The position numbers and the translations under genes were made by a program. From assembly GCA_035509435.1 (NCBI GenBank), contig DATJLR010000007.1:65555-129554 (forward strand): a stretch of DNA of 64,000 bases, written 5' to 3'. This stretch comes from Minisyncoccota bacterium. GTDB lineage: Bacteria > Patescibacteriota > Minisyncoccia > UBA6257 > 2-01-FULL-56-20. Positions 1 to 64,000 of the stretch are shown here, one piece after another; the first letter of the stretch is position 1; the number at the start of each line of letters is the position of its first letter. The notes beneath the pieces are model-generated. The model was not told the DNA's origin, did no database searches, and was given only the letters and a program-made list of their open reading frames with translations.

Positions 1-150
1 CTATCTCTATGATCTTCTTCCCGCGAACCGTGCCGAGCAGTTTTCGCACCACCGGATCAATATCGGTGTATTGATGATAGACGCCGCGATCGCGCGCCTC
101 GGCGTGCCACCACGAGGCCATTTTATCCCATTCGGCGGTTGGTTTGCGGC
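1..150 (-). CDS. Class I SAM-dependent methyltransferase, N-terminal ~50 aa only (gene runs off the window start)
   Basis: Own translation of the minus strand from the ATG at 148-150: MPSRRKPTAEWDKMASWWHAEARDRGVYHQYTDIDPVVRKLLGTVRGKKIIEI, open to position 1. It resembles the N-terminus of small-molecule methyltransferases (WDxxAxxW ... GKxILDxGCG). Not in the ORF track because it is partial. Confidence 0.4.
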
Positions 151-210
151 GGGAAGGCATGGGGTAATGATAGCAAGAAAAGAGGAGCCTCGCGAAAAGG
201 CCCCTCTCTA

Positions 211-987
211 CTATTTCTTTAGCTTCCCAACGAAGAGAAACGCATTGCGAGTACGTCCATCGCTAATCCCAAGGGACCGCTCGAACCACTCATTTACTAC
301 GGGATCAGCACAACCTGGTATGGTTCCGTACAAGCAAGACTTATAAAGATTCTCTATCCTGAATGTACGTAGGTCGAGACCTTCCCAGCGCCTCTTCACA
401 TTTAAGGCAACGGCTAAGCTACGAACTTCCGACGACGTTCTTTTCATTGAGGGTCTGGGATAGACTTCCTCGCAAAGAGACTCCGCAAAGCAGAACATAA
501 TCGGATTTTGGGTGGTAAAAGCCAACCAAGGCAACCCGACGTTTTCGATGAGGGCCTTCGATAGTGCCAACCCGGCCCCTCTTCCCTTGAAATCGGGAGC
601 AATGGCCACTCCGTGGAGATAAAAGATCCCTTCGGCTGCGAATAGTTGGGACGATGCGAAGCCGAGAATCTTTCCGTCGTCGTACAAAAACGCCAATGAG
701 TCGACGTTGATCAAATGCGCCCGCACTCCGTCGGGTCCATCTTTGTCGAGTTCGCTTCCGAAGCTTTCTGTCGTAATCTTCTCGAGCGCGCCTACGAGAT
801 GATCTACGAACTCCTGATTGTCATCGGCCAGTAATGCCGATTTCGGGTTGTTGAGGACCGCAAGATATGCATCGTGCCATCGTACGGACGAAGCGCCTTG
901 TTCACGAAGGAAAACTTCCCAGCTCTTCACGATACACCCCCTTTCTGTTTGAGAATTTTGAACATTACAAAACTCACATCTAGCCAT
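211..987 (-). CDS. GNAT-family N-acetyltransferase (putative)
   Basis: 258 aa ORF. Motif KGRGAGLALSKALIE matches the acetyl-CoA binding Q/RxxGxG/A loop of GNAT enzymes. Confidence 0.45.
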   Translation of the reverse strand: MARCEFCNVQNSQTERGCIVKSWEVFLREQGASSVRWHDAYLAVLNNPKSALLADDNQEFVDHLVGALEKITTESFGSELDKDGPDGVRAHLINVDSLAFLYDDGKILGFASSQLFAAEGIFYLHGVAIAPDFKGRGAGLALSKALIENVGLPWLAFTTQNPIMFCFAESLCEEVYPRPSMKRTSSEVRSLAVALNVKRRWEGLDLRTFRIENLYKSCLYGTIPGCADPVVNEWFERSLGISDGRTRNAFLFVGKLKK

Positions 988-1049
988 AAGATAGCATCTG
1001 GCACCTGGAGTGTCAAATCAGAGAGGTCAACCCCTCTCTGTGGGCAAAT

Positions 1050-1871
1050 TTACTTAATGGCCCTTACCAATAACTCCGTTTTTTTAAAATCGATCCGAGA
1101 AGTATAGGGTTTTACATTGACCTCATTCCTTTTTGCAATACCGTTTTTTATTGAGGTACTTACAATTGCCCCATCTGCAAAACGAAATAGACCTTTCACG
1201 TTTTTACTATTAATTCCGCTTCCAATAAAAATCGGAAATCCCCCGAGTTTTTCTCTGAGAACATTAAGATCATCAGCACGAGGGGCATCCCCTGTCCATC
1301 TCCCAGTGACTATGAGAACATCTGCCCCACCTTTAATTGCCAAACTTGCAGATTCGAGAAGGGAATACTTGGAGAGCAGGGTGGCGTGTTTCACATGAAT
1401 GTCAGTGAAAAGCATGACATGTTCCGCTTGGATGGATTTCTGAAAAGATCGGACCGCCCGAGGATTCCCTTCCACGACGCCGTACTGGGTGCGAACCTTA
1501 TCCACAAACACAGGGATACGCACAAAATCGAGGTTGAGAACCTTTGAGATGGACAGTGCGGTTCGATAATCATTCCACAGAACACTGATTCCGAGCGGCA
1601 GTGTAGTTGCCGCCCGAAGTTCTTTCCCGAGAAGCGTCATACAGGCCACAACACCAGGATCAACAAATGCCTTATGGGGAACGTCATAATTATTTTCAAT
1701 AATAATTCCATCAACACCACCCTTCTGAAGAGACGATAGGTCGGCAAGCGCGTTTCGTAATGCAACCCTTAACCCAGGGAAGCCCGCATATCCAAGGAGG
1801 GGCGGGAAATGAATCGCGCCGATGATGATATTCTTTTCTTTTTTGAACATTTGGCGGACATTGCGCTTCAT
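1050..1871 (-). CDS. BtpA/SgcQ-family TIM-barrel protein
   Basis: 273 aa. N-terminal IIGAIHFPPLLGYAGFPG and the overall pattern are typical of the BtpA (photosystem I biogenesis-like) family. Confidence 0.55.
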   Translation of the reverse strand: MKRNVRQMFKKEKNIIIGAIHFPPLLGYAGFPGLRVALRNALADLSSLQKGGVDGIIIENNYDVPHKAFVDPGVVACMTLLGKELRAATTLPLGISVLWNDYRTALSISKVLNLDFVRIPVFVDKVRTQYGVVEGNPRAVRSFQKSIQAEHVMLFTDIHVKHATLLSKYSLLESASLAIKGGADVLIVTGRWTGDAPRADDLNVLREKLGGFPIFIGSGINSKNVKGLFRFADGAIVSTSIKNGIAKRNEVNVKPYTSRIDFKKTELLVRAIK

Positions 1872-1956
1872 AAGACTTATAATATCTCAAAATAAAGGTT
1901 AAAAAAAGCCGATGGCGAGAGTGCCATCGGCAAGGTCAGGTGATAACCCAGGGTCA

Positions 1957-3126
1957 TTAGCTGACGAGAATCGGAACACGGGCGGCAATAGATTGAGCTT
2001 TTTCAAAATCTTTGCCTTGAAGGTGGATGCCTTTTGCCATGTCATAACACTCTCGAAGGTTTTTGGAACGACCCGCGAGATAAAACAATGCTGCGGCATT
2101 AGCCAAAACCATCTGCAGGGCAGGACCGCTAATCTGCCCGGAAAGAATTCTTTTTGAGAATTCTCCCTTGCTCATGCCAACAGGAGGAGTGATTTCCGCC
2201 CTGCTTACAGAGCGAAGGCCAAAATCCTCTGCCGTGAGGAAATATTCTGAAATCTCTCCATTCTTGAGCTCCGTGACCTGCGTTCCTCCAGGACAGATAG
2301 AGATTTCGTCCATCCCCTCATATCGTTTTGAATCTACAAACCCTCTCACAAACATGCCATGTTGCAGGTTAGTAATACCCCGGCGGTTGAGGATCTGATA
2401 CACTTCCGCGACAACATGCGGCGGTACAAGGTGATTTACCCCCAGGACCCTCCGAGAAAGCAGTTGAGGGTGCAGAGGATTAGTGATTGGGCCGATAATA
2501 TCGTTCATGTGGGGAAGTTTGGCAAGCGCATGGGTTTGTGAGTGAATACGCTTATAGTTGATATCAAGCGCCTCAGTATATCCAAACCCTTCTTCCTCAA
2601 CGCTGGCTTCGACACTTAGCCTATCGGCACGGGTGTCAATGCCCAAGGAAGCGACGAATTCCGAGCTTCCATGGCGTCCTTTATCGGCATTTGCTGGAGA
2701 GCCATGCTTGCACATGGGAATCCCGGCGGCGGAAGCGATTAGAGCGGCCAACGTGCTTACGTTCGCCGTGACGACAAGATCGCCCCCCATCCCGCAATTG
2801 TCCATTGCGTAGGATACTTTGGGGTGGAGAAAACCTGAGGGCGATACCGCAATATCATGCTCAAAGACCGCTGCACAAATCCCGGCGATTTGGTCAGCCG
2901 CAGAACGAGGGAGAGCGTGGCCATGTAATGCGCTTTGATCATCATTCCAACGCCACGCATAGGTTGCTTTGTTGTGCAGTGCGGACAATGCCGCAATGCT
3001 CTGGATCTGGGCCAAGGGATCGCCGTTGCACCCCTTAAGTGTATAGCGTCCCAGGTCGTAAGCCTCATCGAACGTCAACGGCACGTTCTGATAGGCGTGA
3101 TCCTTGAGGATATGCTTGATGTCCAC
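1957..3126 (-). CDS. Glycosyl transferase family 3 protein (anthranilate phosphoribosyltransferase-like)
   Basis: 389 aa. CGMGGD and KHGSPANADKGRHGSSEFVASLGI resemble the TrpD/thymidine phosphorylase GTGGD and KHG(N)R...S signatures. Confidence 0.5.
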   Translation of the reverse strand: MDIKHILKDHAYQNVPLTFDEAYDLGRYTLKGCNGDPLAQIQSIAALSALHNKATYAWRWNDDQSALHGHALPRSAADQIAGICAAVFEHDIAVSPSGFLHPKVSYAMDNCGMGGDLVVTANVSTLAALIASAAGIPMCKHGSPANADKGRHGSSEFVASLGIDTRADRLSVEASVEEEGFGYTEALDINYKRIHSQTHALAKLPHMNDIIGPITNPLHPQLLSRRVLGVNHLVPPHVVAEVYQILNRRGITNLQHGMFVRGFVDSKRYEGMDEISICPGGTQVTELKNGEISEYFLTAEDFGLRSVSRAEITPPVGMSKGEFSKRILSGQISGPALQMVLANAAALFYLAGRSKNLRECYDMAKGIHLQGKDFEKAQSIAARVPILVS

Positions 3127-3441
3127 ACGTACCTCCGTTGGTGATTTATTTTTGAATTGTTAAACAGCTATTCAGCACGTTCCGTGCTGATGAGCATTCG
3201 CTATACCCAAGGATATTAGTGACCGCTCATCAACATAAAACGAAACCTCTCGCAAAGCCGAGAGGTTTTAAAAAGTGCTTTAGATATACACTCAACTCAG
3301 GCTTTGCAAAAAGTCATCTTAATCCACCACCAATTGACGGATGAAAGCCTGTTCATATCAATATCAAAAGTGTAATAAAGCCTTAGAAGATTGTCAAGCA
3401 CGATACACATCAACACGCCCTACGCTCTTTAAAGTATAAAG

Positions 3442-3480
3442 AAAACGGGGCTTGCAATTGCAGCAAGCCCCGACCCGAAA
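3442..3480 (-). terminator. Rho-independent terminator downstream of the 3492..4625 gene
   Basis: Perfect hairpin GGGGCTTGC-AATT-GCAAGCCCC, followed on the minus strand by a U-rich tract (gttttctttat). Confidence 0.5.
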
Positions 3481-3491
3481 AACACTTCCCC

Positions 3492-4625
3492 TCATGCCGC
3501 ACCTTCCTTTGCCCCGGTCACGATCACATAGGCGCCGGATTCGGACGATGCGAGTTGCCGATCAACCTGTAATACGGCGTCTCGGGCCCGCTCCGTACTA
3601 AATAGATAGTTCGGCAGAAGAGGGCTCACGGTGGGATAGGTCATCCTCCGATTGATCTTCATCCCGGCAGGGAAAAAATCTTCCGCTTGCTCCACGCTAT
3701 AAGGCTTGGCGTAGACGGAAAATATTTCAGCGCCCACCCGGACGTCGAGACAAGACTTCTGATTATTGATGCCCGCGGCCAAATTTACCGGCCACGGCAA
3801 GAAGTCCCATTGATAAACGAGGGCATCGAGGTTATAGAACGAGAAGAAAAATCTCCCCCCCTTCCGCAAAACCCTTTGGGCCTCGCCGATCAAGTCCCGA
3901 ATGTTCCAGATATCGCTCGCCGTTCCGAGATTCATCATCACGAAAGACGCCGAATCATTCTGGAGAGGAATGCCATCCTCAAGGTCAACTTCTTGGAATC
4001 GGACCCTTTGCAGCCATCGGTGGTCGAGTTTACGACTTGCATTCTCGACCATATGACCGCTGAGATCATATCCCACTGAACGTTTGAACTTATCTGCCAA
4101 CCGGAAGGTCTGGGCGCCAGTCGCACAGCCAAGGTCGACAAAAAGCTCAGCGTCGTTCAGCATGTCAACTTCCTGCTCAAGCATCAGGTTCTCAAAATCC
4201 CGATACGCACGGGAGGCGAAGAACTCGCTGCCGTATTGCTCGTCGTACACGGGAGCAATGCGTTCAGTGAGTTGCAAGAGGTTTTGTTTGAGAATTTGAT
4301 ACCATTCCTCCTCATCTTGGGTGTCATAGGGAGGGTTGTATATCCCTTGAAGCTGGATCATCTGCTGCTTGCACGATTCTCCGATAATGTTGTACAGCAC
4401 CGCCGCCGCGAAATTCGGGTTTAAACCGATTTTCTCGGCCAGCTTTTGCACCCGGAGCAGGCGCTCACCTTCTTTTTCGCGCCGGAAGATGGGTTGATCG
4501 GTGGCACGTTTGTACGCGCCAACATCGAGAGATAAAGCCATTCGATGAGCCATGAGAATAAGCAGAAGCTCATCCACGGACTCAAGCCTGGCCCCTAACT
4601 GCTCAAGGTTGAGCGATCGGATCAT
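3492..4625 (-). CDS. Chorismate mutase (AroQ-like N-domain) fused to a class I SAM-dependent methyltransferase
   Basis: First ~95 aa (LEQLGARLESVDELLLILMAHRMALSLDVGAYK...PIFRREKEGERLLRVQKLAEKIGLNPNFAAAVLYNIIGESCKQQ) fit the AroQ chorismate mutase pattern. The downstream region has methyltransferase motif I, LFVDLGCATGAQTF. Confidence 0.5.
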   Translation of the reverse strand: MIRSLNLEQLGARLESVDELLLILMAHRMALSLDVGAYKRATDQPIFRREKEGERLLRVQKLAEKIGLNPNFAAAVLYNIIGESCKQQMIQLQGIYNPPYDTQDEEEWYQILKQNLLQLTERIAPVYDEQYGSEFFASRAYRDFENLMLEQEVDMLNDAELFVDLGCATGAQTFRLADKFKRSVGYDLSGHMVENASRKLDHRWLQRVRFQEVDLEDGIPLQNDSASFVMMNLGTASDIWNIRDLIGEAQRVLRKGGRFFFSFYNLDALVYQWDFLPWPVNLAAGINNQKSCLDVRVGAEIFSVYAKPYSVEQAEDFFPAGMKINRRMTYPTVSPLLPNYLFSTERARDAVLQVDRQLASSESGAYVIVTGAKEGAA

Positions 4626-4650
4626 AGGCCTTCTTTCTGTAGCGAAAGAG

Positions 4651-5646
4651 TCAATAGAGAACGATCCCCATCTTATCTCTCACCACTTCAATGGTTTCAA
4701 CAACGCGAGCGCGAGCTTTTTTGCCTCCTTCGCGCAAGACATCCTTCACATAGTCGTTTTGGTCGGCAAGCTGAGCTCGTTTTTCCTGAAATGGCTCCAA
4801 GATCAACGCAATACTATCGGCCAGCTTGTGCTTGCATGCGACACATGAAATCTGCGCAGCGGAACATGCCTTGCCAATTTCACGGGTTTCCGTTTCCCCG
4901 GCAGTGATAAGTTCGTGTACCGGGTAAACTGACATGCACTTCGTGTAAGGATGGCCCGGATCAGAGGCGCGCAAGCGACTCGGGTCTGTAACTCCCTTCT
5001 TAAGGTAGCGTTCCCGAATGACATCTATTGAGGCATTGATATCGATTGCGTTGTCAGCTTCCGACTTGCCCATCTTTGCCCCATCCAACCCTGGCACTTT
5101 GATCATTTGCTCCATCATGCCCGGGACGACGAAGGTTTCCCCATAACGGTTGTTGAATTTTCTCGCAAGAGCCTGTGCCAGCTCAACATTCGGCACCTGA
5201 TCCTCGCCAACGGGGATAAGCGTAGCCTTTGGCCCAAGGATATCCGCCGCCATAAGCACCGGATAGGTGATTAAGCCAAGCGTAACATTGTCTGGTTGTT
5301 TGCGCACCAGATCCTTGAACGTCGGAATGCGCTGGAGGTCGCCGAGCTGCTGGATCATGCTGAGGTACAGCGAAAGCTCGGATATCTCCGGCACGCTTGA
5401 CTGGGCGTAGATGATTGACCGCTCCGGATCAAGGCCTGCAGCAAGATAATCTTTCACGATTTCGATCAGGTTGCCGCGCAGTTCTTCCGGATCGCTCAAG
5501 GTGGTTAGGGTGTGAAGGTCAGCGATGAAGTAGAGACACGTATTTTTTGGACGCTGAAAATCCACAAAATTACGTACCGCGCCGAGGAAGTTTCCAAAAT
5601 GGAGCCTCCCTGTCGCACGAATTCCGGAAAGCACAACATGGGACAT
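4651..5646 (-). CDS. trpS: Tryptophanyl-tRNA synthetase
   Basis: Real start is the ATG at 5644-5646 (MSHVVLSGIRATGRLHFGNFLGA...). The track ORF reaching 6453 is an antisense read-through across ldcA. HIGH-like HFGN and KMGKS (KMSKS) motifs are present. Confidence 0.9.
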   Translation of the reverse strand: MSHVVLSGIRATGRLHFGNFLGAVRNFVDFQRPKNTCLYFIADLHTLTTLSDPEELRGNLIEIVKDYLAAGLDPERSIIYAQSSVPEISELSLYLSMIQQLGDLQRIPTFKDLVRKQPDNVTLGLITYPVLMAADILGPKATLIPVGEDQVPNVELAQALARKFNNRYGETFVVPGMMEQMIKVPGLDGAKMGKSEADNAIDINASIDVIRERYLKKGVTDPSRLRASDPGHPYTKCMSVYPVHELITAGETETREIGKACSAAQISCVACKHKLADSIALILEPFQEKRAQLADQNDYVKDVLREGGKKARARVVETIEVVRDKMGIVLY

Positions 5647-5763
5647 AACAATCTCCTTTATTGGGATAATCGAAGTCTGTTGTAAAAGAACAACAAACCA
5701 ATGTTCTGCCCATAATATATCAATTAAAATATAATTTGTCCATATTATGATATACTCCAATAA

Positions 5764-6831
5764 ATGCCCTTCCTCCCCCTCCCCAAGCTTCATCCCGGCG
5801 ACAAGGTCGCCATCGTTTCGCCGAGCTTTGCCGCGCCGGGCAAGTGGCCGCACGTGTATGAGCTCGGACGCCAGCGCCTGAAGGAGATCTTTCAGCTTGA
5901 GCCGGTGGAATTTCCCGCGACGGCAAAGCTCGGCGCAAGTGCGGCCGAAAGAGCGAGCGACCTCGTCGCCGCCTTCGAAGACAAAACGATCAGGGCGGTG
6001 ATCGCATCGCTCGGCGGCAATGATCAGGTGACGTACATCAAAAATCTTCCGCCCGAGCCGTTCGTGAACAATCCCAAGCCGTTCTTCGGCTTCAGCGACA
6101 ACACGCATTTCGAAAACTTCCTCTGGCTGCACGGCATCCCGTCGTATTACGGCGCATCGCTCTTTACGCAGTTTGCGATGCAGGGCCGCATGGACCCGTA
6201 TACGATCGGCTATCTTAAACACGCGCTCTTTGACGAAGGCGAGTTCGAGCTCGCGCCGAGCGACACGTTCAATGAAATGGGACTCGACTGGAACGATCCG
6301 GCCAATCTCACAAAAGAGCGCGTATACGAAAAGAATGACGGGTGGTATTGGGATGCGGGCGCAAGCGGCAGCGCGGCATCCAGTGCGCCGGGCACGACAA
6401 GCGGTATCACCTGGGGCGGCTGCGTGGAGTCGATCGACGAGCTCTTGCGCCATGGCATCGCCATCCCCTCTCTCGCTGATTTTGGAAATATCGTCTTACT
6501 CGCCGAAACATCAGAAGAGGTCCCGTCGCCCGATTACGTGTTCCGCGTCTTCCGCGCGCTCGGTGAGCGAGGCATTCTCGCCAGAGTAAAAGCCGTGATC
6601 GTCGGCCGCCCGAAAGCGTGGGAATTCAACCATCAGGCCACGCCGGACGAGCGCCGCGCGTACCGCGAAGCCATGCGCGAGATCGTCCTCCGCGTCGTGC
6701 GGACTTACAATAAAACGATCCCCGTCATCCAGAACTTCAACATCGGCCACACCGACCCGCAGATCGCAATGCCATACGGCCGCACGGTTCGGATAGACAC
6801 GGCTGCGCGGAAGGTGTTCGCGGAATTTTGA
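5764..6831 (+). CDS. ldcA: LD-carboxypeptidase (peptidase S66, LdcA/MccF family)
   Basis: LHPGDKVAIVSPS, GFSDNTHF and the GHTDP catalytic-triad motifs. Confidence 0.8.
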   Translation: MPFLPLPKLHPGDKVAIVSPSFAAPGKWPHVYELGRQRLKEIFQLEPVEFPATAKLGASAAERASDLVAAFEDKTIRAVIASLGGNDQVTYIKNLPPEPFVNNPKPFFGFSDNTHFENFLWLHGIPSYYGASLFTQFAMQGRMDPYTIGYLKHALFDEGEFELAPSDTFNEMGLDWNDPANLTKERVYEKNDGWYWDAGASGSAASSAPGTTSGITWGGCVESIDELLRHGIAIPSLADFGNIVLLAETSEEVPSPDYVFRVFRALGERGILARVKAVIVGRPKAWEFNHQATPDERRAYREAMREIVLRVVRTYNKTIPVIQNFNIGHTDPQIAMPYGRTVRIDTAARKVFAEF

Positions 6832-7647
6832 TCACTTCTTCTTCCGTTTCCCTCCCCCGCCCTTCCGCCACTTCACGGCCGACAGTAGCGGATAATACAG
6901 ATCTTCCTGTGTGCGGATCTCAAATGACGAAAACGGCTTCCGCGACCCGCGCAGTTTCGCCCCGAACCGCACCCAGGGCACGTCGGTCACGAGCGCAAGC
7001 GGCGTGCACTCGGCGCCCTCGCCCATGAGTGCTACTGCCGCGGCGGCGAGGGAATCCGGGATGTTCTTCTGCGTCATCTTGAGCTCGCGGCCAAAAAGGT
7101 CACGCGAACCGCGATAATCATGGAGCGGTGCAAAGCCGTAATGGGCGAGCGAGATGCCGAGCACGCCCCGCCGCAGCGGGATCGTATGCGAGTCGCTAAT
7201 GATCACGCCGAGTTCGCGCACGCGGTAGCGGCGCCGGAGCCATGCCCACAGCTGGCGCGCGGACGCCGCCGGCGAGCGCGGCCACAGGATGTAAAAACCG
7301 TCGGCATTGCTCTCGTCCACGCCCGCGGACGGAATGAAGATATTGTTCTTGACCGTGTGCATGCACCACGCGCCGGGCGTCGCCTCGCGCGGCAGATAGA
7401 GGTCCGCCTCGCGCATCGTGAGCGCGTCCTTCTCACGCCTCGCGCGCGCGGGATCAAAATGCCCGCGGCCGCGGCGTTCAGGATCCTGCAGCACGGGCAC
7501 GCATCGCCCCTCCCCGATGCTCACCACTTTGGAGGTGACAACGACGATGCTCTTCTCCGGCAGCGATCGGATCGCGCCGCCGATCGCGCGAAAGAGATCG
7601 TCCTTCGGTGGGTGGAGCACGGCGGTTTTTATGGCTTTGATCTTCAT
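6832..7647 (-). CDS. CofE-like F420-0:gamma-glutamyl ligase family protein
   Basis: SIVVVTSKVVSIGEGR matches the CofE signature (VVxSKxVSKAEGR). The basic C-terminal tail is probably over-extended and the real start may be internal. Confidence 0.55.
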   Translation of the reverse strand: MKIKAIKTAVLHPPKDDLFRAIGGAIRSLPEKSIVVVTSKVVSIGEGRCVPVLQDPERRGRGHFDPARARREKDALTMREADLYLPREATPGAWCMHTVKNNIFIPSAGVDESNADGFYILWPRSPAASARQLWAWLRRRYRVRELGVIISDSHTIPLRRGVLGISLAHYGFAPLHDYRGSRDLFGRELKMTQKNIPDSLAAAAVALMGEGAECTPLALVTDVPWVRFGAKLRGSRKPFSSFEIRTQEDLYYPLLSAVKWRKGGGGKRKKK

Positions 7648-8017
7648 GCGTTAATGATAGCAGACCGCGCCGCCCAAAAAGAAATAAAAAACCGCACGCG
7701 AGGTGGGTTTGGTTCTAAAAAGGATTCTTGCAAAAGTTGGTGCAAGGGCCTTCTTCATGGGTGGTAATCCCCTGAGGATGGCCCTTGCGAAAGGGATGGC
7801 TGATTGAACGGTGAGTACTCACCGGACCGAAGGAGGAGGTCGCAGCACCATGTTGCTGCTCGCACAGTTTCCCTATATCCTGATCTTGTCTATCGTTCTG
7901 CTACTGCTAGTATACTACTACAACGACGGAAGTCAAGCTTATCAGAGAGCCCGTAAAACTTGAATTGCTGGCGGACGGAGGACGGTGATCCGCCGCCCGC
8001 CAGCCAATGCTTCGGGA
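7648..8017. other. 370 nt structured intergenic region (possible ncRNA or long leader)
   Basis: Several hairpins: CCCTT-GCGA-AAGGG with a GNRA loop, CGGTGAG-TA-CTCACCG, GCAGCA...TGCTGC, and CTGGCGG...CCGCCCGCCAG near 7975-8015. No credible ORF. Confidence 0.25.
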
Positions 8018-8575
8018 CTAGTGGGACCAGATGATCTGGCCCTTATAGCCCGTCGCGAGCCTTACCTGTTGATCTATCCGCTGGTCAAAGCGGATATTGT
8101 GAACCGCGGCCATCGAGTTGATCGTCCCCTTGAGGACGTTCATCCCTATTCCGACGGTTCGCCAACGCCCCCCACGTGCATAGAGTGTGCGGCTGTATCG
8201 GTCGATCATGGCATTCATCGCCACGTTAGCAACAACTGTGCTAACTGTGTCGCGTTTGCCAAAGACGCCTGCCCAGCCGTTCTCTGTCGTGTAATAGGAA
8301 GTGAGGTATGAGCCGTCACTCCGTTCCGCGACCGTGGGGTGCCCCAGCAACCTTGCGGTTGTGGTCATATCAAATGCCGTCCCTCCGGCAAGGAAGAGCT
8401 CGGATGCCCTGAACGCGCGGCCGGGTTTTTGTGGAACCCGCCTCGGCAAAGGAGCATCCGGCCTTTCAATGCCCAGAAAGGACGTGCTTTGAGAGTTGGC
8501 TGGCAATGGGGTTACGAGGCCCATCGCCAACAACGCGCCGAGAAACAACCGGGCGCGGATGGTAGCAAGGTACAT
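8018..8575 (-). CDS. Secreted hypothetical protein (signal peptide)
   Basis: 185 aa with an N-terminal hydrophobic signal (LFLGALLAMGLVTPLPANSQ). It is the last gene of the pilus/adhesin gene string. Confidence 0.4.
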   Translation of the reverse strand: MYLATIRARLFLGALLAMGLVTPLPANSQSTSFLGIERPDAPLPRRVPQKPGRAFRASELFLAGGTAFDMTTTARLLGHPTVAERSDGSYLTSYYTTENGWAGVFGKRDTVSTVVANVAMNAMIDRYSRTLYARGGRWRTVGIGMNVLKGTINSMAAVHNIRFDQRIDQQVRLATGYKGQIIWSH

Positions 8576-8730
8576 GGTAGTACTCTCCTTCTAGCATCAG
8601 CAACGATGTTCTGTCCTGTGTGCTCCAAAAATTCTACCATACATTTGCGATTTTGGCAACCCCCTCTCTTTTCCCTCTCTATTAAAACGAAAACAGCCCC
8701 AGGCAAAAGCCTGAGGCTGTTTGAGTTGAA

Positions 8731-11409
8731 CTACTGCGCTCCCGGGCAGCCGGCGCCGTTCGGATTCTGTTCGCAGAGGCTGGAGCCGCCTACCGTCACT
8801 GTGGCATTGGAAGTCACCGTTGACCCGGCGCCGCCATAATTGCTGTTCACGCACGTGAGAGTGTAGGCGGTGGTGCTCGTGGGGGTCACCGCGAACGGAT
8901 TGGCCGTGGTGTCGATGGTGCCCTGGGACGAGAGCGATGTCGAGGACAATATCGTGCTCCCCTGCGTGAGCTGGCACGCCGTCACGTTCGAGCAGCTGTA
9001 GCTCAGGCCCGAGGATTCAGGAATGACGATCGATGAAGGGTTCGCGGTGAGCTTCGGACTGCAGACGGGGCAGTTGACGCCCGGAGTGCACGCCGGCGGC
9101 GGGAGCACCGTGATCGTCACTGTTTGCGAAACGCTCGGGTTTGCCGTCGACGTTACCTTGATCGTCACGGTCGTCGTCGTGTTCACCGTAGCGGGCGGCG
9201 TGTAGACGCCGGTCGAAGAGATCGTGCCGCCGCCCGAGACCACGGTCCATGTGACGCCTGGTGCCCCGGGCTGGCCGTTCTGGGTGGTCGTTGTCGCGTT
9301 GCAATCGCTCGTGCCGTTCGTATAAGTAGAGCTCGGCGTGCAGCTCACCGTGATGCCCGTGACAGGCGCTTCAGTGACCGTGATCGTGTCGGTGCCGGAC
9401 TTCGAAGGATCCTGGTTGGAGGTGCCTTTTACGGTCACAGTGATCGAACCTGCCACCGATGCAGGGGGTGTGTAGACGCCGGTCGAAGAGATCGTGCCGC
9501 CGCCCGAGACCACCGTCCACGTGACGCCTTGGCCGGAGCCGCCGCCAATGGTCGCCGTGCAGTTGCTTGTTTCCTCGGTATTGATCGGGCTCGGCGCGCA
9601 GTTCACGCTCACACTTGTGACGGATCCGCCCGGACCGCCGCCTGTGACCACGGTGATCATGCCGGTGTTGGACTTCGAAGGATCCTGGTTGGAGGTGCCT
9701 TTGATCGTGACGGTCGTCGTCGCAGCGACTGACGGGGGCGGCGTATAAACGCCGGTTGAAGAGATCGTGCCGCCGCCCGAGACCACCGTCCACGTGACAC
9801 CCTGGCCGGAGCCGCCGGTGATGGTCGCGGTGCAATTACTCGTTTGGGTAGTGTCGATCGGATTCGGCGCGCAGTTCACGCTCACACCGGTGACAGAGCC
9901 TCCTCCTCCTCCGCCGCCGCCCGAGCCGCCGGTCGGAGTCACTGTGATCGTGCCGGTGCCCGATTTCGAAGGATCATCTTTTGACGTTCCCCTCACCGTC
10001 ACCGTTGTCGTCGCGTTCACCGTCGCCGGCGGCGTGTAGACGCCGGTCGAAGAGATCGTGCCGCCGCCCGAGACCACCGTCCACGTGACGCCGCCGCCCG
10101 AGCCGCCGCTTACCGTCGCGGTGCAGTTGCTCGTCTGCGTAGTGTTGATCGGATTCGGCGCGCAGCCGACGCTTACGCCGGTGACAGGATTACTGCCGCC
10201 AGATCCGGGCGTGACGGTAAAGGTAATGGTAAGGACGGCGGTCGGTGGAGGCATAACAGTTCCCGGCGAGGAAGCTCCGGTAAATACTATTGTTCCGGTT
10301 TTTGTCGTTCCCGCCGCTAACCCTGCCGCATTTGCTGTAATGGTGACACTTTGCGAAGCATTACCTGAAGCACCATTCGTAATGCCTCCGGCATTTGTCG
10401 AAGGGGAAGCGGAGAGCCACGAGGAATTAGACGTAGCTGTCCACGTCAGCTTCGATCCCGGGGCACCGGTATTCGTTATCGTGACCGGACTTGTAACCGA
10501 ACTTCCGGCGGCGGCGCTGAGCGGTAGCGACGTGGGATTGACCGCAATATTGGCTTCCGGATCCCAAAGTATGATATACGACACCGTTCCGGAAGCTGTC
10601 AGTGTTTGAGAGGATGGAGTAGCGGTGGAGAGGCTGACGGCCTCAGCGGTTGAGCCGACAACGCCTCTCACGAGAGAGAGCATGGTCGCAAGGAATCCCC
10701 CGCTCTTTAATGAGGAAGGTGCCAACTTGATGGAGTTGAAAACATATGACTGTGGAGTCAGGAGCGAAACCGTATTGAGAGGCAAAATAATGCTGCCCGC
10801 TCCGGCAACCGAGTCGCCTACCGCAGGCTGATTGGAATAAGTTTGAGAGGTTCCTTGGCAATTCGTACCGTTACAAACAGAGGTAGCGCCATCGGTGATG
10901 CTCCACTTTGCCGGAACAAGGACGCTGTTAACTACCGAATTCTCCGAAGTTACCTTGACGGTACCAAGAACCGGCGGCGGCGGCGTCCCCGGCGTAACGT
11001 TGATCGTGATCGTTGTTGTCGGATATTCATCGGGGTCAACGCTGTCTGAACAATCCGCGTTGATGGTGAATGTTCCCGTTCCGGCTGCAATGCCCGTCAC
11101 GGAGAAAACACCTTGGCCCGCGATGGGCCCACTTGTATCCTTTACAAGAGTTGCCGAAAAATCAGCCGGGGTGCTCGGAATATCAAGCTGACACACCACT
11201 TCTTCGCCCGCAATTCCTTTCCCGCAACCGGGTCCTGAAATGTTTTCCGAGATCGTCTGCCCCACCTGGACAGAATAGGGTCCCTGGCTTTGGAATGCAC
11301 AATTGGTCATGCCGGCCGCAGCAGCAAAAGCAGAATGCGGAACAGACGCGGCGAACATGCCGATCGCCAAGAAAAGGACCGACGCGACGAGTGCTAAAGT
11401 TTTTTTCAT
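8731..11409 (-). CDS. Large secreted surface protein with four tandem Ig-like (Big-type) repeats and a Cys-rich C-terminus
   Basis: 892 aa. Signal peptide MKKTLALVASVLFLAIGMFAASVPHSAFAAAAG. A ~90 aa unit (VNCAPNPI.T.QTSNCTATI.GGSGQGVTWTVVSGGGTISSTGVYTPP) repeats four times. C-terminus ACTPGVNCPVCSPK. Confidence 0.7.
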   Translation of the reverse strand: MKKTLALVASVLFLAIGMFAASVPHSAFAAAAGMTNCAFQSQGPYSVQVGQTISENISGPGCGKGIAGEEVVCQLDIPSTPADFSATLVKDTSGPIAGQGVFSVTGIAAGTGTFTINADCSDSVDPDEYPTTTITINVTPGTPPPPVLGTVKVTSENSVVNSVLVPAKWSITDGATSVCNGTNCQGTSQTYSNQPAVGDSVAGAGSIILPLNTVSLLTPQSYVFNSIKLAPSSLKSGGFLATMLSLVRGVVGSTAEAVSLSTATPSSQTLTASGTVSYIILWDPEANIAVNPTSLPLSAAAGSSVTSPVTITNTGAPGSKLTWTATSNSSWLSASPSTNAGGITNGASGNASQSVTITANAAGLAAGTTKTGTIVFTGASSPGTVMPPPTAVLTITFTVTPGSGGSNPVTGVSVGCAPNPINTTQTSNCTATVSGGSGGGVTWTVVSGGGTISSTGVYTPPATVNATTTVTVRGTSKDDPSKSGTGTITVTPTGGSGGGGGGGGSVTGVSVNCAPNPIDTTQTSNCTATITGGSGQGVTWTVVSGGGTISSTGVYTPPPSVAATTTVTIKGTSNQDPSKSNTGMITVVTGGGPGGSVTSVSVNCAPSPINTEETSNCTATIGGGSGQGVTWTVVSGGGTISSTGVYTPPASVAGSITVTVKGTSNQDPSKSGTDTITVTEAPVTGITVSCTPSSTYTNGTSDCNATTTTQNGQPGAPGVTWTVVSGGGTISSTGVYTPPATVNTTTTVTIKVTSTANPSVSQTVTITVLPPPACTPGVNCPVCSPKLTANPSSIVIPESSGLSYSCSNVTACQLTQGSTILSSTSLSSQGTIDTTANPFAVTPTSTTAYTLTCVNSNYGGAGSTVTSNATVTVGGSSLCEQNPNGAGCPGAQ
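9150..10260 (-). repeat. Four tandem ~280 bp near-identical coding repeats inside the 892 aa surface-protein gene
   Basis: The DNA motif gtgccgccgcccgagaccaccgtccacgtgac recurs near 9222, 9497, 9770 and 10058. Confidence 0.7.
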
Positions 11410-11410
11410 A

Positions 11411-11860
11411 TTATTTGACGAGATAGGTTATGGTTGCGTGTGATCCGCTGCCTTCCGACTCGATCACCACCTGCAGCTGATCGGCGCCCTGAGTTGCCGT
11501 GAGAACCTCATATGTAGGCTGCGTCGTAAGTGAACCCGTCAACTGCCAGTTGCTGTTTGAAAGGTACGCCTCATAATCACCAAAGAGCGTCGCCATGGAA
11601 CTCGATGAGTCATATTCTGCAGTATATTGATTGGTGCTCGTCGAGTAAGCGATGGAATAACTCCCACCCACTGCGGCGTTTGTATCCAAAATAAGATCTT
11701 TCGGGAACTGGCTCACGAGCTGACCCTGCGGCGCATACACCGGAGCAGGACCCGACGCGACCGGCGCCTTGGGCATCGTTGCCCACGCTATCCATACGAT
11801 AGCTACGACCACGACCACCGCTACGCCCACCCAGGCCCATACCTTTTTGGAGTCAGTCAT
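11411..11860 (-). CDS. Membrane-anchored hypothetical protein
   Basis: 149 aa. N-terminal TM segment WAWVGVAVVVVVAIVWIAWA. Tightly packed between two surface-protein genes. Confidence 0.45.
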   Translation of the reverse strand: MTDSKKVWAWVGVAVVVVVAIVWIAWATMPKAPVASGPAPVYAPQGQLVSQFPKDLILDTNAAVGGSYSIAYSTSTNQYTAEYDSSSSMATLFGDYEAYLSNSNWQLTGSLTTQPTYEVLTATQGADQLQVVIESEGSGSHATITYLVK

Positions 11861-11967
11861 ACCTTTATCATAGCAGAGTAGAGTGGGAAGGGGGTGTGGA
11901 TAAACAAAGCCCCCTCCCGATTACTCGAGAAGGGGCTAGGGCTATTTCTCCGGTGGTTGCCGGAAGG

Positions 11968-13632
11968 TCAATACTTTGCCTTAGGAATGGTGAACGGGTT
12001 GCAGGTGGCCGCCGAGGAACAAGCGTATGAAACGCTCCCCTCTGCGTTGACCGTGAGCCACGTGGGGAGAACGGGAACCATTACCCCCGGGATCGGCGTG
12101 GCTGCTCCGGTGCTCGGATTGAGCACCGTGAACGTTCCTGCGGAATCCGGCACATCGGCATTGCCTATCACAGCAACGTCGTCTGCCATATCCGCAGTAA
12201 GCGACACGGGGGTTCCGGGCAGTGTGACGTTATTGCCCACCGTCTTCAACGTTGATTCATTGAAGATGGCGGCGATCCCATCACCGTACGAAACAACCAC
12301 ACCGAGACCCAGCGAATCGAACACCACAACGTCCGATCCTCCGGGAGCTTCCGACGTGATGCCGCTGATCGGCTGAGAATTGACCAGCGTCATGGTGTCG
12401 ACGTTGACGACATTGATGGCCGGTCCGCTGCCTCCTACCGTGAGGACGTAGGCGTACGTGACGCCGTTCGTTACCCCCATTGTAAGCGACTGCGGATCTG
12501 CTCCAACGTTCAAGCTCACGAGGTGCGTTGTTACAAACGGAGATCCGGTGATGCTGCCGCACGAAAGGTTATTCGCCGCCGCTGGCTGCAAAAGACACTC
12601 GTAGCCATTTTCCGCCGCGCTCTCCGTAACCGGATTTGTATCGTTCAACTGTGGCTCCGGAGTGTCGGTCATACCACCGTTTTCGTCGTAGACTCCTCCA
12701 TCAACAATCACGAATCCCGTGACATCATTGTCCACGGCAATACCGTAGGTGGGGGCGCCGACGAAGAACTTTCCGTCGGGCGCTCCCGCTGCCGTGTACT
12801 TATCCACGTATCCGTTCAGAGGCTGTCCGTTGAAAAGATTCTGGCCCTGGACGACCTCCGATGGGTTCAGGCAGAAAATTTCTCCCGCCTTCGAAGCCGC
12901 GCACATGTTGTGGGAGTACAATGCGAACGAAACCGCGTTTGAACATCCCGTCCCATCCGCCTTGCACACCTTTGCCTGAAAATATCCCGAGGTCTCATGA
13001 ACCTGGTCGATCCCCAGAACCACTTGGGCTTCTCCGGAGTTGACCAGTTGAGAACTCAAAATATTTGCGTCGGGCGTGATGACTATCTGATCACCGGCAG
13101 CGAAATTCGCGCCGGTGAACGTCATGAGGGCGCCCCCGCATTGGCTAAGACACCACTGCACCGCAGGGGCGACCGATGTCAGCGTGGGAGTTGGAGGCGG
13201 CGGCGTTGACACCGGATTGATGGTGATCGTCGCGGAACCCGTTACGTTTGTGTAGCCAGGAACCGTTGAGGCCGCGGAGACCTTCGCGCTGGTGGTGGCC
13301 GTGATGGACGAAGAAGCGGTAAACTTCCCCGTCGTATCGATCGTTCCGTCGGTTGACGGACTGACCGACCACGTGACCGCCTGCGAAGGGTTGTTGGTTC
13401 CGCTGACCGTTGCAGTGAGCTGCTGGCTTGCGCCGGCATTCACTGTTGCGGTCGAGGGACTTACAACGACCGCCGTCACCGTCGTGGTTGTGTTACCGCC
13501 GCCGGATCCGGTAGGGCTTCCGCCTCCGCACCCTGCCGCAACGAGAGAGAAAATGGTGAAGGCAACGACCAAGCCGGACAGCTTGGTCGCGATTCGAGAC
13601 GTAAACGTAGCGAAGCTTGTGCTGCCGCGCAT
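11968..13632 (-). CDS. Surface lipoprotein with a Big_2 (bacterial Ig-like) domain
   Basis: 554 aa. Lipobox LVAAGCGGGS. Big_2-like VTAVVVSPSTATVNAGASQQLTATVSGTNNPSQAVTWSVSP. Beta-rich C-terminus. Confidence 0.6.
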   Translation of the reverse strand: MRGSTSFATFTSRIATKLSGLVVAFTIFSLVAAGCGGGSPTGSGGGNTTTTVTAVVVSPSTATVNAGASQQLTATVSGTNNPSQAVTWSVSPSTDGTIDTTGKFTASSSITATTSAKVSAASTVPGYTNVTGSATITINPVSTPPPPTPTLTSVAPAVQWCLSQCGGALMTFTGANFAAGDQIVITPDANILSSQLVNSGEAQVVLGIDQVHETSGYFQAKVCKADGTGCSNAVSFALYSHNMCAASKAGEIFCLNPSEVVQGQNLFNGQPLNGYVDKYTAAGAPDGKFFVGAPTYGIAVDNDVTGFVIVDGGVYDENGGMTDTPEPQLNDTNPVTESAAENGYECLLQPAAANNLSCGSITGSPFVTTHLVSLNVGADPQSLTMGVTNGVTYAYVLTVGGSGPAINVVNVDTMTLVNSQPISGITSEAPGGSDVVVFDSLGLGVVVSYGDGIAAIFNESTLKTVGNNVTLPGTPVSLTADMADDVAVIGNADVPDSAGTFTVLNPSTGAATPIPGVMVPVLPTWLTVNAEGSVSYACSSAATCNPFTIPKAKY

Positions 13633-13762
13633 AGACGTTCCTCCTATTCCTTATAGTATTGAGATTATGCCGCCGTCAGGCGCGTGCCTGACGTGCTGCC
13701 AAGACTATAGCAAAATTATCAAATAGTGTCAAATTAGCGCGGCAAAAACAGGGCTCTTGACG

Positions 13763-14413
13763 TCAGCACTGTATCGTCCCCCCGCCCGCGTAACAGTCGA
13801 TGGAGCGGGCGCTCACGGTGGTCTGGAGATTCACCACGTCGTTCTCGACCGCCGTGTCGGTGGAACTCGGCGCGATGCCTATGGAGACCGTGACGCGCGG
13901 CGGCCAGTGGTCGCCTTCCGTCTGGCCATACAGCTGGAACTGCAGATATTTTACCGACACCGTGTCGCCCGTGAGCGACTGCGGCGCGGAGCTGAGCGTT
14001 GAGCTCTCCACAAGCTGCCACGCAAGCGATCCCGTCGTGGGCCGTTCGTAGACGATGCGGTCGCCCTGCGCGTCGTAGAAGTCGAGCGCGTTGCACGTCC
14101 ATGTGCCCGCGGTCGCTCCCGGCGCGCTGGAAAACGTACAGCCGCAATCCGCATTGGCCTTGCCCGCAACCGATCCCGGAACGCCGCTCCCCGGCGTATT
14201 GCCGCCCACCGTGTTGCAAAAAAGGTAGCCGGTGCGGATCTGGCGCGCCATTTCCTCGAGCGTGATGCTGATATTGCTCTCCGCGGAAATAAGCGACGAC
14301 ACCTGCCGCTGGGTGCGCACCGCATTCGCGAACGCGCCGACCGCGATCGTGATGATGATCGTAAAAAGGCCGACGGTGATGAGCATTTCTATAAGCGTAA
14401 ATCCTTTCTTCAT
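13763..14413 (-). CDS. Type IV minor pilin / pseudopilin
   Basis: N-terminus MKKGFTLIEMLITVGLFTIIITIAVG is a class III prepilin signal (G/FTLIEM). Its ATG overlaps the upstream gene's stop (ATGA at 14410-14413). Confidence 0.6.
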   Translation of the reverse strand: MKKGFTLIEMLITVGLFTIIITIAVGAFANAVRTQRQVSSLISAESNISITLEEMARQIRTGYLFCNTVGGNTPGSGVPGSVAGKANADCGCTFSSAPGATAGTWTCNALDFYDAQGDRIVYERPTTGSLAWQLVESSTLSSAPQSLTGDTVSVKYLQFQLYGQTEGDHWPPRVTVSIGIAPSSTDTAVENDVVNLQTTVSARSIDCYAGGGTIQC

Positions 14414-14940
14414 GGCTGGTAATGATAAAAGATGTCCTCAAGCGTGATCGTGTTCCCGAGCGCGCCGCTTGACCATGTGACGCTCGACTGCACATCGATG
14501 CTCTGGCCGTTGTTCGTCACCTTTATATTGCGGACGAAATCCGTTGCCGTTGCCGCGAAAGGATTGTTGCTATAGAGATGGGTGGTCGGATTGAAATACA
14601 ATTTGGTATTGGGCGCGCCGCTTTGAAAACTGAGGCCCGCGCAGCTGGTGGTCGTATAATCGATCGGGAAATAATAGTGGGCGCCCGCGTACGGGAAACA
14701 GCTCCCCCAGCTGTAGGAGCCGTTACCCCCAAGCTGTTCATACACGTCATGGTCGATCAGGTTCTTTACGATCTCGATCCCTTCCGCCGCAAGATATGTT
14801 GCCTGCGTGTCGTCCGCTGTCGTGCGGTTCAGCTGGAAGGATTTTGTAAGGAGCGTGACGATGCCCACGAAGCCGACCATAAGGATGCTGAGCGCGATGA
14901 GCGCTTCCACAAGTGTCTGTCCTTTGCGGGAATTGATCAT
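14410..14940 (-). CDS. Type IV minor pilin / pseudopilin
   Basis: MINSRKGQTLVEALIALSILMVGFVGIVTLL prepilin-like N-terminus. ATGA overlaps at both ends (14937-14940 and 14410-14413). Confidence 0.55.
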   Translation of the reverse strand: MINSRKGQTLVEALIALSILMVGFVGIVTLLTKSFQLNRTTADDTQATYLAAEGIEIVKNLIDHDVYEQLGGNGSYSWGSCFPYAGAHYYFPIDYTTTSCAGLSFQSGAPNTKLYFNPTTHLYSNNPFAATATDFVRNIKVTNNGQSIDVQSSVTWSSGALGNTITLEDIFYHYQP

Positions 14941-15545
14941 AGGCTTACTTGCCCTTCGGCGTTTACGGTAATGGCGCGCACGAGATTGTTATCTACGGTG
15001 CCAATGTAAACGTACGAGGACGGCGCGGGATAAAGGAATGTCGTCCCGTTGCGGCTGATCAGCGTGAACGGGTCGGGAGGATAGAACAGGACATACTTGA
15101 TGGTGTCGCTCGCGGGGCTGGAAGGATTCTTCAGCACAACGCCCGGCGCGGTGTGGACCTGCCAGCTGCCGCCGGCGTATTCGGCGACATCCGCCGTGTT
15201 GACGGCGGCGGTCGTGCTCGCGAGGGTCGGACACACGAACCGTCCCGGATATTGCGCCGAGCTGATCGCGGAGTTGTATGCAAAGAGGGAATATTGGGAA
15301 TTTGCGAGGTCGAAATATACGCCGTACGCGCACGTCTTGGAGTTCGTGCTGTATGTGGCAATGGAAAGCTCCTTTGCCTCAAGGATGAGCTGCGCCACCT
15401 TGGACTCCTCTATGGAAAGCGCGATCTGATCCTGCCCCGCGTGGCTGTATACGATGGCCAATCCCGAAAGCAACGCCGTGATGGCGATCACGACAAGCAT
15501 TTCTACCAATGTGAATCCCTTCCTCGTTTTCATGCGTACATTCAT
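14937..15545 (-). CDS. Type IV minor pilin / pseudopilin
   Basis: MNVRMKTRKGFTLVEMLVVIAITALLSGLAIV prepilin N-terminus. Confidence 0.6.
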   Translation of the reverse strand: MNVRMKTRKGFTLVEMLVVIAITALLSGLAIVYSHAGQDQIALSIEESKVAQLILEAKELSIATYSTNSKTCAYGVYFDLANSQYSLFAYNSAISSAQYPGRFVCPTLASTTAAVNTADVAEYAGGSWQVHTAPGVVLKNPSSPASDTIKYVLFYPPDPFTLISRNGTTFLYPAPSSYVYIGTVDNNLVRAITVNAEGQVSL

Positions 15546-15584
15546 TCTATCATTTTGGACACGGGCGCGCCCTCCGCCCCCATG

Positions 15585-16442
15585 TCATCCCGCGCCGAGC
15601 AGGGAAAGATACCAGCCCACTATCGCGGGTCCCCACAGGAGCGCCACTCCCGCGCCGAGCGCGAGGAACGGCCCGAACGGTATGGTGCCCTTCATGGTAT
15701 TCCTGCCCAGCGCCACCTGGAGCACGCCGGCCGCGGCGCCGAGTACGAACGCAAATACGAGCGCGAGGATGATGTCCGGCCAGCCGAAGAGCAGTCCGAG
15801 CGGAATGGCAAGCTTGAGGTCGCCCATTCCCATTCCCCTGCCGCGGGTGATGGCGATGAGGAACGCAAAGAACGCGCCGCCGAACACCGCCCCCGCAACG
15901 TGCGCCCACGCGGCGCTCCACTGCAGGCCGAAGATCGCGGCCGACGGGCCGATGAGCGACGGGTTGCCCGGCCCGAAATATCCCGCGATCATGATCGTAA
16001 GGAAAACGCCCAGCACGCCAAGAAATATGTTGATCTCATCCGGGATGATGCCGAGCCGGATATCTATCACGGCCATCGCAAGAAGCGCTTCAAGCGCGGC
16101 GATCCAGATGGCGGACACGACGATGAGCGGCGCGGCAGCGACGCCCACGGCGAACGGCACGAGCGCGAACACAAAGCCGGAAAGCAGTTCCACCACCGGA
16201 TATTGCATGGTGAGCCGCGCCCCGCAGCGGCGGCAGCGGCCGCCCTGCGCGAGATAGCTCGCGAGAGGCACGAGCTCGAACCAGCGCAGCGTCGCCTTGC
16301 AATGCGGGCAATGCGAACGGCCGCCGATCATCTTCGCGTCCAGCAAAAAATGCTCGCCGTCATAGCGCAATATGACGACGTTCAAAAAACTTCCGATCGC
16401 GATGCCGAAAAGGAAGAGAATGATCACCGTGATGGGGGCCAT
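15585..16442 (-). CDS. pilD: Prepilin peptidase (A24 family)
   Basis: Start reassigned to the ATG at 16440-16442 (MAPITVIILFLFGIAIGSFLNVVILRY). Zinc-finger-like CPHC...CRRC motif and a polytopic membrane core. The track ORF extends into pilA in another frame. Confidence 0.8.
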   Translation of the reverse strand: MAPITVIILFLFGIAIGSFLNVVILRYDGEHFLLDAKMIGGRSHCPHCKATLRWFELVPLASYLAQGGRCRRCGARLTMQYPVVELLSGFVFALVPFAVGVAAAPLIVVSAIWIAALEALLAMAVIDIRLGIIPDEINIFLGVLGVFLTIMIAGYFGPGNPSLIGPSAAIFGLQWSAAWAHVAGAVFGGAFFAFLIAITRGRGMGMGDLKLAIPLGLLFGWPDIILALVFAFVLGAAAGVLQVALGRNTMKGTIPFGPFLALGAGVALLWGPAIVGWYLSLLGAG

Positions 16443-16504
16443 ATCATCATGATAACAAAAAATCCCGCCGGAAGGCGGGATCTTTGCAGATGGCCCACAA
16501 AACG

Positions 16505-16999
16505 CTAGAGCGTCTTGCAGTAATCTCCCGTGCCCGTGCACGATAGCACGCCCGTCACCGTGGGGAAGCTTGCCCCGTTGTAATTGGTGAAGGCCGAATT
16601 GTTTGGATTCTCAAGCGTCGCCTCAAGGACATAGAGGCTTCCGGTGCCGTTCGTACCATACTGATAGTTATGGCCGGCAGTGGGATCGTTGGGAACGCTC
16701 GTGATGGCGATCGCCGTGGTTCCTTCGAGCGCAGTGGTCAAATTGGCCCACGAGCTGATCTCGCTGAAGTTGCCGCAGGACGAACCGGTCTGCTTGGTAC
16801 CCGGATAATAACCGCACTCGTTGTAGTAGAGCTCTAACCCGTTCTGGACCTCGCTCAAATCCGAGATCCTTCTCGCGTCGCGGCCTGCCTGCTGGGTCGG
16901 CCCAAGGCCGACGAGCACGACCGACGCCAAAATGGCGATGATCGCGACGACGATCAGAATTTCAATGAGGGTGAAGCCCTTTCTTTGCGTTGAGTTCAT
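16505..16999 (-). CDS. pilA: Type IV major pilin (PilA-like), Ser/Thr-rich
   Basis: MNSTQRKGFTLIEILIVVAIIAILASVVLVGL class III signal. 164 aa. The C-terminal half is rich in S/T/N/G. Confidence 0.75.
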   Translation of the reverse strand: MNSTQRKGFTLIEILIVVAIIAILASVVLVGLGPTQQAGRDARRISDLSEVQNGLELYYNECGYYPGTKQTGSSCGNFSEISSWANLTTALEGTTAIAITSVPNDPTAGHNYQYGTNGTGSLYVLEATLENPNNSAFTNYNGASFPTVTGVLSCTGTGDYCKTL

Positions 17000-17046
17000 A
17001 TTCCAGTGGAAAATCGTTTCGACCTTTTAAAACGGTTGACCCATTT

Positions 17047-17055
17047 ATTATAGCA
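17047..17055 (-). promoter_or_regulatory. Extended -10 element (TGCTATAAT) upstream of pilA
   Basis: The minus-strand sequence reads aaatgcTATAATaaatggg about 45 nt upstream of the pilA ATG. The -35 is weak. Confidence 0.35.
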
Positions 17056-17056
17056 T

Positions 17057-18268
17057 TTAGTGAATGCTGTCCGTGAGGTTGTATATGGGGATAAGAATTG
17101 AGGCAAAAAGCAGGCCTACCATGACGCCGATGCCGATCATAAGCACCGGCTGGATAAGGTCCACCAGGTTGTTCGTGATCTCGTCCGCCTCGCGGGTGTA
17201 GATGCCGGAAAGGCGGTTGAACATCTCCTCCACTTTTCCCGTCGTTTCGCCGACCGCCACCATCTGCGGGATGAGCGCGGGGAAATACTGCGGATACTTG
17301 GCGATGCTTTGCGAGAGAAGCGATCCCTGGCGCACATCTTCCGCGATGTCGTGCACCACGTCGCGGTACAGAACGTTGCCCACCATGTGCCCGATGATCT
17401 CGAGTGCCTGCGCGATGGGAATGCCGCCGTGCACAAGGAGCGCCGCCGAGTTGCCGAAGCGCGCCATGATCACCGGCAGGTACACTTTCTTGACGATCGG
17501 CAGGCGGATCTTTGCCTCGTCAAGGATCGCTTCGCCCTCCGCGGTCTGGAAATAATTCACGGCAAGGCCGGCGACGGCGACGGCGGCGACAACGACCGCG
17601 ATCCACCATTTATGCAAAAAGTTTCCGGTATTGAGAAGTATCTGCGTGTACCACGGGAGCGCAACGCCGTTCTCGGCAAACACGCCGCCGAGCGACGGGT
17701 ACACGAACGTGACAAGGATGAATGCCACGACGATGAAAAGCGCGATGACGATGCCCGGATAGACGAGCGCGGACGACGCCTTGCTCGCCAGGTCGCCTTC
17801 CTTTTCGGTGTAATCCGCAAGGAATGCCGCGACTTCGTTCAGGTTCCCGGTCACCTCTGCCGCGCGTACGAGCTCAATATAATAATCGGGGAACACGCGG
17901 TTCTGCCGCTCAAGCGCCTGAGAGAACGAAACGCCCGCGTCGATATCCTCCGTCATCTGGGATATCGCGGTCTTGAGGGTGGGGCTTGTCGTCTGCTCGT
18001 ACAGGATCTTGAGCGCGTTGTTGAGCGGCAGGCGCGCCTCGAGCAGCGTCGCAAGCTGGCGCGCGAAGACGATCAGTTCCTTGCGCCGGACGCGCGAAAA
18101 GAATCCGGCGATGTTGTCGAACATGTTCGGCGCCCGCTCGGCGACGACGGAAAGCACAAAAAGGTCGTGTCCCGCCAGGATCGCGCTCGCCGAGTCGCGG
18201 TCGGAGGCCTCGACGATCCCCACCTGCGTCGTCCCGTCTTTGGTTTTGGCCTGGTATTTGAATTTCAT
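17057..18268 (-). CDS. pilC: Type IV pilus assembly platform protein PilC (GspF family)
   Basis: 403 aa with two GspF repeats and three TM segments. N-terminus MKFKYQAKTKDGTTQVGIVEA is typical. Confidence 0.85.
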   Translation of the reverse strand: MKFKYQAKTKDGTTQVGIVEASDRDSASAILAGHDLFVLSVVAERAPNMFDNIAGFFSRVRRKELIVFARQLATLLEARLPLNNALKILYEQTTSPTLKTAISQMTEDIDAGVSFSQALERQNRVFPDYYIELVRAAEVTGNLNEVAAFLADYTEKEGDLASKASSALVYPGIVIALFIVVAFILVTFVYPSLGGVFAENGVALPWYTQILLNTGNFLHKWWIAVVVAAVAVAGLAVNYFQTAEGEAILDEAKIRLPIVKKVYLPVIMARFGNSAALLVHGGIPIAQALEIIGHMVGNVLYRDVVHDIAEDVRQGSLLSQSIAKYPQYFPALIPQMVAVGETTGKVEEMFNRLSGIYTREADEITNNLVDLIQPVLMIGIGVMVGLLFASILIPIYNLTDSIH

Positions 18269-18286
18269 GCCACCGTATCCGTCCCG

Positions 18287-19360
18287 TTATGTTCGCTCGA
18301 GCAGGATGCGCAGCTCGGAGGGATTGAGGGAGTACAGTTCGGCGTTGTCGAGGGTGACCTCTTTGTTCTTGATGAGGTTCACGAGCGAACGGTTGAGCGT
18401 GACCATGCCTTCCTGCAGGGACGTTTCGATGACGAGGTCGATCTGGTAGGTCTTGCGCTCGCGGATCAGGTTGCGGATGGCGGGGTTCACGATCATGATC
18501 TCCATCGCCGGGATGCGGCCGCCGGACACGCGCGGCAGGAGCCGGATGGAAATGATCGCGACGAGCGTCGCGGCGAGCTGGGACGTCACTTGCCCCTGCT
18601 GTTCCGCCGGGAACGAGTCGATGATGCGGTCGATCGTCTGCGACGCCGAGTTCGTGTGGAGCGTGGAGAGCACAAGGTGGCCCGTTTCGGACGCGGTCAT
18701 TGCGGTGCCGATCGACACCGCGTCGCGCATCTCGCCGATCATCACGACGTCCGGGTCCTGGCGCAGCACGGTGCGGAGCGCCGCATGGAAGCTCGTGGTA
18801 TCACTGCCGACCTCGCGCTGGGAGACGATGCATTTGTCCTGGGTAAAGAGATATTCCACCGGGTCCTCGATCGTGATGATGTGGTCGGTGCGGGTGTGGT
18901 TGATCTCGTCCACGATCGCGGCGAGCGTCGATGACTTGCCGTGTCCGGCGGGACCCACCACGAGCACGAATCCCTGCGAGAGCTGGGTGAAGTCGTGGAG
19001 CAGCGGCGGGAGGTTGAGCTCTTCGATCGTCTTGATGCGCGTCGGGATCAGGCGCAGCGCCGCGGCCAGGTATCCGCGCTGGAAGTACACGTTCACGCGG
19101 AAGCGCGCCTTATCGTCGAAGCTGTACGCAAAGTCCACCTGCCGCTGGGTGAGCAACTTTGCCTTCTGCTCGGGCGTGAGCAATTGGGACATGATCCCCT
19201 CCGCCGACTCCGGCGTCATGATCGCCTCCTTCTGGAGCGGGATGAGCACCCCGTCGATGCGCAGGGTCGGGCGCCGCCCCACCGCCAGGTGGAGGTCCGA
19301 TGCATTCTGCTTCGCCGCCGTCGTCAAAAGGTCGTTGAGCTGAGTCTTGTAATCATCCAT
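18287..19360 (-). CDS. pilT: Twitching-motility retraction ATPase PilT
   Basis: Walker A GPAGHGKSST. Asp and His boxes (IITIEDPVEY, HLVLSTLHTN). 357 aa, the typical PilT size. Confidence 0.85.
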   Translation of the reverse strand: MDDYKTQLNDLLTTAAKQNASDLHLAVGRRPTLRIDGVLIPLQKEAIMTPESAEGIMSQLLTPEQKAKLLTQRQVDFAYSFDDKARFRVNVYFQRGYLAAALRLIPTRIKTIEELNLPPLLHDFTQLSQGFVLVVGPAGHGKSSTLAAIVDEINHTRTDHIITIEDPVEYLFTQDKCIVSQREVGSDTTSFHAALRTVLRQDPDVVMIGEMRDAVSIGTAMTASETGHLVLSTLHTNSASQTIDRIIDSFPAEQQGQVTSQLAATLVAIISIRLLPRVSGGRIPAMEIMIVNPAIRNLIRERKTYQIDLVIETSLQEGMVTLNRSLVNLIKNKEVTLDNAELYSLNPSELRILLERT

Positions 19361-19412
19361 GGAATAATCTTACCACATTGCCCTTTTGTCCCCCAAATAA
19401 AGGGTCAATTTC

Positions 19413-19739
19413 TTAAGCTATTTTTAATCGCCTTCTTGGCATGATGGCCGGATGGAAAAGCAGGAGGCAAAACTCTTTTATTCGCAAATCGGACACGTTC
19501 ATATGGGGAACTGAGGCAATATTGGCAGTGATCACTTGGGAGCTGTCCACAGTGATGTCCAAATAAGTGCTATTTGTGATGGAAAAGGTAGAACTAGTGC
19601 CACTGGTCGTGCCGGGAAGAGTGGGGATGGATTGGGCGCTTGCTCTGGGCGTAAAACTAATGAAAAGAAAACCGCCAAGCAGGGCGGCGGAAAAAATTAG
19701 GAAGCGGGCTGAGTAATCGACTAGAAATCGTTGTCTCAT
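19413..19739 (-). CDS. Small secreted hypothetical protein
   Basis: 108 aa. Signal-like LIFSAALLGGFLFISFTPRASA. Ser/Thr-rich. Confidence 0.35.
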   Translation of the reverse strand: MRQRFLVDYSARFLIFSAALLGGFLFISFTPRASAQSIPTLPGTTSGTSSTFSITNSTYLDITVDSSQVITANIASVPHMNVSDLRIKEFCLLLFHPAIMPRRRLKIA

Positions 19740-19795
19740 AGAATGCTTTCATAATACCACCTCCATAGCCCAACCCGCTCAAATTTGTGGATAAC

Positions 19796-20815
19796 TCAGG
19801 GAATTGTATATGTACTTGTAGCTCCCGACGGAAGAGTATATTGCAATTCTGAATCAGAAAGCCATAGAGGATGATAGTAATAAGTTGGATCGGTGGTGGT
19901 GGTGACAAGATAGTTTTGCCCAGTAAGGAGATTGTAAATATAGAAAGAGGTAATTTGGCCTGCTTGCTGAGCTTGATCGCGATATTCCTGATCGATCTGG
20001 GAATCTGCGGTCCATGGAGCAACATTAGTTTCGTAGGTTGTCATACCTACATCGGGATTAAGAGCATCGCCGCCCATGGTGGTGTGGGGAGCTGAGAACA
20101 CTTGATAAGACCAGTTTGATGTGTCGATACGCAGAAAACCTAAAGTGTCTGCTTCATCATTAGAATCAAACCATAGATATCTTCCATCATGACTCCATCC
20201 TCCGTTTTCAAGATCGAAATTCACGATTGTATTCGATTCTTGCTCCGGGATTTGGGAAAGAGACAGGGAAAAAACAATATTATCGTTACTTAGGTCGTAG
20301 ACCTCCAAAGAGGGCATCGTCGAAGTTGTTAAAAAGGAAACTGCGGCCATCATGGTTTGGCTTGAATTCACCCTGAAATCCTCAGCAGTGCCTATTTCTT
20401 GACTGTTGCCGCTGTAATCATATTTCCATACTTGGATGTTAAAATTGGGCAGCACCTTCCCATGAACATAATCATAATTAAATTCTCGCATCACATAAAA
20501 ATTACACGAGTATAATTCGATGGGATGATAACTGGGGAATAGATCATTTATAATAAAAGAGGAATTGGCATTGTTCGCTTTATCTTCAATAGTAATTTTT
20601 ATTGTATCGGTAGATGTGAGGGGGGTGTTAATAGAATAGCTTGCCGACTCGTCGCCTGAAAGGCATCCAGTTGTCGTAGAGGAGCTAGCTACATTCGCGA
20701 CCACTCCAGATGGCGAAGTCGAAGCTGGGGATAAATAATGGCGAAAGACAATGAGAGTTAAGGCTACGATGGTTATAACTATGCACGACACTATAATCCA
20801 AAATCTTCTGCTCAT
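19796..20815 (-). CDS. Secreted/anchored beta-propeller-like hypothetical protein
   Basis: 339 aa. N-terminal TM FWIIVSCIVITIVALTLIVF. WSHDGRYLWF and YIYNLLTGQNYLVTT resemble TolB/WD-like propeller blades. Confidence 0.4.
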   Translation of the reverse strand: MSRRFWIIVSCIVITIVALTLIVFRHYLSPASTSPSGVVANVASSSTTTGCLSGDESASYSINTPLTSTDTIKITIEDKANNANSSFIINDLFPSYHPIELYSCNFYVMREFNYDYVHGKVLPNFNIQVWKYDYSGNSQEIGTAEDFRVNSSQTMMAAVSFLTTSTMPSLEVYDLSNDNIVFSLSLSQIPEQESNTIVNFDLENGGWSHDGRYLWFDSNDEADTLGFLRIDTSNWSYQVFSAPHTTMGGDALNPDVGMTTYETNVAPWTADSQIDQEYRDQAQQAGQITSFYIYNLLTGQNYLVTTTTDPTYYYHPLWLSDSELQYTLPSGATSTYTIP

Positions 20816-20851
20816 CTTCTAATCCTAACACATTGATTTTTGCATCCGCCC

Positions 20852-21262
20852 CTATCCGGAAAAGAATATATTGCCATCAAGATTTTGAGCATAGGCAGCA
20901 ACGTTCGGCGTATACCCGCTCGAACCTCCCGCGCCTATACCCGCCCCGTCATGCCCCGCGTAGTAAATGGTACAAGTAAGCACACAACCGCTTCCATCCC
21001 AACTTTCCGATCCATTTGAGGGAGATAAGCCACCCTCTCCAATAGAGGACGTTGCATAGTAAGTTGCAAAATTTATATTCGTGTTAAATCCGCCACCATA
21101 TGAAGCAATGATTTCCGTCCCGCTTGCGGTTAGAGTTCCCCAGGTTGAATATGAAGAATATCCATCCGGAGGAAGACTCAGAGAGGTACTCGCTGCAAAA
21201 GAAAAGTGTGGGAGTAAGAATATCCCTAATCCTATTGCTAAGATGAAAATATATTTTTTCAT
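20852..21262 (-). CDS. Small secreted Gly/Ser-rich protein
   Basis: 136 aa. Signal peptide MKKYIFILAIGLGIFLLPHFSFA. Confidence 0.4.
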   Translation of the reverse strand: MKKYIFILAIGLGIFLLPHFSFAASTSLSLPPDGYSSYSTWGTLTASGTEIIASYGGGFNTNINFATYYATSSIGEGGLSPSNGSESWDGSGCVLTCTIYYAGHDGAGIGAGGSSGYTPNVAAYAQNLDGNIFFSG

Positions 21263-21304
21263 GGGTTGTTTTGTAATGTTTTTTCGGCTTAGATCTTAAA
21301 AAAT

Positions 21305-21652
21305 TTAAAGATTCGAAAAAACCAGAAGCCAAAAAATGAGGTATAAAAGTAATGGCACTAAAATAAAGCCAATTGCTAAAAATACCCATACAAGCCACCG
21401 CTTTTTTGTATGCCACCATTTTTGAAAAGCAGGTACAATAATCCAAAATCCTGAGACGCCAATGAGTATTAAAACTATTGCTACAGACATTACAAAAATA
21501 AAAAATGTCCCGGATACGTTCGCATAGGTAGCGTAAATGCCATTCGCTTCAGCTAGGATACAGCCTAAAATTAGTAATATAATTCCGGCTGATACATTTA
21601 CCGCTGTCCGCCATCCTTTCGGAACTATTTTTGAATCCTCATTTACCTTCAT
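21305..21652 (-). CDS. Small integral membrane protein
   Basis: 115 aa with 3 predicted TM helices. Confidence 0.4.
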   Translation of the reverse strand: MKVNEDSKIVPKGWRTAVNVSAGIILLILGCILAEANGIYATYANVSGTFFIFVMSVAIVLILIGVSGFWIIVPAFQKWWHTKKRWLVWVFLAIGFILVPLLLYLIFWLLVFSNL

Positions 21653-21805
21653 ATTGTTCTGGTTTCAAAAACCGCCAATTGGAATGGCGGCGATAAAAAT
21701 AGATGGGGGGCTATGCGCTCGACTAGGAATCGTTGCCTCATTGGAATGCCTTCAGTATACCAACATTCCCAATCTACACCTGTGGATAACCCCGAAATCG
21801 GTGTC

Positions 21806-23231
21806 CTACCGTGTTTCGAACAATGCCAGATATGGTCCAATATATAGTTGCTGCACCGCGCGATGGAACGGTTGGGCTACCGCTAACTTGCTCAGATCGG
21901 CAGTGGGAACAACAAGAAAGTTTGAACTAGCCGGAAGCTCGCCTGGATTCTGGATAGAACTAACGTTTGTGCCGCTATAAAACATGATGGTATTCCCCGG
22001 CACCCAGTCGTAAAGAAAAATGTCCTTCTGGGAATCTTGGGCATTAATAAGAAGTCCGACGGTCTTTTCATCCGACAGATAGCCGAGGTATTGCGGCACC
22101 TGGAAGAAGGCAGTATTTATGGTATTCCAAAAACCAATGACTAAAATACCGCAACAGGCAAGGGCCAAGATGGTGGTTTTGAATTGCCGTGGCACACGAT
22201 CAACCAATCCGAACAGAACTGCACCGACAAAGATAAGCGCAAACGGGAATATGGGTAGAAGATATGTGAATATTTTTGTGCGTGCGGCGAGAAACATCGC
22301 AAAGATGATCATCGTCGACAAGAAACCGAACCACACGATCTTTTTTTTTCTGATCGCTTTTTCCCATAAAAAACAGCGATACAATTGCAGCGAGGAATAG
22401 AACGGTCCACGGCTGGACCTGCGACCAGAGCGCCTCCAAATAATCAAGGGACGTAAGCGGCTGGTCCCCAGGCGACTGTGTCCCTCGATTAAACACTTGC
22501 TGAACGATATAGCTCTGCCAAAATGCGGGTCCGTAGTGGATCGTCTCATAGATCGGCCACGGCAGGATGATAAGCAGCATCAACCCCAACCCGATAAGAA
22601 AATATTTATTTTGGGTCCAAGCCCACTTCTTATAAAGAATGCTCAAAATCACCATGGGGATGAAAGCAAGGAGGCCGATCACGCTCTTCGTCATAAATCC
22701 CACACCGATGCCGATTCCCACACCTAAAAGCCATTTTGCATGTCCGGGTTTAGTCCCCCTAATAAAACACCAAGTGGCGAAAAGGATCGCGGCGATGGTC
22801 GCTACATCCATCCTTACTTGCCGCGCAAACACGAAGAACGGCGCCACGGCAAGAAGCGATATGCCACAGAAGAACGACAACCATACATCCTCCGAAAGTT
22901 CCCAAACGATCAGAAAAAGAAATGCTACCGCAAGAATATTAAAAAACGCTGATGGAATTCGAATGGCAAATTCCGAAGCTCCAAAGAATTTCATGCTTAA
23001 AGCAACAAGCCAGATATAAAGCGGTGGTTTCTCAAACCAGTTGGTGCCGCCGTATTGAAGCGTCATCCAACTGCCATGCGCCAGCACATTCTGTGCTATC
23101 TGGGCATAGGTCGCTTCGTCGTAATCGGCAAGCGGAAGCCTGCCGAGCTGAAAAAAAGTGAAAACCATTGCGACTACGACCAGAACCAAAAAGAGGATGG
23201 CCCAAAGTTTTTTTCGAGAGGGAATGGGCAT
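21806..23231 (-). pseudogene. GT-C fold glycosyltransferase (GT39/ArnT-PMT-like), split by a frameshift at an A9/T9 homopolymer (22341-22349)
   Basis: N-terminal piece (track ORF 22200..23231) has ADYDEATYAQIAQNVLAHGSW...FEKPPLYIWL, the DE loop typical of ArnT/PMT. The C-terminal piece (21806..22549) continues the TM-rich body. Both frames read KKK across the same 9-nt run, and one base fewer would restore a ~460 aa ORF. Confidence 0.6.
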
Positions 23232-23243
23232 TCAGTTTGTTCC

Positions 23244-24962
23244 CTACCCTTCCTCCGTCTCTCTTATGATCTCCTCGATCGGCACGCTTCCCTTCAGCGC
23301 CTTCACGATGCCGTCCTGGCGGAGCGAGATCATGCCCTGCGCCTTTGCCTGCGCGGTGATCTTTTGCGTGGTGGCGCCGCTGCTCACGATGTTCTCGATC
23401 TCCTTCGTGATGAGGAACGCCTCGTAGATGCCGGTGCGGCCGACGACGCCGCGGCCCTTGCACGTGGCGCAGCCCTTGGCGTGATAGATCTGGTACGGCG
23501 GCTTGAACTCTGCGGCCACCTCCGCCGGCAGGCCGGCGAGCGAACGCTTGATGATCTCCTGCACCTCCGGGGCCGCCTCTTCCGGCGCTTTGCAATCCGG
23601 GCAGAGCACGCCCACCAGGCGCTGTGCGATCACCAAGCTTACCGACACCGGGATCAGGAACGGCTCCACCTTCATGTCGATGAGGCGCGGGATGACGCCG
23701 GCGCTGTTATTGGTGTGCAATGTGCTGAGCACGACGTGGCCGGTGAGCGCCGCCTGCACGGCAAGGCCCGCGGTCTCGTTGTCGCGGATCTCGCCGACCA
23801 TGATCACGTCCGGGTCCTGGCGGAGGATCTGGCGCAGCCCCGACGCGAAGTCGTAGCCGATCTCCGGCCGCACCTGCGACTGGTTGATGCCGCTCACGAA
23901 ATATTCCACCGGGTCCTCGAGCGAAACGATGTTCACGTCCTCGGTGTTGAGGTCCTGCAGGAACGCGTAGAGCGTCGTCGTCTTGCCGGAACCGGTCGGG
24001 CCCGTGATGAGCACCATGCCGAACGGGCGGTTCAGGCCTTCTTTGATGACGGCGCGCGTCGGCGGCAGGAGGTCCAGGCTCTCGAAGTTCTTGAGGCCGG
24101 TGGTCGGGTCAAGCACGCGGATCGCGATCTTTTCGCCGAGCGGCGTGGGAAACGTGGCGACGCGGAAGTCGATGTCGCGGTCGAAGATCTTGGCGCGGAA
24201 GCGGCCGTCCTGCGGCACGCGCGTCTCGTCGATCTTTAAGCTGGAAATGACCTTGACGCGCGATGTGACCGGCTGGGCGAGCTCCACCGGAAGCGACGCC
24301 ACCTCGTGCAGATCGCCGTCGATGCGCAGGCGGATGCGGAGCGAGCGCTGCTGCGGTTCAATGTGCACGTCGGATGCTTTGCTCAAGACCGCTTCTTTGA
24401 ACGTGTCGGCGACGATCTTGATGATCGGCGCGTCGGCGCTGTCGCCGCCGGAGAGTTCCACTGCCTGCTGGCCGCCGCCGCCCTCTTTTATATTCAGTCC
24501 GCGCACCGCCGCTTCGATCTCCGTGCGATACGGCGAATATTTGCGGAGCACGGCCTGAAGATCGCCGTACGAGATCAGGTATACGCCGAGATTGATGTGG
24601 TTCTGCCGCGCGATGAACTTGATCGCATCCTGCGCTTTCACGTCGTCCGGATGCAGCATGCCGATCACGAGGAGTCCGTCCTGCAGGCTGATCGGGACAA
24701 GCTGGTAGGTGCGCGCCGTCTCTTCCGGAATGAGCCCCATCAGTTGGTCGTTCAGCATGGTGGGGTCGATCTTCTTGTACGGCACCTTGAGCAGCTCGCT
24801 CTTGAGCGCCACCATCTGCTCGTCGGGGACCAGGCGCTCGCGGCCGATGATCGTCTCCGGCGGATCGCCGCTCACGATCGCGTCGCGCTTGAGCCGCGTG
24901 GCGACCGATTCGTTTATCAGCCCGCGGCTCTGCAGTTGTTGGATCAGCTCATCATTCGTCAT
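23244..24962 (-). CDS. pilB: Type IV pilus assembly ATPase PilB (GspE family)
   Basis: 572 aa. N-terminal GspII-like domain. Walker A LITGPTGSGKTTTL. Tetracysteine CPDCK...CATCKGRG. Confidence 0.9.
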   Translation of the reverse strand: MTNDELIQQLQSRGLINESVATRLKRDAIVSGDPPETIIGRERLVPDEQMVALKSELLKVPYKKIDPTMLNDQLMGLIPEETARTYQLVPISLQDGLLVIGMLHPDDVKAQDAIKFIARQNHINLGVYLISYGDLQAVLRKYSPYRTEIEAAVRGLNIKEGGGGQQAVELSGGDSADAPIIKIVADTFKEAVLSKASDVHIEPQQRSLRIRLRIDGDLHEVASLPVELAQPVTSRVKVISSLKIDETRVPQDGRFRAKIFDRDIDFRVATFPTPLGEKIAIRVLDPTTGLKNFESLDLLPPTRAVIKEGLNRPFGMVLITGPTGSGKTTTLYAFLQDLNTEDVNIVSLEDPVEYFVSGINQSQVRPEIGYDFASGLRQILRQDPDVIMVGEIRDNETAGLAVQAALTGHVVLSTLHTNNSAGVIPRLIDMKVEPFLIPVSVSLVIAQRLVGVLCPDCKAPEEAAPEVQEIIKRSLAGLPAEVAAEFKPPYQIYHAKGCATCKGRGVVGRTGIYEAFLITKEIENIVSSGATTQKITAQAKAQGMISLRQDGIVKALKGSVPIEEIIRETEEG

Positions 24963-24983
24963 GTCTTCATTCTACCATGTTGG

Positions 24984-25028
24984 CAAAAAGAAACCCTCTG
25001 CTGTTTTGCGAGAGGGGTTCCTTTTTTG
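24984..25028 (-). terminator. Intrinsic terminator/attenuator between the pilMNO-small gene operon and pilB
   Basis: Hairpin CCCTCT-gctgttttgcg-AGAGGG (24994-25016) flanked by A/T runs on both strands. It may work bidirectionally. Confidence 0.45.
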
Positions 25029-25033
25029 CGATG

Positions 25034-25333
25034 CTATGGAGAAACGAACGGGTTCGGCCGGCCTACGGCTGCCGGGCCCTGCGGCGTCGGCGGCGGAATG
25101 GTGGATTTGAGCGCTTCGAATGCGGCTCCCTGCACAACGGTCTGCGGCTGGAGCGAAAGCTGGGTTATGGGCGCGATAGTGCCGATGGTCCCGTTCGAAG
25201 GGATCGTCACGAGCTGCGGCTGCGCGAAGAATATATAGTAGACGGCTGCGGCGGCGACCACGAAGAACACGAGCCACCCGAAGATGCCCCACAGATTGCC
25301 TTTTTTGCCGCTTTCTTCAACGATGATCGCCAT
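25034..25333 (-). CDS. Small single-pass membrane protein of the pilus assembly operon (possible PilP-like analogue)
   Basis: 99 aa. TM LWGIFGWLVFFVVAAAAVYYIFF, then a Pro-rich tail. It follows the PilO-like gene. Confidence 0.4.
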   Translation of the reverse strand: MAIIVEESGKKGNLWGIFGWLVFFVVAAAAVYYIFFAQPQLVTIPSNGTIGTIAPITQLSLQPQTVVQGAAFEALKSTIPPPTPQGPAAVGRPNPFVSP

Positions 25334-25335
25334 GG

Positions 25336-25977
25336 TTATGGTGCCTGATAATAGGTTACGACCGTTATGGTGTAGTTGAACGAATCCGGGTTGAGCGTCT
25401 GCCCTTTTACGGGAGTGACGCCGGTGTCGCTGGGCTGGAATGTTATTGCGGTCACATCAAAGAGGCGGATGTTCGATTCCAATCCCTGGAGAAAGCTCTT
25501 CAGCGATTCGTAACTGCCGGACGCCGTCACCTGGAACGAGACCGTGCCCAGCGGCTTTACGATGGAACCGCCCGTGGCCGCGTCCGCGATCCCTCCGCTC
25601 GTCGTCCCGTCATCCGACGGCGCCTGTTCCTGCACGGCCTGGAGCGAGACCGCCGTGCCCTGTATCGTAACGCCCGTGTTCGCCCCGATCCCGTATATCT
25701 GCGCGAGCGCGCCCGCGACGTCGGGCCCCACCGGCAGCGACATCGCGACAAGCTGGCTCGACGAAGAATCGCTTTGATAGCTGGCAAGCAGCCCTTTTAT
25801 CTGGGTCGCCACCTGCGTCTCGTTCTGATACAGCACATTCTCGCTCTCTGCCTGCCCCTTGACGCTTTCGAGGTTCGTATACGCGGGGACGATGAGCTCA
25901 AAATAAACGACGAGCGCGCCCGCGATGAGCAGCGTTGCGAGAAGGATGCTGGTAAGCCGTTTGCTTTCCTGTTTCAT
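25336..25977 (-). CDS. PilO-like pilus inner-membrane assembly protein
   Basis: 213 aa. N-terminal TM, then a coiled coil and a periplasmic domain. Third position after pilM and the PilN-like gene. Confidence 0.45.
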   Translation of the reverse strand: MKQESKRLTSILLATLLIAGALVVYFELIVPAYTNLESVKGQAESENVLYQNETQVATQIKGLLASYQSDSSSSQLVAMSLPVGPDVAGALAQIYGIGANTGVTIQGTAVSLQAVQEQAPSDDGTTSGGIADAATGGSIVKPLGTVSFQVTASGSYESLKSFLQGLESNIRLFDVTAITFQPSDTGVTPVKGQTLNPDSFNYTITVVTYYQAP

Positions 25978-25978
25978 A

Positions 25979-26542
25979 TTATTGGCTTGTCTCGGACATT
26001 ACGGAAGGATTTACGATGAGGGTGATGTTAAAGCTCCATCCGGTCTGGCCGAGCTCGGGAGCGTTCACGCCCGTGACATCGACGGACGAGACCTCGGGAG
26101 AATTCTCGAATATCGCGATCTGCTGGTTTACATCCGCCTCGGACGCCGCTGTCCCCACAAGGACCACCTGGTTGCCGGACTGGAGAGAGAACGAACGATA
26201 GTAGACGTTCGCCTCCGTATTCTGCTCAAGCCACGAGAAGAGCTGCGACGAAAGCACGTGGCTCTGGAGCAGCGTCTGGAGGTTCGCGATCTGCGAATAG
26301 AAATTTATCAGCTGCGTCTGGTCCGTCGGCGAGATGGACTGGTTCAGCGCGCTCACCTTGTTCTGTGTCGCCGTAAGCTGGGACTGCAGGTACGGTTCAT
26401 ACCCGAACGCAAGGCCGCAATAGATGATGATGGCGAAGAAAAGGAGCCCTCCGGAAAAGAGGAGCGCGCCCGGCGCAAAGCCGGTCGTCCCGGAGGAGGG
26501 CTCCCGTCCTAATTGCTCTATTACTTTTTCTGGAAGAGGCAT
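25979..26542 (-). CDS. PilN-like pilus assembly protein
   Basis: 187 aa. Short cytoplasmic N-terminus, one TM (LLFSGGLLFFAIIIYCGLAF), then a coiled coil. Immediately downstream of pilM. Confidence 0.45.
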   Translation of the reverse strand: MPLPEKVIEQLGREPSSGTTGFAPGALLFSGGLLFFAIIIYCGLAFGYEPYLQSQLTATQNKVSALNQSISPTDQTQLINFYSQIANLQTLLQSHVLSSQLFSWLEQNTEANVYYRSFSLQSGNQVVLVGTAASEADVNQQIAIFENSPEVSSVDVTGVNAPELGQTGWSFNITLIVNPSVMSETSQ

Positions 26543-26547
26543 TGGTG

Positions 26548-27624
26548 TTATACGAATTCCTTCATGCCGAGGCCGAGTACGACGGTCATCGGCGCATCAA
26601 GCTCGGGCAGGAACGGCGCGATCGCATCCGGATATTCGAACCGCGAGAACGGCGAAGCCTTCACCACCGGGACCTCGAACTGCTTCTCAAAATATTTCTC
26701 GATGCCGGAGAGATTGGCTCCGCCCCCGGCAAGGACGACACGCTCCGCCTGCATCGCCGTAGGATACTGCTGATGGTAGGTATACGTCTCCTTTTTCACT
26801 TCATTAATTATAGCATCAAGAAACGGCATCATTATTGTGGACAACTCATAGTTGGGTCCGGTGCCCAATATCCCCCGCTCCTTTTTGAGCTCTTCCGCGC
26901 GCAGCGGATTGATCCCCAGGCTTGACGCGAGCGCCTGCGTGAGCGACGCGGCGGCAATATCGCTCTGCGCGCTCCAGGCAAGGACGCCCTTTTCCATGAA
27001 GATGATATTCGTGGACCGGGAGCCGATGTCCACTATTATGGTGGGCGTCGGGTCGTTTGCGAAGATCCGCGCGACGGAAAGCGATTCGATCTCGAGGGCG
27101 CGCAGCCGGAGGCCGGCCGCCGCGAACATGCGCTGGTATTTCTTGATCTGCTCCTGCGGCACGGAGATGAGCAATATTTTCTGGTGCGCGAATCCTTTAT
27201 CGTCCTGATAGTCGCCGACCTTCATCCAGTCGAGCGCCACCTCGTCGAGCGGCATCGGCACGTATTGCTTTGCCTGATACACGAGCGCCTTCGCGATGTC
27301 CTTTGCCTCCATCGCCGGGAAGTCCACCAGCGTCATGAAGACATCGAATGGCGGGAGGGACGCGACCGCGTCGCGAGTGTTCGTGCCGAGCTCTTTCACG
27401 AGCGCCTTCAGAAGCGCCACTGCGTCCTCTTCGAATATCTTAAGCCCGCTTGTCTGGAGCGCCTGGTTGGCGCGCGCGAGATATCCGCTCGATTCCAATA
27501 TGCCGTAATTCACGACGCGCGGCGCTTTCTTTCCCGCGGCGATCTCCGCCGCCTTTATGGAGGTCGTACCGATATCGATGCCGAGATAGGATTCTGACCT
27601 GAAGAATGAGAAAGGGTTGTTCAT
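26548..27624 (-). CDS. pilM: Type IV pilus assembly protein PilM (actin-like ATPase fold)
   Basis: YLGIDIGTTSIKAAE N-terminal phosphate-1 motif and DIGSRSTN phosphate-2 motif. 358 aa. Confidence 0.8.
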   Translation of the reverse strand: MNNPFSFFRSESYLGIDIGTTSIKAAEIAAGKKAPRVVNYGILESSGYLARANQALQTSGLKIFEEDAVALLKALVKELGTNTRDAVASLPPFDVFMTLVDFPAMEAKDIAKALVYQAKQYVPMPLDEVALDWMKVGDYQDDKGFAHQKILLISVPQEQIKKYQRMFAAAGLRLRALEIESLSVARIFANDPTPTIIVDIGSRSTNIIFMEKGVLAWSAQSDIAAASLTQALASSLGINPLRAEELKKERGILGTGPNYELSTIMMPFLDAIINEVKKETYTYHQQYPTAMQAERVVLAGGGANLSGIEKYFEKQFEVPVVKASPFSRFEYPDAIAPFLPELDAPMTVVLGLGMKEFV

Positions 27625-27689
27625 ATGCCGTGAGGCAGGTCCGCGCCGTTTAAGATCCTTTTAATGCGTGTTGTTGTATATATGATACC

Positions 27690-28376
27690 ATGAACATCAA
27701 TTTCTTCGGAGACATTTTCTTTCCGCCGTCGTGCGTCGCCTGCGGCGATTCCCTCCCGAGCGGCGCGCTCTGCGCCGGGTGCCGGCAGGGCGTCGCGATC
27801 TTCGATACGCTCTTCTGCGGCACCTGTGCCGCGCGCCTGCCGGACCAGAAGAAGGTCTGCCATAAGGACGCGCCGTATCTCCTGGGCGCGGCGGCCTCGT
27901 ACGACGACGAGCCCCTCCGCGCGGCCATCCACGCGCTCAAATTCCAGGGGATCAAGACGGCCGCCGCGCCCATCGCGGACATCCTCGCCTCTTACGTCGC
28001 GCGCGCGGGCATCGATCTCGCGGGCTTCACCATGGCTCCCGTCCCCCTCTCCGCCGAGCGCCGCCGCGCGCGCGGTTTCAACCAGTCCGCGCTCATCGCG
28101 CGGCCGCTCGCAAAAGCGCTCGCGCTGCCGTTCGAAGAGCATCTTCTCGCCCGCATCACCCACCGCAAGCCGCAAAGTGACACCGAAGACATCTTCGAGC
28201 GGCGCCTGAACGTGCAAGGGTGCTTCGTTCTCGCGCCCGGCGCGTCGGCGCACAATAAAACCATCGTCCTTGTGGACGATGTTGTGACCTCCGGCACCAC
28301 TTTCGCCGAATGCGCCCGCGTCCTCAAGGCCGCCGGCGCCAAAAAGATCCTTGCCCTCGCCGCCGCGAAAGCGTAA
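27690..28376 (+). CDS. comFC: ComF-family phosphoribosyltransferase (competence protein ComFC)
   Basis: N-terminal Cys cluster (CVACG...CAGC...CGTC). C-terminal PRTase motif IVLVDDVVTSGTT. Confidence 0.75.
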   Translation: MNINFFGDIFFPPSCVACGDSLPSGALCAGCRQGVAIFDTLFCGTCAARLPDQKKVCHKDAPYLLGAAASYDDEPLRAAIHALKFQGIKTAAAPIADILASYVARAGIDLAGFTMAPVPLSAERRRARGFNQSALIARPLAKALALPFEEHLLARITHRKPQSDTEDIFERRLNVQGCFVLAPGASAHNKTIVLVDDVVTSGTTFAECARVLKAAGAKKILALAAAKA

Positions 28377-28388
28377 GCGATGGCGTCC

Positions 28389-29180
28389 CTACTGCGGGAG
28401 TATGTTATTGATCAGGCCGCTGATCGTGAAGAATCCCTGGTAGGTGCTCGAGAGCGCGTCGAGCGATCCCTTGATGAGCGCGAGCGGCTGGTCCGGAGAG
28501 AGATTTTCCGTGAGTGCCGTCTTTGCCTGGGTGTTGTCATTTTCGGCCGTGGCGAACGACGATTGCGCGCTCGTGAGGGCGGTCTGCAGGCCGGGATTCG
28601 GCGATGCGGCTTCAATGAACGATACCGCGCGCTCCGTCTGCGCCATCCGCGTCTCCGCCGTGCTGAAAAGATTCTGGTTTCCCGCCCACAGCATAAAACT
28701 GTCGACGTTCTCGCCGAGCGGAACGAATGTGTTCTGCCGCCACGCGAGCACTTCCTGGGCGACATCCTCCGTTCCCGCTATGCCGACGACGTCGAGCTTT
28801 GCGAGCTCCGCATTATAAAATTCGGCCGCCTCGTTCAGCCGTCCCTGGAGCTGCGCTTGCAAAAGCTGGGTGTCGCTGCCTGCCACGGTCGTGCTCGCAA
28901 GCTGTGCCTGCAACATCTGCACTTCCTGCTGGGCGCATCCGATCGTTTCGCCCACAAGCGTCTTCCGTACCGCAAGCTCGGCTTTGATCTCATCGGTGGG
29001 GCTGAGCGTCGGATCGTTCTTGATCGCCGTTATCTGCGCAATGTCGCCTGCGGTAACACCGCAATCGGTGGTGGCGGCGCGGGCCGGGCGGGGCGTCGCG
29101 ACCGTCCCGATCGCAAAAACCGCCATCGCGATGATCAGGGCGGGAAATGCTGTCCGTAAAGATATTGTTTTGTGGAACAT
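28389..29180 (-). CDS. Secreted coiled-coil hypothetical protein
   Basis: 263 aa. Signal peptide LIIAMAVFAIGTVATPRPARA. Gln/Ala-rich. Confidence 0.4.
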   Translation of the reverse strand: MFHKTISLRTAFPALIIAMAVFAIGTVATPRPARAATTDCGVTAGDIAQITAIKNDPTLSPTDEIKAELAVRKTLVGETIGCAQQEVQMLQAQLASTTVAGSDTQLLQAQLQGRLNEAAEFYNAELAKLDVVGIAGTEDVAQEVLAWRQNTFVPLGENVDSFMLWAGNQNLFSTAETRMAQTERAVSFIEAASPNPGLQTALTSAQSSFATAENDNTQAKTALTENLSPDQPLALIKGSLDALSSTYQGFFTISGLINNILPQ

Positions 29181-29692
29181 CAGTGTGAAAGTTGCTGGAG
29201 CGCCTGATCAACGGAAAGCGCCGTCGTGGAAGCGGTCGATGTCGATTCGCCGGTCGTCACCGCGGAACCGGTCGAAGTGGCTGTTCCGGCGGCGGCTTTG
29301 CCGAACGCCTTCGCGAGCGCCGTCGGGGCGGTTCCCGTGGCGGTGGACCCCGTCACCGCGGTGGAGGTCACCTGCGAGTACGCAACGTTCGCAAGCTGGA
29401 TCTGCATGTCGATCGCCTGCGCCTCCGCGTGCAATCCCTGCGGATCGATCACCGAATATTGTATGGGCGCGAGGGAACTCGTCGGCGAAAAGCTGTTCGT
29501 AAGGATCAATATGAAAAAACCGGCGAGCGCCACGGCGACGCCCGTCTCAAGCGTATGTAAAAAGATCATGATCCCGCGCATCGTCCGGCGCTCCGGCTGC
29601 GGAGAAAGCAAAATCTCGCGCTTGGAGCGTTCAGTGAACCGGGGATCCGGCTCTATGTTCTTGAACTGTTTGAGGATGTCAGAAAGTTTCAT
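29180..29692 (-). CDS. Putative membrane-anchored anti-sigma factor
   Basis: 170 aa. Cytoplasmic N-terminus, one TM (VAVALAGFFILILTNSF), Thr/Ala-rich extracytoplasmic tail. Located directly after the ECF sigma gene, with a 7-nt gap. Confidence 0.4.
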   Translation of the reverse strand: MKLSDILKQFKNIEPDPRFTERSKREILLSPQPERRTMRGIMIFLHTLETGVAVALAGFFILILTNSFSPTSSLAPIQYSVIDPQGLHAEAQAIDMQIQLANVAYSQVTSTAVTGSTATGTAPTALAKAFGKAAAGTATSTGSAVTTGESTSTASTTALSVDQALQQLSH

Positions 29693-29698
29693 GTTCTT

Positions 29699-30250
29699 TT
29701 ACTCTTCAACGTCTTCGTCGCCCAATTTTCTTTTTAGCTCCTTTACGGCGCGATGCTGGACGAGCTTCACGGCGCCTTCGGATTTTTTGAGGATCGCCGA
29801 CACCTCCTTCAACGGAAGATCTTCGATGAACCGCAAAATGATCACGTCCTGATAATCCGGCTTGAGCTCTTTGATGGCGCGATGCACCTTCTCGAGCTGC
29901 AGCTTTATGGAAAGGTCGGATTGCGCGACGGCGGGCATGACGGACGAGTCGGGATCCATTTTATCCAGGCTCACGTCGTTCTTGCGCGAGCGGTAATGGT
30001 CGATCACCATGTTCCGTGCGATCTGATACAACCAGCTCGAGAACGGATGTCCGCGGTGCCGGTACGTGCGTACCTTTGTCCACGCGGACAGAAACACATG
30101 ATGGGTGATATCCTCGGCTTCCTCACGGCTGCCGACCTTGACCACCACGAACCGGTAAATTGCCGGCTGGTAATGATCGTAGAGAGCGCCAAAAGCCGAG
30201 GAATCGCCCCCGACGGCCTTTTCTACCAGTTTTTCTTCACCGTCCAACAT
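29699..30250 (-). CDS. RNA polymerase ECF-type sigma factor (sigma-70 region 2 + region 4)
   Basis: Region 2 SWLYQIARNMVIDHYR and region 4 LPLKEVSAILKKSEGAVKLVQHRAVKELK. Confidence 0.8.
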   Translation of the reverse strand: MLDGEEKLVEKAVGGDSSAFGALYDHYQPAIYRFVVVKVGSREEAEDITHHVFLSAWTKVRTYRHRGHPFSSWLYQIARNMVIDHYRSRKNDVSLDKMDPDSSVMPAVAQSDLSIKLQLEKVHRAIKELKPDYQDVIILRFIEDLPLKEVSAILKKSEGAVKLVQHRAVKELKRKLGDEDVEE

Positions 30251-30419
30251 GTAAAACGTGAAATAGGGGGATAGGTTACGCTTTTTTCAGCAAAAATGCC
30301 CTACGCATCATAGGGCATCTTATATACGTCCATCATACCGCTTTTGGGGCGACTGGTCTAGGCATGACCCGGACAGGACGCTTGCGTTGCATCCGCGCAG
30401 CGTTTAAAATTCTCTCAAT

Positions 30420-30992
30420 ATGATCCTCTCCGACCGCGACATCAAGAAGGCACTGGCTGACGGGCGCATCAAGGTCACTCCCGAGCCGGATCTCTCGGCC
30501 CAGCTCGGCTCGTGTTCGCTCGACCTGCGGCTCGGCACCGAGGTCAAGATCTTCCGCCGCTCGAAGATCTCAACGATCGATCTCCGCGAGATGCCCGACC
30601 CCGACACGATCATGGAGAACATCGCGATCTCCGAAGAGGAGCCGCTCGTTCTCCAGCCGCACGACCTCGTGCTCGCGACCACGATGGAGTGGCTTGAGAT
30701 CGCGGACGATCTTCTGGGACGCATCGAGGGGCGCAGCTCGCTCGGCCGCCTCGGCGTCATCGTGCACGGCACGGCGTCGATATTCGATCCGGGATGGCGC
30801 GGCAAGCCGGTGATGGAGCTCGGCAACCTCGGCATCGTTCCCGTCACGCTCTACCCGGGCATGCGCGTCTGCGCGTTCACGTTCGAAGAGGTCTCAAGTA
30901 AAGTGGAAACGCCGTACTATTTAAAGAAGGGCAACAAGTATGCCGGCCAGGAAAAGCCGCTTGCGTCAAAGTTCAGCGACGACACAAAATAA
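30420..30992 (+). CDS. dcd: dCTP deaminase
   Basis: MILSDRDIKKALADGRIKVTPEPD...SCSLDLRLG N-terminus and the overall 190 aa length match Dcd. Confidence 0.8.
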   Translation: MILSDRDIKKALADGRIKVTPEPDLSAQLGSCSLDLRLGTEVKIFRRSKISTIDLREMPDPDTIMENIAISEEEPLVLQPHDLVLATTMEWLEIADDLLGRIEGRSSLGRLGVIVHGTASIFDPGWRGKPVMELGNLGIVPVTLYPGMRVCAFTFEEVSSKVETPYYLKKGNKYAGQEKPLASKFSDDTK

Positions 30993-31007
30993 ACGGCCGA
31001 CGCTACC

Positions 31008-31682
31008 ATGAAGGAAGATTCCTACGAAATTGAGATCAAGTGCCTTTTGGGCGACCGGGCGCAGGCAGAGCGTCTTCGGCAAAAAATGAAAGAGCTCGAT
31101 CCCGCGCTCGCGAGCATCGGTTCGCACCGCCAGCTCAATCATTATTTTGAGGGCAAGGGCGACCTCCGCGCCGTCGCGCGCGCGATCACGGACGAGGACG
31201 ACCGCGCATCATTTCTTGAGCTCGCGGGAAGGGCAAAGGACTTCTCGCTCCGCACGCGCGACGCCGACGGGAAGGTCCTGCTCGTAATGAAGGCGTCCAT
31301 AGACGACACGACGAGCGCGAACGGCACCGCCCGGCAGGAATTTGAAAGCGAGGTCGCCATGCCGATCGATGATCTCGACAAGATCATCCTCGACGCCGGA
31401 TTCACCTATCAGGCAAAATGGTCGCGCGAACGCCAGGAATATAAATTCTCCGGCGCGAACGTCACGATCGACAAGAACGCCGGCTACGGCTACCTTGCCG
31501 AGTTTGAAATGATAGAGAGCGACCCGTCCAAAGCGGACGCCGTAAAGGCGCGCCTGCGCAAATTAATAGAGGACGTCGGCCTCCACGAGCTCGACCAGGC
31601 GCGGCTCGCGCGGATGTTCGACCATTACAACGCCCACTGGCCCGAATACTACGGCACGGAAAAGATCTTCGTAGTGGAGTAA
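31008..31682 (+). CDS. CYTH-domain protein (triphosphate tunnel metalloenzyme)
   Basis: N-terminal YEIEIKCLL (the ExExK CYTH signature). 224 aa. Confidence 0.55.
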   Translation: MKEDSYEIEIKCLLGDRAQAERLRQKMKELDPALASIGSHRQLNHYFEGKGDLRAVARAITDEDDRASFLELAGRAKDFSLRTRDADGKVLLVMKASIDDTTSANGTARQEFESEVAMPIDDLDKIILDAGFTYQAKWSRERQEYKFSGANVTIDKNAGYGYLAEFEMIESDPSKADAVKARLRKLIEDVGLHELDQARLARMFDHYNAHWPEYYGTEKIFVVE

Positions 31683-31708
31683 AATAAATAAAAACAGCCT
31701 ATACGCCC

Positions 31709-32710
31709 ATGCCAGACGCGCGCCATCCCGAATATCAATACTTAGATCTTCTCCAGGACATCCTGGACCACGGCGAGCGGCAGGAAGACAAAGGCACGGG
31801 CGCCGTCACGCATAGCGTCTTCGGCCGCCAGCTGCGCTTCGATCTCTCGCAAGGCTTTCCCCTGCTCACCACGAAAAAAGTTTATTGGAAGGGCGTGCTG
31901 TACGAGCTCGCATGGTTTTTGTCCGGGCAATCGAACATAAAATATCTTGTCGATAACAGCGTCCACATCTGGGACGATTATCCGTACAAGATCTATCGCG
32001 AGAAGGCGGACAAGGGACAGTTGCCGCCACTCACAAAAGAAGAATTCGTGGCAAAGATCGCGGCCGACGCGGCGTTCGCAAAAGAGCATGGCGAGCTTCG
32101 CTATATTTACGGCGAGATGTGGCGGCGCTGGCCGGGCAAGAACGGCCGCACTGTGGACCAGGTGCAATGGGTGGTGGATGAGCTCAGGAAAGACCCCGAC
32201 GCGCACAACACGCTCGTCAATTCGTGGGATCCGGAATATCTTTATGGGATGGCGCTCCCGGAAGAGGCGTGCCGTTTCCCCATCTGCCACAACATGTACC
32301 AGTGCAACGTAAAGAACGGCAGGCTCTCGCTCCATCTCTACCAACGCTCGGCGGACATGTTCCTCGGCGTGCCGTTCAACATCGCGAGCTACGCGCTGCT
32401 CACCGTCATCCTCGCGCAGGCCACGGGCAACCAGCCGGGCGATTTCATCCACACGTTCGGCGACGCGCACATCTATCAGGAGCATATCAACCAGGTAAAG
32501 GAGCAGCTCTCACGCGAGCCGCGCGCGCTGCCCACGCTCACGATCGATCCCGCGATAAAAAATATCGACGACTTCAAGCCGGAGAACGTGAAGCTTGACG
32601 GCTATGATCCGCATCCGGCCATCAAAGCGGAACTCGCGCCCGCCGGCGGCCTCATCACCGATTCGTGGAAGAACTTTCTTAAAGAGAAGGACGGCTCGCA
32701 GAGTAAATAA
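31709..32710 (+). CDS. thyA: Thymidylate synthase (long form)
   Basis: Catalytic Cys context FPICHNMYQCNV plus HLYQRSADMFLGVPFNIASYALLT. 333 aa. Confidence 0.9.
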   Translation: MPDARHPEYQYLDLLQDILDHGERQEDKGTGAVTHSVFGRQLRFDLSQGFPLLTTKKVYWKGVLYELAWFLSGQSNIKYLVDNSVHIWDDYPYKIYREKADKGQLPPLTKEEFVAKIAADAAFAKEHGELRYIYGEMWRRWPGKNGRTVDQVQWVVDELRKDPDAHNTLVNSWDPEYLYGMALPEEACRFPICHNMYQCNVKNGRLSLHLYQRSADMFLGVPFNIASYALLTVILAQATGNQPGDFIHTFGDAHIYQEHINQVKEQLSREPRALPTLTIDPAIKNIDDFKPENVKLDGYDPHPAIKAELAPAGGLITDSWKNFLKEKDGSQSK

Positions 32711-33182
32711 GAAAATCGTAATCAAAGGGATTTGCCGCGTCTTTGGCGTGGGGCTCGGAAGCGACCAGCTTCCATTCTGCCGGATCAAGCTCCGGAAAGA
32801 AGGCATCGCCTTCGAACGTGCCGTGCACGAGCGTCAGATAGATCACCTGCGCCATGCCAAGCGCGGCTTTGTATATCTGCTCGCCGCCGATCACGAACGC
32901 CTCGCTGGCGTTCTCTTTTTTTGCAAGCGCGATCGCACCCTCGAGCGATCCCGCGACAAGACACCCTTCGGCGCGGTAGTCCGCATCACGGGTCACCACG
33001 ATGTTCGTGCGACCCGGCAGCGGCCGGCCGATGGACTCGAACGTCTTTCTCCCCATGATGATCGGGTGTCCCATCGTCGTCGCTTTAAAACGCGCAAAAT
33101 CCGCTGAAAGATGCCACGGGATCTTCCCGCCCGTGCCGATCACCCGGTTCTCCCCCATCGCCGTGATCAATGAAAGCTTCAT
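32679..33182 (-). CDS. folA: Dihydrofolate reductase
   Basis: MKLSLITAMGENRVIGTGGKIPWHLSADFARFKATTMGHPIIMGRKTFESIG. The 3' end overlaps the thyA 3' end by 32 bp (convergent). Confidence 0.85.
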   Translation of the reverse strand: MKLSLITAMGENRVIGTGGKIPWHLSADFARFKATTMGHPIIMGRKTFESIGRPLPGRTNIVVTRDADYRAEGCLVAGSLEGAIALAKKENASEAFVIGGEQIYKAALGMAQVIYLTLVHGTFEGDAFFPELDPAEWKLVASEPHAKDAANPFDYDFLIYSASRPSL

Positions 33183-33444
33183 GGCTGGAGCGGGTAAGGG
33201 GAGTCGGACCCCTGTCGTCTGATTGGCAACCAGATGTAATACCGTTATACGATACCCGCTTTTACCGATTCATTATATAGTGCTCCGCGGAAAAATCAAT
33301 CCACGATTCATGTGCTCCCGCGTGGTCTCGGAATTTGAGCGCAGTAATTTTCAACAGTCCCCACAAGCATTTTGAGGATTTTAGAAAATCCATCTTCTCC
33401 TTTCTTATAAAGCACCTCGGTCACTCACTTCCATCGATCACTGA

Positions 33445-33840
33445 TTAGAATCCCGATCCTGTAAACACGCCGAACATAAATCCCTCGAAAAGGAAAAAGA
33501 GGGCCACTGCCAGTCCAATTCCGTTTAAAATATTCATACCAAAAGCAATCGTTGCCATCGCGCCTTTCTTTTTTGGGATTATAGATGAAGCCCTGCTCCT
33601 CAAAAAAGCTTGGAATATAAAAAGTATGAGCGCGGCGCAAAAGAATAGAAACGACACCGTGAACGCCTCCTGAAGTGAGGTTACTTGGATAACCCCAAGA
33701 TTCCCTCCGTTTGTTTCGAAAGATTGTAGGTTAAGCGCTATCAGCCAGCAGACAAAAGAAGCGCATCCCAGGGCAAAGGATATAAGATTCAAATTACGAG
33801 CCTTGACGTCGCTACTATCTACGACCGTGTCCTCGTTCAT
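33445..33840 (-). CDS. Hypothetical membrane protein
   Basis: 131 aa. 3-4 hydrophobic helices. Sits in an AT-richer stretch. Confidence 0.35.
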   Translation of the reverse strand: MNEDTVVDSSDVKARNLNLISFALGCASFVCWLIALNLQSFETNGGNLGVIQVTSLQEAFTVSFLFFCAALILFIFQAFLRSRASSIIPKKKGAMATIAFGMNILNGIGLAVALFFLFEGFMFGVFTGSGF

Positions 33841-33906
33841 ATTTCAAATTTTAGCATATTATTCAAAACCGTGACCAAGACCTCTCGGTCTGGTCTCACT
33901 GCCATG

Positions 33907-33978
33907 TGCCCCCGTGAGGAATCGAACCTCAATTACAAGATCCGCAATCTTGCGTCCTATCCGTTGAACGACGAGGGC
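33907..33978 (-). tRNA. tRNA-Arg, anticodon GCG (unusual isoacceptor), 72 nt
   Basis: Manual fold of the minus strand: acceptor GCCCTCG/CGGGGGC, D arm GTTC-AACGGATA-GGAC, anticodon arm CAAGA-TTGCGGA-TCTTG (U33, GCG, G37), variable loop TAAT, T arm TGAGG-TTCGATT-CCTCA, discriminator A. CCA is not encoded. Confidence 0.6.
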
Positions 33979-33985
33979 GTCCCGC

Positions 33986-34061
33986 GGGGAGAGGGGCAAT
34001 AGTATGTTTCGCTCCGGCGTCGGAACGCCCACTCGCTCAACATACTATTGCCCCTCTCCCC
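33986..34061. repeat. Perfect 23-bp inverted repeat with a 30-nt loop, next to the tRNA-Arg 5' end
   Basis: GGGGAGAGGGGCAATAGTATGTT (33986-34008) and AACATACTATTGCCCCTCTCCCC (34039-34061). The loop itself is partly symmetric (cgctccggcg...cgcccactcgctc). Confidence 0.65.
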
Positions 34062-34116
34062 GCTTGCCGCTATATGATAAAAACAAACGAAGCCATCCGA
34101 CCCTCGCTATAGCGTA

Positions 34117-34584
34117 CTAGAAACGGAGGAATTTTTCAATGGAATCGATGAGCGACGGCTCGTGCTCGATCTCCTTCAGCAGACCCTTAAGGTTCGCGCG
34201 GATCTCCGCCACCTTTTCGTCGGGCACAATGATCATGAGCGGCGGATGGATGCGCGAGCGGAAATTGAACATCACATCGGTCCATTCCGTGCCGACGGCA
34301 TCCGCGCTCCAGCTCTCGAACTCCTTTAAAAGATACGTCTTATATCCCCCGATGCCGATCGAGTCGTCCCTCAATGTGAATTCTGTCATCCGCGGGACCT
34401 TGTTGCCCCATACGATGAACAGCACTTCTGCGACCACAATGAAGAAGCCGAAAAGGAAATTCCTCTGCCACACCGAAAATGCGATGATGAGCGCGGCGGC
34501 GATGATGGAGATCCAGTACCACGACACATCCTTCTCGCGGTATTCGAACTCCGGCGCCTCCCATGTGACCTCGAATTTTGCCAT
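34117..34584 (-). CDS. Hypothetical membrane protein (two N-terminal TM helices + cytoplasmic domain)
   Basis: 155 aa. WYWISIIAAALIIAFSVWQRNFLFGFFIVVAEVLFIVWG. Confidence 0.4.
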   Translation of the reverse strand: MAKFEVTWEAPEFEYREKDVSWYWISIIAAALIIAFSVWQRNFLFGFFIVVAEVLFIVWGNKVPRMTEFTLRDDSIGIGGYKTYLLKEFESWSADAVGTEWTDVMFNFRSRIHPPLMIIVPDEKVAEIRANLKGLLKEIEHEPSLIDSIEKFLRF

Positions 34585-34613
34585 GCCTCTATTTTACCAC
34601 AATTCCGCTGCCA

Positions 34614-35039
34614 TCATCCGGGCGCCGGAAGCCGCACTCTTAAATAGGAACGGTGGGGGCGGGTGAAGATCCGCACGATGGCGATGTTCATTGCGGCGGC
34701 GGCGCGTGTGCCCTGCAAAACACCGGCGAGCATCACGATGCCCTGCTCAGTTAGGGCATATGGCCGGGAACGCCGTATCTGATTATATTCTGAAATCACA
34801 AATTGTGATTTCAGAGCGCTGAATTCAACTGCGCTAAGCTGAAACACGAATGACTGATCCGGAAAGCAGGCCTTGTTCCGCTTGATCGCCTGAACCAAGA
34901 TACGAGGCTCGATCCCATACAAACCGGCGAGGTGCGTGCTCAAAATAATCCTTTTCTCACGGATAAATACCATGCGTTCCTGCATCTGTCCAAGCAATGC
35001 GCTTTCCTTTTTGCTCAGCGGGGGCATGTTCACAATCAT
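34614..35039 (-). CDS. ORF6N (KilA-N-like) DNA-binding domain protein
   Basis: MVFIREKRIILSTHLAGLYGIEPRILVQAIKRNKACFPDQSFVFQLS...RRSRPYALTEQGIVMLAGVL matches the ORF6N pattern (IR..RVILD.DLA.LYGV...LNQAVKRN..RFP.DFMFQLT...PYAFTEQGVAML). Confidence 0.6.
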   Translation of the reverse strand: MIVNMPPLSKKESALLGQMQERMVFIREKRIILSTHLAGLYGIEPRILVQAIKRNKACFPDQSFVFQLSAVEFSALKSQFVISEYNQIRRSRPYALTEQGIVMLAGVLQGTRAAAAMNIAIVRIFTRPHRSYLRVRLPAPG

Positions 35040-35175
35040 AGCGGTCGCCCATTAAGATCTTCTTAAATTGCCGCTCGCGGGTGCCCCTAATGAAAACCAC
35101 CGCCTCACGCGGTGGTTTTCATTTGGCCGCCAGTGGCGACCGATACTACTGAAGAAGGATCCTTTCTCAGTAATG

Positions 35176-35451
35176 CTAGAGCACTGCTTCTTTGAGAAGC
35201 TTGCCGGCACGGAACTTCGGCTTGATCGATGCCTTGATCTGGATCTTCTCGCCGGTCTTGGGGTTGCGGCCCTCGCGCGCAGCACGCTTGGCGACGCGGA
35301 ACGTGCCGAATCCCGTGATGGCGACCTCTTCCCCGCGGCCCATGGTCTTCACGATCGTGTCAAAGACGGCATCCACTGCCCTCTCCGCGGCCGCCTTCGT
35401 TTCCATTCCGGTGGCCTTCATGACCGCTTCCACCAATCCTTTCTTGTTCAT
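35176..35451 (-). CDS. hup: HU-family DNA-binding protein
   Basis: MNKKGLVEAVMKATGMETKAAAERAVDAVFDTIVKTMGRGEEVAITGFGTFRVAKRAAREGRNPKTGEKIQIKA. The HU arm motif is intact. Confidence 0.85.
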   Translation of the reverse strand: MNKKGLVEAVMKATGMETKAAAERAVDAVFDTIVKTMGRGEEVAITGFGTFRVAKRAAREGRNPKTGEKIQIKASIKPKFRAGKLLKEAVL

Positions 35452-35502
35452 AATGATAATATTGGTTTCTTTGCCGACCTTTCATGCGTTAAGCTCTCTT
35501 TT

Positions 35503-35511
35503 ATTATAGCA
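35503..35511 (-). promoter_or_regulatory. Extended -10 (TGCTATAAT) upstream of hup
   Basis: Minus-strand reading cccttgattttgcTATAATaaaagag, ~50 nt upstream of the hup ATG. Confidence 0.35.
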
Positions 35512-35570
35512 AAATCAAGGGTTTTCTGCACAAGGGGGTGGCCAGTCATTAAAAAACCATTAAAAAAGAT

Positions 35571-35684
35571 TTGACGGAAAGGGCGGGAAGGATACAATCA
35601 TTAGGACGTTACAAAGGAGCAATCCGTCATAAGCGAAGGACTCATTGGCGGCCCATAGCGATATGGGCCTTTGTTGTATTTATT
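35571..35684 (+). ncRNA. Candidate small RNA: sigma70-like promoter (TTGACG-N16-TACAAT, 35571-35598) + ~80 nt + intrinsic terminator (35650-35684)
   Basis: TTGACGgaaagggcgggaaggaTACAAT, then a transcript ending in the hairpin GGCCCATAGCGATATGGGCC plus tttgttgtatttatt. No convincing ORF in between (the 35645..36031 track ORF starts inside the terminator). Confidence 0.3.
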
Positions 35685-36084
35685 CCTTTGTCGGAATATA
35701 TTGTGTCAAAAGCCACTTTTTATCCTTCCCGTCCCAATCCAATCGTATGATGGTGATATTTCCGTCCCCTTCGTTCAAAAGGCGCACCCTATTGCGAGAC
35801 CGGCTGACCACTTTTGAACACATAAACGTCTTTTCAAGGTGCCGTAACGATTCCGGATGTTTTTGCTCCAATTTTGCCAGCCCATATCCTTCATCGCTCT
35901 GTAAGTCGTATTTTCCATATACGAGATCGATGTTGTCTCCAATCTCCGGATGGCTCAACGCGCTTTGTATCTCTCCTGATTTTTTCTTTAACAGAAAATC
36001 GACCGCCTCCTGTCCTTTTATTCCCGTATAAATATCCCCAAACTCCCCGCGGCCGATCTTTCTTCCGACATGATGGTTTTCCAT
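35680..36084 (-). CDS. Hypothetical protein (possible phage/toxin-associated nuclease-like domain)
   Basis: 134 aa: GRGEFGDIYTGIKGQEAVDFLLKKKSGEIQSALSHPEIGDNIDLVYG. I do not recognise the family with confidence. Confidence 0.3.
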   Translation of the reverse strand: MENHHVGRKIGRGEFGDIYTGIKGQEAVDFLLKKKSGEIQSALSHPEIGDNIDLVYGKYDLQSDEGYGLAKLEQKHPESLRHLEKTFMCSKVVSRSRNRVRLLNEGDGNITIIRLDWDGKDKKWLLTQYIPTKE

Positions 36085-36149
36085 TCCGCCATGATACCCG
36101 CGCGAGGATTAAATGGAGATAAATTAAAGATTAAAAATAAACAAAGTCT

Positions 36150-36190
36150 CCCAAAACAAAACAGCCCCGAAGGGCTGTTTTGTTTCTTGA
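36150..36190 (-). terminator. Bidirectional intrinsic terminator downstream of the 1089 aa surface-protein gene
   Basis: AACAGCCC-CGAA-GGGCTGTT hairpin flanked by A-run/T-run (ccaaaacaaa ... ttttgtttctt). Confidence 0.55.
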
Positions 36191-36229
36191 CCCAAAAGTC
36201 ACAAGCTATCGGGTCATGGAGCTGGATGA

Positions 36230-39200
36230 CTAGTTCGTCAAACCAGTGATGTTCTGGCTCGTAACCGGGATGGAAGTGGACGGGCTAAGCGACGAGATGG
36301 TTCCCGTCACGCCGTCAGTCCACGATACACCCTGGAGAAGAACCTGGTAGCTGCCCGTGCTGCCACCCGTGAACGTCGCCAAGTTGGTCGGTGCCGTGTA
36401 AGTTTTCACGAGTAAAGTCCTCGTGGAGCTATACGGAATCGTCCATTGATTGGAGTTGATGTTCGCGAAGGTGGCTGTACCAGTGCCCAAACCGGTCATC
36501 GTTGTGGTCGCAAGGAGCGTGGACGGGGCCGAGGCATCGTAGAGGCCAAGGACCTGTACCGTGCTCGATGTGATGATCGTGCCGGCAGTAGACAACTGCA
36601 CCGTGAGAACCTTCGGGTTGATGCTGCCACTTCCTGCCGTGAAGTTGAACTCGCCTACGATGTTACCCACACCGGAAATCGAGTTCGGGTTGGAGAAGGA
36701 AGCACCCGACACATCCAACGTCGTCTGGTAGACCGTGAACAGGTTGCCGATGTTGTTCGCAACGACATTCGTCGTGGTCGCCGTAGAGGCATTGGTGTAC
36801 TGGTAGCTCGTCAAAGCGAATGCATGCTTGCCGCCAGACGTCGCATACGGGTACGAATTCGTATCCGCAACGAGGTTGACGTAGGCCGTGGAGTTCGCCG
36901 GGACACTCAAGCCAGTGAGGTTGAAGACCAACACTCCGCTCGAGTTTTCCGTCGCCGTACCCAACACATTACCGCTCGTATCAGTCAACCGGTAGTTGAT
37001 GAAGGTCGAGTGGTCAGTTGCAGCCGTCGAGGTCGTCGAGGTCGAGCTGTCAAGGAGGGTCATCTGCGTTAACGTCTCGCTACCCGTCGTGCTTGCCACG
37101 AACTGGTACTGCGCAACCGTCACGCCAGTGATGCCCATGCCAAGGAAGGACGCCTGAGACGTACCTGCCGAGAGCGAACCGGTCAACGTGCCACCATTGC
37201 TGAATGTCACGTTCTGGCCACCAACAGGACCACCGAAGGTCACTGCATTGCCAGTCTGGGTCGAAGCATTCCAGCCAGTCAGGTTCGTCACGCTTGAGAC
37301 CGTCTGCGGGGTGAGGCTCGAATTCACATCAGCGTAGACGTCAAGCGTCACAGAGCCATTTGCGGCGATCGAGATCGGCGCAGAGCTGTTGAAGTTGTAC
37401 GTCGTATTCGCGGCAACCGTCGGCTGGGTTGTACCCACCTGCGTGCTGCCGTTCATCACGCGGAGGTTCCTGAGATAGGCTACCGCAGCGCTTGATGTGG
37501 TGTTGATCGAGATACCCGTCAAGTTGACCGGGTTAACCTGTCCTGCGGTGAACGTGTACGATCCAATCTTAACGTTGGATGCACCCGCCGTCGCCTGGAC
37601 CGGAGAACCGAGACCGTAGTTAAGCGAAGCAACGAGGTTCGTGCTGGAACTCAAGATCGTAAGCGAGTTGGCCGCGACTTGCGTAACCGACACGCTCGAG
37701 AACGTTGTGTAATCCTGCGCCGAAGAAGCGCCGCCGCCCAACGAAACCTGCACTGTGCCAGTGGCGCTCGAAGGGATGTCACCATAAACCGTCAAGACAC
37801 GGGTCGTGTTGGACGGAATGATGTAGTTCAAGCTGCCAGTGCCTTCGGTGCCGGTCGCATTGGCTCCGAGGTTGACGGTGGTGCCAATCTGCGCACCCTG
37901 ATCATCAACCACGCGGAAGTTGTTTATGCCGCTCGTCTGGGCGGTGGGGAAATCAAGTTCATTGAACTTGACGCTATCGCCCGAAGCGAGCACATCAAAC
38001 ACTCCGAGTACCTGATTGGTGTTTCCTGCCACCGCATAGGTGGTCGGAGAAGATGCATCCTTGGTGATCACGAGGCCACCATTGTTGATGCCGACACCAT
38101 AGAGGTAGACCGGGAAGCCGCCATTATTGCTGTAACCCTGCACACTTGCGCCAATTCCCACTCCATACGTGGTGTCTTCCGCGTGAACGTCAGACGACTG
38201 CTGAATGGAGAATTGGAAACTGCGTCCCGAACCGCCGGTAATGTCAGCATAAAGCGACAATACCGCCGATTGGCCGGAGGTCAGCATAAGAGGAGCGCCC
38301 GAAAGATCGAACGTTACCGTGTTGCTGCCACCCATCGAGGTCACCGTCGCGCCGAGCTGGGTCGAACCGTTCATCAGTTTGATGTTCTGAAGAGCATTCG
38401 AGTCGGTGCTGCCGATGTTCGTAAAGGTGATGCTGTTAAGCTTCACCGGGTTGTTACCAGCCTGAACCGTGAACTGGCCGACGAGATAATCCGTCTGGCC
38501 GGCGTTCACCGTGGTCGACGCTGACGTGTTGTTGGAGATCGTCAAGGTCGCAAGGTTATTAACCGATGCGATCGTGAACTGGCCACTCTCCAACGGGAAG
38601 TTGCCCGTGAAGGTGCCGCCGTTGGCCGTTATTGCGCTTGCGGAAGCTAAGCCAATCTGGAAGATATGGCCAGAATCTGCAGCGACAGTAACGTTATTGC
38701 TGCCAACGCCACCATTCCAGACATCAGCCGTAACGGTGACAACATACGTCGAATTCGCCGGAACCGTAAAGAGTCCTGCGCCGTTCGAGAAGCTGATCGA
38801 GCCATTGTTGATGCCGAGGTTGGACGCCAACTTGGTCGCGCCATTGTAAAGGTAGACGTTGTTCAAGTCGGAATCCTGCGAAAGGCCCGTGCGGGTCAAG
38901 ACCAAGTTCGTGACAGTGACGGGTGTCGCGCCAGCCGTGAAGTCAAGCTTCAAGACCGGAGTGTTCACCGCGCCTGCCGCGATATTGGACGAACCCGGGG
39001 TCTGTGCATCGACAGAGACAGACAACGGAGCGCCCGTAGGCGTCGTCGTACCGCCACCCGTCGTTGTGGTCGTCGTCGTGCTCATCGAGTTAACGAACGA
39101 GCGCGTGATAGGACCGAAGTAACCGACTGCCGGCGAGATGCCGTTCGCGGCCTGGAACTTGGCGAGCGCTGACTGGGTCAACGGGCCGAAGTAACCGGTC

Positions 39201-39499
39201 GGAGCAGAAACTGCCGTCAGGTATCCTTTGCTAATCAAAAGCTGCTGGAGGGACGAAACCTGCGCGCCTGTGCTGCCAATGGTGAGGTCACTGGTGAAGT
39301 CATAGGTCATCGAGGTGGACGTGCCACCGGAAGCATTCAACTGGCTCTGGAGTTGCTGGATCTGCGCGAGCAACGCCGCGATCTGAGCCTGGAGGCTCGC
39401 CGTGGTCTGTGCGCTTGCGACAGGCAGCGCGGCCGCACCTACCGCCCACAAAAGGGTGGTGGCGGTGAGTACCGCTGAAACCAATTTTTTAGAATTCAT
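36230..39499 (-). CDS. Giant secreted cell-surface protein. Signal peptide, coiled coil, PG_binding_1-like domain, then a long T/S/G/N-rich beta-repeat body
   Basis: 1089 aa. MNSKKLVSAVLTATTLLWAVGAAALPVASA. LQAQIAALLAQIQQLQSQL. GSTGAQVSSLQQLLISKGYL...GYFGPLTQSALAKFQAANGI resembles the putative peptidoglycan-binding domain. Confidence 0.65.
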   Translation of the reverse strand: MNSKKLVSAVLTATTLLWAVGAAALPVASAQTTASLQAQIAALLAQIQQLQSQLNASGGTSTSMTYDFTSDLTIGSTGAQVSSLQQLLISKGYLTAVSAPTGYFGPLTQSALAKFQAANGISPAVGYFGPITRSFVNSMSTTTTTTTGGGTTTPTGAPLSVSVDAQTPGSSNIAAGAVNTPVLKLDFTAGATPVTVTNLVLTRTGLSQDSDLNNVYLYNGATKLASNLGINNGSISFSNGAGLFTVPANSTYVVTVTADVWNGGVGSNNVTVAADSGHIFQIGLASASAITANGGTFTGNFPLESGQFTIASVNNLATLTISNNTSASTTVNAGQTDYLVGQFTVQAGNNPVKLNSITFTNIGSTDSNALQNIKLMNGSTQLGATVTSMGGSNTVTFDLSGAPLMLTSGQSAVLSLYADITGGSGRSFQFSIQQSSDVHAEDTTYGVGIGASVQGYSNNGGFPVYLYGVGINNGGLVITKDASSPTTYAVAGNTNQVLGVFDVLASGDSVKFNELDFPTAQTSGINNFRVVDDQGAQIGTTVNLGANATGTEGTGSLNYIIPSNTTRVLTVYGDIPSSATGTVQVSLGGGASSAQDYTTFSSVSVTQVAANSLTILSSSTNLVASLNYGLGSPVQATAGASNVKIGSYTFTAGQVNPVNLTGISINTTSSAAVAYLRNLRVMNGSTQVGTTQPTVAANTTYNFNSSAPISIAANGSVTLDVYADVNSSLTPQTVSSVTNLTGWNASTQTGNAVTFGGPVGGQNVTFSNGGTLTGSLSAGTSQASFLGMGITGVTVAQYQFVASTTGSETLTQMTLLDSSTSTTSTAATDHSTFINYRLTDTSGNVLGTATENSSGVLVFNLTGLSVPANSTAYVNLVADTNSYPYATSGGKHAFALTSYQYTNASTATTTNVVANNIGNLFTVYQTTLDVSGASFSNPNSISGVGNIVGEFNFTAGSGSINPKVLTVQLSTAGTIITSSTVQVLGLYDASAPSTLLATTTMTGLGTGTATFANINSNQWTIPYSSTRTLLVKTYTAPTNLATFTGGSTGSYQVLLQGVSWTDGVTGTISSLSPSTSIPVTSQNITGLTN

Positions 39500-39963
39500 T
39501 TTTTGTTTAATTTCGATTTAATTATTGGTATCGACCTGGTGGTCCGTTATGGACCAATTCAGCCGTCGACCTTTCCGTGCACCAAATCACGTTTTTATTT
39601 TGCTTGTTTCGGGAACCGTTTCCGGCACTTCACTCTGTTCGCTCTTTCGACCGCCTCGTGAGGGAAAGCGACGATCGATCAAACAGAAGAGAGCGACGAA
39701 AACGGGGTCTGGATCTAGTAATTGGGAAACCGGGAACCCGGTAAAAAAAGAGCCCGCTTTTGGCGAGGCTGAGTGAATGAGCAAACAAGAAATTCGACCA
39801 TAAAAAGTCTCCTCTCCCGATCCCACTTGCGGTTCAGCCTCACACCGAACCTTTAACCATTATACTGCATGTACTACGCTGTCCGTGCGAGAAAGGGTGT
39901 GGAAAACTATTGAATTGCCCTTTCCTGCATCGCACAGAATATAACGTCCCGGCGCGGGAAAGG

Positions 39964-40674
39964 TTACCTGTCCGCGAACGCCCCTTCCGGTCGCGCCGTA
40001 CGGTAAAAAACCGAGGGTCCGGCAACGCCAACCCGCTCTATTGCTCCCCGTTCAAGGAGCGTTTGCAGGTCATAGCGGATGGTCCGCTCGCTGCAATCCG
40101 GCAATATCTCCTGGATTTCCTTTAACCGGCAATTGCCGGATTGCCGGATGAGCGAAAGTATTGCGTCTTGCCGGATTGCCGAATCATTTGCCGATTGCCG
40201 GATTGCCGGTTCGCCATGCATATGCAATGGCTCTTTTTCCATTGCCGGTTCTTTCTCTGATCTTGATATCGGCGCCGGTGATGCCGATACCGGCGCCGGT
40301 TCCGCAGTGGCGTGTTCCGCGATCTCCGGCTTGGAGAAGATCTCTGCCACATTCACTTCATCGGTCTTCGGCGCGTTCCTGCGCTCGGCGACCGCGGCAT
40401 CGAGCGCGTAGATCTCGCGCATCATTACATCCGTGTTCGGCGTTCCGATGATGCCGGCGTCGCCGCCAAACTTGACGAGGCATTCCATCACCCGGAGCTC
40501 GCGGCCGGCGGCGGCATAATCCTCCCCTGCGGCAGCGGCCAAAAGCGCAGTGCCGGATACGCGCAATGATCCGGCAAAGTCCTTTTCCTGCATCTGCGCC
40601 GCCAGGCGGAACAGCGCGTACGCCACCTCGTATGCTTTCGTGAGGATAAAACGCTCTTTGCCGGAATATTCCAT
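39964..40674 (-). CDS. Transcriptional regulator with a C-terminal winged HTH (DeoR-like), a Pro/Ala linker and IRQS repeats
   Basis: Start reassigned to the ATG at 40672-40674 (MEYSGKERF...), which sits 7 nt after a TATAAT. C-terminal LKEIQEILPDCSERTIRYDLQTLLERGAIERVG is a DeoR-type HTH. Confidence 0.5.
   Translation of the reverse strand: MEYSGKERFILTKAYEVAYALFRLAAQMQEKDFAGSLRVSGTALLAAAAGEDYAAAGRELRVMECLVKFGGDAGIIGTPNTDVMMREIYALDAAVAERRNAPKTDEVNVAEIFSKPEIAEHATAEPAPVSASPAPISRSEKEPAMEKEPLHMHGEPAIRQSANDSAIRQDAILSLIRQSGNCRLKEIQEILPDCSERTIRYDLQTLLERGAIERVGVAGPSVFYRTARPEGAFADR
40134..40226. repeat. Array of the 8-mer ATTGCCGG (includes the perfect palindrome CCGGCAATTGCCGG) inside the regulator coding sequence
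   Basis: ccggcaattgccggattgccggat ... cttgccggattgccgaatcatttgccgattgccggattgccgg. The same 8-mer occurs in inverse orientation in the gene's promoter spacer (40690-40712). Confidence 0.6.
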
Positions 40675-40681
40675 GTGCAGG

Positions 40682-40710
40682 ATTATAATCCGGCAATCCG
40701 GCAATTGCAA
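40682..40710 (-). promoter_or_regulatory. Promoter TTGCAA-N17-TATAAT whose spacer is two tandem TTGCCGGA repeats (candidate auto-operator). The transcript is probably leaderless
   Basis: The minus strand reads TTGCAAttgccggattgccggatTATAATcctgcacATG. Confidence 0.45.
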
Positions 40711-40732
40711 GGTTCCAATGGCAAAAGCTCGA

Positions 40733-41299
40733 TCAGCCGAGGAATCCCAAATCCGGCAAGATGAGGTCCCGCAGGTAGATCCCGCCAACAAAGAACACCA
40801 TATCCAGGTCCGCACCCGTATTGAACGCACCCGGCTTTAACTTGTCGATAATTTCGGGAGAATGGCCCAGCACATCCTTTACCACAAAAAGGATGTCTTG
40901 CTCGGCGTCATAGACATTCTTGGCTCCTTTTGCCTTTATGAGCGCAAGGAGTTCGTCTTTCTTTGCGTCGATCACCTCCTTGACGCCGCTTTCCTTGAGC
41001 ACCTTTTCGCCATATGCATTGAAGCTCCGCCTCGAGTGAGCGGGGACGGCTTTGTCCTTCCAGAGGATCTCCATCTTTGGATACATTTCCATTACCATCG
41101 GATATATTTCTTTTACCATGGGATATATTTCGTCCATTTTTGAACGCACGTCCTTCATGTCGGTTTTCAACGTGCCGATATCCGCCTGCATCAGCATCGT
41201 CCGCTCATCGATCCGCGCGATAAGCTCGCGCGTGTTGCCCAAGAGCAGCGTGGCGATCCAATTTCCTATTTTTGAAAGCGTTGATAGGTTTTGATCCAT
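40733..41299 (-). CDS. Hypothetical protein with short internal repeats (EIYPMV)
   Basis: 188 aa. DEIYPMVKEIYPMVMEMYPKMEI matches the DNA repeats at 41095-41140. Confidence 0.35.
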   Translation of the reverse strand: MDQNLSTLSKIGNWIATLLLGNTRELIARIDERTMLMQADIGTLKTDMKDVRSKMDEIYPMVKEIYPMVMEMYPKMEILWKDKAVPAHSRRSFNAYGEKVLKESGVKEVIDAKKDELLALIKAKGAKNVYDAEQDILFVVKDVLGHSPEIIDKLKPGAFNTGADLDMVFFVGGIYLRDLILPDLGFLG

Positions 41300-41395
41300 G
41301 GTAAGAGTTGTTTTTTTGGCAACAACCCCACCCTAGCACACTCACATTAAAAATATATTAAAAGAATCGCGCGTAAAAACTCCGGCGGAAATCCG

Positions 41396-42121
41396 TTAGA
41401 GCGTCCAATGGGCCGAGGCAAGCACGATGACAAGCAGCGAGAAAAGCACGGTGCCCGTGGCGAGCGCCTTTGTGCGGGAAAGCTCCCCGAACACATATTG
41501 CGGCACGACGTCTATAAGGACGGCGGCCGCAAGGAAGACGACCGCCGACTGGTAGAGGAAATCGAGCGGAAGGAAAAGCCCCACAATGAGAAGCTGCCAC
41601 ATCAGGATGAACGACAGGCCGCCGAGCATGCGACGGAACGAATGCGCCTCGCGCGCCGCGCCATCCGGCACCGCGGAAAAATGTTTGATGAATCCCGCGG
41701 CCATGACGCTCACCGCCCCGGCGGCGATCAGGCTGTAAAGCAGCGCCTTCCCGCCGAGCGCGCCGCCGGTCGTGACGTACAGCTCCCGCACGACGAGATA
41801 CGACAGCACAAGGATCAGGACTTCGTACGCGGTCCGGCGGTCGATGATGATGAGATCCTTGATGAGGAGCATAAAGTAGAATATCGCGGCAAAGAGGATC
41901 GCTGCCAATATGCCCTGCGCGGTCGCAAGGCAAAGCAGGAGGAGCACCAAAAAGGGCGCCAGAACCTTTCGGGCGCCCGTCACAGGAACAAGGGAGAGGT
42001 ATAGCGCGACAAGAAGGAACAGCCAGAATGGCAGCGCCCACCAGGCGACGCCGAACACGACGGCCTTAATGACTGAAGACCAGCTGATCCGCTTTGAAAT
42101 TGACTTTAACCTTTCCGCCAT
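41396..42121 (-). CDS. Polytopic integral membrane protein (hypothetical)
   Basis: About 7 TM helices. The start is uncertain (track start 42163 overlaps the clpB 3' end; an internal Met at 42121 is possible). Confidence 0.4.
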   Translation of the reverse strand: MAERLKSISKRISWSSVIKAVVFGVAWWALPFWLFLLVALYLSLVPVTGARKVLAPFLVLLLLCLATAQGILAAILFAAIFYFMLLIKDLIIIDRRTAYEVLILVLSYLVVRELYVTTGGALGGKALLYSLIAAGAVSVMAAGFIKHFSAVPDGAAREAHSFRRMLGGLSFILMWQLLIVGLFLPLDFLYQSAVVFLAAAVLIDVVPQYVFGELSRTKALATGTVLFSLLVIVLASAHWTL

Positions 42122-44732
42122 CTTTGAATTCGCCGCGGATGATCTTGTCCGCCAGCTTATCAAGGATAACCTTCTGCATCAATCGCTTCAAGGGGCGCGC
42201 GCCGTACTCCGGGCTGAACCCTTCTTTTGCAAGGTGTGCGCGCGCCGCCGGTTCCACCTCCAGCTTGATATGCCGGTCAGCGAGGCGCTTCTCGATCGCG
42301 CGGATCTGGATGTCCACGATCTTCTCGATATCGTTCCGATGGAGCGGGTTGAAAATGATCACGTCATCAATACGGTTAAGGAATTCCGGGCGGAAACTGC
42401 CGCGAAGCGCTTCCGTCACTTTATCGCGATACTCCCCTTCTTCCACCGCCGCCTCCGCGCCCTCCGCGCTGAATCCGATGCGCGACATCGCCTTGAGGTA
42501 CTCGCTGCCGACATTCGATGTCATGATGATGATGCAGTTCTTGAAGTTGACGGTCTTGCCCTTGCTGTCGGTAAGACGGCCATTGTCCAATACTTGAAGA
42601 AGCAGGTTGAACACTTCCGGATGCGCTTTTTCTATCTCGTCAAAAAGGATCAGGCTGTACGGCCGGTGGCGGACGATCTCGGTCAGCTGGCCACCTTCCT
42701 CGTGGCCGACATAGCCCGGGGGCGAGCCGATCAGGCGGGAAACGGCATGGCGTTCCATGTATTCCGACATATCCACGCGCACGAGCGCCTTTTCGTCATT
42801 GAACATGAACTCCGCAAGCGTGCGGGCGAGCTCGGTCTTGCCGACGCCGGTCGGCCCGAGGAACATGAATGACCCGATCGGCCGGTTCTCGTCCGAAAGT
42901 CCCGCGCGCGAGCGGCGGAGCGCCGACGCGACGGATGCGATCGCCTCGTTCTGGCCGATCACCCGCTCGTGGAGCACATCTTCGATGCGGATGAGCTTGT
43001 CGGCGTCCGTCTCGAGCATCCGCTTGATGGGAATGCCCGTCCAGACGGCGACGACGGCTGCGACATCCTCTTTATCCACCGCTTCTTTAAGAAAACGGTC
43101 ACGCGAGGCGCCGGAAGCGGCAGCGCCTTTCTTTCCTTTCGCAGCGGCCGGGCCGCCGAAGTTCTTTTTCTCGAACATCGCAAAATCCTTCTCGGCGGCC
43201 GGAAGCTCGCCGTACATGATCTGCGCCACGCGCTCAAGATTGCCATCGCGTTCCGCCATTTCCGCTTCGCGCTTCAAGTTGTCCACTTTTTGGCGAAGCT
43301 GGTGCAGGGTTTCGAACTTGATCTTCTCCGAATGCCACTTGCTCGACAGCTCGTCATTCTTGTCTTTTAACACCGCAAGTTGCCTGTCTATCTCTTTGAT
43401 GCGGTCGGCGGTGGCGGTCTTTTGCCCTTCCTGCGAGAGCGCCTGCTTTTCTATCTCGAGGCGCGTGATCTCGCGGCGCGCCCGGTCGATCTCCTTCGGC
43501 AGGCTTTCCGACTCCAGCCGGCGCGCCGCGGCGGCCTCGTCGATCAGGTCTACGGCCTTGTCCGGCAGAAAGCGGTCGGTGATGTAGCGCGCGGAAAGGT
43601 TGACGGCCTCCACGATCGCCTCGTCGCTGATGCGCATGCCGTGATGGATCTCGTATTTTTCTTTGAGCCCGCGCAAAATGGCGATCGAGTCCTCGATCGT
43701 CGGCTCCTCCACCATGATCGGCTGGAAGCGCCGCTCGAGCGCCGGGTCCTTCTCTATATATTTCTGATATTCGCGCACGGTCGTCGCGCCGATCGCGTGG
43801 AGCTCGCCGCGCGCGAGCGCCGGTTTCAATAAATTTGACGCGTCGATGGCGCCTTCCGCGGCACCTGCTCCGACAATGGTATGGATCTCATCTATAAACA
43901 GGATGATGTTGCCGGCGGCGTTCTTTACCTCCTTCATGAACGCCTTTAGCCGATCCTCAAATTCTCCGCGAAACTTGGTTCCCGCGATGAGCGAGCCAAG
44001 GTCCAGCATCAATACCTGCTTGCCCTTGAGCAGCTCGGGAACATCACCCGATGCGATGCGCTGGGCCAATCCCTCTACTATTGCGGTCTTTCCCACGCCC
44101 GGCTCGCCGATCAGGCACGGATTGTTCTTGGTACGGCGCGAGAGCACCTGCATCAGGCGGCGCAGCTCTTCCTCGCGGCCGATCACCGGATCCAGCTCCC
44201 CCGCCTTTGCTTTGTCGCTCAGGTTGATGGCATATTTTTCCAAAACCTGGAATTTGCTCTCCGGCGTTTCATCGGTGACGCGCACGGATCCGCGCAGCTG
44301 AGCAAGCACGCGGAACGCGCTCTCGCGCCGTACACCGAACTTCTCAAGCAATGACTTTGCGGTGCCGGCAACATCAAGCAGGGCAAGCAGAAGATGCTCG
44401 CACGAGACGAACTCGTCCTTTTGCTGGGCGGCGACCTTGGCCGCCTGGTCGAGCACCTTCATCAGCTCCTGCGAAAGATAGAGCTGGCCGAGCGCTGAAT
44501 TGCTGACGATCGGCGGGATGCGATCGAGCTCAATGTCGATCGCCTCATCCAACTGTTCCAGATTGACGCCGCAGCGCTCAAGCACGGGGATCACGAGCGA
44601 CTGCTCATCCTCAAGCAGGGCCGCGAGCAGATGTACCGACTTCAATTCTCCGTGATTCTTTTTTGCCGCGATCTCCTGGGCGTTCTGCAGGGCCTCCTGT
44701 GCTTTTATGGTAAAACGATGGAAGTTTGGCAT
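42066..44732 (-). CDS. clpB: ATP-dependent chaperone ClpB
   Basis: 888 aa. Two AAA+ modules ([15 protein letters not shown] and [16 protein letters not shown]) with the long coiled-coil M-domain between them. Confidence 0.95.
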
Positions 44733-44810
44733 GTGATTTTTGATAGTGATACTAAAGTATACGCCGCAGGAGATTAAAAGGTTCTTAACTTAATTATACC
44801 TTTTATACCC

Positions 44811-44827
44811 TATACCCCGCGGGTATA
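44811..44827. promoter_or_regulatory. Palindrome TATACCC-CGC-GGGTATA in the clpB upstream region (candidate operator)
   Basis: A perfect 7-3-7 inverted repeat about 80 bp upstream of the clpB ATG. It does not match the CIRCE, CtsR or HAIR consensus. Confidence 0.3.
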
Positions 44828-44887
44828 TATCAAATTATAGCCGGAAAAGGCTCATTGTCAATCTATGGGCGAGATTGCTAATGCCGC

Positions 44888-46186
44888 CTAGGTCCCTGCC
44901 GGGCGTTGCGCAAGCGTCGCCTGGAGCGTTATCTCCTGGCCCTTGCGGTTTACGACGAGCGTGACCGTTGTTCCCACGCTGTATTCGTTGATGACGTTCG
45001 CGAGGTCGTGCGTTGTATCAAGCTTTACGCCGTTCACCGATTCGATGATGTCCCCCGCCTGGATGCCGGCTTTGGCAGCGGGTGAACCGCCCATGACGGC
45101 GGATCCGCTGCCGCCGCTTGAAACCCACGCGCCGTACGTTATCGGAAGTTTGTTCGCCGTGGCGATCGCGGGGGTCACATCCTCATACTCCACGCCGAGG
45201 TATGGCGCCTGGATCGCGCCCGTTGACTCCACGGATGAGATCGCGGCCTTCGCCTCATTGATGGGGATCGCGAAGCCGATGTTCTGTGCATCGGACGCGA
45301 CGGCGGTATCGATGCCGATCACGTCGCCGCGCAGGTCGAGCAACGGGCCGCCGGAGTTGCCGGGGTTGATGGCTGCGTCCGTCTGGATGACGCCGGAGAT
45401 CGTTTCCTGAGCCCCCGTGTCCGGTGCGGAGGCGGTGACCGTGCGCCCGAGGCCGGAAACCGCGCCCACGGAGACGGTGTTGGAGAACTGGCCGAGCGCG
45501 TTGCCGATCGCGATCGCGGTCTGGCCGAGCTGGAGCGAGTCGGAGTTGCCGAGCGTCACGGTGGGAAGGTTCGTTGCGCTGATCTTCAGCACCGCGAGAT
45601 CCTGGTCCGGATCGCGGGCGAGAACGGTTGCCGTATACGTCTTGCCGTCATTCGTAAGGACGGAGTATTGCGCGTTCGTGTCGGACACGACGTGCTTGTT
45701 CGTAAGGATCAATCCGTCGGAAGAGATGATGAATCCGCTGCCGCCGCCCACCGCTTGCAGCTGGGTCTGCCCGCTGTCGCAGGGCACGGTCATGCTGCCA
45801 TTCCCGAACAATTGCTGAAACTGCTGCGGCAGATCGCTGAACGGGTTGTAGGGACAATTCTCCACCACCGGAACGTTCTCGGAAATAGTGATGGACACGA
45901 CGGCGGGCGACGCCTTCTGGACGGCCGCCATTACGTCGGCTTCATACTGGTCCGCGGGTTGGTACAGGCCGGTGGACGATGACTCCGAAACCGCTGCCCC
46001 GCCAAGCGACCCGACAGTTGCGGGATTCTCTGCGGTAAATGGATGGGTGAGGTCGCTCCAGAACGTAGCAAAGGGGTTTGCCGCCGACGCGCTCGGAACC
46101 TTCAAAAGGGCGCCTGCGATGAGGGCCACTATAATAAGCCCCACAAGGGCAACGATGATCTTTCTGGTTTTGTTCATGCCCGGCAT
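44888..46186 (-). CDS. htrA: HtrA/DegP-family serine protease with PDZ domain
   Basis: GSGFIISSDGLILTNKHVV (His), GNSGGPLLDLRGDVIGIDTAV (Ser) and a C-terminal PDZ domain. Confidence 0.85.
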   Translation of the reverse strand: MPGMNKTRKIIVALVGLIIVALIAGALLKVPSASAANPFATFWSDLTHPFTAENPATVGSLGGAAVSESSSTGLYQPADQYEADVMAAVQKASPAVVSITISENVPVVENCPYNPFSDLPQQFQQLFGNGSMTVPCDSGQTQLQAVGGGSGFIISSDGLILTNKHVVSDTNAQYSVLTNDGKTYTATVLARDPDQDLAVLKISATNLPTVTLGNSDSLQLGQTAIAIGNALGQFSNTVSVGAVSGLGRTVTASAPDTGAQETISGVIQTDAAINPGNSGGPLLDLRGDVIGIDTAVASDAQNIGFAIPINEAKAAISSVESTGAIQAPYLGVEYEDVTPAIATANKLPITYGAWVSSGGSGSAVMGGSPAAKAGIQAGDIIESVNGVKLDTTHDLANVINEYSVGTTVTLVVNRKGQEITLQATLAQRPAGT

Positions 46187-46226
46187 ATGCTTACTATTTT
46201 AGTACGACGATTTTCAAAAGAAAGTT

Positions 46227-47468
46227 TCATGGCCGCGCCCCGAGCGCCCCTTCTATTATGTTCACTGCCCCCACAATGTCCTTTTTTGTGGTCCCTTTCC
46301 CCAGGCTGAACCGCACACTTTCGGCCGCCCGCTCTTTTGAGTGGCCCAACGCCTCGATTACGTATGATGATTCCACCGCGCGGGAGCGGCACGCAGAACC
46401 GGAGGATGCGGCGAGGCCCGCGCGGTCAAAACGCGTGAGCAGGTCCTGCGCGGCGTGGCCGGGAAACCAGACATTCAAGACGTGCGGGGCCTTTGCGTCG
46501 CCTGCCGGACCGTTGATCTCGGCCTTCGGCGCGATCTCCTTTATCCGGCGCCACAGGTCATCGCGCAATGCGGCGATGCGCGCGCCCGTCTTTCCGCGCG
46601 CGCCGGCGGCGAGCTGCGCCGCTTTGGCGATTCCGACGATGCCCGGCACGTTCTCCGTGCCGGAGCGGACACCGAACTCCTGGCCGCCGCCGCGCGATTG
46701 CGCGGCAAGCGGAAATCCGCCATTCTCGCCGAACGATCTCTCATCGCGGCGCACATAGAGGGCGCCGACACCCTTCGGCCCGTGCATTTTGTGCGCGGAG
46801 AGCGTCATCATGTCAACACCAAGCAACTGGACGTCGCAGTAATAATAGAGGAATGACTGCGCGGCGTCGGTATGAAAGAGCGGATAGGGCGACTGCCGCG
46901 AGGGATCGCCGGCGGCGGCCTGCTTGCGAAATTCATCTATCATGAACCGTATCTCGCGGAGAGGCTGGACGGTGCCCGTTTCGTTGTTCACGTGCATCAC
47001 GGACACGAGAACGGTGTTTTCCGTGAGCGCGTTTTTGAGCGCGATGATATCGATCACGCCCTCTTTGTTGACCGGCAGCTTCACGACATCGACGCCCCAT
47101 TGCGCGAGGGCGTCCGCGGACTCCATCACCGATTCGTGTTCAACCGCCGAAATGATGATCCGCGGCTGCGCGGCGCCCGCCCCGGGGTCGTTCTGATGAT
47201 GCGCCTTATAAAATTCCACCGCGCCGCGGAGCGCGAGGTTGTTCGCCTCGGTGGCGCCGCCCGTGAATATGACCTCGCGGAAGTGCTTGGCGCCGATCAG
47301 TTTGCCCAGCTCCTCGCGCGCCGCGTCCACCGCGGCGATCGCGCGCTGGCCGAACGAGTGGAGCGATCCGGGATTCCCGAACTCGCGCGAAAAGTATGGC
47401 CTCATGGCGCGAAGAACGCGCGGATCGACGGGGGTCGAAGCAGCGTGGTCAAAATAAAGTCGGCGCAT
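46227..47468 (-). CDS. Cysteine desulfurase (class V aminotransferase, IscS/NifS family)
   Basis: YFDHAASTPVDPRV, PLP-lysine region SAHKMHGPKGVGALYV, catalytic Cys loop SSGSACRS. Confidence 0.85.
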   Translation of the reverse strand: MRRLYFDHAASTPVDPRVLRAMRPYFSREFGNPGSLHSFGQRAIAAVDAAREELGKLIGAKHFREVIFTGGATEANNLALRGAVEFYKAHHQNDPGAGAAQPRIIISAVEHESVMESADALAQWGVDVVKLPVNKEGVIDIIALKNALTENTVLVSVMHVNNETGTVQPLREIRFMIDEFRKQAAAGDPSRQSPYPLFHTDAAQSFLYYYCDVQLLGVDMMTLSAHKMHGPKGVGALYVRRDERSFGENGGFPLAAQSRGGGQEFGVRSGTENVPGIVGIAKAAQLAAGARGKTGARIAALRDDLWRRIKEIAPKAEINGPAGDAKAPHVLNVWFPGHAAQDLLTRFDRAGLAASSGSACRSRAVESSYVIEALGHSKERAAESVRFSLGKGTTKKDIVGAVNIIEGALGARP

Positions 47469-47529
47469 AGGAATATTCTATCATGGTCTTTGCCCCGCGC
47501 TGCACAAGCCAGGTGCGCGGATGACGGTT

Positions 47530-48114
47530 CTACGAAAGCGACGGCGTGATCGCGAGGTTTGCGAACTCCACTTTTTCCACTTCCCCCGTCTTCCGGCTCG
47601 GCACCATCAAAAAATTCTGCTTGTGATAGAGATCATAGAGCTCTTTGGTGAGCTTCACGTCGTTCAGGCAATACTCCTTGAGCTCCTCGATCTTTCCGTC
47701 GCGATAGAGCGCTCCCGCCTCGGAGCCGTGATGGGTCTTTCCCGCGCCGTTGAGATTTGCGCCGGCGAGGCGATCCAGGCTGATGCGCGCGCCCGTCGCC
47801 ATCTCGATCTCCTCAAGCAGGTCCACGCGCTCCATCTCCCACAGGCGCGGCCCGTTCTTGAGCCGCTGAAAATACTGGTTGAGCACCGGGATGTCGTATC
47901 GATTCATGCTGAAGCCGACGATCCGCCGGGCGTCGCGGAACAGGTCCGCCAGCTTGTCCATCTCGTTCTCCTCGTAGCAGTAGTACCGGTCCTCTATATA
48001 TGAGTAGACGCCGACGACCGAGATCTTGAGCGCGGCATAGTTATCCCAGCCGACGTCCGGGTCGGTGAAGAAGTTCTGCGTTTCAATGTCGAATACGAGG
48101 GTGTCCAGTTTCAT
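47530..48114 (-). CDS. RNase H-like 3'-5' exonuclease domain protein (PolB-exo-like/YprB-like)
   Basis: LVFDIETQ (Exo I DxE) and YCLNDVKLTKELYD (Exo III YxxxD). Confidence 0.5.
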   Translation of the reverse strand: MKLDTLVFDIETQNFFTDPDVGWDNYAALKISVVGVYSYIEDRYYCYEENEMDKLADLFRDARRIVGFSMNRYDIPVLNQYFQRLKNGPRLWEMERVDLLEEIEMATGARISLDRLAGANLNGAGKTHHGSEAGALYRDGKIEELKEYCLNDVKLTKELYDLYHKQNFLMVPSRKTGEVEKVEFANLAITPSLS

Positions 48115-48590
48115 ACGTGCCTATCCGCGACATTGGTTGCAGCGTAGCTGTCCGGCTTGATACGCACCTCAAAATTATTGGCGCGGATCATGCCGACGAT
48201 CTCGCTGATGACGGCTTTCGTCGGCCCGTTCATGCCGACGTCCGCGTGGATCTCGAACTCGAACTCCGGAAGCGGATATTTCTTAAGCTCGGAGAGCAGG
48301 CCGTGCGCGACCTCGAGCGAGATCAGCGCTTCGCGGACCATCCGGTCGCGGAGCGTGTGGAACTTGCCGAGCTCGAAGCGGCGATAGAAATAGCGGCCGC
48401 CGTTGCCGATGCGATGGACGACGACGGCGTTCACAAAGTCGGCGTCCTTGCTCGAAAGGAGCTGGGAGTCGGTGCCGATCGTCACGCGGTATTTGCGCGT
48501 GAGGTCGGAGCCCATGAACGCGATGATCTCGGCCACCACTTCCGGCACCGTGAGCCGAATTCCCAGCGAACTGATGAAGGTATCTGGCAT
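48111..48590 (-). CDS. YkuK-like (DUF458) RNase H-fold protein (tentative)
   Basis: 159 aa. TIGTDSQ and HADVGMNG motifs. ATGA-type overlap with the upstream exonuclease gene. Confidence 0.35.
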   Translation of the reverse strand: MPDTFISSLGIRLTVPEVVAEIIAFMGSDLTRKYRVTIGTDSQLLSSKDADFVNAVVVHRIGNGGRYFYRRFELGKFHTLRDRMVREALISLEVAHGLLSELKKYPLPEFEFEIHADVGMNGPTKAVISEIVGMIRANNFEVRIKPDSYAATNVADRHV

Positions 48591-48628
48591 GATACCTGGA
48601 ATATACGCTTTTGAAGCGCCCGCGTCAA

Positions 48629-49411
48629 TTATTTTAAGATCTTTTTGATGATGCGGATCGTCTCTTTCGGCCCGCTTGTCGGGACCGTCTGGACGCCCGA
48701 TTTTTTCGCCGCTGCGTCGTTTCCGCCCGGATAGAGCGCATCGCCGATAAACACCATGTCTTTTATCCGTATCTTCAGCGTTTTTTCGATCTGCCGGACA
48801 CCATAGGCCTTATCGATCCCCTTTTGCGTTATATCTATTGTTGTGAATCCGGCGGCGTGAACCTCGAGATCCGGCAATTTTTTTTGAAGCAATTTGGCGA
48901 TCCTGAGCTTGGTGGGCGTATTCTTTTTTGTCCACTCCTCCTTCATACGCACCCCTTTCTTTCCAAGCTGCGCCACGACATCCTGGCCGAGGAACGAGTA
49001 GGACATCTGCGATCCCCTGTCCTCGAGCGTCTTACCGTAGGTTTTTTTCGGCGGAACATAGCCGATCTCACTGAAGACATCTTTTACGGCCTTCCGGATC
49101 CTCTGTTTTTTAGACGAGGACAGGAAGTGAGCATAGACATTCTTCCATCCCTTGTCGTAGCGGTAGAATGCCGTCGCGGTGGTCGGAAAAAGGAAGAGGT
49201 TTTTGAAAAGCTCCGTCGGACAATCAAGGTTCGCGAGGAACTGTTTGCGGAATTGCCGGTAGCTCCCGCCCCCGATCACCGCCACTTTCTTTTTCTCCAG
49301 CAACGATGTGAGTGCGCGGGACATATCCGGCGCAAGATCGGACTTCGTCTTGGTAAGCGTGCCGTCGAGGTCAAAGACAATAAGAGATTTTTTTGAGAGG
49401 TCGTTTTTCAT
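48629..49411 (-). CDS. HAD-IIB hydrolase (phosphomannomutase-like)
   Basis: LIVFDLDGTLT (HAD motif I) and FIGDALYPGGNDAAA (motif IV). Confidence 0.55.
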   Translation of the reverse strand: MKNDLSKKSLIVFDLDGTLTKTKSDLAPDMSRALTSLLEKKKVAVIGGGSYRQFRKQFLANLDCPTELFKNLFLFPTTATAFYRYDKGWKNVYAHFLSSSKKQRIRKAVKDVFSEIGYVPPKKTYGKTLEDRGSQMSYSFLGQDVVAQLGKKGVRMKEEWTKKNTPTKLRIAKLLQKKLPDLEVHAAGFTTIDITQKGIDKAYGVRQIEKTLKIRIKDMVFIGDALYPGGNDAAAKKSGVQTVPTSGPKETIRIIKKILK

Positions 49412-49476
49412 ACCTACAGTATAACAAAACGGGACGTCTCAGATTTTGAGAGGCGTCCCGTCAGACTAAAACCGGA

Positions 49477-50064
49477 CTACTTTCTGACAAACACGGACTT
49501 CGGGTCGATAATCTCGTCGATGAGATTATGAGCCAGGGCTTCTTCAGCCGACAACCGCGCGTCCAGTACATCTCCGTCGCACATCAATTTGCGAATGGCC
49601 GCTTGGGATTTGCCCGCACGCTTGGCGATAAACCGCTCGAATCTGACCTGCCAGTCTCTCCCCTCTAAAAGACGTCGCTCGAAAATCGCGCGGATCGTTT
49701 TCTTGGGGAGGCTGTGGCTGAAATCAAAACTTGTTTTGATGCAATGAAGCAAGAACACCGAGTGTGGCGATGCCACTCGCCTACTACAGCTTTGTAGGAT
49801 CGGAACTGCCATTGACCAGCAATTTCCCATCACAACACCGATAACGGGCACTCGAATGCTGGCTATCGTGTCGCAGATGGAGAACGCCGGCGAAGCGTTG
49901 CCACCATCACAATCGACGATGAGACGTATTTCTTTATCGGACTCGAGGGCTAGGCCGATAAGCATCTGACACACTTTTTCTGCCCGATCGTGATCAATGT
50001 TGTCCAGCAGAAAGACCGTGCGTTGCCCTTGCAGTTTTTTTGCAATATCGTTTATTTCCGGCAT
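49477..50064 (-). CDS. ClpP-family protease subunit (divergent; His motif HCIK instead of HQP)
   Basis: Aligns along its length with ClpP (IVDCDGG...MGNCWSMAV with Ser...LLHCIK). No clpX or clpA nearby. Confidence 0.5.
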   Translation of the reverse strand: MPEINDIAKKLQGQRTVFLLDNIDHDRAEKVCQMLIGLALESDKEIRLIVDCDGGNASPAFSICDTIASIRVPVIGVVMGNCWSMAVPILQSCSRRVASPHSVFLLHCIKTSFDFSHSLPKKTIRAIFERRLLEGRDWQVRFERFIAKRAGKSQAAIRKLMCDGDVLDARLSAEEALAHNLIDEIIDPKSVFVRK

Positions 50065-50153
50065 GAGACCTCCCTAAAGAACCGGTTATAATATCTATTA
50101 TTTTGAAACAAATGTCAACTATACATCGATTTTAGCGTAGGAGCGTCTTCGTA

Positions 50154-52403
50154 TTGCGCGTTACTCGTGCTAAAATAAATCACGTAATGGCAAGAAAAAA
50201 GAAGCGGGGCAACAAGGGGCGGAACGGCGGGTCGAACTCGGGCAACAGCGGCAATGGAAACGCGGCCTCCGCAAGGAGTGCCGCGCGCGAACCGCTCCTT
50301 CACGCCGAGACCAAGAACAGCATCTGGGCGATAAGTTTCATTTGCGTGGCCGTGATCCTTTCGCTTGCGGGATTTGCGGAGGCGGGTCCCGCGGGAGCGG
50401 TCATCTATCAAGGCCTCGACACCCTCCTCGGCTGGGGCTACTTTATTTTGCCCGCGACGCTCCTCTTTGCCGCAGCGGTGTTCCTGCTCTCGCGCCAAAA
50501 GCGCATCCTCGCGACCACGCTCATCGGTTCCACGCTCCTTATATTGTCCGTGCTCGGCCTCATCGAACTGCTCTCTCCCACGCATGGCGGCTGGCTCGGG
50601 CTCGTCTTCGGATCGCTCCGCGTGCCGTTCGGCAACATCGCCGCGACCACGATCGACGTTTTCATCCTGATCATCTCGGTGCTCGTGACGGCGAACGTGC
50701 CGCTTAAAGTGACGTGGCCGTGGGAACGCACCGCGGGCGATGACGGAGACGAAGCCGCCGAGGATGCGGCGCCGCTCCTTGTGACCGGCACAGAAGAAGA
50801 GAAGGCCGCCCCCGAAAAACCCGCGAACGCGAAGGATGAGAAGAATAAAAAAGATGCGCCCGCGGAAGACCTCGCCGTCGTCCACGCGAAGAACGGCGAC
50901 GAACTTGCCGGTAAGGCGGCAAAGAAGCCGGCTCGGGCCCCCGTCTTCACGAACTACGTCCCTCCGCCGCTCTCGCTCCTCAAATCCGACACGTCGAAGC
51001 CGACCACCGGCGACCTTCTCGCGCACGCGAACATCATCAAACGCACGCTCGACAGTTTCGGTATTCCGGTGGAGATGGGCGAGATCAACGTCGGCCCCGC
51101 GGTCACGCGCTATACGCTGAAGCCGGCGGAGGGCGTAAAGCTCTCGCGCATCACGGCGCTGAACGCCGACCTCGCGCTTGCGCTCGCGGCGCACCCGATC
51201 CGCATCGAGGCGCCGATCCCGGGCAAGTCGCTCGTCGGTATCGAGGTGCCGAACAAGGCCGCCGCGCTCGTGCGCCTCGGGTCGCTCATGAACTATCCTG
51301 AGTTCATGCAGTCGGGTCCGCTCGGCTTCGTTCTCGGCCGCGACGTCTCCGGCGAACCGATCTTCGCGAACATAGAAAAGATGCCGCACCTCCTCGTGGC
51401 GGGCGCGACCGGCTCCGGAAAATCCATCCTGGTGCACTCGCTCATCACATCGCTCCTCTATAAGAACTCGCCGGCGACATTGCGCATGGCTCTCATCGAT
51501 CCCAAGCGCGTGGAACTTTCCATGTACGACGGCATTCCCCATCTCATCACGCCGGTCATCACGGAAAACAAAAAGGCGCTCGGCGTGCTCAAGTGGGCAA
51601 TTCAGGAAATGGACCGCCGCTACGAAATTTTGCAGCACGCCGGCAGCCGCGACATCAAGAGCTACAACGCAAAGAGCAAGCAGGAAGACCAGCTCCCGTT
51701 CATCCTGATCGGCATCGATGAGATGGCGGACCTCATGAGCTCGTTCGGACGCGAAGTGGAGGGCGCGATCGTGCGCCTGGCGCAGATGGCGCGCGCAACA
51801 GGTATCCACCTGCTCCTCGCCACCCAGCGCCCGTCGGTGGAGGTGATCACCGGCCTCATCAAAGCGAACATTCCGGCGCGCGTGGCGCTTCAGGTGGCAA
51901 GCCAGATCGATTCGCGCACGATCTTGGACGGCGCAGGCGCAGAGAAACTGCTCGGCCACGGCGACCTGCTCTTCTTATCTGCGGAACTCTCAAAGCCGAA
52001 ACGTATCCAGGGTTCGTACATCACCGAAGAAGAACTAAAGAGTGTGGTTGATTTTATAAAGACGAACAATAAAGTGGAGATGCCCGCCGAATCGTCGGAG
52101 GGTGACGGCGAGGAGAACATCGATAAGGCCGGCCCGATCACGCCCGCGGGCTTCGATCACTTCATCAACGCGAGCGGCGAGAGCGACGACGAAGACGAGG
52201 ACGACCTCCTCGACGAAGCGCTCGCCACGGTGCGCGACGCCAAGAAAGCATCGGCTTCGCTCCTCCAGCGCCGCCTCAAAGTCGGCTACGCCCGCGCCGC
52301 CCGCCTGCTCGACATCATGGAATCCGGCGGCTACATCGGCCCCGGCGACGGCGCCAAGCCCCGCGACGTGAACGTGGAAAAGATAGAGGAGCGGCTGTCA
52401 TAA
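50154..52403 (+). CDS. ftsK: DNA translocase FtsK/SpoIIIE
   Basis: N-terminal TM region, Pro/Ala/Lys linker, motor domain (GATGSGKS Walker A), C-terminal gamma winged helix. The TTG at 50154 has a GGAG 9 nt upstream. An alternative ATG lies at 50187. Confidence 0.9.
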   Translation: MRVTRAKINHVMARKKKRGNKGRNGGSNSGNSGNGNAASARSAAREPLLHAETKNSIWAISFICVAVILSLAGFAEAGPAGAVIYQGLDTLLGWGYFILPATLLFAAAVFLLSRQKRILATTLIGSTLLILSVLGLIELLSPTHGGWLGLVFGSLRVPFGNIAATTIDVFILIISVLVTANVPLKVTWPWERTAGDDGDEAAEDAAPLLVTGTEEEKAAPEKPANAKDEKNKKDAPAEDLAVVHAKNGDELAGKAAKKPARAPVFTNYVPPPLSLLKSDTSKPTTGDLLAHANIIKRTLDSFGIPVEMGEINVGPAVTRYTLKPAEGVKLSRITALNADLALALAAHPIRIEAPIPGKSLVGIEVPNKAAALVRLGSLMNYPEFMQSGPLGFVLGRDVSGEPIFANIEKMPHLLVAGATGSGKSILVHSLITSLLYKNSPATLRMALIDPKRVELSMYDGIPHLITPVITENKKALGVLKWAIQEMDRRYEILQHAGSRDIKSYNAKSKQEDQLPFILIGIDEMADLMSSFGREVEGAIVRLAQMARATGIHLLLATQRPSVEVITGLIKANIPARVALQVASQIDSRTILDGAGAEKLLGHGDLLFLSAELSKPKRIQGSYITEEELKSVVDFIKTNNKVEMPAESSEGDGEENIDKAGPITPAGFDHFINASGESDDEDEDDLLDEALATVRDAKKASASLLQRRLKVGYARAARLLDIMESGGYIGPGDGAKPRDVNVEKIEERLS

Positions 52404-52494
52404 TTATTATTTTTTGTTTGAATCCCTCCCTCTCCGCAAAAAGAAAACCCCTCACCATTATCTGATGAGGGATTAGAATCTGACGCACTGCTGT

Positions 52495-52752
52495 TTAGTC
52501 GGTAATTGCGACTTTAATCTTATTGTCCTTGAATGGCATCTTCGGGTTCCCGTTATACAAATGTGGTCCGAAAATTTCCATCAGCTTCCAGAGCGGAAAA
52601 GATGTCCACCGAGGAGGATTGCCTCTCAAGGCCGCACGAGATCTCAGGGGTGGAACTTGTTCGCCGGTCTTGTCTTTCCACTCTTTCAAGATCTTTAGAC
52701 CGTGATCGGTCAGTTGCACTTTGACGTCATGGTTGGTATTGATGGTTATCAT
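52495..52752 (-). CDS. Small hypothetical protein
   Basis: MITINTNHDVKVQLTDHGLKILKEWKDK... Probable start at 52752. In a low-GC patch. Confidence 0.3.
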   Translation of the reverse strand: MITINTNHDVKVQLTDHGLKILKEWKDKTGEQVPPLRSRAALRGNPPRWTSFPLWKLMEIFGPHLYNGNPKMPFKDNKIKVAITD

Positions 52753-53375
52753 TTCGGTCTCCTTCCGTTGAATGGAACCGTTTGCTTGATCGCCGTTTCT
52801 GATGTCAGTACCATGCATCCCGTTGAAAAAAGATGCGCCGATGCCATGAGAACAAAGATGAACCCAACGCCGAACATCTTTGCAAGATAGCCGCCCGCCA
52901 TCAACGCCAACCCTGCGACTATTCCGGTAATGGCATGGAATCTGCCGATGTGCTCGCCGCGCCTGTCTCCCTCCGTAATATCGGCAAGGAATGATGACTC
53001 TACGGTGGTAAAGCCATTTACCAGCCCGGCGAACAATTGGAGAAAGAACAGCTGTCCCACTGATGAGATCAGGAGGTAGGACAGAGTGATAGCCGCCTTC
53101 GCGAGCCCTTGGGCGACCAGAAACGGTTTACGGCCGAATCGGTCGGAATATCTTCCGGCCACATACGTCACTCCGGCATCCGCAAGAAGCATGATGCCCA
53201 TAGCGACACCAAGGTTTTCCAGGGTGCCACCCTTCTTCTGGATGAACAGAACGAAGAATGGCGCGAAGATCCCGCCGGCGAGCGACAAGATCACTTCCGA
53301 AGTCAAATACAGCTTATAGTTTCTTTTCAAAACCCCGGTCACAACGCCACCTCCGCTCGGTTGAGCTGACGACAT
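52749..53375 (-). CDS. MFS transporter, N-terminal six-helix half only (possibly truncated)
   Basis: 208 aa. Motif A GRYSDRFGRKP between TM2 and TM3. Ends after TM6 with no C-terminal half. Confidence 0.45.
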   Translation of the reverse strand: MSSAQPSGGGVVTGVLKRNYKLYLTSEVILSLAGGIFAPFFVLFIQKKGGTLENLGVAMGIMLLADAGVTYVAGRYSDRFGRKPFLVAQGLAKAAITLSYLLISSVGQLFFLQLFAGLVNGFTTVESSFLADITEGDRRGEHIGRFHAITGIVAGLALMAGGYLAKMFGVGFIFVLMASAHLFSTGCMVLTSETAIKQTVPFNGRRPK

Positions 53376-53483
53376 ACTACCATATAATTATACATATGTC
53401 AATTTCGTTCGAACACCGTCCTACACTGCCCATAAAAATTTTACCTAAATTTAATCGCCCCCGTGCTAGTGTCCTCGCGTGGT

Positions 53484-53553
53484 GGGAGTGGCACGGTGCT
53501 GGATTCGGCTTGCTACCCGAATCCAAGGGGTTCGACTCCCCTCACTTCCACCA
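53484..53553 (+). ncRNA. Aberrant tRNA-like / minimal tmRNA-like element ending in encoded CCA (Ala-like G3:U70)
   Basis: GGGAGTG-GCACGGTGCT-[GGATTCGG-CTTGCTAC-CCGAATCC]-A-[AGGGG-TTCGACT-CCCCT]-CACTTCC-A-CCA. Acceptor stem with a G3:U70 wobble, canonical T arm and loop, no proper D arm. CTGGATTCG matches the conserved tmRNA 5' D-loop analogue. Only 67 nt + CCA. Confidence 0.35.
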
Positions 53554-53665
53554 CCCTTAAGGGTTATTAAATAATGATTAAAAAGAATTTGACGATGGCT
53601 TTGTTTCTGCTACAGTGAAGATACCGGGTAGCAAGCCGAGTTCCAGCACAATGTTGGATTAAACA

Positions 53666-53700
53666 CAAAAGACCCACACGTTCGGGTCTTTTGTGTTTTT
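53666..53700 (+). terminator. Intrinsic terminator (AAAAGACCC-acacgttc-GGGTCTTTT + T-run)
   Basis: The hairpin is followed by gtgtttttt. It lies ~115 nt downstream of the tRNA-like element and directly upstream of the RodZ-like gene. Confidence 0.5.
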
Positions 53701-53726
53701 TGGCGCCAAGCCGTAGAATCAGCTAT

Positions 53727-54476
53727 ATGGCCCCCAACGACCTTCCCTTCGAACAATTCTTTGCGGAAAAGATAAAAGAGCGCGGCGTGACGCTCAAAAA
53801 ACTGTCCGAAATGACCGGCATCGCGCCCACGCACATCGAGAACCTGTTGCGCGGCGACTTTGAGAACATGCCGTCCGCGCCGTACTTCCACGGCTATCTC
53901 CTTCACCTCGGCGACGTGCTCGGCTTTGACGGCGAGGAGTGGTGGCTGAAGTTAAAAGCCGAAGGCGTCATCAAAAATTCCGGCGAGCTCGATACGCTTC
54001 CGCGCAACCGCTTCATCAAGCAGTCGCCGCCGAAATATCTGTGGTGGATCGGCGCGGGCGTGATCGTGCTCATCTATCTCGCCTTCCAGGCGCCGCGCAT
54101 TTTCGGCACGCCGACGATCGCCGTCACCTTCCCCGACGCGAACCCGTACGTGACCGGCTCGAGCACCGTCACATTGACCGGCAGCGTGAGCGGCGCGAAC
54201 TCGCTCTATCTCGTTGGCGCGAACGGCGAACAGGAACAGATCATAGTGGCGCCGGACGGCACTTGGGAGAAGAGCGTCCTCCTTGGTGTCGGGCCAAATC
54301 CCTTCGAGATCTCGGCAAAGAAGTTCCTCGGCGGCACCGCGAACGTGACCGAGCAGATATTCTACCAGCCGGCAGGCGGCACAACGACCACGTCCACGCC
54401 CACCAGCACGCCTACGGGAGCCACCCCGACCGTCCCGGTCACCGGCACGACGACCCTCCAAAGCTCCGGTATTTAA
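53727..54476 (+). CDS. RodZ-like protein (N-terminal XRE HTH, TM segment, Thr/Pro-rich C-terminus)
   Basis: MAPNDLPFEQFFAEKIKERGVTLKKLSEMTGIAPTHIENLLRGDF resembles the RodZ HTH. TM WWIGAGVIVLIYLAF. Start taken at the ATG at 53727 (the track uses an upstream alternative start). Confidence 0.45.
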   Translation: MAPNDLPFEQFFAEKIKERGVTLKKLSEMTGIAPTHIENLLRGDFENMPSAPYFHGYLLHLGDVLGFDGEEWWLKLKAEGVIKNSGELDTLPRNRFIKQSPPKYLWWIGAGVIVLIYLAFQAPRIFGTPTIAVTFPDANPYVTGSSTVTLTGSVSGANSLYLVGANGEQEQIIVAPDGTWEKSVLLGVGPNPFEISAKKFLGGTANVTEQIFYQPAGGTTTTSTPTSTPTGATPTVPVTGTTTLQSSGI

Positions 54477-54525
54477 GGTCTTTTTAACCTTTTCTTAATA
54501 TAAATTTAACCGCGGCTCTGATATA

Positions 54526-55632
54526 ATGAAGCCTATGAAAACATCCAAAAAAGGTGCCGACACCCATAAGCCGGCCGTAGGGCATGAAACAAAAAAAGGG
54601 GAGAAGTACGCGAGCAACAAAGAGGTGGACGAGCTCCTTTCGTCGCTCCAGGACAAATTCGGCGAGGGCGCCATCATGAAGCTCGGCGAGATGACGCACG
54701 TGAACGTCTCCGTCATCCCGACCGGATCGTTCTCTCTCGACCTCGCGCTCGGCGTCGGCGGCCTGCCGCGCGGGCGCATCACCGAGATCTTCGGTCCCGA
54801 GTCGTCGGGCAAAACGACGCTCGCACTGAACGTCGTCGCGCAGGCGCAGAAGCAGGGCGGGAAAGCGGCATTCATAGACGCGGAGCACGCGATGGACCCG
54901 GAGTACGCGGCCAAGCTCGGCGTGAACGTGAACGAGCTTCTGATCTCCCAGCCGGATAGCGGCGAGGAGGCGTTGAACATCTTGGAAAGCTTGGTGCGCT
55001 CGGGGATCATCTCCGTCGTGGTCGTCGACTCCGTCGCGGCGCTCACGCCGCGCGCGGAGCTCGAGGGCGAAATGGGCGAACAGCACGTGGGACGCCAGGC
55101 GCGCATGATGGGCCAGGCGCTCCGCAAACTGACCGCGCTCGCCGCGAACACGCAGACGCTCATCATCTTCATCAACCAGCTCCGTATGAAGATCGGCATC
55201 ATGTTCGGCAATCCGGAAACGACGCCGGGCGGCCGCGCGCTCCCCTTCGCCGCGTCGGTGCGCATCGACATCCGCCGCATCGCGCAGGTCAAGAAGGGCG
55301 AGAACGTCGTCGGCAACCGCGTGAAGGCAAAGGTGGCAAAGAACAAAGTCGCCCCGCCGTTCAAGTCGGCGGAGTTCGACATCCTCTTCGGCGAGGGCAT
55401 CTCGTACGCCGGCGATGTCCTGAACGCCGCCGTCAATCACGGCGTGGTCAAGAAATCCGGCTCAAGTTTCAGCTACAACGGCGAGCGGCTTGGCGTGGGC
55501 TTTGAGAATTCCAAGGCAAAATTAAAGGAAGATAAAAAGCTGTTTGACGAGATAAAGAAAAAGACCGCGGAGGCCTACAAAAGCGGCGACGGGATAACCG
55601 AGAAGGCGGCAGAAACGGAAGAAAAAGAATAA
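54526..55632 (+). CDS. recA: Recombinase RecA
   Basis: [12 protein letters not shown] Walker [11 protein letters not shown]2 loop region and conserved length. Confidence 0.95.
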
Positions 55633-55661
55633 AAATTAAAACCCCGGGCCATCCGGGGATT

Positions 55662-56081
55662 TTATTTGAATAAAATATAGGCGAAATACCCGACCACTGC
55701 GATCGCGACGATCGCGACGATCGTCACGACAATGATCGGGAGAAGATTGCTGTGCGATGACGGCTCGGTTTCCGGAACGAACCGTGAAGGGGCGGGAGCA
55801 ACACCGGCAGAAGTAGCAACGCCAGATTCATCGCCTGCGGCCGCAACGGCAGGTGCCGATGCCGGCGCCGGAGCGGCGGTCGCCATCGGTGCGGGCGTGT
55901 GGAACGCGGTCGGCGGCTTGTATTCCTTCTCAAGCGTGAGCCCCGAGACCGGCACGTTCTGAAACACCGGCGCGCCTCCTCCGCTCCGCATCATTGCGTC
56001 GATATCGGAACGCATCGTCCGGATCTTCACCTGCGACGGCGGAGGCGGCGGCGCTGTCGTCATCAATTTCTTCAGGTCCAT
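55662..56081 (-). CDS. Pro/Ala-rich protein with C-terminal TM anchor (hypothetical)
   Basis: 139 aa. PPPPPS and low-complexity Ala/Pro stretches. C-terminal LLPIIVVTIVAIVAIAVVGYFAYILF. Confidence 0.35.
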   Translation of the reverse strand: MDLKKLMTTAPPPPPSQVKIRTMRSDIDAMMRSGGGAPVFQNVPVSGLTLEKEYKPPTAFHTPAPMATAAPAPASAPAVAAAGDESGVATSAGVAPAPSRFVPETEPSSHSNLLPIIVVTIVAIVAIAVVGYFAYILFK

Positions 56082-56218
56082 AGGGATATTTTAGCATGTC
56101 GCAGGCCCTCTTGTGAATTAAAAGTCTTTGTTCTGCTTAGGGATGAAGAAAAACGTGTTGTATACAAAAAGGCCGACTCCAAAGAGCCGGCCATCCCCTT
56201 AATACAATTCATGTTTTG

Positions 56219-56797
56219 TTACAGATGCATTCTGACGAAGGCAACGACCCCAATCGATATGCCTAGAAGCAAAAGGTAGGTAATGATCAGCCATGTTTTT
56301 TGCCAACGAAACAATCCTTTCCCTTCTTCTCTCATCCTGGACCAAAAATTTGATCCATCTGAGCCCGCGACGGGAAAATACTGGACGATGGCAAAGATCG
56401 CATTACTTTGGATAACGACCAGCCAGGCTTTTCCATTGAGGACGTGAAGAGAATGCAGCCCGAACATTGGAACGAAGAGAATGATTTGGGCAGCAACTCC
56501 CGCCAGGCTAAGAAATACGAAAACCCATGGAATCATTTTTCCAGCATCGCTCCGATAATACGATACAGAGCAATACACGGCATTGACATTAAGTTGCCAG
56601 CCGATGCCGCTCAACGATAGAACCACACCATGCCCGAGCTCATGAATAATCGCAGCAGTCCACATGGTGAGCAGGAAAGCAAACGCCACATCTTTAGGCT
56701 CACCAAGCAGCACGGTCACGACCAGGACGATAATCACCAACAATACCTGCAGGCCGAGAAACGATAGAAGTCCTTTCAATCTCTTGCCGTCGACCAT
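56219..56797 (-). CDS. Membrane HExxH zinc-metalloprotease-like protein
   Basis: 192 aa polytopic. IIHELGHGVV motif inside a TM helix (M50/site-2-protease-like arrangement). Confidence 0.4.
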   Translation of the reverse strand: MVDGKRLKGLLSFLGLQVLLVIIVLVVTVLLGEPKDVAFAFLLTMWTAAIIHELGHGVVLSLSGIGWQLNVNAVYCSVSYYRSDAGKMIPWVFVFLSLAGVAAQIILFVPMFGLHSLHVLNGKAWLVVIQSNAIFAIVQYFPVAGSDGSNFWSRMREEGKGLFRWQKTWLIITYLLLLGISIGVVAFVRMHL

Positions 56798-56912
56798 GAC
56801 TGCCTCCGTGACTTTCAGTAGGTGCCAAACTTCTGGAGTGAATTATACTTTGAAAAAGATTATTTGTCAATGCGGAACAAGGAGAGCTGGCCATAAGACA
56901 GTTAGCAAATAA

Positions 56913-57021
56913 CAAAAACACGCCCTATTCGAGGGGCGTCGCGGAGGCACGAAGGTGCCGAGCGCCGAGGCGGCCGGCTAGCAGGCCGGAACGCCGTCCC
57001 CGAGAATAGGGCGTGTTTTTG
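56913..57021 (-). terminator. Large compound hairpin terminator immediately downstream of pnp (bidirectional A/T flanks)
   Basis: Outer arms CAAAAACACGCCCTATTC / GAATAGGGCGTGTTTTTG are perfectly complementary and enclose sub-hairpins (GGCAC-gaag-GTGCC, CCGGC-tagcag-GCCGG). Confidence 0.5.
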
Positions 57022-59157
57022 TTATTTGTTTTCCAGCTGCTTTATGGACAGCCCGATCTTGCCATTTTCGGCTTTGATGATCTTCGCGCGGACATGGTCG
57101 CCGACATGGACGACATCCTCCACGTTCTTCACAAAGCCGGGGCGCAACTCGGAGACGTGGATCATGCCGTCGTTGCCGCCGCCGAGATCGACGATCGCGC
57201 CGAACTCCAGGATCTTCACGATCGGGCCCTCAACGATCTCGCCCACTTTCCATTCTTTCGTCATTCCCAGAATTTCCGCGACGCACGCCTCCACCTTTTC
57301 AAGGTCGGTGCCGGAGACGAAGACGCCGCCGTCCTCTTCTATATCGATGCCGGCCAGCGCGTATTTCTCGATGAGGCCGTTGATCATCTTGCCGCCGGGG
57401 CCGATGACCGTGCCGATCTTCGAGGGATCGATCTTGAACTGGCGGATCTTCGGCACGAAGGGCGAGATCGCCGTGCGCGGCGCAGGGAGCGTCGCAACGA
57501 TCGTCTTCAATATGTGCAGCCGCGCATCGCGCGCCTGTGCGAACGCCTTCTCGAGGATGTCGATCGTGAGCCCGTCCACTTTGACGTCCATCTGCACGCC
57601 GGTCACGCCGTCGGCAGTGCCCGCAACTTTGAAGTCCATGTCGCCGTGATGGTCTTCCGGACCCTGGATGTCGGTGAGCACTTTGTAGTTATTGACGTCG
57701 GCGGTGCCGTCCGCGTTGGACGCCATCATGAGGCCCATCGCGATGCCCGCGGCCGGCTTTTTGAGCGGCACGCCGGCGTCCATGAGCGAGAGCGCGGCGG
57801 CGCAGACCGTCGCCTGCGACGATGAACCGTTGGACGACATGATCTCCGAAACGACGCGGATCGTGTACGGGAATTCCTCCTTTGACGGGATCAGGCGCTC
57901 GAGCGATTTGCGCGCCAGATTGCCGTGGCCGATCTCGCGGCGCCCGGGCCCGCGGAAGTTGCCCACCTCCCCCACCGAGAACGGCGGGAAGTTGTAGTGT
58001 AGCATGAAGCGGCGCTTGGCGTTCGTTTCCATCGATTCGATCAGCTGCTCGGCGCCGGGCGCCGCGAGCGTCGTGATCGCGAGCGCCTGCGTGTTACCGC
58101 GGATAAAGAGCGCCGACCCGTGCGTGCGCGAGAAGAGGCCCACCTCGGCGTCGAGCGCGCGCACCTCGTCCAGCTTGCGGCCGTCGGGACGACGCTCCTT
58201 CTCCAAAACATTTTTATGGACAACGTCGTTCACCGAATCCTCAAAAAGCGATTCCACCGCCTTCCAGTTTATTTTTTCCTTTGACTCCGCGAACTTCTCT
58301 TTGATATGCAGATTAAGGTCATGGTTCAGCGCGCCGACCGCGGTCGTGTGCTCCACTTTCGTCGGTTTGTAGATCGCGTCCTCAAGCTTGTCGGCCAAAA
58401 ACTCTTCCACGGCGGCCTTGATCTCCGGATCGGGCATGACGAGCGCAACCTCCGCCTTCGGCTTTCCCACCTCTTTGCGGATCTGCTCCTGGAACGCGAT
58501 CAGCTTATTTATTTCCGTCTGCGCGAGTGCGAACGATGCGATGACATCCTTCTCCTGCGCATCCAAGCCGCCAAGCTCGATCATATTGATGCGATCCTTG
58601 GAACCGGAGACGAACGCGTCGAATATCGGCAGGTTCGGCTCGACAATATCGCTGTTGTTGGGATTGATCACGAATGGACCGTCCTTTTTTTGCGCCACGC
58701 GAACGCCGGCAACCGGACCGTTCCACGGGATGTCCGAGATAAAGAGCGCGGTGGATACGCCGAGCAATCCCACGAATTCGGGATCGTTCTGTTCGTCGAT
58801 CTGCAGCACGGTGACGACCACCTGGATGTCGCGGCGCATCTTGTCGTTGAAGAGCGGGCGGATGGTGCGGTCAACAAGGCGTCCGGCGAGGATCGCCTCT
58901 TCGGACGAGCGGCCTTCGCGGCGCACGTAGCGCGAGCCGATGATCTTGCCCGCGGCATAGAACTTCTCTTCGTAGTCCACCTTGAGCGGCAGGTAATCGA
59001 GCTCCACATCCCTGCGGCCCATCACCGCCGTCGCGAGCACCACGGTCTCGCCGTATTTTGCGATCACCGCGGCGTTCGCCTGTTCGGCGAGCGCTGAGAT
59101 CTCTATCGTCAGCGTCTTTCCCGCTATCTCAACCGAAAACTGCTTTTTCTGTAACAT
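57022..59157 (-). CDS. pnp: Polyribonucleotide nucleotidyltransferase (PNPase)
   Basis: 711 aa. Two RNase PH domains, KH domain, C-terminal S1 domain (VGDHVRAKIIKAENGKIGLSIKQL). Confidence 0.95.
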   Translation of the reverse strand: MLQKKQFSVEIAGKTLTIEISALAEQANAAVIAKYGETVVLATAVMGRRDVELDYLPLKVDYEEKFYAAGKIIGSRYVRREGRSSEEAILAGRLVDRTIRPLFNDKMRRDIQVVVTVLQIDEQNDPEFVGLLGVSTALFISDIPWNGPVAGVRVAQKKDGPFVINPNNSDIVEPNLPIFDAFVSGSKDRINMIELGGLDAQEKDVIASFALAQTEINKLIAFQEQIRKEVGKPKAEVALVMPDPEIKAAVEEFLADKLEDAIYKPTKVEHTTAVGALNHDLNLHIKEKFAESKEKINWKAVESLFEDSVNDVVHKNVLEKERRPDGRKLDEVRALDAEVGLFSRTHGSALFIRGNTQALAITTLAAPGAEQLIESMETNAKRRFMLHYNFPPFSVGEVGNFRGPGRREIGHGNLARKSLERLIPSKEEFPYTIRVVSEIMSSNGSSSQATVCAAALSLMDAGVPLKKPAAGIAMGLMMASNADGTADVNNYKVLTDIQGPEDHHGDMDFKVAGTADGVTGVQMDVKVDGLTIDILEKAFAQARDARLHILKTIVATLPAPRTAISPFVPKIRQFKIDPSKIGTVIGPGGKMINGLIEKYALAGIDIEEDGGVFVSGTDLEKVEACVAEILGMTKEWKVGEIVEGPIVKILEFGAIVDLGGGNDGMIHVSELRPGFVKNVEDVVHVGDHVRAKIIKAENGKIGLSIKQLENK

Positions 59158-59190
59158 TGAATTTTATGAACCGCGGGTCCCGGAGAGTCC

Positions 59191-59266
59191 TGTCATCCTG
59201 AGCTTTGGGAAGGACTTTGTGCGGCGGCCTCGTGCCGCGCAGTCCCGCGCAAAGCTCGGAATGACA
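59191..59266 (-). promoter_or_regulatory. pnp leader stem-loop (candidate RNase III/autoregulatory hairpin)
   Basis: TGTCATCCTGAGCTTTG ... CAAAGCTCGGAATGACA (17-bp arms, one mismatch) enclosing GCGGC...GCCGC and GCGC...GCGC sub-stems. Sits between the NYN gene and pnp. Confidence 0.4.
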
Positions 59267-59302
59267 TCCCCTTTATCGCGCTTCGATTAGTTTAATTGGT
59301 TT

Positions 59303-59992
59303 TTAATGATTGTCCGACTGCGGCCTTCTGCCTCGTGCCGCCGCATACCGCGGCTTCATGATCGCGCGCGGGACGGTCTCGATGTTCACGAACTCGTCCG
59401 CGGCTTCCACGATTTTTGACGATGCGCTCCGTCTGAATGCGGCGACCTCGACCACTCGCCCGCCTCCCCATTTTACGTAATTGATCAACGGAATGTAATC
59501 GCCGTCGCCGGTCACAAGGATGATCACGTCGAGCGATTCCATCATGCGGATGACGTCTACCGTAAGGCCGACGTCCCAGTCCCCCTTCTTCAATCCACCG
59601 GCATAGATCTGCAAGTCTTTCATCCGGAGCTCAAGCCCCGCTTTTTCCAGCGCTTCGAAGAAACTTGCTTCGGATGACATGCCGCCGTTGCCGTTCGCGC
59701 CATCCCCGTTGCCGTTCGAATACGCGGATGCGGACGCCGGCGCGAGCGAGACCGCCGCCGCCTGATCTTTTTCCGCCATGCGCTGGTGGCCGCGCGGCTG
59801 CTGGGGCTCCACGCCTTCGCTCCGCACCACGTACGCGAGCGCGCGGATCAGCTGGCGTCCGCCCACCAAATGCTTGATGAGTTCCGCGTAGTTCACGCGG
59901 CCCTGATAGAGATTCTTTGCTGAATGGTACAGGTTGGACACATCAACAAAAATCCCAACCCGCTGGTTGGAATGATTGGCCTCGGCTTTCAT
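59303..59992 (-). CDS. NYN-domain (LabA-like, PIN-fold) putative ribonuclease, inserted between rpsO and pnp
   Basis: GIFVDVSNLYHSAK and VILVTGDGDYIPLI are the NYN signatures. A low-complexity insert (NGNGDGANGNGG) lies in the middle. The start overlaps the rpsO stop. Confidence 0.55.
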   Translation of the reverse strand: MKAEANHSNQRVGIFVDVSNLYHSAKNLYQGRVNYAELIKHLVGGRQLIRALAYVVRSEGVEPQQPRGHQRMAEKDQAAAVSLAPASASAYSNGNGDGANGNGGMSSEASFFEALEKAGLELRMKDLQIYAGGLKKGDWDVGLTVDVIRMMESLDVIILVTGDGDYIPLINYVKWGGGRVVEVAAFRRSASSKIVEAADEFVNIETVPRAIMKPRYAAARGRRPQSDNH

Positions 59993-60258
59993 TATTTTTT
60001 AAGTTCGAGCTTCTTCACCAGTTTATCGTACGAAGAAGGCTCGTGCTTCTTCATGTACGCGAGCAGCTTCCTGCGCTTGGAGACCATCTTCAAAAGGCCG
60101 CGGCGGGAATGGTTATCCTTCGGGTTTTTCTTGAGATGTGTGGCCAATTCGTCGATCTGGCGCGAGGTCATCGCGATCTGCACCTGGGCAGAGCCGGTGT
60201 CTTTCTCGTGCGTCTTATGTTCTCCCACGATGCGGGATTTTACTCGTTTAGTAAGCAT
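59992..60258 (-). CDS. rpsO: 30S ribosomal protein S15
   Basis: 88 aa. TGSAQVQIAMTSRQIDELATHLKKNPKDNHSRRGLLKMVSKRRKLLAYM. Confidence 0.9.
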   Translation of the reverse strand: MLTKRVKSRIVGEHKTHEKDTGSAQVQIAMTSRQIDELATHLKKNPKDNHSRRGLLKMVSKRRKLLAYMKKHEPSSYDKLVKKLELKK

Positions 60259-60337
60259 TATTGGTTATGATACATCAATATTTAATTTTTAGCAAGGGTG
60301 CCACACATTTTGCGACACATCGCGGTATAATAAATGC

Positions 60338-61279
60338 ATGCCCCGAGCGACCACGCCAGCCAAACAGCAGAAAAAAGAAAAGCCGCGCACCGAGATCGAG
60401 CGGCTGCTCCAGGACTATCTGAACTATCTCGAGATCGAAAAGAACCGGTCGCCGCGCACGAGCGAGAACTATCAGCATTACCTTGCGGAGTTTTTGAAAT
60501 TCGCGCAGATCTCGTCCCCCGCCGAGATCACGGACGGCGTGGTGCGCGAGTTCCGCGTGGCCCTCGCGCGGCGCGAGATCAAGCGCGTGACGCAGGGATA
60601 CTATGCGATCGCCCTGCGCAATTTTTTGAAGTATCTCGCCAAGCGCGATGTGAAATCGCTCGCGGCGGAGAAGATCGAACTGCCGAAAGTGCCGGGACGG
60701 CAGATCGACACGCTGGAATACGGCGACCTTGAGCGGCTCCTCGCCGCGCCGAAGGGCGATTCGCTCCGCGACCTGCGCGACAAAGCGATCCTCGAGATGT
60801 TCTTCTCCACCGGCCTGCGCCTCGCCGAGCTCTGCGCGCTCCCGCGCACGATCGATCTCCGGCGCGGCGAGGTCTCCGTCCGCGGCAAAGGCGACAAGCT
60901 GCGCGTGGTCTTCATCTCGGACAGCGCGCGCGAGGCGGTGCAAAAATATATGGCCAAGCGGGGCGACGCCGAAGAGAAATTGTTCGTAAGCCTTGACCGC
61001 CTCGGCCGCGTGATCGGCCCCATCACGCCACGCGCCGTCCAGCGCCTCGTCGCCGCACGCGCCGCGCAGGCGGGCATCCCCAATCATATCCACGCGCATC
61101 TTCTCCGCCATAGCTTTGCCACGGATCTGTTGGTAAACGGCGCCGACCTGCGCTCCGTGCAAGAGCTCCTCGGCCACGCGAACATCTCGACCACGCAGGT
61201 CTACACCCACCTCACCAACAAGCAACTCCGCGAAGTGCACAAAGCGTTCCACGGCGCGCGGCGCGCGGAAAAGGAATAG
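60338..61279 (+). CDS. Tyrosine site-specific recombinase XerC/XerD family
   Basis: N-terminal core-binding domain (LEIEKNRSPRTSENYQHYL). Catalytic R...HxxR...Y (LRHSFATDLL...GHANISTTQVYTHL). Confidence 0.85.
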   Translation: MPRATTPAKQQKKEKPRTEIERLLQDYLNYLEIEKNRSPRTSENYQHYLAEFLKFAQISSPAEITDGVVREFRVALARREIKRVTQGYYAIALRNFLKYLAKRDVKSLAAEKIELPKVPGRQIDTLEYGDLERLLAAPKGDSLRDLRDKAILEMFFSTGLRLAELCALPRTIDLRRGEVSVRGKGDKLRVVFISDSAREAVQKYMAKRGDAEEKLFVSLDRLGRVIGPITPRAVQRLVAARAAQAGIPNHIHAHLLRHSFATDLLVNGADLRSVQELLGHANISTTQVYTHLTNKQLREVHKAFHGARRAEKE

Positions 61280-61280
61280 T

Positions 61281-62786
61281 ATGGATGCGCCGCTTCGCTA
61301 TCGCGTCTTTGCCGGCATCCTGATATTTTTTTCGTTCCTTGTCATAACCGCAAAGACTATCGATCCGGACCTTTACTGGCATCTGCGCGACGGCGAATTG
61401 ATCCTCGCCACACACACCGTGCCGCGCGTGGATACCTATAGCTACACGATGGCCGGTATGCCGTGGGTTGACCATGAATGGCTTGTGGAGGCAGCGTTCG
61501 CCTGGATGTACAATCACGGCTTGATGCCCGTGCTCGATCTCATCTTCGCGATCATCGCGTTCATACCGTTCGTCGTCTGGCTCCGGCGCTACCGCACGTG
61601 GCCCGACCTGTGGGCGATCGGCGCGGGCGCCTCGGTCTTTATGTCATTCCTCGCAGTGAAGCCCCAGATCGTGTCGTATCTTTTTTTCTTCATAGTATAT
61701 GAGTTGCTTGCCCACTATTATCTCACCGCCAAAGATGCCCGCGGGGCGCACAGAAAAATATACCTTCTTGCCCTGCCGCTCGTCTTCTTTGTGTGGGCGA
61801 ACATCCATGCGGAATTCGTTTCAGGGCTCCTACTCTTCGGGGTATTCCCCATGACCGATGCGGCAGTGGCGATCTATCGTAAAACAAAAGGCCAGTGGAA
61901 TGCCGTTCTGTTCCCTGCCGCAATGTTCGTACTGAGTGCCGTGACGCCGCTCTTTAATCCGTATGGCGCGGGACTGTACGGCGAGATAGTTCGCGTGGCG
62001 CTCTCGGCGAACACTATGAAATATATCCAGGAATGGCAGTCCCCCTTCGCGGGATCGCCATCGCTTTCCCCTACCACCTTCGCGCTCGCGTTCGTGCTCT
62101 CTATCTTTATTTTTCTCGTCCTGCGGTTCGGCAAGCGCGTTCCGCCGGCAGCGCTCTCCGCTGCCGTGATCTTCTTTTTGTTGTTCGCAAAAGCCCAACG
62201 GATGGGACCGCTCTTTATTATCATCGCGATCCCGTTCATGCACGAGGGGCTTTCGCTCGCCGCGACAGAGGTCGTCTCCCGCTGGCATCTTGCCTCCCGG
62301 CGCGCGAAGAAAATATTCCGTGGCGTGGGCAACACTCTTTCGGTCGCAGCATTCGGAGCCATCGTCGTTACGCCGGCAACACTTGTCCCTTCGCAATATC
62401 CGGTGGGCGCGGTAACCCTTCTCAACGATCAGGCTGCGCAGGGCAACCACATCGTCCTTCTCAATTTCTACGGCTGGGGCGGATATCTCGATTGGAACGC
62501 GCCCGAGATACCCGTGTTCATCGACGGCAGGATGCCGCACTGGACAGAGCCGGACGGCACATCCGCCATGCAGAACTATGTTGACATCTTCCTTGCGCCG
62601 ACAAACTGGCCCACGCAAGAAACGATACTCAAAGAGTGGGGCGTGAACACCGTACTCATCCAGAGCTCAAAGCAGGGCGAAAGCAATGCCAACACCACGC
62701 TCACCGGCGAACTCTTAGCGAACGGATGGGCCGAAACGTATAAAGATCAGACTGCGATCGTGCTGGAGGCTCCTGATCAAAACTGA
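61281..62786 (+). CDS. Polytopic membrane protein with a large C-terminal extracytoplasmic domain (possible GT-C fold glycosyltransferase)
   Basis: 501 aa. ~10 TM helices. First-loop DPDLYWHLRDGE acidic motif. The start is 2 nt after the xerC stop. Confidence 0.35.
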   Translation: MDAPLRYRVFAGILIFFSFLVITAKTIDPDLYWHLRDGELILATHTVPRVDTYSYTMAGMPWVDHEWLVEAAFAWMYNHGLMPVLDLIFAIIAFIPFVVWLRRYRTWPDLWAIGAGASVFMSFLAVKPQIVSYLFFFIVYELLAHYYLTAKDARGAHRKIYLLALPLVFFVWANIHAEFVSGLLLFGVFPMTDAAVAIYRKTKGQWNAVLFPAAMFVLSAVTPLFNPYGAGLYGEIVRVALSANTMKYIQEWQSPFAGSPSLSPTTFALAFVLSIFIFLVLRFGKRVPPAALSAAVIFFLLFAKAQRMGPLFIIIAIPFMHEGLSLAATEVVSRWHLASRRAKKIFRGVGNTLSVAAFGAIVVTPATLVPSQYPVGAVTLLNDQAAQGNHIVLLNFYGWGGYLDWNAPEIPVFIDGRMPHWTEPDGTSAMQNYVDIFLAPTNWPTQETILKEWGVNTVLIQSSKQGESNANTTLTGELLANGWAETYKDQTAIVLEAPDQN

Positions 62787-62792
62787 ATTGCG

Positions 62793-62873
62793 GTGCCCGG
62801 GAGAGGACTTGAACCTCTACGCCTTTCGGCACGAGCTCCTAGGGCTCGCGTGTCTGCCATTTCACCACCCGGG
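62793..62873 (-). tRNA. tRNA-Leu, anticodon TAG, 81 nt with long variable arm
   Basis: Minus-strand fold: acceptor GCCCGGG/CCCGGGC, D arm with GG, anticodon arm CGAGC-CCTAGGA-GCTCG, long variable arm, T arm AGAGG-TTCAAGT-CCTCT, discriminator A. Confidence 0.75.
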
Positions 62874-62924
62874 CAACGCGCCGAATATAGCGCTTATGCC
62901 TCATTTTATGCTATTTCCGTCGCT

Positions 62925-62953
62925 TTGACAAGTGTCTATTAATGTGGTAGTAT
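62925..62953 (+). promoter_or_regulatory. Strong sigma70-type promoter TTGACA-N17-TAGTAT for the downstream plus-strand gene
   Basis: cgcttTTGACAagtgtctattaatgtggTAGTATttggg. ~65 nt leader with a GGAGG 8 nt before the ATG at 63020. Confidence 0.45.
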
Positions 62954-63019
62954 TTGGGCAGCTGAGATAGGTTCAGCGATCTGTCTTTTTGAAATCCCCA
63001 ATCATGAAATGGAGGCCCT

Positions 63020-64000
63020 ATGGGCACAGCAATTAGTATCCTGCTTCTGTTTTTCGTGATTGCGAGTGCCTTCGGCATCCTCGCGATTGTGGCAGCTCTC
63101 ATCACCTATCCGATCTGGACCCCTCGATTGGCCAAAAGAAATCTTTTGGTGACCATCGTGGAAGAAGGAACGGGGAAATGGATCATGCGGAACGGGAAGG
63201 CGTGGCGGTTCATTACCTCCCGCGCCGAAAAAGATCCTCACCCGCTTCACTGCGACGTCACCGATGAAGGATTGGCAGAACATCCCAATCCTGGCATGAA
63301 ACTCAGGACCACAGACGGCGAAAACAGCGTCGAGCCATGGTGGGTGGACATGATCGACAGACTTCTTCCTGGCGGCATGCGCTGGGTGGGAATCCCGTGG
63401 ATCTATTCCATCTATGAGTACAACTTTCGGTGGAGCGTGCTTCGCGAAAACAGGCCGCTTTCCACTGAGGACGGGCTCGTCGAAGTTGACGAACTCGAGA
63501 GTGAAAAATTTGCCGTATCTTTCGCAAAGCGCATCGACTATGTGTTCCTTCGTGATTCCGTGTATTACTTTCGGGTAAGCGATGCGGAAACACAAGGAGC
63601 AGACAGCGACGCGACGGACAAGTCGGTAGGCATGGCAATCGCGCTGGACCTGCTGGCTACAATAAGGGTGACGAATCCTTATCTCGCTTTCTTCGTCGTC
63701 CACGACTGGCTTGAAACCTCTTTGGACCTTACTCGTCCCTCGCTCAGAAGCTGGGTGGCGCATCGTCCTTACCAGGAAGTCAACCGTAAAACCGAGTCAG
63801 CGCAGCGAAAATTCGATGAGTTCCTCAGGCAATATCCTGCAGTAGAGGGCGATAAGTGTATTCTGGATTATCTTGAAGAGACTTATGGCGTCAGATACAA
63901 GCGCATTGCATTTGATGCCGTGATCCCTCCCGAGGAATACGCCAAGGCCGTCAACAAGCGTGCCGAGGCGGTTCAGAATGCGGTCTATATCAAGACGATT
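63020..64000 (+). CDS. Membrane-anchored hypothetical protein (possibly SPFH/band-7-like), 3' end beyond window
   Basis: Own translation, open for 327 codons to the window end: MGTAISILLLFFVIASAFGILAIVAALITYPIWTPRL... GGAGG RBS. Absent from the track because it is partial. Confidence 0.45.
   Translation, partial: MGTAISILLLFFVIASAFGILAIVAALITYPIWTPRLAKRNLLVTIVEEGTGKWIMRNGKAWRFITSRAEKDPHPLHCDVTDEGLAEHPNPGMKLRTTDGENSVEPWWVDMIDRLLPGGMRWVGIPWIYSIYEYNFRWSVLRENRPLSTEDGLVEVDELESEKFAVSFAKRIDYVFLRDSVYYFRVSDAETQGADSDATDKSVGMAIALDLLATIRVTNPYLAFFVVHDWLETSLDLTRPSLRSWVAHRPYQEVNRKTESAQRKFDEFLRQYPAVEGDKCILDYLEETYGVRYKRIAFDAVIPPEEYAKAVNKRAEAVQNAVYIKTI

Follow-up and report, generated by a model that had tools for sequence, protein, structure and literature searches.

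A type IV pilus gene cluster without a secretin in a Candidatus Paceibacterota genome, with a promoter-like element inside pilM and an unnamed 99-aa membrane protein

Positions 8018-27624 of the DNA analysed here (a 64-kb stretch, called the window below) hold a type IV pilus cluster that lacks a secretin and comes from a MAG of Candidatus Paceibacterota (CPR). In our reading, which we would give a probability of roughly 85%, it is a chromosomal type IVa-like pilus cluster of a Paceibacteria cell without an outer membrane, divided into several transcription units and interrupted by a decaying island. The core finding, namely co-localised PilBTCMNOD without PilQ in CPR, is already published and is not new, since Meheust et al. 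2019 (PMC6744442) report it for these bacteria; this paper and PMC12206443 are cited throughout for the parts of them on which we draw. The less ordinary features of the cluster seem to be a promoter-like TTATCCACA element and a 99-aa membrane protein. The pilus genes and their immediate neighbour comFC, with their profile matches, are the following.

27690-28376, plus strand: comFC, 65-nt spacer to pilM (DZR_2 1.5e-8, residues 8-58; Pribosyltran 2.5e-8, residues 134-220)
26548-27624, minus strand: pilM, actin-like cytoplasmic alignment protein (PilM_2 6e-34; TIGR01175 170.6 bits against a cutoff of 133)
25979-26542, minus strand: pilN (PF05137 5.3e-9, 36.4 bits against a cutoff of 22.8)
25336-25977, minus strand: pilO (Pfam PilO 0.004; GspM 1e-4)
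25034-25333, minus strand: 99-aa membrane protein, single-pass and without a family name, at the place of pilP in pilMNOPQ operons
23244-24962, minus strand: pilB, extension ATPase with N-terminal MshEN (T2SSE 6e-125; MshEN 7e-14)
18287-19360, minus strand: pilT, retraction ATPase (TIGR01420 435 bits against a cutoff of 319)
17057-18268, minus strand: pilC, platform protein (two T2SSF domains, PF00482, 1.6e-55)
16505-16999, minus strand: pilA, major pilin candidate (N_methyl 2.4e-8; KGFTLIE)
15585-16442, minus strand: pilD, prepilin peptidase (A24_N_bact 1.7e-27; Peptidase_A24 4.7e-12)
14937-15545, minus strand: minor pilin 1, 202 aa, or 198 aa from the second ATG (N_methyl 3.8e-8; KGFTLVE)
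14410-14940, minus strand: minor pilin 2, 176 aa (N_methyl 1.8e-5; PilV 5e-7, below cutoff)
13763-14413, minus strand: minor pilin 3, 216 aa (N_methyl 7e-6)

The original prediction had put all named pilus genes on one strand, with comFC diverging from pilM, and this layout holds at the positions above, the strand being the minus strand; HMM searches run on the ORFs likewise support the genes that it described. In particular, what one looks for in a type IVa pilus is all there, i.e. PilB, PilT, a PilC with two T2SSF domains, PilM/N/O and a prepilin peptidase together with class III pilins, the signal motif G(F/Q)TL(I/V)E being carried by four of them. A profile built from 36 PilO orthologues matches PilO of M. 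xanthus (3jc8) at 3.7e-11 and that of P. aeruginosa (2rjz) at 0.007. The top NCBIfam model for PilB is type IV-A PilB, with 517 bits against an equivalog cutoff of 675, and TIGR00201 comF gives 94 bits for ComFC against a cutoff of 233; as PilB, PilC and ComFC all score under their NCBIfam equivalog cutoffs, we regard them as divergent members, ComFC nonetheless having both the zinc ribbon and the phosphoribosyltransferase domain of the ComF family. The true start of pilD is probably the ATG at 16442, giving the 285 aa that gene callers report, rather than that of a 318-aa GTG ORF. The predicted ATGA coupling of the minor pilin genes can be read directly in two overlaps, at 14937-14940 and 14410-14413.

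The original prediction had noted the absence of PilQ and PilP, and neither turned up: the secretin family gave zero HMM matches among the ORFs of at least 400 aa in the 64-kb window, and PilP gave none among the window's ORFs. PilQ and PilP belong to the diderm form of the type IVa pilus only, and we therefore place the cluster with the monoderm/CPR form. The predicted CPR-type organism is likewise borne out, both by the source name, Candidatus Paceibacterota, and by the relatives of PilB, which are Patescibacteria MAGs without exception. What is more, the order comFC / pilM-N-O-99aa-pilB-pilT-pilC-pilA-pilD-3 pilins is kept in approximately 50-70 related Patescibacteria loci, across which PilB identity is 56-86%. 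Matches of about 2500 nt that might have signalled an intein or an insertion in the PilB of relatives proved, by tblastn, to be PilB and its adjacent paralogue PilT joined together. Outside the CPR, monoderm bacteria, Clostridium and Streptococcus sanguinis among them, have type IVa pili that also consist of PilB/T/C/D/M/N/O and pilins without a secretin or PilP (such pili were reportedly treated by Melville and Craig in 2013); these systems are phylogenetically remote from ours and differ from it in gene order and accessory genes.

Could the cluster be something other than a pilus? The GspE, GspF and GspG models do give sizeable scores, because the families are homologous, and PilO has its weak GspM match, as one would expect of a type II secretion system. 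However, we find this reading hardly credible: PilT is present and above its family cutoff, PilM is above the PilM cutoff, GspC, GspD, GspL and GspK have no matches, and CPR have no outer membrane to cross (PMC6744442). A dedicated ComG-like competence pseudopilus, with DNA uptake as its only job, is a more serious candidate, and still an improbable one. It would suit the conserved adjacency of comFC, the weak ComGC/GD/GE matches of the pilins, the nearby nucleotide-metabolism genes (e.g. dCTP deaminase), and the dependence of CPR on scavenged nucleotides together with the wide spread of ComEC and DprA among them (PMC6744442). Yet PilT and PilMNO, which ComG systems lack, are present here and strongly conserved, PilT being 94% identical to its closest relatives. 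PilB reaches its 517 bits with the type IV-A PilB model as against 237 bits with ComGA, and the ComGA and ComGB models score under the PilB and GspF models and under their own cutoffs. In addition, the equivalent locus of Saccharibacteria has been linked to twitching (PMC12206443).

Returning to the type IVa-like pilus, a link with DNA uptake is part of our reading as well. The divergent comFC had been taken to point to competence, and since the two genes are neighbours in at least 62 of the 80 loci compared, this conserved pairing of comFC and pilM supports a functional link with DNA uptake. As comEC, dprA and comEA are not in the 64-kb window, the case for uptake is built on comFC synteny and on the literature, where ComEC, DprA and ComFC are described as widespread in CPR (PMC6744442). 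On its other side comFC borders a further conserved block:

28389-30250, minus strand: block of an ECF sigma gene, a 170-aa ORF and a 263-aa ORF, beside comFC in approximately 25-28 loci
29699-30250, minus strand: ECF sigma factor (Sigma70_r2 and r4)

Nucleotide-metabolism genes lie near the cluster, a dCTP deaminase gene at 30420-30992 being one of them.

How the fibre is assembled is something we infer, as is the division into transcription units discussed below. PilD would cleave and methylate the PilA prepilin and the three minor pilins, and the latter, being translationally coupled, would prime assembly. Extension would be driven by the PilC platform and the PilB ATPase, with an alignment complex of PilM, PilN, PilO and, probably, the conserved 99-aa membrane protein, and PilT would retract the fibre, no secretin being needed. 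Retraction may serve DNA uptake, given the conserved comFC neighbour, and, by analogy with cultured Saccharibacteria, it may also serve twitching or host contact.

The 99-aa protein deserves closer attention. It is present in 66 of the 80 related loci, a median of 10 nt downstream of pilO, and its conserved features are an MAIIIEEEK sequence, YYxFF within the TM helix and GRxNPF at the C-terminus. Its family comprises 191 representative clusters, and the best 150 of these are nearly all 92-104 aa long and include no longer, domain-bearing relatives; outside this recovered family we did not find the GRxNPF protein. There is no convincing match to its sequence in Pfam or the PDB. As in the diderm pilMNOPQ operons of Pseudomonas and Myxococcus, the order is pilM-pilN-pilO with a gene for a small membrane-anchored protein at the place of pilP; unlike there, pilQ is missing. 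PilP is a lipoprotein whose N-terminal segment binds PilN/O and whose C-terminal beta-sandwich binds the secretin; the 99-aa protein lacks a beta-sandwich domain and has no detectable similarity to PilP in sequence. We considered and rejected homology to PilP, as 40 scanned members gave no PilP Pfam match and a profile search of the PDB found no PilP chain. Apart from operon position, only an RxPF-like motif recalls PilP. The likeness is treated here as a positional analogy only, and we regard the protein as a candidate new component of the alignment complex.

Turning to transcription, it should be noted that consensus matches for promoters and terminators over the whole region are no more numerous than in shuffled sequence, and that only individual strong sites and their conservation carry weight. 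Two hairpins lie among the pilus genes:

24985-25030, minus strand: terminator-like hairpin with T tract, after the 99-aa gene (MFE -18.6 kcal/mol, z -4.5)
16448-16475, minus strand: terminator after pilA (hairpin of -19.5 kcal/mol)

The former is the terminator that the original prediction had placed after the small TM gene. Past it, TGgTAGAAT lies 6 nt ahead of the ATG of pilB; pilT has a conserved TGTGGTAAGAT extended -10, also 6 nt before its ATG and common to L001-L004 of the related loci; and pilA is preceded by TGcTATAAT. Three strong terminators lie among the genes downstream of the minor pilins. Such signals predict that the cluster is not one operon and that it is read as separate units, namely pilMNO with the 99-aa gene (with a second promoter inside pilM), pilB, pilT-pilC, pilA, pilD with the minor pilins, the Big_2 lipoprotein gene, p149 with p892, and p185 (the last four genes being those downstream of the minor pilins).

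The putative second promoter belongs to the promoter-like elements that contain TTATCCACA, two of which are:

26807-26844, minus strand: element inside pilM, TTGTCCACA-N23-(TGc)TATAAT, approximately 265 nt upstream of pilN
11867-11903, minus strand: p149 element, TTATCCACA-N22-TATGAT-N6-ATG

The 9-mer inside pilM matches TTATCCACA at every position in 42 related loci, and in each of them its distance from TAnnnT is 23 nt. Its codons are frozen in 60 pilM genes (TCC 98%, ACA 90%, GAT 98%, GCT 97%, ATA 95%), as compared with a mean third-position identity of 0.51 among the same 60 genes. The element further precedes pilA, p149 and an ECF sigma gene: p149 homologues are preceded by the same TTATCCACA/-10 architecture in L001, L003 and L004, and TTATCCACA lies directly upstream of the ECF sigma gene in L001, L004, L007 and L011, the window's own copy there being degenerate (CTATCCCCC). 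We did not use the raw enrichment of TTATCCACA as evidence, although the related loci hold 73 copies where approximately 11 are expected. For the most part this reflects a single homologous site in pilM that enters the count 42 times, and since the count is inflated in this way, we rely instead on the conservation of synonymous sites and the constant distance to the -10. Tentatively, and with the odds in our view somewhat against it, one can propose from these sequence features that the pilus genes of this Paceibacteria clade share a dedicated cis-regulatory TTATCCACA, 20-24 nt (mostly 22-23) upstream of a (TGn)TAnnnT -10; the pilM-internal copy would then serve as a promoter for pilN, pilO and the 99-aa gene. 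TTATCCACA is identical to the consensus of the DnaA box, to which domain IV of DnaA binds, and its sites are single and at promoter positions, not clustered in the manner of an origin. If DnaA binds it, expression of the pilus and of DNA uptake would be tied to replication or nucleotide status in organisms that depend on others for nucleotides, being unable to make them. Were it bound by a clade-specific regulator instead, a pilus regulon would still be defined, and such a regulon, if real, would take in a candidate adhesin pair as well as the unnamed 99-aa protein, itself a candidate for the alignment complex.

The insertion that had been described between pilB and pilT is equally real. Its GC content is 0.444 as compared with 0.563 for the window and 0.60-0.68 for the flanks, and its boundaries, the pilB stop on one side and the pilT promoter on the other, are sharp. 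Its sequence, including the junctions, is identical in three assemblies. Its parts, all genes being on the minus strand, are:

19386-23243: low-GC island of approximately 3.85-3.9 kb between pilB and pilT
21806-23231, minus strand: GT39/PMT_2 (GT-C) glycosyltransferase gene, frameshifted (PMT_2 4e-21; PMT 2e-14)
21305-21652, minus strand: 115-aa ORF, hydrophobic, reading as a multi-pass membrane protein; a gene call in the Logan assembly
20852-21262, minus strand: 136-aa ORF, N-terminal signal-like sequence, Gly/Ser-rich
19796-20815, minus strand: 339-aa ORF, TM anchor followed by a beta-propeller
19413-19739, minus strand: 108-aa ORF, its promoter and first codons duplicated approximately 2 kb away (21692-21789)

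Homologues of the island genes are absent from all 80 related loci, and in most relatives pilB and pilT are 20-260 nt apart. The 115-aa and 136-aa ORFs match no family above threshold. The beta-propeller fold of the 339-aa protein is well supported by its structural model (AlphaFold2 pLDDT 88.4; Foldseek matches to TolB and peptidase beta-propellers at approximately 1e-6); its homologues (57% identity at most) are found in Patescibacteria, both contexts that we inspected being non-pilus. The 108-aa ORF is probably a 5' fragment of a gene for a secreted protein. The GT39 gene is split at an A9 run (22341-22349), the frameshift being the same in all three assemblies. With one A fewer it would encode 474 aa and align end-to-end with intact homologues of 474-485 aa at 69, 58 and 49% identity. 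An intact GT39/PMT_2 enzyme is a multi-pass protein of approximately 470-500 aa with an N-terminal PMT_2 domain; here the domain is present and the ORF is broken, and from its sequence we take the gene to be a pseudogene or an off-phase variant.

One might still argue that the island is a functional module for glycosylating pilins or adhesins, recruited to the locus and possibly phase-variable via the A9 run. Namely, GT39 belongs to a GT-C fold family, its start lies 12 nt past the pilB stop, for which reason it is likely co-transcribed with pilB, and the frameshift sits in a homopolymer capable of slippage. In Pseudomonas, the accessory genes TfpO and TfpW adjoin pilA and offer an analogy. 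We consider this very improbable, however, for the closest intact homologues (69% and 49%) sit in non-pilus neighbourhoods, which also speaks against a conserved pilin glycosyltransferase, and GT39 is absent from every related pilus locus examined. In addition, the foreign GC, the truncated gene fragment and the internal duplication are signs of decay, and other genomes hold unrelated cargo at the same pilB-pilT junction. The island is, in our view, decaying cargo of unrelated envelope genes that lies outside the pilus machine. It is not a recognisable mobile element, as we found no integrase or transposase family match, no flanking direct repeats and no tRNA at its edges; nor do the inserts of near-identical length (2.84-2.89 kb) at the same junction in L003, L010 and L057 appear to be one shared element, the contents of L003 and L010 being different. 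What this suggests is that the junction, lying between two conserved genes, repeatedly acquires foreign DNA. By adding 3.9 kb and a GT39 gene possibly reached by read-through after pilB, the island could disturb expression.

The region continues beyond the minor pilins with four genes for surface or secreted proteins and their signals:

11908-13732, minus strand: stand-alone 554-aa unit of promoter, Big_2 gene and terminator
13704-13732, minus strand: promoter of the 554-aa gene, TTGACA-17-TGcTATAGT, 11/12 positions
11968-13632, minus strand: 554-aa protein with lipobox-like N-terminus (Big_2 1.2e-5; AGGAGG before the ATG)
11908-11937, minus strand: 13-bp terminator of the 554-aa gene (-24.6 kcal/mol)
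11411-11860, minus strand: p149, TM-anchored alpha/beta-domain protein of 149 aa (PF27226, weak; 65 homologues)
8731-11409, minus strand: p892, 892 aa, signal-like N-terminus and four Big_2-like repeats, starting 1 nt past the p149 stop
8691-8722, minus strand: p892 terminator (-27 kcal/mol, z -7.6)
8018-8659, minus strand: p185, 185 aa, signal-like N-terminus, own promoter-like site at 8631-8659

Here the original prediction fared less well. The membrane-anchor protein and the secreted 892-aa protein with four Ig repeats are both there, and so are the "three giant" genes, although "giant" is generous for products of 554, 892 and 185 aa. The cluster does not, however, run straight into the Big_2 lipoprotein gene: a 130-nt gap with a near-consensus promoter intervenes, and strong terminators separate the downstream genes. 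Nor do these genes appear to continue the pilus operon, the 554-aa gene, p149/p892 and p185 having promoter-like sites of their own and the first two units also terminators, signals of the kind that the original prediction itself had named as counting against it. As to the proteins themselves, the p892 repeat is a 291-nt tandem of 2.9 copies with 78% matches, plus a diverged fourth, and one repeat unit is 36% identical to a Big_2 domain (E 4e-6). The p149 model has a pLDDT of 88.9 (AlphaFold2). A fold assignment to the PsbP/DcrB/MTC28/EagT6 group was not adopted, similarity being weak (best E 0.017) and no PDB match reaching E 0.001.

The original prediction had seen candidate pilus-associated adhesins in the downstream giant proteins. 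Could all four proteins be such adhesins, transcribed together with the minor pilins and presented on or by the pilus? Their genes share a strand with the minor pilin genes and follow them directly, Ig-like (Big_2) repeats are typical of adhesins, and the TTATCCACA of the p149 element is common to the pilA and pilM-internal sites. Moreover, a p149-like gene followed or preceded by one for a secreted protein of 500-1000 aa occurs at this position, after the minor pilins, in approximately 11 of 38 informative loci, all within the nearest clade, and p892 homologues come after p149 in L004, L006, L024 and L038. We nevertheless think the proposal unlikely for the set as a whole. The promoter and terminators divide these genes into independent units, none of the four proteins has a prepilin signal, and in more distant relatives this position is taken by a small PilX-like protein and by a gene product that reads as a DNA ligase. 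L001 and L003, the two closest relatives, lack the 554-aa gene, and the only related loci with p185 homologues, L014 and L021, have them upstream and on the opposite strand, unlinked to the cluster, so that p185 is probably outside the pilus system. Only p149 and the Ig-repeat protein, which keep their place after the minor pilins, form a plausible pilus-associated surface module, one specific to this clade.

How does the cluster compare with what is known of CPR pili? The clusters of PMC6744442 have the same PilB/T/C/M/N/O/D and pilins, lack PilQ and are associated with competence genes. They are treated there as protein families; the fixed order with divergent comFC, the 99-aa gene, the promoter-like motif and the pilB-pilT insertion site are not described in the part of it that we draw on or in the literature found by our search. 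In Saccharibacteria, twitching has been inferred to depend on the locus that contains PilT; host binding requires a second pilus, with which competence can dispense (PMC12206443). T4P-1 of Nanosynbacter lyticus TM7x likewise combines pilC, pilB, pilT, pilM/N/O, pilD and several pilin genes in one locus. This locus comes from another CPR class, however, and has five predicted pilins as against the four here, pilin sequences not being conserved between CPR classes; what we draw on of PMC12206443 makes no mention of comFC, an ECF sigma neighbour or a p149/Ig-repeat pair at that locus.

Seen in this light, the cluster is one more example of the secretin-less type IV pilus, which is regarded as a hallmark of the CPR and seen as central to their episymbiotic, DNA-scavenging lifestyle. 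The precise, conserved Paceibacteria gene order with comFC and an ECF sigma operon attached, and the unnamed 99-aa protein at the place of the diderm PilP, are useful by-products of the analysis. Finally, a motif inside pilM with such strong synonymous conservation offers a testable handle on pilus regulation in uncultured organisms.

The region between 8018 and 27624 consists of successive genes, all on the minus strand, which HMM searches identify as the core of a type IV pilus system, with comFC on the opposite strand:

26548-27624, minus: pilM (PilM_2, 6e-34; TIGR01175 above cutoff)
25979-26542, minus: pilN (PF05137 above cutoff)
25336-25977, minus: PilO-like gene (Pfam 0.004 only)
25034-25333, minus: 99-aa single-pass membrane protein with C-terminal GRxNPF
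23244-24962, minus: pilB (T2SSE, 6e-125, and MshEN)
18287-19360, minus: pilT (PilT/PilU family above cutoff)
17057-18268, minus: pilC (two T2SSF domains)
16505-16999, minus: pilA (N_methyl)
15585-16442, minus: pilD (A24_N_bact and Peptidase_A24)
14937-15545, minus: minor pilin 1 (N_methyl)
14410-14940, minus: minor pilin 2 (N_methyl)
13763-14413, minus: minor pilin 3 (N_methyl)
27690-28376, plus: comFC (ComF architecture, a double zinc ribbon and a PRTase domain)

The pilus genes claimed in the original prediction for the minus strand are thus present, pilM, pilN, pilB, pilT, pilC, pilA, pilD and the minor pilins being identified by the HMM check, while PilO was confirmed separately by a profile of 36 orthologues compared with Myxococcus PilO (PDB 3jc8, 3.7e-11). 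The ATGA overlaps described among the three minor pilins are two in number and read as described. Taken together, the HMM identities, the PilO profile, the architecture of comFC and these overlaps confirm what had been noticed in the sequence. The terminator placed after the small membrane protein is found as well, a T-tract hairpin 3' of the 99-aa gene (-18.6 kcal/mol, z -4.5). The start of pilD is most likely the ATG at 16442, which gives 285 aa and is also the choice of the gene callers.

Within the window, no large ORF matches a secretin, PilP or the outer-membrane biogenesis families, and the claim that PilQ and PilP are missing holds to that extent. The reading of a monoderm or CPR-type envelope is correct, and it agrees with the account of CPR genomes by Meheust et al. 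(2019, PMC6744442), who report PilB, PilT, PilC, PilM, PilN, PilO and PilD as co-localised and PilQ as not found, which fits an envelope that is not Gram-negative. The same paper gives ComEC in 86% of CPR genomes, describe DprA as widespread and report ComFC/ComFA as present. For cultured Saccharibacteria, PMC12206443 describes a locus with pilC, pilB, pilT, pilMNO, pilD and five pilins inferred to drive twitching, and a second pilus required for host binding, not for natural transformation. In the light of this CPR and Saccharibacteria literature, the core of the cluster and the monoderm/CPR reading are correct, yet already published.

The cluster was compared with its relatives through a PilB scan with one genome per species, which returned 566 relatives; the best 80 of these, all Patescibacteria MAGs, were taken as related loci (L001-L079 and like handles) and entered in a tblastn synteny table, many of the loci being truncated. 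The order comFC / divergent pilM-pilN-pilO-99aa-pilB-pilT-pilC-pilA-pilD-pilin-pilin-pilin is kept in roughly 50-70 of the 80, with median intergenic gaps of 10-96 nt, and comFC adjoins pilM in at least 62. A further block adjoins comFC in about 25-28 of the 80 loci:

29699-30250, minus: ECF sigma gene, first gene of the block
29180-29692, minus: 170-aa ORF, second gene of the block, possibly an anti-sigma factor
28389-29180, minus: 263-aa ORF, third gene of the block

Next to the pilus/comFC/sigma block in the window lie nucleotide-metabolism genes (30420-32710, plus strand), among them one for a dCTP deaminase (Pfam DCD, 4e-43). The same interval encodes a CYTH-domain protein and, at 31709-32710 (plus), a putative thymidylate synthase, judging by the sequence of the ORF.

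A promoter-like motif was noticed as well, in which the 9-mer TTATCCACA, an exact match to the DnaA-box consensus, stands 20-24 nt ahead of a (TGn)TAnnnT box. The window holds four perfect copies of the 9-mer where 0.21 would be expected; three of them are found among the pilus genes and on their strand (minus), between genes and 21-29 nt upstream of -10-like boxes. Sites of this type with -10-like boxes in the window are the following:

26807-26844, minus: site inside pilM, TTGTCCACA-N23-TGcTATAAT
17042-17095, minus: site before pilA, TTATCCCCA at 33 nt before TGcTATAAT
11867-11903, minus: site before the gene of p149 (a 149-aa anchor protein), TTATCCACA-N22-TATGAT-N6-ATG
21754-21789, minus: site in the low-GC island between pilB and pilT
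19751-19794, minus: second site in the island

The related loci hold 73 copies of TTATCCACA, and 42 of them represent one and the same site inside pilM, at the codons for E-L-S-T-I, with TAnnnT exactly 23 nt downstream in 42 of 42. With 60 pilM genes aligned codon by codon, the mean third-position identity is 0.51, and synonymous positions at both elements are frozen (Ser TCC 98%, Thr ACA 90%, Asp GAT 98%, Ile ATA 95%), and the codon GCT reaches 97%, though Ala is the residue in only 58% of the sequences; the Pro, Leu and Gly codons nearby show no such constraint. A pattern of this kind is what one would expect if the DNA itself were under selection, and the element inside pilM reads, from its sequence, as a promoter of the extended -10 type plus a site upstream of it. 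In the remaining same-strand copies, TAnnnT follows at 19-24 nt in 13 of 19, against 7% at random positions, with an ATG 4-9 nt further downstream in 10 of these 13; among the 12 copies on the opposite strand, only one is accompanied by a box of this kind.

The same-strand motif precedes pilA in 14 of 64 loci (allowing one mismatch), p149 in 4 of 7 and the ECF sigma gene in 6 of 27. Ahead of pilB, pilT, pilC, pilM and the minor pilins there is practically none, the exception being one pilB hit with one mismatch. TTATCCACA stands directly upstream of the ECF sigma gene in four relatives; in the window this site is degenerate, and a terminator precedes it. DnaA would be the obvious candidate binder. 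Our literature search turned up nothing that connects the motif with pili or with promoters in CPR bacteria.

TAnnnT boxes also lie 6 nt before the ATG of four genes, preceded by TGn at pilB and pilT:

24963-24980, minus: box before pilB
19361-19385, minus: box before pilT
16443-16460, minus: box before pilD
11861-11872, minus: box before p149

None of the four has a Shine-Dalgarno sequence, which, together with the position of the boxes, suggests that their mRNAs are leaderless. The 554-aa gene beyond the last minor pilin has instead a 70-nt leader with AGGAGG.

The small membrane protein encoded after pilO is conserved as well. Its gene follows pilO in 66 of the 80 related loci (median gap 10 nt), and its conserved features are an N-terminal MAIIIEEEK, a TM helix with YYxFF and the C-terminal GRxNPF. 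The family comprises 191 clusters in a search of 1.84 billion representative proteins, nearly all of the best 150 of the 191 measuring 92-104 aa. No convincing sequence match was obtained in Pfam, NCBIfam or the PDB. The gene occupies the position of pilP in pilMNOPQ operons, but homology to PilP was not found, and we regard its product as a candidate member of the alignment complex, specific to CPR.

The original prediction went further and had the cluster run straight into large surface proteins; while it was right about the system and the type of envelope, this part was largely wrong. A gap of 130 nt follows the last pilin, containing a promoter-like TTGACA-17-TGcTATAGT (matching at 11 of 12 positions) and, just ahead of the 554-aa gene, AGGAGG. 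The product of this gene has a Big_2 domain and a lipobox-like N-terminus, and the 3' end of the gene carries a 13-bp terminator (-24.6 kcal/mol). The gene of p149 has its own promoter-like element; that of the 892-aa protein (p892) begins 1 nt past the stop codon of p149 and has a 14-bp terminator at its 3' end (-27 kcal/mol, z -7.6); and that of the 185-aa protein (p185) has its own TTGCCA-17-TAGAAT site. With promoter-like sites of their own for the 554-aa gene, p149 and p185, and terminators between, these genes are unlikely to continue the pilus operon. Comparison with relatives agrees with this separation: the 554-aa gene is missing in the two closest, where p149 lies 70-80 nt after the last pilin, p185 homologues occur in the related loci only upstream and on the opposite strand, and more distant relatives have at the same position a PilX-like small protein and, as we read the sequence, an apparent DNA ligase. 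The 554-aa gene and p185 look like independent cargo.

The pair p149 and p892 is another matter, as a p149-like gene stands beside a secreted protein or lipoprotein of 500-1000 aa in about 11 of 38 informative loci, in the nearest clade. The description of p892 as having four Ig repeats is fair, since the gene contains 2.9 tandem copies of a 291-nt repeat (9380-10187, 78% matches at the DNA level) and a diverged fourth, and one repeat unit aligns with the Big_2 domain of the 554-aa protein (36% identity, E 4e-6); the repeats point to a fairly recent expansion of the Ig-like region. For p149, with 65 detectable homologues and a weak match to PF27226, an AlphaFold2 model (pLDDT 88.9) predicts an alpha/beta domain preceded by a TM helix; the structural neighbours are weak (best E 0.017) and all in the PsbP/DcrB/MTC28/EagT6 group. 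It is plausible that p149 and p892 form a pilus-associated surface module in the nearest clade. Database records VMA75_04540 and VMA75_04585, both named as MAG sequences of a Candidatus Paceibacterota bacterium, match exactly p149 (149 of 149 aa) and a 339-aa protein of the island, the latter as a 232-aa record equal to its C-terminal part.

With the island, pilB and pilT are 3.88 kb from each other in the window, as opposed to at most 350 nt in 65 of 72 relatives (median 96 nt). GC is 0.60-0.68 outside the island, falls to about 0.44 precisely where pilB stops and rises just upstream of pilT; the right edge is at about 19386, beyond which TGTGGTAAGAT, common to L001-L004 among the related loci, forms an extended -10, 6 nt before the pilT ATG. 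Over the compared stretch 19300-23300, the window is 100% identical to two contigs of other assemblies, one from ENA (MEGAHIT) and one from Logan (run SRR8879132). Homologues of the island genes were found in none of the 80 related loci. The first of these genes, starting 12 nt past the pilB stop, encodes a GT39/PMT_2 glycosyltransferase broken at a run of nine A (22341-22349) that is identical in three assemblies, probably built from the same reads; with one A removed, it gives 474 aa matching end to end intact proteins of 474, 480 and 485 aa (69, 58 and 49% identity), and both contexts examined, those of the 69% and 49% homologues, are non-pilus loci. The largest ORF (339 aa) is modelled as a membrane-anchored beta-propeller (pLDDT 88.4) with fold matches to TolB and peptidase propellers at about 1e-6, and its homologues, in two other Patescibacteria contexts examined, lie downstream of unannotated proteins of 1000-1400 aa, away from pili. 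A truncated fragment of a secreted protein is encoded in the island too, and a second copy of its promoter and opening codons lies at a distance of about 2 kb. Namely, a direct repeat of about 100 nt (19690-19794 and 21692-21789, minus; 50-nt core 74% identical) carries in each copy TTATCCACA, a -10-like box and an ORF start MRQRFLV, one copy leading to a 30-codon stub and the other to a 108-aa fragment.

At this junction, inserts of 0.36-2.9 kb also occur in seven other genomes, always with GC below that of the flanks, and of all cluster junctions it has the most and the largest:

11720-14554 in locus L003: insert
9825-12713 in locus L010: insert
5585-8477 in locus L057: insert
loci L022, L024, L020 and L056: other inserts

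Three inserts share a length of 2.84-2.89 kb. L003 and L010, the two examined, carry unrelated cargo: one has a hydrolase along with unknown proteins, the other an extra pilin and a dCMP deaminase. For the island of the window we saw neither an integrase or transposase nor a tRNA or direct repeats at its flanks, and we infer that it is foreign DNA, caught between conserved genes usable as recombination arms and now decaying.

A role of the cluster in competence, to which the divergent comFC had been taken to point, is plausible and unproven. Two features are worth following up, namely the promoter-like motif fixed in the codons of pilM and the 99-aa protein, which has no family name.

Follow-up and report, generated by a model that had tools for sequence, protein, structure and literature searches.

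The window analysed here is a stretch of 64,000 nucleotides (64 kb) from an uncultured Paceibacterota (CPR) bacterium, and all features discussed below are encoded on its minus strand. Between two type IV pilus genes lies an AT-richer cassette at 19361-23243, which is the lowest-GC 3.9 kb segment of the window. Its GC is 0.444, whereas windows of the same size average 0.566 (sd 0.033), and the GC3 of its genes is 0.31-0.53, compared to 0.885 and 0.894 for the flanking genes. This confirms the low-GC segment between high-GC pilB and pilT that had been described in an earlier note on this DNA. The upstream flank is pilB (23244..24962), coding for the pilus assembly ATPase, which matches Pfam T2SSE with 417 bits and also MshEN; against TIGR02538 it scores 517 bits, below that model's own cutoff of 675.65 bits. 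The downstream flank is pilT (18287..19360), coding for the retraction ATPase, with 435 bits to TIGR01420 and thus above the 319-bit cutoff.

Among 72 related loci from Paceibacterota, 58 have pilB directly beside pilT, with a median gap of 112 bp. Homologues of the cassette proteins were found in none of 80 related pilus loci. The segment is foreign by composition and absent from relatives at the pilB-pilT site. L007, L017/L018, L076 and L011 have unrelated cargo at this junction, the types seen elsewhere being a hydrolase, a deaminase and an LPD3 protein, and L013 carries a tRNA-Ser there. In this clade genes have been gained and lost repeatedly in the spacer, and because a few relatives hold unrelated cargo, the position of the insert is weak evidence of function.

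Alignment with relatives assigns 19361..19480 to the native region upstream of pilT and places the right edge of the insert near 19480. The approximately 110 nt from 19361 to about 19480 are 72% identical to the pilB-pilT spacer of L011, and an extended -10-like box, TGTGGTAAGAT, at 19377-19367 is kept upstream of pilT in an alignment of six genomes. As these nucleotides on the pilT side are common to L011, the insert proper covers about 19480-23243 (~3.8 kb). Both junctions are spanned in a second assembly, L001. Neither an integrase nor att-like repeats were found at the insert, and no tRNA adjoins it.

Besides a glycosyltransferase gene, the cassette carries, as the earlier note had it, a small membrane protein (21305..21652). 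The protein has 115 amino acids and three stretches of hydrophobic residues (3-4 TM helices). Its gene has the lowest GC in the cassette (0.36); the protein matches no Pfam family above cutoff and has 21 distant relatives of ~110-120 amino acids. Of the three secreted proteins proposed before, two are retained as predicted exported products. One is a Gly/Ser-rich orphan of 136 amino acids (20852..21262) with a signal-peptide-like N-terminus (MKKYIFILAIGLGIFLLPHFSFA|AS), which matched nothing but itself among 5.8 billion clusters. The other is a protein of 339 amino acids (19796..20815), modelled with a TM anchor at the N-terminus, a disordered linker rich in Ser/Thr (residues 28-47) and a beta-propeller (AF2 pLDDT 88). 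It has weak matches to TolB/peptidase propellers, and its family has 31 members in Patescibacteria, in contexts that are both non-pilus and non-glycosyltransferase. The third, an ORF of 108 amino acids (19413..19739), is probably not a gene, judging from its position: it starts inside a repeat copy, spans the terminator-like hairpin of that copy and ends in native DNA upstream of pilT. Profile searches gave no family match for it.

The repeat is a direct repeat of ~95 nt, identified by local alignment, with copy B (21668..21762) just past the glycosyltransferase stop and copy A (19668..19759) just past the 339-residue gene. Both copies end in a GC hairpin followed by a T run (21692-21672 in copy B, 19690-19672 in copy A). 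Their alignment scores 68, versus 16.6 +/- 2.2 for shuffled sequences, and no Rfam match was obtained. The repeat flanks a second block of the cassette with GC 0.36-0.45, while the first block, holding the glycosyltransferase gene, has 0.48.

The glycosyltransferase gene (21806..23231) carries a +1 frameshift, and the repaired product has 474 amino acids. Pfam searches returned glycosyltransferase families, PMT_2 with 75 bits (8.7e-21) and PMT (4.2e-14). A family profile aligns with ArnT (5EZM) along almost the entire length and across the frame break (E=8.7e-81). The AF2 model of the repaired protein has a pLDDT of 95.2 and a pTM of 0.94, and the top fold match in Foldseek is ArnT 5f15 (TMq 0.77). 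D38, E39, K68, P69 and P70 do not vary across the family and align with the DE motif in loop 1 and the FEKPP motif of ArnT. By profile and predicted fold the enzyme is a GT-C glycosyltransferase, nearer to GT83 (ArnT) than to GT39. The earlier assignment to a GT39/ArnT-PMT-like GT-C enzyme is therefore kept for its GT-C and ArnT-like parts and dropped for GT39.

ArnT of Cupriavidus metallidurans (5EZM/5F15), an undecaprenyl-phosphate-L-Ara4N:lipid A transferase, shares the GT-C fold over nearly the full length, and by analogy a lipid-phosphate sugar donor and catalysis at the outer membrane face may be expected here also. However, the sequence identity is only 17%, the protein has 474 amino acids compared to ~550, and the cassette lacks arn-operon partners. 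With 92 bits against an equivalog cutoff of 567 bits, the enzyme is not an ArnT orthologue. CPR cells are generally assumed to be monoderm and are generally considered to have no lipid A, for which reason the acceptor must differ from that of ArnT.

The frame breaks exactly within a homopolymer of nine A (T9 on the plus strand) at 22341..22349, and both partial ORFs read it as KKK, as originally observed. Only two homopolymers of at least 8 nt occur in the whole window. The N-terminal ORF (22200..23231; 343 amino acids) comprises residues 1-297 of the enzyme and an out-of-frame tail of 46 residues, reading SDQKKKDRV at the break, and is identical to the NCBI product HUC02149.1. The downstream part, residues 298-474 (21806..22340), is in another frame, which reads IRKKKIVWFGF at the break, ends at the stop at 21806 and is still open and conserved. 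In the model the run encodes a Lys-Lys-Lys loop ahead of helix 296-315. The 343-residue product is missing about 5 TM helices at the C-terminus, the conserved motif T318/Y323/P326/P329 and the C-terminal alpha/beta domain, and in the sampled population the enzyme is presumably off or null. Removal of one A (A8) or gain of two (A11) restores an uninterrupted ORF of 474/475 amino acids. Loss of a single base does repair the gene, as had been proposed, the restored ORF being of 474 rather than ~460 amino acids.

The closest intact homologues, at 69% and 49% identity, adjoin a cation ATPase/Ddl and a dcw cluster, which are non-pilus contexts. Intact homologues have 474-485 amino acids and lack the homopolymer. 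At the tract site the closest one reads CCAAAAAAGAAAATT and the next AAAGCGGCGG, at the same KKK/KRR position (tract equivalents A6GA4 and AAAGCGGCGG); KKK, KRK or KRR is kept there in the homologues. Residues 298-474 are 40% identical to homologue P0004, compared to 39% for the intact pair P0001/P0004 in the same region. Since the downstream half is open and has diverged as in intact homologues, without extra decay, the +1 slip appears evolutionarily recent. An open and conserved downstream frame is also expected of a working phase-variable or recoded gene.

Phase variation was the original interpretation of the tract. It would then be a contingency locus in which slippage switches at high frequency between ON (A8/A11) and OFF (A9/A10), with an OFF consensus, and a surface glycan on the pilin or another envelope target would vary within the population. 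The tract lies within an ORF and has a length in the readily slipping range, the ON frames give a complete enzyme with a confident predicted fold, and the downstream frame shows no decay. From composition, A/T runs of at least 9 are expected just 0.075 times in the cassette segment. Surface-glycan transferases are classic phase-variable genes, and in Neisseria pgl and Campylobacter Cj1295, too, a one-base change in a homopolymer within a surface-glycosylation gene toggles the frame. In those genes, however, tract length varies among isolates (PMC10425976, PMC5953494, PMC3068675), whereas one length is on record here: products of A7, A8, A10 and A11 alleles numbered 0 among about 15 billion proteins, A9 being the sole public allele, and the protein search gave no intact allele above 69% identity. 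The tract is also missing from the homologues (CCAAAAAAGAAAATT, AAAGCGGCGG), the Logan contig is unbroken across it, and an A8 Lys-Lys-Lys run is unremarkable in AT-rich DNA (runs of at least 8 are expected 0.25 times per segment). These results do not support phase variation, and we consider such a switch unlikely. Even less probable is a gene that is functional despite A9, with some full-length enzyme made by transcriptional slippage or by a +1 ribosomal shift at AAA-G. Slippage is established for runs of at least nine A/T (PMC5574713; PMC4256274), and an A11 run in Citrobacter rodentium tssM1 gives two products (PMC4256274). Like tssM1 and the rescued poly-A frameshifts of Buchnera, the gene has an A-run at the frame break and a downstream frame that is intact, and here also conserved, but the run is A9 instead of the A11 of tssM1 and repair of the mRNA requires -1 or +2 nt. 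Homopolymer transcription insertions, in contrast, are overwhelmingly +1 (80% single-nucleotide) and deletions rarely occur at homopolymers (PMC5574713). An insertion of +1 would here give a truncated product of 307 amino acids, and unlike programmed sites this one is not kept in homologues. We give an equally low probability to a sequencing or assembly artefact in which the true genome has A8 and an intact gene. Indel errors fall most often in homopolymers, and all records may come from one data set. Against this, at least three assemblies that differ in length and in archive have the same A9: the contigs measure 5 kb in Logan, 99 kb in ENA (k141) and 133 kb in NCBI (TPA), and one of 459 kb is also on record. 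The k141 in the contig name suggests that MEGAHIT assembled it from short reads, and in such assemblies a 9-mer seldom carries a consensus error. A9 records are held by NCBI, Logan, ENA and JGI; the four assemblies may share one sequencing run, which makes the allele reproducible across assemblers and not across samples.

The cassette had further been proposed as a pilus-modification module with a dedicated, TfpW-like pilin glycosyltransferase, a role that we regard as improbable. The gene lies inside the type IV pilus operon on the same strand, its ATG 12 nt past the pilB stop, and the type of terminator hairpin seen in relatives is missing there. It is therefore probably co-transcribed with the pilus genes, and a functional link keeps some plausibility. 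The pilin has 164 amino acids, 21% of them Ser or Thr, and pilin glycosylation in CPR is predicted but unexplored (PMC11623550). On the other hand, the co-encoded exported proteins (22-23% S/T) are equally plausible acceptors, no glycosyltransferase homologue was found within 10 kb of pilT in the 80 related pilus loci, the homologues occur in non-pilus contexts, and the pilB-pilT junction elsewhere carries unrelated cargo. TfpW, the GT-C pilin D-arabinofuranosyltransferase of Pseudomonas aeruginosa group IV, is also a membrane enzyme encoded in a type IV pilus locus. It has 646 amino acids, a C-terminal TPR domain and the motifs DDX and YX6PFX7P; its gene directly follows pilA, and DprE1/E2 genes are required for its function (preprint 10.1101/2020.04.19.049825). 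Three of its defining features are absent here: the gene is not beside the pilin gene but ~5 kb away between pilB and pilT, a small alpha/beta C-terminus replaces the TPR domain, and YX6PFX7P is lacking. The acidic motif that both have in the first external loop is partial (DYDE, not DDX), the length is 474 versus 646 amino acids, and no Araf genes were seen. TfpO/PilO, named as further GT-C precedents, are described as oligosaccharyltransferases alongside PglL (preprint 10.1101/2020.04.19.049825). These polytopic enzymes of the membrane, too, add glycans to pilins, and tfpO and pilA are linked; their Wzy_C domain differs from the ArnT-like fold here, which matches Wzy_C with 17.4 bits, below the 31.7-bit cutoff. 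TfpO, PilO and PglL are placed in the Wzy_C/O-antigen-ligase superfamily and not in GT-C. Neither synteny in the 80 loci nor homologue contexts nor public alleles support an on/off switch of a pilus sugar.

On balance we favour an accessory insert acquired by horizontal transfer, in which the GT-C gene was frameshifted only recently; the break has the look of an ordinary, recent loss of an accessory gene. About 3.8 kb of AT-richer DNA would have been inserted, in one Paceibacterota lineage, between the pilB stop and pilT's own promoter. The insert appears to be a mosaic of two blocks, probably assembled in two steps, each ending in a ~95 nt terminator-bearing element; block 1 would contribute the ArnT-type glycosyltransferase, and block 2 the small membrane protein, the orphan secreted protein and the membrane-anchored propeller protein. 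When intact, the enzyme may have transferred a sugar from a polyprenyl-phosphate carrier (the putative donor type) to an envelope acceptor at the outer membrane face, an acceptor that, in a monoderm CPR host, could not be lipid A. The ancestral A8 run of Lys codons (AAA AAA AAG) would then have gained one A to become A9, cutting the protein after residue 297 with the loss of about five TM helices and the T318/Y323/P326/P329 motif.

On the minus strand the genes follow one another in the order pilB (23244-24962), the split GT-C glycosyltransferase gene (21806-23231), genes for a 115 aa membrane protein (21305-21652), a 136 aa exported protein (20852-21262) and a 339 aa membrane-anchored protein (19796-20815), a 108 aa ORF (19413-19739) and pilT (18287-19360), after which come pilC, the 164 aa pilin and the prepilin peptidase. 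The pilin gene (16505-16999, minus strand) is separated from the glycosyltransferase gene by pilT and pilC. That a low-GC segment lies between the high-GC pilB and pilT was confirmed, as the GC content of 0.444 in 19361-23243 is the minimum among all 3.9 kb windows (mean 0.566, standard deviation 0.033), and GC3 is 0.31-0.53 in the genes of this cassette versus 0.885 and 0.894 in pilB and pilT. A second, milder low-GC stretch (0.46-0.50) at about 200-3500 of the window carries genes for a GNAT acetyltransferase, a protein of the BtpA family and a phosphoribosyltransferase-type protein (Glycos_transf_3).

One genome per species was scanned, resulting in 80 related pilT loci, all from Paceibacterota or Patescibacteria MAGs. 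None of these 80 loci carries a homologue of the glycosyltransferase or of any other cassette protein within up to 10 kb on each side. The earlier note had called for a comparison of composition and synteny with related genomes, and the outcome, deviant composition together with absence from relatives at this site, is that expected of a horizontally acquired insert. The pilB-pilT gap has a median of 112 bp in the 72 loci having both genes, where 58 gaps are at most 250 bp, 7 measure 251-600 bp, 4 measure 601-1000 bp and 3 are about 2.9 kb. Larger gaps are AT-rich with unrelated cargo, and some loci hold inserts of 0.7-2.9 kb. The cargo comprises three proteins including an alpha/beta-hydrolase (locus L007), a pilin-like and a dCMP-deaminase-like protein (L017), one 879 aa secreted protein (L076), an LPD3 domain protein (L011) and a tRNA-Ser (L013). 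An indel of about 2 kb at the spacer distinguishes L017 from L018, and in L014 pilB is absent upstream and the adjacency of the two genes is lost. In this Paceibacterota clade, indels and accessory-gene turnover recur at the pilB-pilT spacer. A tRNA-targeted hotspot was rejected, since a tRNA is found in the gap only in L013. A 249 aa ORF of L007 looked like a nucleotidyltransferase by eye, but had no Pfam match. The pilB gene of L011 is apparently frameshifted in its C-terminal third (8667-9356), having 64% tblastn identity versus about 85% in its peers and a garbled ORF stretch; this would probably be a sequencing error if the isolate MFD04780.bin.2.65 is a long-read assembly, as its name may indicate.

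The tolerance of the spacer to insertions may be understood from its signals. A hairpin, about 30 bp long and nearly perfect in L010, follows the pilB stop codon in the relatives L008, L009 and L010 and is probably the terminator of pilB. An extended -10-like box (TGTGGTAAnAT) is conserved 6-8 nt before the pilT ATG in relatives; it is kept in the window (TGTGGTAAGAT at 19377-19367) and in five relatives (L007-L011, just upstream of pilT), which suggests a separate promoter for pilT and, possibly, a leaderless mRNA. With a hairpin after pilB and a box before pilT, the spacer would separate two transcription units and therefore tolerate insertions. The window does not have the hairpin of its relatives after pilB, so that transcription probably reads through from pilB into the cassette. 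Scans for promoters and terminators gave nothing over the shuffled expectation.

The left edge of the insert is the pilB stop codon, with the ATG of the glycosyltransferase gene 12 nt further, and the rightmost 110 nt or so (19361 to about 19480) are native DNA homologous to the L011 spacer. Two direct repeat copies of about 95 nt are found on the minus strand, one just after the glycosyltransferase stop codon (21762-21668) and one just after the 339 aa gene (19759-19668). They are 75% identical with non-triplet indels (alignment score 68 versus 16.6 +/- 2.2 for shuffled sequences), and both begin with a TGGTAT(T/A)(A/C)T box and end with a GC hairpin and a T run. No further copy was found in the window or in 85 related loci, nor any Rfam match. 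An integron-like attC reading of the repeat was rejected for these reasons and because an extended imperfect palindrome is lacking (fold z-scores -1.35 and -0.45). The glycosyltransferase gene has a GC content of 0.48 versus 0.36-0.45 in the rest, suggesting two acquisitions or an internal rearrangement of the insert, and the repeat may mark a two-step assembly. We found no integrase, no att-like flanking direct or inverted repeats of note, and no tRNA within 10 kb. As it starts within one repeat copy and ends in native DNA, the 108 aa ORF is probably not a gene. Consequently, of the three secreted proteins previously proposed, the 136 aa and 339 aa proteins stand as exported or anchored, and the 108 aa product probably does not.

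The glycosyltransferase frame is interrupted by a +1 frameshift at a run of nine A (T9 on the plus strand at 22341-22349). The upstream ORF reads SDQKKKDRV across the run and stops at 22200, giving a product of 343 aa, while the downstream frame, with KKKIVWFGF at the run, ends in a stop at 21806. As had been noted, losing a single base repairs the gene: A8, one base out, or A11, two bases in, leaves the frame open for 474 or 475 codons, whereas A7 and A10 lead into the third frame with a stop after 306-307 residues. The only other homopolymer of at least 8 nt in the window, a T8 at 48878-48885, lies within an uninterrupted ORF (48629-49411, minus strand).

The repaired protein was used for family assignment. 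It matches Pfam PMT_2 (PF13231) with 75.2 bits against a gathering cutoff of 26.1, so the HMM search proposed earlier does return glycosyltransferase families, and PMT with 53 bits, over the cutoff yet weaker. The best NCBIfam match is the ArnT model, at 92.5 bits versus an equivalog cutoff of 567 bits, in an alignment covering residues 15-345 and hence running across the break at 297. A family profile built from 63 homologues matched the Cupriavidus metallidurans ArnT (5EZM) along almost the entire length (positions 11-429) with E = 8.7e-81, whereas eukaryotic PMTs in the PDB reached only about 1e-5 over some 110-140 residues. The AlphaFold2 model of the repaired chain has a pLDDT of 95.2 and a pTM of 0.94, with steady confidence across the break; Foldseek ranks ArnT (5f15) first (TMq 0.77, E 1e-17), other GT-C enzymes being next. 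D38, E39, K68, P69 and P70 are invariant in the 63 sequences and align with PDEGRYAE and YFEKPPF of ArnT, so both the acidic motif of the first external loop and the FEKPP-type lipid-phosphate motif are present; the roles of such residues we take to be those known from ArnT. Downstream of the break Y323 is invariant, and T318, P326, P329 and Y418 nearly so. By profile and predicted fold the enzyme is an ArnT-type (GT83-like) GT-C protein, not an ArnT orthologue. The earlier assignment as a GT39/ArnT-PMT-like GT-C enzyme is thus retained for GT-C and ArnT and dropped for GT39, as the bacterial Pmt model NF058602 gives 21.4 bits against a cutoff of 800. The A9 product would miss about five helices together with conserved residues, and we infer that it is inactive.

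The most economical explanation of the locus is a lineage-specific accessory insert that would have been acquired horizontally at the variable pilB-pilT spacer, and whose GT-C gene would recently have been hit by a +1 slip in an A-run of Lys codons. We lean towards regarding the frameshift as a recently fixed null allele. The part downstream of the break is 40% identical to P0004, and in the same region P0001 and P0004, the closest intact homologues (69% and 49% identity, respectively), are 39% identical to each other; the corresponding values for the N-terminal part are 53% and 51%. Since the downstream part shows no decay, the slip is either recent or bypassed. Poly-A frameshifts can be rescued by transcriptional slippage (PMC4256274). 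However, in contrast to slippage-rescued systems, the present gene needs -1 or +2, and with +1 its product stays truncated; the errors measured in A/T runs are for the most part +1 insertions, and deletions seldom fall in homopolymers (PMC5574713). We consider rescue by recoding or slippage very unlikely, and give an equally small chance to an artefact, the small remainder being left for other explanations. The locus is 100% identical, including A9, in a 5 kb Logan contig of run SRR8879132, which covers both junctions, so that a chimeric assembly was rejected, and in the 99 kb contig k141_288373 of ENA ERZ27256608. Truncated products are also recorded at NCBI (HUC02149.1, 133 kb contig) and JGI/ENA (459 kb contig). 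A9 is the only tract length across these assemblies and proteins; the assemblies may share reads, and their agreement speaks against an assembler glitch but does not sample different populations.

The earlier note took the homopolymer as the signature of phase variation, and A9 is indeed a mutable repeat within an ORF whose change in length toggles the frame, as in a contingency locus. Documented phase-variable glycosylation genes, however, are polymorphic in their tract among isolates (PMC10425976, PMC5953494, PMC3068675), whereas here only A9 was seen. An exact-sequence look-up in about 15 billion proteins returned no A7, A8, A10 or A11 product with either start codon, and no intact allele closer than 69% identity was found. 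A protein-seeded scan of metagenomes found no further copies, and a DNA pattern of the exact tract flanks with a gap of 6-12 nt had zero metagenome matches. Furthermore, the tract is not conserved at the KKK/KRK/KRR loop, P0001 having A6GA4 (CCAAAAAAGAAAATT) and P0004 AAAGCGGCGG. About 0.25 A8 runs coding for Lys-Lys-Lys are expected per segment at this composition, so an ancestral A8 state is unremarkable. Phase variation is accordingly judged unlikely as the cause of the frameshift, and a recently fixed null allele is preferred.

A dedicated role in pilin glycosylation, also suggested previously, was not supported. Besides the absence of homologues from the 80 pilus loci, P0001 has a cation ATPase on one side and Ddl on the other, and P0004 adjoins mraZ, mraW, PBP and Mur ligase genes. 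Given such non-pilus contexts and the unrelated cargo at the junction, position is weak evidence for a pilin-specific function, which we regard as quite unlikely. TfpO, PilO and PglL belong to the Wzy_C superfamily, and to the Wzy_C domain the present protein scores 17.4 bits against a cutoff of 31.7. TfpW has 646 aa, a large C-terminal periplasmic TPR domain and the motifs DDX (loop 1) and YX6PFX7P, its gene is immediately downstream of pilA, and it needs DprE1/E2 (10.1101/2020.04.19.049825). In contrast, the present protein has 474 aa, no TPR Pfam match and a C-terminus predicted to be an alpha/beta unit of about 70 residues, and its gene is about 5 kb from the pilin gene. In loop 1 it has DYDE (D36-x-D38-E39), not DDX but a partial match to it, and a regular expression search found no YX6PFX7P, the local YLLPIFPF aligning with Y-x2-P-x2-P of ArnT (GYIVPVIP). 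Pilin glycosylation in CPR bacteria has so far only been predicted (PMC11623550).

Combining these elements, the A-tract could be a working ON/OFF switch in an episymbiotic CPR bacterium, and the ArnT-type enzyme under its control could modify either the type IV pilus or the Ser/Thr-rich surface proteins encoded alongside. The pilB-pilT spacer would then be a dedicated 'plug-in' site at which the clade exchanges surface-modifying or surface-exposed cargo co-transcribed with the pilus motor. This we hold to be highly improbable. If true, it would be the first phase-variable system for surface glycosylation to be reported from Patescibacteria, and a handle on how ultrasmall episymbionts vary their host-attachment surface and evade phages. 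The switch is testable and currently unsupported; the gene adds a new, if broken, member to a known kind of enzyme in an understudied phylum. Operon position and a homopolymer break are insufficient for calling phase-variable pilin glycosylation.

Among the other cassette proteins, that of 136 aa, an orphan, has an N-terminus resembling a signal peptide. The small membrane protein reported before is borne out: three hydrophobic stretches (3-4 TM helices) were seen in the 115 aa protein, which could be assigned to no family and for which 21 distant relatives were found. A three-component GT-C system consists of a synthase, a small flippase and a GT-C enzyme (PMC11127046). This reading is unsupported, as the 115 aa protein has no GtrA/SMR-type Pfam match and does not adjoin homologues of the glycosyltransferase, and a scan of the 10 other window ORFs yielded no GT2. 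The 339 aa protein is modelled (pLDDT 88) as a TM anchor, a disordered Ser/Thr-rich linker and a beta-propeller. Only generic TolB/peptidase-propeller matches were obtained (TM 0.3-0.47), and it has no N-methylation motif, so it was not accepted as a beta-propeller adhesin or minor pilin. The neighbours of its relatives are large hypothetical proteins or genes of a mobile type, and in no case genes for a GT-C enzyme or the pilus. Ser and Thr make up 22-23% of the co-encoded proteins and 21% of the pilin. If the enzyme were a protein glycosyltransferase, one might speculate that the co-encoded proteins are as plausible acceptors as the pilin.

The cassette contains no arn genes. To our knowledge, CPR bacteria are generally regarded as being without LPS, and Paceibacterota and Patescibacteria, as far as we know, are thought to have no lipid A. 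ArnT-like GT-C proteins of about 470-490 aa are widespread in these groups, including the loci L003 and L005, and about 60 of the homologues found have E < 1e-30. This documents an uncharacterised ArnT-like GT-C family widespread in Paceibacterota, the acceptor of which is presumably not lipid A.

Follow-up and report, generated by a model that had tools for sequence, protein, structure and literature searches.

The window that we analysed, a stretch of DNA 64,000 nucleotides long, carries a regulator gene on its minus strand. The open reading frame listed for this position (39964–40830, GTG start) is not the gene itself: the true and conserved start is the ATG at 40674, and M1 is invariant among the aligned homologues (alignment A1). 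The encoded protein is identical to P0001, whose source name is 'DeoR family transcriptional regulator, Candidatus Paceibacterota'. The gene and the parts of its protein are as follows.

39964–40674, minus strand: regulator coding sequence, 236 amino acids plus stop, based on the open reading frame and its translation
residues 5–100: N-terminal four-helix bundle in the AlphaFold2 monomer model
residues 119–158: disordered linker of the regulator protein
residues 162–226: C-terminal DeoR-type winged HTH, from Pfam and the AlphaFold2 model

The initial annotation had described the product as a winged-HTH regulator, which was borne out by a match to HTH_DeoR in Pfam (PF08220; residues 168–215; E = 1.1e-8; 35.1 bits against a cut-off of 21) and by the AlphaFold2 monomer, where pLDDT averaged in 10-residue blocks was >95 for residues 11–100 and ~84–95 for residues 161–230. 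HTH_DeoR was likewise matched in 27/27 aligned homologues. The best NCBIfam match was the GlpR HTH, and equivalog scores in NCBIfam were at most 26 bits, far under the cut-offs of 260–350. A Pfam search of residues 1–160 found neither DeoRC nor any other domain. Thus the regulator shares only its HTH with the DeoR family, and the HTH is C-terminal, not N-terminal. The recognition helix, SERTIRYD, was invariant, even among homologues gathered via the N-terminal domain alone.

The N-terminal domain superposed on 2gsc and 2rld, bundles of the S23-ribosomal-protein-family or bAvd-like kind, with target-normalised TM-scores of 0.66–0.79 over ~100–112 alignment columns, 13–15% sequence identity and a Foldseek E of ~7e-3. 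Membership of PF05635 (S23 ribosomal protein / bAvd-like) was rejected, as a Pfam search of 27 members matched nothing in the N-terminal domain at E ≤ 1 and the fold resemblance is weak. A profile search against PDB sequences yielded only spurious matches to alanine-rich DARPin or de novo proteins. The protein bAvd, related to 2gsc/2rld-type bundles, is pentameric. Four-helix bundles are a common fold, and therefore neither homology nor pentamer formation is established for the regulator; the bundle is likely its oligomerisation module.

Upstream of the gene, and overlapping the elements of its promoter, we found the following.

40682–40710, minus strand: sigma-70-type promoter, with the −35 element TTGCAA at 40710–40705, a 17-nt spacer, and the −10 element TATAAT at 40687–40682
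40689–40704, minus strand: proposed promoter operator, two tandem TTGCCGGA units filling the spacer at −30 and −22 from the ATG

The spacer between TTGCAA and TATAAT reads ttgccggattgccggat, and a promoter scan of the gene gave 10/12 matches. Seven nucleotides (cctgcac) separate the −10 element from the ATG, too few to accommodate a leader, and a leaderless transcript is therefore predicted. To place the locus in a family we used about 75–77 homologues, with loci that amounted to 472 kb from 79 genomes; the regulator is present across Paceibacteria (Parcubacteria; candidate-phyla-radiation bacteria). A TTGnnn-16/18-TAnnnT promoter was present in 69/77 of them, and its −10 element ended 6–9 nt before the ATG in 44 of the 69. 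This conserved gap strongly backs the leaderless start suggested initially, with the start site itself predicted. The same type of layout occurred in just 3 of 60 genes in the window. We found no terminator between the upstream gene and the regulator promoter.

The motif in the spacer was conserved together with the promoter. Its core, TTGCCG, overlaps the −35/−10 region of the regulator's own promoter and was present in 55/75 homologue promoter regions, compared to 10.8% of control segments. Hexamers peaked at −30, −22, −7 and +11 relative to the ATG, and this combination of promoter, short gap and four core positions recurs in about 75 Paceibacteria homologues, a conserved, family-wide architecture that the initial annotation had missed. 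The spacer dimer was found at −30 in 25 homologues (≤2 mismatches), and in some lineages the orientation of the spacer motif was flipped. In L009 and L012–L015 the spacer had diverged (TTGCCGCATTTCCGTGG) with the intragenic site retained; therefore, promoter and intragenic sites are not strictly coupled. In L006 both promoter units were changed to TTGCAGGA, and its coding sequence showed no compensating change.

Copies of the motif continued into the coding sequence. The 8-mer ATTGCCGG occurred 12 times in the window versus 3.97 ± 1.83 expected (0/100 shuffles reached 12), and 9 of the 12 copies fell in 40098–40705, which confirmed, for a minus-strand gene, the claim that arrays lie both in the promoter spacer and in the gene's own coding sequence. 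For the 16-mer TTGCCGGATTGCCGGA (≤3 mismatches) there were 9 matches in the window against 1.21 expected, six of them in the regulator gene. When one mismatch was allowed, 16 of the 115 TTGCCGGA units in the window lay within 39964–40760. The regulator gene contained 13 TTGCCG cores, and the 16-mer dimer and the GGCAATTGCC palindrome were essentially confined to it within the window. Individual sites, from the upstream gene to the C-terminus, are listed below.

40752–40759, minus strand: unit at −85, on L-P-D codons in the 3' end of the 188-aa gene upstream
40658–40665, plus strand: unit at +9, on S-G-K codons, coding-strand sequence TCCGGCAA
40550–40577, unstranded: convergent pair TGCCGGAT-N10-ATCCGGCA (inverted repeat I8), N-terminal domain codons F-A-G ... 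S-G-T
40242–40249, plus strand, antisense: single unit TTGCCGGT in the linker, not conserved
40195–40210, plus strand, antisense: intragenic dimer (D1, I6), encoding P-A-I-R-Q-S in the linker
40168–40183, plus strand, antisense: intragenic dimer, on the S-A-I-R-Q codons where HTH helix 1 begins
40125–40148, unstranded: most conserved intragenic site, coding strand ATCCGGCA-ATCCGGCA-ATTGCCGG, encoding I-R-Q-S-G-N-C-R
40097–40104, minus strand: unit TTGCCGGA in sense orientation, on L-P-D codons between helices 2 and 3 of the HTH
40018–40025, minus strand: unit TTGCCGGA, encoding V-A-G near the C-terminus, kept in close relatives only

The intragenic motif had been noted in the 3' third of the gene, opposite in orientation to the promoter copies. 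Its presence in the gene body held, and the repeats in fact run through the whole gene. Opposite orientation was correct for five of the seven exact ATTGCCGG copies, whereas two (40098 and 40126) had the same orientation as the promoter. The repeats of the IRQS type in the peptide are real: AIRQS, AIRQD and LIRQS occur at residues 155–179. The 14-bp palindrome CCGGCAATTGCCGG sits at 40126–40139, and 40134–40226, where it had been placed, is the span of the repeat cluster.

Conservation differed from site to site. The unit at −85 was also present in L004. The +9 unit, which converges with the spacer units across the −10 element and start site, was kept in 8/10 close and 16/37 distant homologues, and CGGCAA was found at +11 in 31/75. 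Conservation of the convergent pair at 40550–40577 was mainly among close homologues, and the linker dimer at 40195–40210 was retained in 4–5 of 10 close homologues. The densest and most conserved cluster spanned +464 to +577, the stretch coding for the linker and the initial HTH helices. Here, the +499 unit (dimer 40168–40183) was kept in 10/10 close and 25/37 distant homologues, with CGG kept for R168 in 85% and CAA for Q169 in 91% of homologues; the unit at 40097–40104 was kept in 8/10 close and 31/37 distant homologues, with L191 TTG and P192 CCG each kept in 95%. The most conserved site, 40125–40148, contains the 14-bp palindrome and is one arm (I2) of a perfect 21-nt inverted repeat between the promoter (40688–40708) and the coding sequence (40129–40149), 538 nt apart. 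Inverted repeats of 13 nt also occurred inside the coding sequence.

We compared the number of hexamers in the homologous coding sequences with that expected under within-gene permutation of synonymous codons, which preserves each protein and its codon composition (200 shuffles per gene). TTGCCG/CGGCAA occurred 807 times versus 188 expected, and 70/77 genes exceeded all 200 of their shuffles; each gene carried ~10–16 sites. Every one of the six frames was used to read the motif. In homologues, conservation extends to the peptides EPAIRQSANDSAIRQ...IRQSGNCRL, and the codons of IRQSGNC were almost fixed, with CGG CAA TCC GGC AAT TGC encoding RQSGNC. The frequencies of the top codons from I176 to C182 were ATC.73, CGG.87, CAA.98, TCC.91, GGC.83, AAT.95 and TGC.98, and across I176–C182, R168–Q169 and L191–P192 the codons were 73–98% fixed. 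For five control Arg codons the top codon reached 28–47% and 5–6 codons were used. Enrichment persisted in homologues without the IRQSGNC peptide, and in other lineages the motif was read as SGNPA in the linker. We concluded that selection acts on the DNA itself, at synonymous sites, for the motif in the regulator coding sequence. Site maintenance probably helped to fix the invariant peptide in the DNA-binding domain. Selection for the sites has frozen, at synonymous positions, the codons of this peptide within the protein's own DNA-binding domain. Few natural examples of overlapping codes are as clear as this locus, with one DNA word read in six frames.

The motif was restricted to this gene. 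The 143 dimer matches in the 472 kb from 79 genomes were divided among promoters (25), coding sequences (108) and elsewhere (10). Per 200 bp, the density of 8-mers was 1–2.4 in the promoter stretch (−200 to 0) and at +400 to +600, and 0.5–0.7 in the rest of the gene, versus ~0.03 in flanking DNA. There was no other motif cluster within ±10 kb in two complete-genome contexts, no hexamer cluster outside the regulator gene in the 64-kb window, and no palindrome or convergent pair at any other promoter in the window; the clpB promoter was without the motif. The other weak dimer matches in the window (49245, 50365, 55204) were all inside long ORFs. Because the motif is confined to the regulator gene in the window, in the syntenic loci and in the two genomic contexts, and is selected at the DNA level, it is not an artefact of composition. 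A gene-restricted motif under selection as DNA is the expected look of an operator for the gene's own product.

We therefore favour, with moderate confidence, the explanation that this is a leaderless, negatively autoregulated transcription-factor gene, conserved across Paceibacteria, whose operator in the promoter spacer is backed by intragenic sites. Binding of the motif by the gene's own product, repression upon binding, and the mode of action of the intragenic sites are what we infer from sequence comparison. The proposed recognition element would be the core TTGCCG, extended in the window gene to TTGCCGGA. The promoter there is close to consensus; its 17-nt spacer is exactly filled by two such units in tandem, and more cores lie at about −7 and +11. 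Protein bound to these sites would therefore sit over the −35/−10 region and the start site, keeping RNA polymerase out. Steric repression classically has this geometry, in which an intrinsically strong promoter carries a site in its spacer. The intragenic sites may serve as auxiliary operators, which would concentrate repressor locally and hold it on the promoter via a multivalent oligomer (a loop of ~0.5 kb); alternatively, or in addition, they may block the elongating polymerase. The outcome would be tight, buffered self-repression.

The flips in spacer orientation, together with the lack of RNA structure or covariation (see below), point to double-stranded DNA as the probable target, and the invariant recognition helix matches an invariant motif core. 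As the helix hardly varies within the family, a test of its co-variation with the motif was impossible. The tandem units are 8 bp apart, which is unusually close for two winged-HTH domains. DNA looping, as had been suggested for this gene, gained no specific support. At least two candidate operators do lie tens to hundreds of bp apart, as in looping repressors, and the distance between promoter and intragenic dimers was 489–672 bp in 24 homologues, with no significant helical phasing (R = 0.16, Rayleigh p ~0.55), although phase matters little for loops of ~0.5 kb. A roadblock or cooperative binding to multiple sites would fit equally well.

The regulator shares its HTH type with E. coli DeoR and GlpR (Pfam HTH_DeoR; NCBIfam GlpR HTH). 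At DeoR O1/O2/OE and at the internal operators of glpD, auxiliary sites lie hundreds of bp away, also in coding DNA, and oligomers loop the DNA. GlpR has four operators, O1–O4, at glpFK, in tandem at the promoter (PMC4117983). Unlike in DeoR and GlpR, the domain order of the regulator is reversed, the HTH is partnered not by the DeoRC sugar-phosphate sensor but by a four-helix bundle specific to the family, and the sites are in its own gene and not in a catabolic operon, with ~10 or more of them, tandem spacing of 8 bp and a leaderless start.

In E. coli purR, two PurR sites lie downstream of the promoter, one of them within the coding sequence. LacI limits its own synthesis via a roadblock at O3, which lies within or at the end of lacI (PMC3711431). 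The likeness to LacI and PurR is thus autoregulation via operators downstream of the promoter, but lacI and purR have one or two sites each and none in the promoter spacer. We know of no report, for lacI or purR, of family-wide constraint on synonymous sites or of shaping of the sequence of the DNA-binding domain. MraZ, a small, widely conserved and oligomeric regulator, represses its own promoter via a series of short direct repeats; it differs in having a SpoVT/AbrB-like fold and repeats upstream of the gene at ~10-bp periodicity, with no intragenic sites. If the intragenic sites of the regulator are functional, the auxiliary-operator and roadblock paradigm of LacI, PurR, GlpR and DeoR would be extended to an extreme density of sites, and the locus would provide a compact and self-contained part for autoregulation that has a leaderless start.

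A regulator that controls itself alone is biologically incomplete. We found no second target, with at most ~64 kb of the source genome scanned, which leaves two options: a regulon in other parts of the genome, or a different role for the array. A metagenome scan for the regulon with the exact 16-mer was uninformative, since 118 of the 120 returned contigs were unrelated (GC 0.31–0.70), with one chance match each. One other role, which we regard as unlikely, is that the array is a cis-acting landmark on which a multivalent protein builds one large nucleoprotein complex over the gene, whether as a nucleation or centromere-like site or as a self-titrating decoy that buffers free protein, with autoregulation as a side effect. 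The ~10–16 sites per gene are far beyond the needs of repression, we found no further site in the window, in the syntenic loci (472 kb) or within ±10 kb in two genomes, the chromosomal neighbourhood is fixed, and the N-terminal domain resembles 2gsc/2rld-type bundles. A self-contained version of the idea, which seems similarly doubtful, would have a multivalent oligomer, possibly a pentameric hub with five tethered winged-HTHs, wrap the ~10–16 sites in its own promoter and coding sequence; it would have no other genomic targets and act as a single-copy chromosomal landmark or self-titrating concentration buffer, and site upkeep would have fixed IRQSGNC.

Among known systems, promoter-embedded repeats occur in incC/incA with P1 RepA and in parC with ParR of plasmid R1, where arrays of short direct repeats are bound by a (winged-)helix protein. 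In such iteron and centromere systems one array holds the protein's own promoter, leading to autorepression, and a second array beyond the gene can pair with the first. These are plasmid replication or partition modules with 11–19-bp units outside the coding sequence, whereas the regulator locus is chromosomal and syntenic, with 8-bp units within the coding sequence. No replication or partition genes were found beside the locus in the sampled neighbourhoods. Against a landmark, there was no link to an origin or partition system, the cumulative GC skew falls monotonically across the window, and the placement in the spacer, at −7 and at +11, which is the most position-specific feature, is exactly what repression needs.

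We gave still less weight to the explanation that another protein, a global regulator or nucleoid protein, binds the motif and has the regulator gene as its main target. In its favour, the motif was not found at other promoters, where its presence could have tied it to the regulator's HTH. Yet it travels with the gene family down to ~25–30% identity and is essentially absent from neighbouring DNA, recognition helix and motif core are both invariant, and a trans factor aimed at one gene per genome is less parsimonious than autoregulation. To our knowledge, binding sites are known for hardly any transcription factors of the candidate phyla radiation, and a literature search on the motif and on such regulators in this group found nothing relevant. 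The comparative evidence yields a testable pairing of protein and motif (TTGCCG, extended TTGCCGGA) for a Paceibacteria-wide regulator.

Constraint on RNA, in the form of a conserved mRNA hairpin or of a read-through promoter copy that hides the start codon by pairing with the complementary 21 nt located 538 nt downstream, appears very improbable. The perfect 21-nt repeat between promoter and coding sequence, the 13-nt inverted repeats, and the lack of a detected terminator ahead of the promoter would allow such pairing. However, RNAalifold gave no consensus structure for 44 homologues, and the 13-bp stem paired in 70.1% of cells versus 69.8% in shuffles, with no excess covariation. The uncompensated promoter changes in L006 and the flipped spacers argue against pairing as well, and the spacer is untranscribed from the gene's own promoter. 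A search of Rfam (E ≤ 1) gave no match in 39000–41500.

Least credible of all is that the repeats are a by-product of conserved AIRQS and IRQSGN peptides plus codon bias, or a slippage-prone contingency locus: peptide conservation would favour the former, which was ruled out by the synonymous permutation, the six-frame reading, the use of SGNPA in other lineages and the unfixed control Arg codons, and the latter, in which gain or loss of an 8-nt unit would shift the reading frame, was rejected, along with the recombination-prone locus first proposed, by the presence of at most two units in tandem and by a repeat layout that was the same, with no variation in copy number, in close relatives (81–82% identical). 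Two homologues were disrupted, L016 by a frameshift and L002 by an in-frame stop, and in both the breaks were away from the repeat units.

The minus-strand regulator gene is separated by 58 nt from an upstream 188-aa ORF. Its listed ORF (39964–40830) begins at an upstream GTG; because 27 of 27 aligned homologues begin at the ATG at 40674, we took that codon as the true start. Read 5' to 3' on the minus strand, the 58-nt gap contains cc-TTGCAA-ttgccggattgccggat-TATAAT-cctgcac-ATG. Two TTGCCGGA units in tandem and one additional base make up the 17-nt promoter spacer. The features are as follows.

40733, minus strand: end of the stop codon of the 188-aa ORF
40710–40705, minus strand: promoter −35 element, TTGCAA
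40687–40682, minus strand: promoter −10 element, TATAAT
40674, minus strand: ATG start codon of the regulator

A consensus scan ranked this promoter first in 39300–41500 (10/12 matches, 17-nt spacer); it is near consensus and therefore intrinsically strong. We compared it with 79 homologous loci from a representative-genome search, labelled almost all Paceibacterota, Parcubacteria, Minisyncoccia, Liptonbacteria or Harrisonbacteria. A TTGnnn-16/18-TAnnnT promoter preceded 69 of 77 homologous genes. The −10 element ended 6–9 nt from the ATG in 44 of these 69, whereas just 3 of 60 genes in the window had such a layout, indicating that the predicted leaderless geometry is gene-specific and conserved. 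This part of the initial annotation, which had proposed a leaderless, autoregulated gene, was thus strengthened.

Unit counts and the promoter layout also bore out the reported repeats of an 8-mer in the promoter and coding sequence, with minor corrections of coordinates and orientation. There were 12 copies of ATTGCCGG in the 64-kb window versus 3.97 ± 1.83 expected, nine of them within 40098–40705. The dimer, a tandem 16-mer of two units, occurred nine times (≤3 mismatches) versus 1.21 expected, and six of the nine were in the regulator gene. With one mismatch allowed, 16 of the window's 115 TTGCCGGA units fell in 39964–40760. The promoter segment 40688–40708 and the segment 40129–40149 form a perfect 21-nt inverted repeat. 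The units (relative to the ATG) and the palindrome are located as follows.

−85, −30, −22: sense units, upstream of the gene
+9: antisense unit
+97 (sense) and +117 (antisense): convergent pair
+425, +464, +472, +491, +499, +526, +534: antisense units
+542, +570, +649: sense units
40126–40139: 14-bp palindrome

The motif is a trait of the family. The promoter spacer was TTGCCGGATTGCCGGAT in close relatives and TTTGCCGCATTGCCGGAT in many homologues of just 35–45% identity; in a few lineages (loci L041, L046, L062 and L065) the motif within the spacer was reversed in orientation. The core hexamer, TTGCCG/CGGCAA, was present in 55 of 75 homologue promoter regions versus 10.8% of control segments, with sense peaks across the 75 regions at −30, −22 and −7 and an antisense peak at +11 (31/75). 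In 472 kb of homologous loci we found 143 dimers (≤2 mismatches): 25 near −30, 108 in the regulator coding sequence and 10 elsewhere, the last mostly no more than a few hundred bp away or in a downstream paralogue. The 8-mer reached 1–2.4 copies per 200 bp in the promoter and between +400 and +600, and 0.5–0.7 in the rest of the gene versus ~0.03 in flanking DNA. The most deeply conserved units were those at +9, +499, +526/+534, +542 and +570. No further dimer or hexamer cluster was found within 10 kb on either side of the gene in two complete-chromosome contexts. Loci L057 and L070 carried an extra dimer ~1 kb past the regulator start, just downstream of these longer family members (~300 aa). 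The L057 copy sits inside a second ORF (FIRQSGNCRI) that runs off the contig end; L070 showed no such ORF. The extra dimer may mark a paralogue in tandem or a duplication of part of the HTH.

The peptides encoded by the intragenic units are conserved (EPAIRQSANDSAIRQxAILxxIRQSGNCRL, then LPD), and so are their codons. Among 48 homologues, the top-codon fractions for I176–C182 were ATC.73, CGG.87, CAA.98, TCC.91, GGC.83, AAT.95 and TGC.98; those for R168/Q169 were CGG.85 and CAA.91, and those for L191/P192 were TTG.95 and CCG.95. As a control we took five further conserved arginines, which were spread over 5–6 codons (top codon.28–.47). When synonymous codons were permuted within each gene, preserving protein and codon composition, 188 core hexamers resulted, whereas the real genes have 807; in 70 of the 77 genes the real count was above that of every one of the 200 permutations. 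All six frames are used for the hexamer (LPD, I/F-A-E/G, NCR, RQS, S/P-A-I and SGN/SGK), and in the linker of some lineages tandem motif DNA is read as SGNPA, not IRQS. Hexamers numbered 6–37 per kb in the gene versus 0–4.5 per kb in the flanks, a difference that held in 75 of 77 homologues, and the enrichment was retained even in homologues without the IRQSGNC peptide of the HTH region. The frozen synonymous sites, the permutation test, the six-frame use and the enrichment without the peptide show constraint on the DNA as such, beyond that on the protein. The intragenic sites are genuine targets of selection. The peptide period is eight residues because a perfect (ATCCGGCA)3 would encode IRQSGNPA. 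In L011 (3340–3450), and also in homologous proteins P0097 and P0108, linker ESGNPA(M/I) repeats correspond to tandem TCCGGCAATCCGGCAA DNA in a frame differing from that of IRQS.

The motif might instead be bound by a different trans factor. This reading is less parsimonious, because motif and regulator gene are inherited together and the family's recognition helix is invariant. A role in RNA structure is disfavoured. The inverted units could give a 13-bp mRNA stem; RNAalifold found no consensus structure in 44 sequences, the stem was paired in 70.1% of cells versus 69.8% in shuffles, and covariation was not in excess. Both promoter units of L006 had become TTGCAGGA without a compensating change in the coding sequence, and an Rfam search for an RNA family at the locus gave no match. 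The suggestion of a recombination-prone contingency locus was rejected: tandem runs never exceeded two units, unit number was constant in close relatives, and two disrupted homologues were broken away from the units. These are L016 (linker frameshift, ~3400–3590) and L002 (in-frame TAG, ~3330), either pseudogenes or assembly errors. Window shuffles and flank controls ruled out a compositional artefact.

Protein bound at −30, −22, −7 and +11 would exclude RNA polymerase. The sites occupy the whole spacer and lie on either side of the −10 and start of an intrinsically strong promoter, so that negative autoregulation by the regulator, as proposed initially, is the best-supported mechanism, inferred from site position and conservation. 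The intragenic sites could help a multivalent oligomer of the repressor to stay bound at the promoter, with a loop of ~0.5 kb. Alternatively, they could stop elongating polymerase in the manner of LacI at O3 (PMC3711431), or serve to titrate the protein. Looping, also proposed in the initial annotation, gained no specific support, since the promoter-to-intragenic-site spacing of 489–672 bp is not helically phased (p about 0.55), although phase makes no difference to loops this long. Tandem units just 8 bp apart are unusually tight for winged-HTH domains. We found no further targets across the 64-kb window, and a metagenome scan with the 16-mer gave chance hits only. That the protein and its array form a self-contained module without other targets is possible but seems unlikely.

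Distant and intragenic operators are known for DeoR and glpD, and PurR is autoregulated through downstream operators. At glpFK, GlpR has four operators (PMC4117983). Functionally, the locus is similar to DeoR/GlpR (multi-operator repression) and LacI O3/PurR (autoregulation via downstream operators); in anatomy, it resembles P1 incC/incA, ParR-parC and MraZ, where repeat arrays are embedded in the promoter. What sets it apart from every one of these systems is its domain architecture, the number and density of its sites, their location within DNA that encodes the regulator's DNA-binding domain itself (a dual-coding constraint), its predicted leaderless start and its phylogenetic setting. Neither the motif nor the regulation of this family turned up in the searchable literature.

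The 236-aa product matches, residue for residue, a database protein named 'DeoR family transcriptional regulator, Candidatus Paceibacterota'. HTH_DeoR (residues 168–215) was the sole Pfam match, and NCBIfam equivalogs such as GlpR matched the HTH part only, with scores far under cut-offs. An AlphaFold2 model (mean pLDDT 81) predicted the following parts.

Residues 5–100: four-helix bundle, confident
Residues 119–158: disordered linker
Residues 162–226: winged HTH

The C-terminal domain resembles generic winged-helix regulators. No Pfam family was found for the N-terminal bundle, and its closest structures were 2gsc and 2rld ('S23 ribosomal protein family'; target-normalised TM-scores 0.66–0.79, weak E-values). 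With its reversed domain order and no DeoRC domain, the regulator falls outside the canonical DeoR family. Used by itself in a full HMMER pass, the N-terminal domain gave 205 clusters (50% identity). Almost all of these were 200–300 aa long with that domain at the N-terminus, and 107 contained the helix S-E-R-T-I-R-Y-D. The regulator thus belongs to a separate family of two-domain proteins whose recognition helix hardly varies. Cysteines C65 (bundle) and C182 (HTH helix 1) are invariant or near-invariant family-wide and could form a redox switch; the C182 TGC codon also belongs to the DNA motif, which may drive its conservation. In the linker coding region (40258–40299), a 21-nt tandem duplication (TGATCTTGATATCGGCGCCGG / TGATGCCGATACCGGCGCCGG), unrelated to the 8-mer, produces a PAPVSASPAPIS repeat.

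Gene order is strongly conserved (window 36230–44732; L001–L079, L200, L201): clpB, a 255-aa membrane protein without a Pfam family, the regulator and a ~1000-aa secreted PG_binding_1 protein, followed in two loci by an HU-like gene. The 188-aa gene (40733–41299) is variable, being found in just 5 of 79 loci. The clpB, 188-aa and 1089-aa gene starts (44733–44887, 41300–41395 and 39500–39530) have A-rich upstream sequence with no recognisable Shine-Dalgarno, and the source genome may rely little on such pairing. A 465-nt gap separates the regulator stop from the 1089-aa gene. Within it, a minus-strand element (39745–39863) common to 17 Paceibacteria loci comprises a TATAAT promoter, conserved AAGGTTCGGTGTGAGGCTGAACC, a variable insert and a conserved terminator (CAGCCTCGCC-AAAA-GCGAG-T-run). 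Its GAGGCTG pairs with CAGCCTC, the terminator 5' arm (MFE −40.2 kcal/mol, z = −2.06). The element has no Rfam match; it may represent an sRNA of ~110 nt, or else act on the giant surface-protein gene as an attenuator or riboswitch-like leader. The minus strand of 39500–39745, also upstream of the 1089-aa gene, carries further conserved non-coding blocks AACCCCGTTTTCGTC, TGCCGGAAACGG and AAAGGTCGACGGC...GGTCGATA, which are common to homologous loci.
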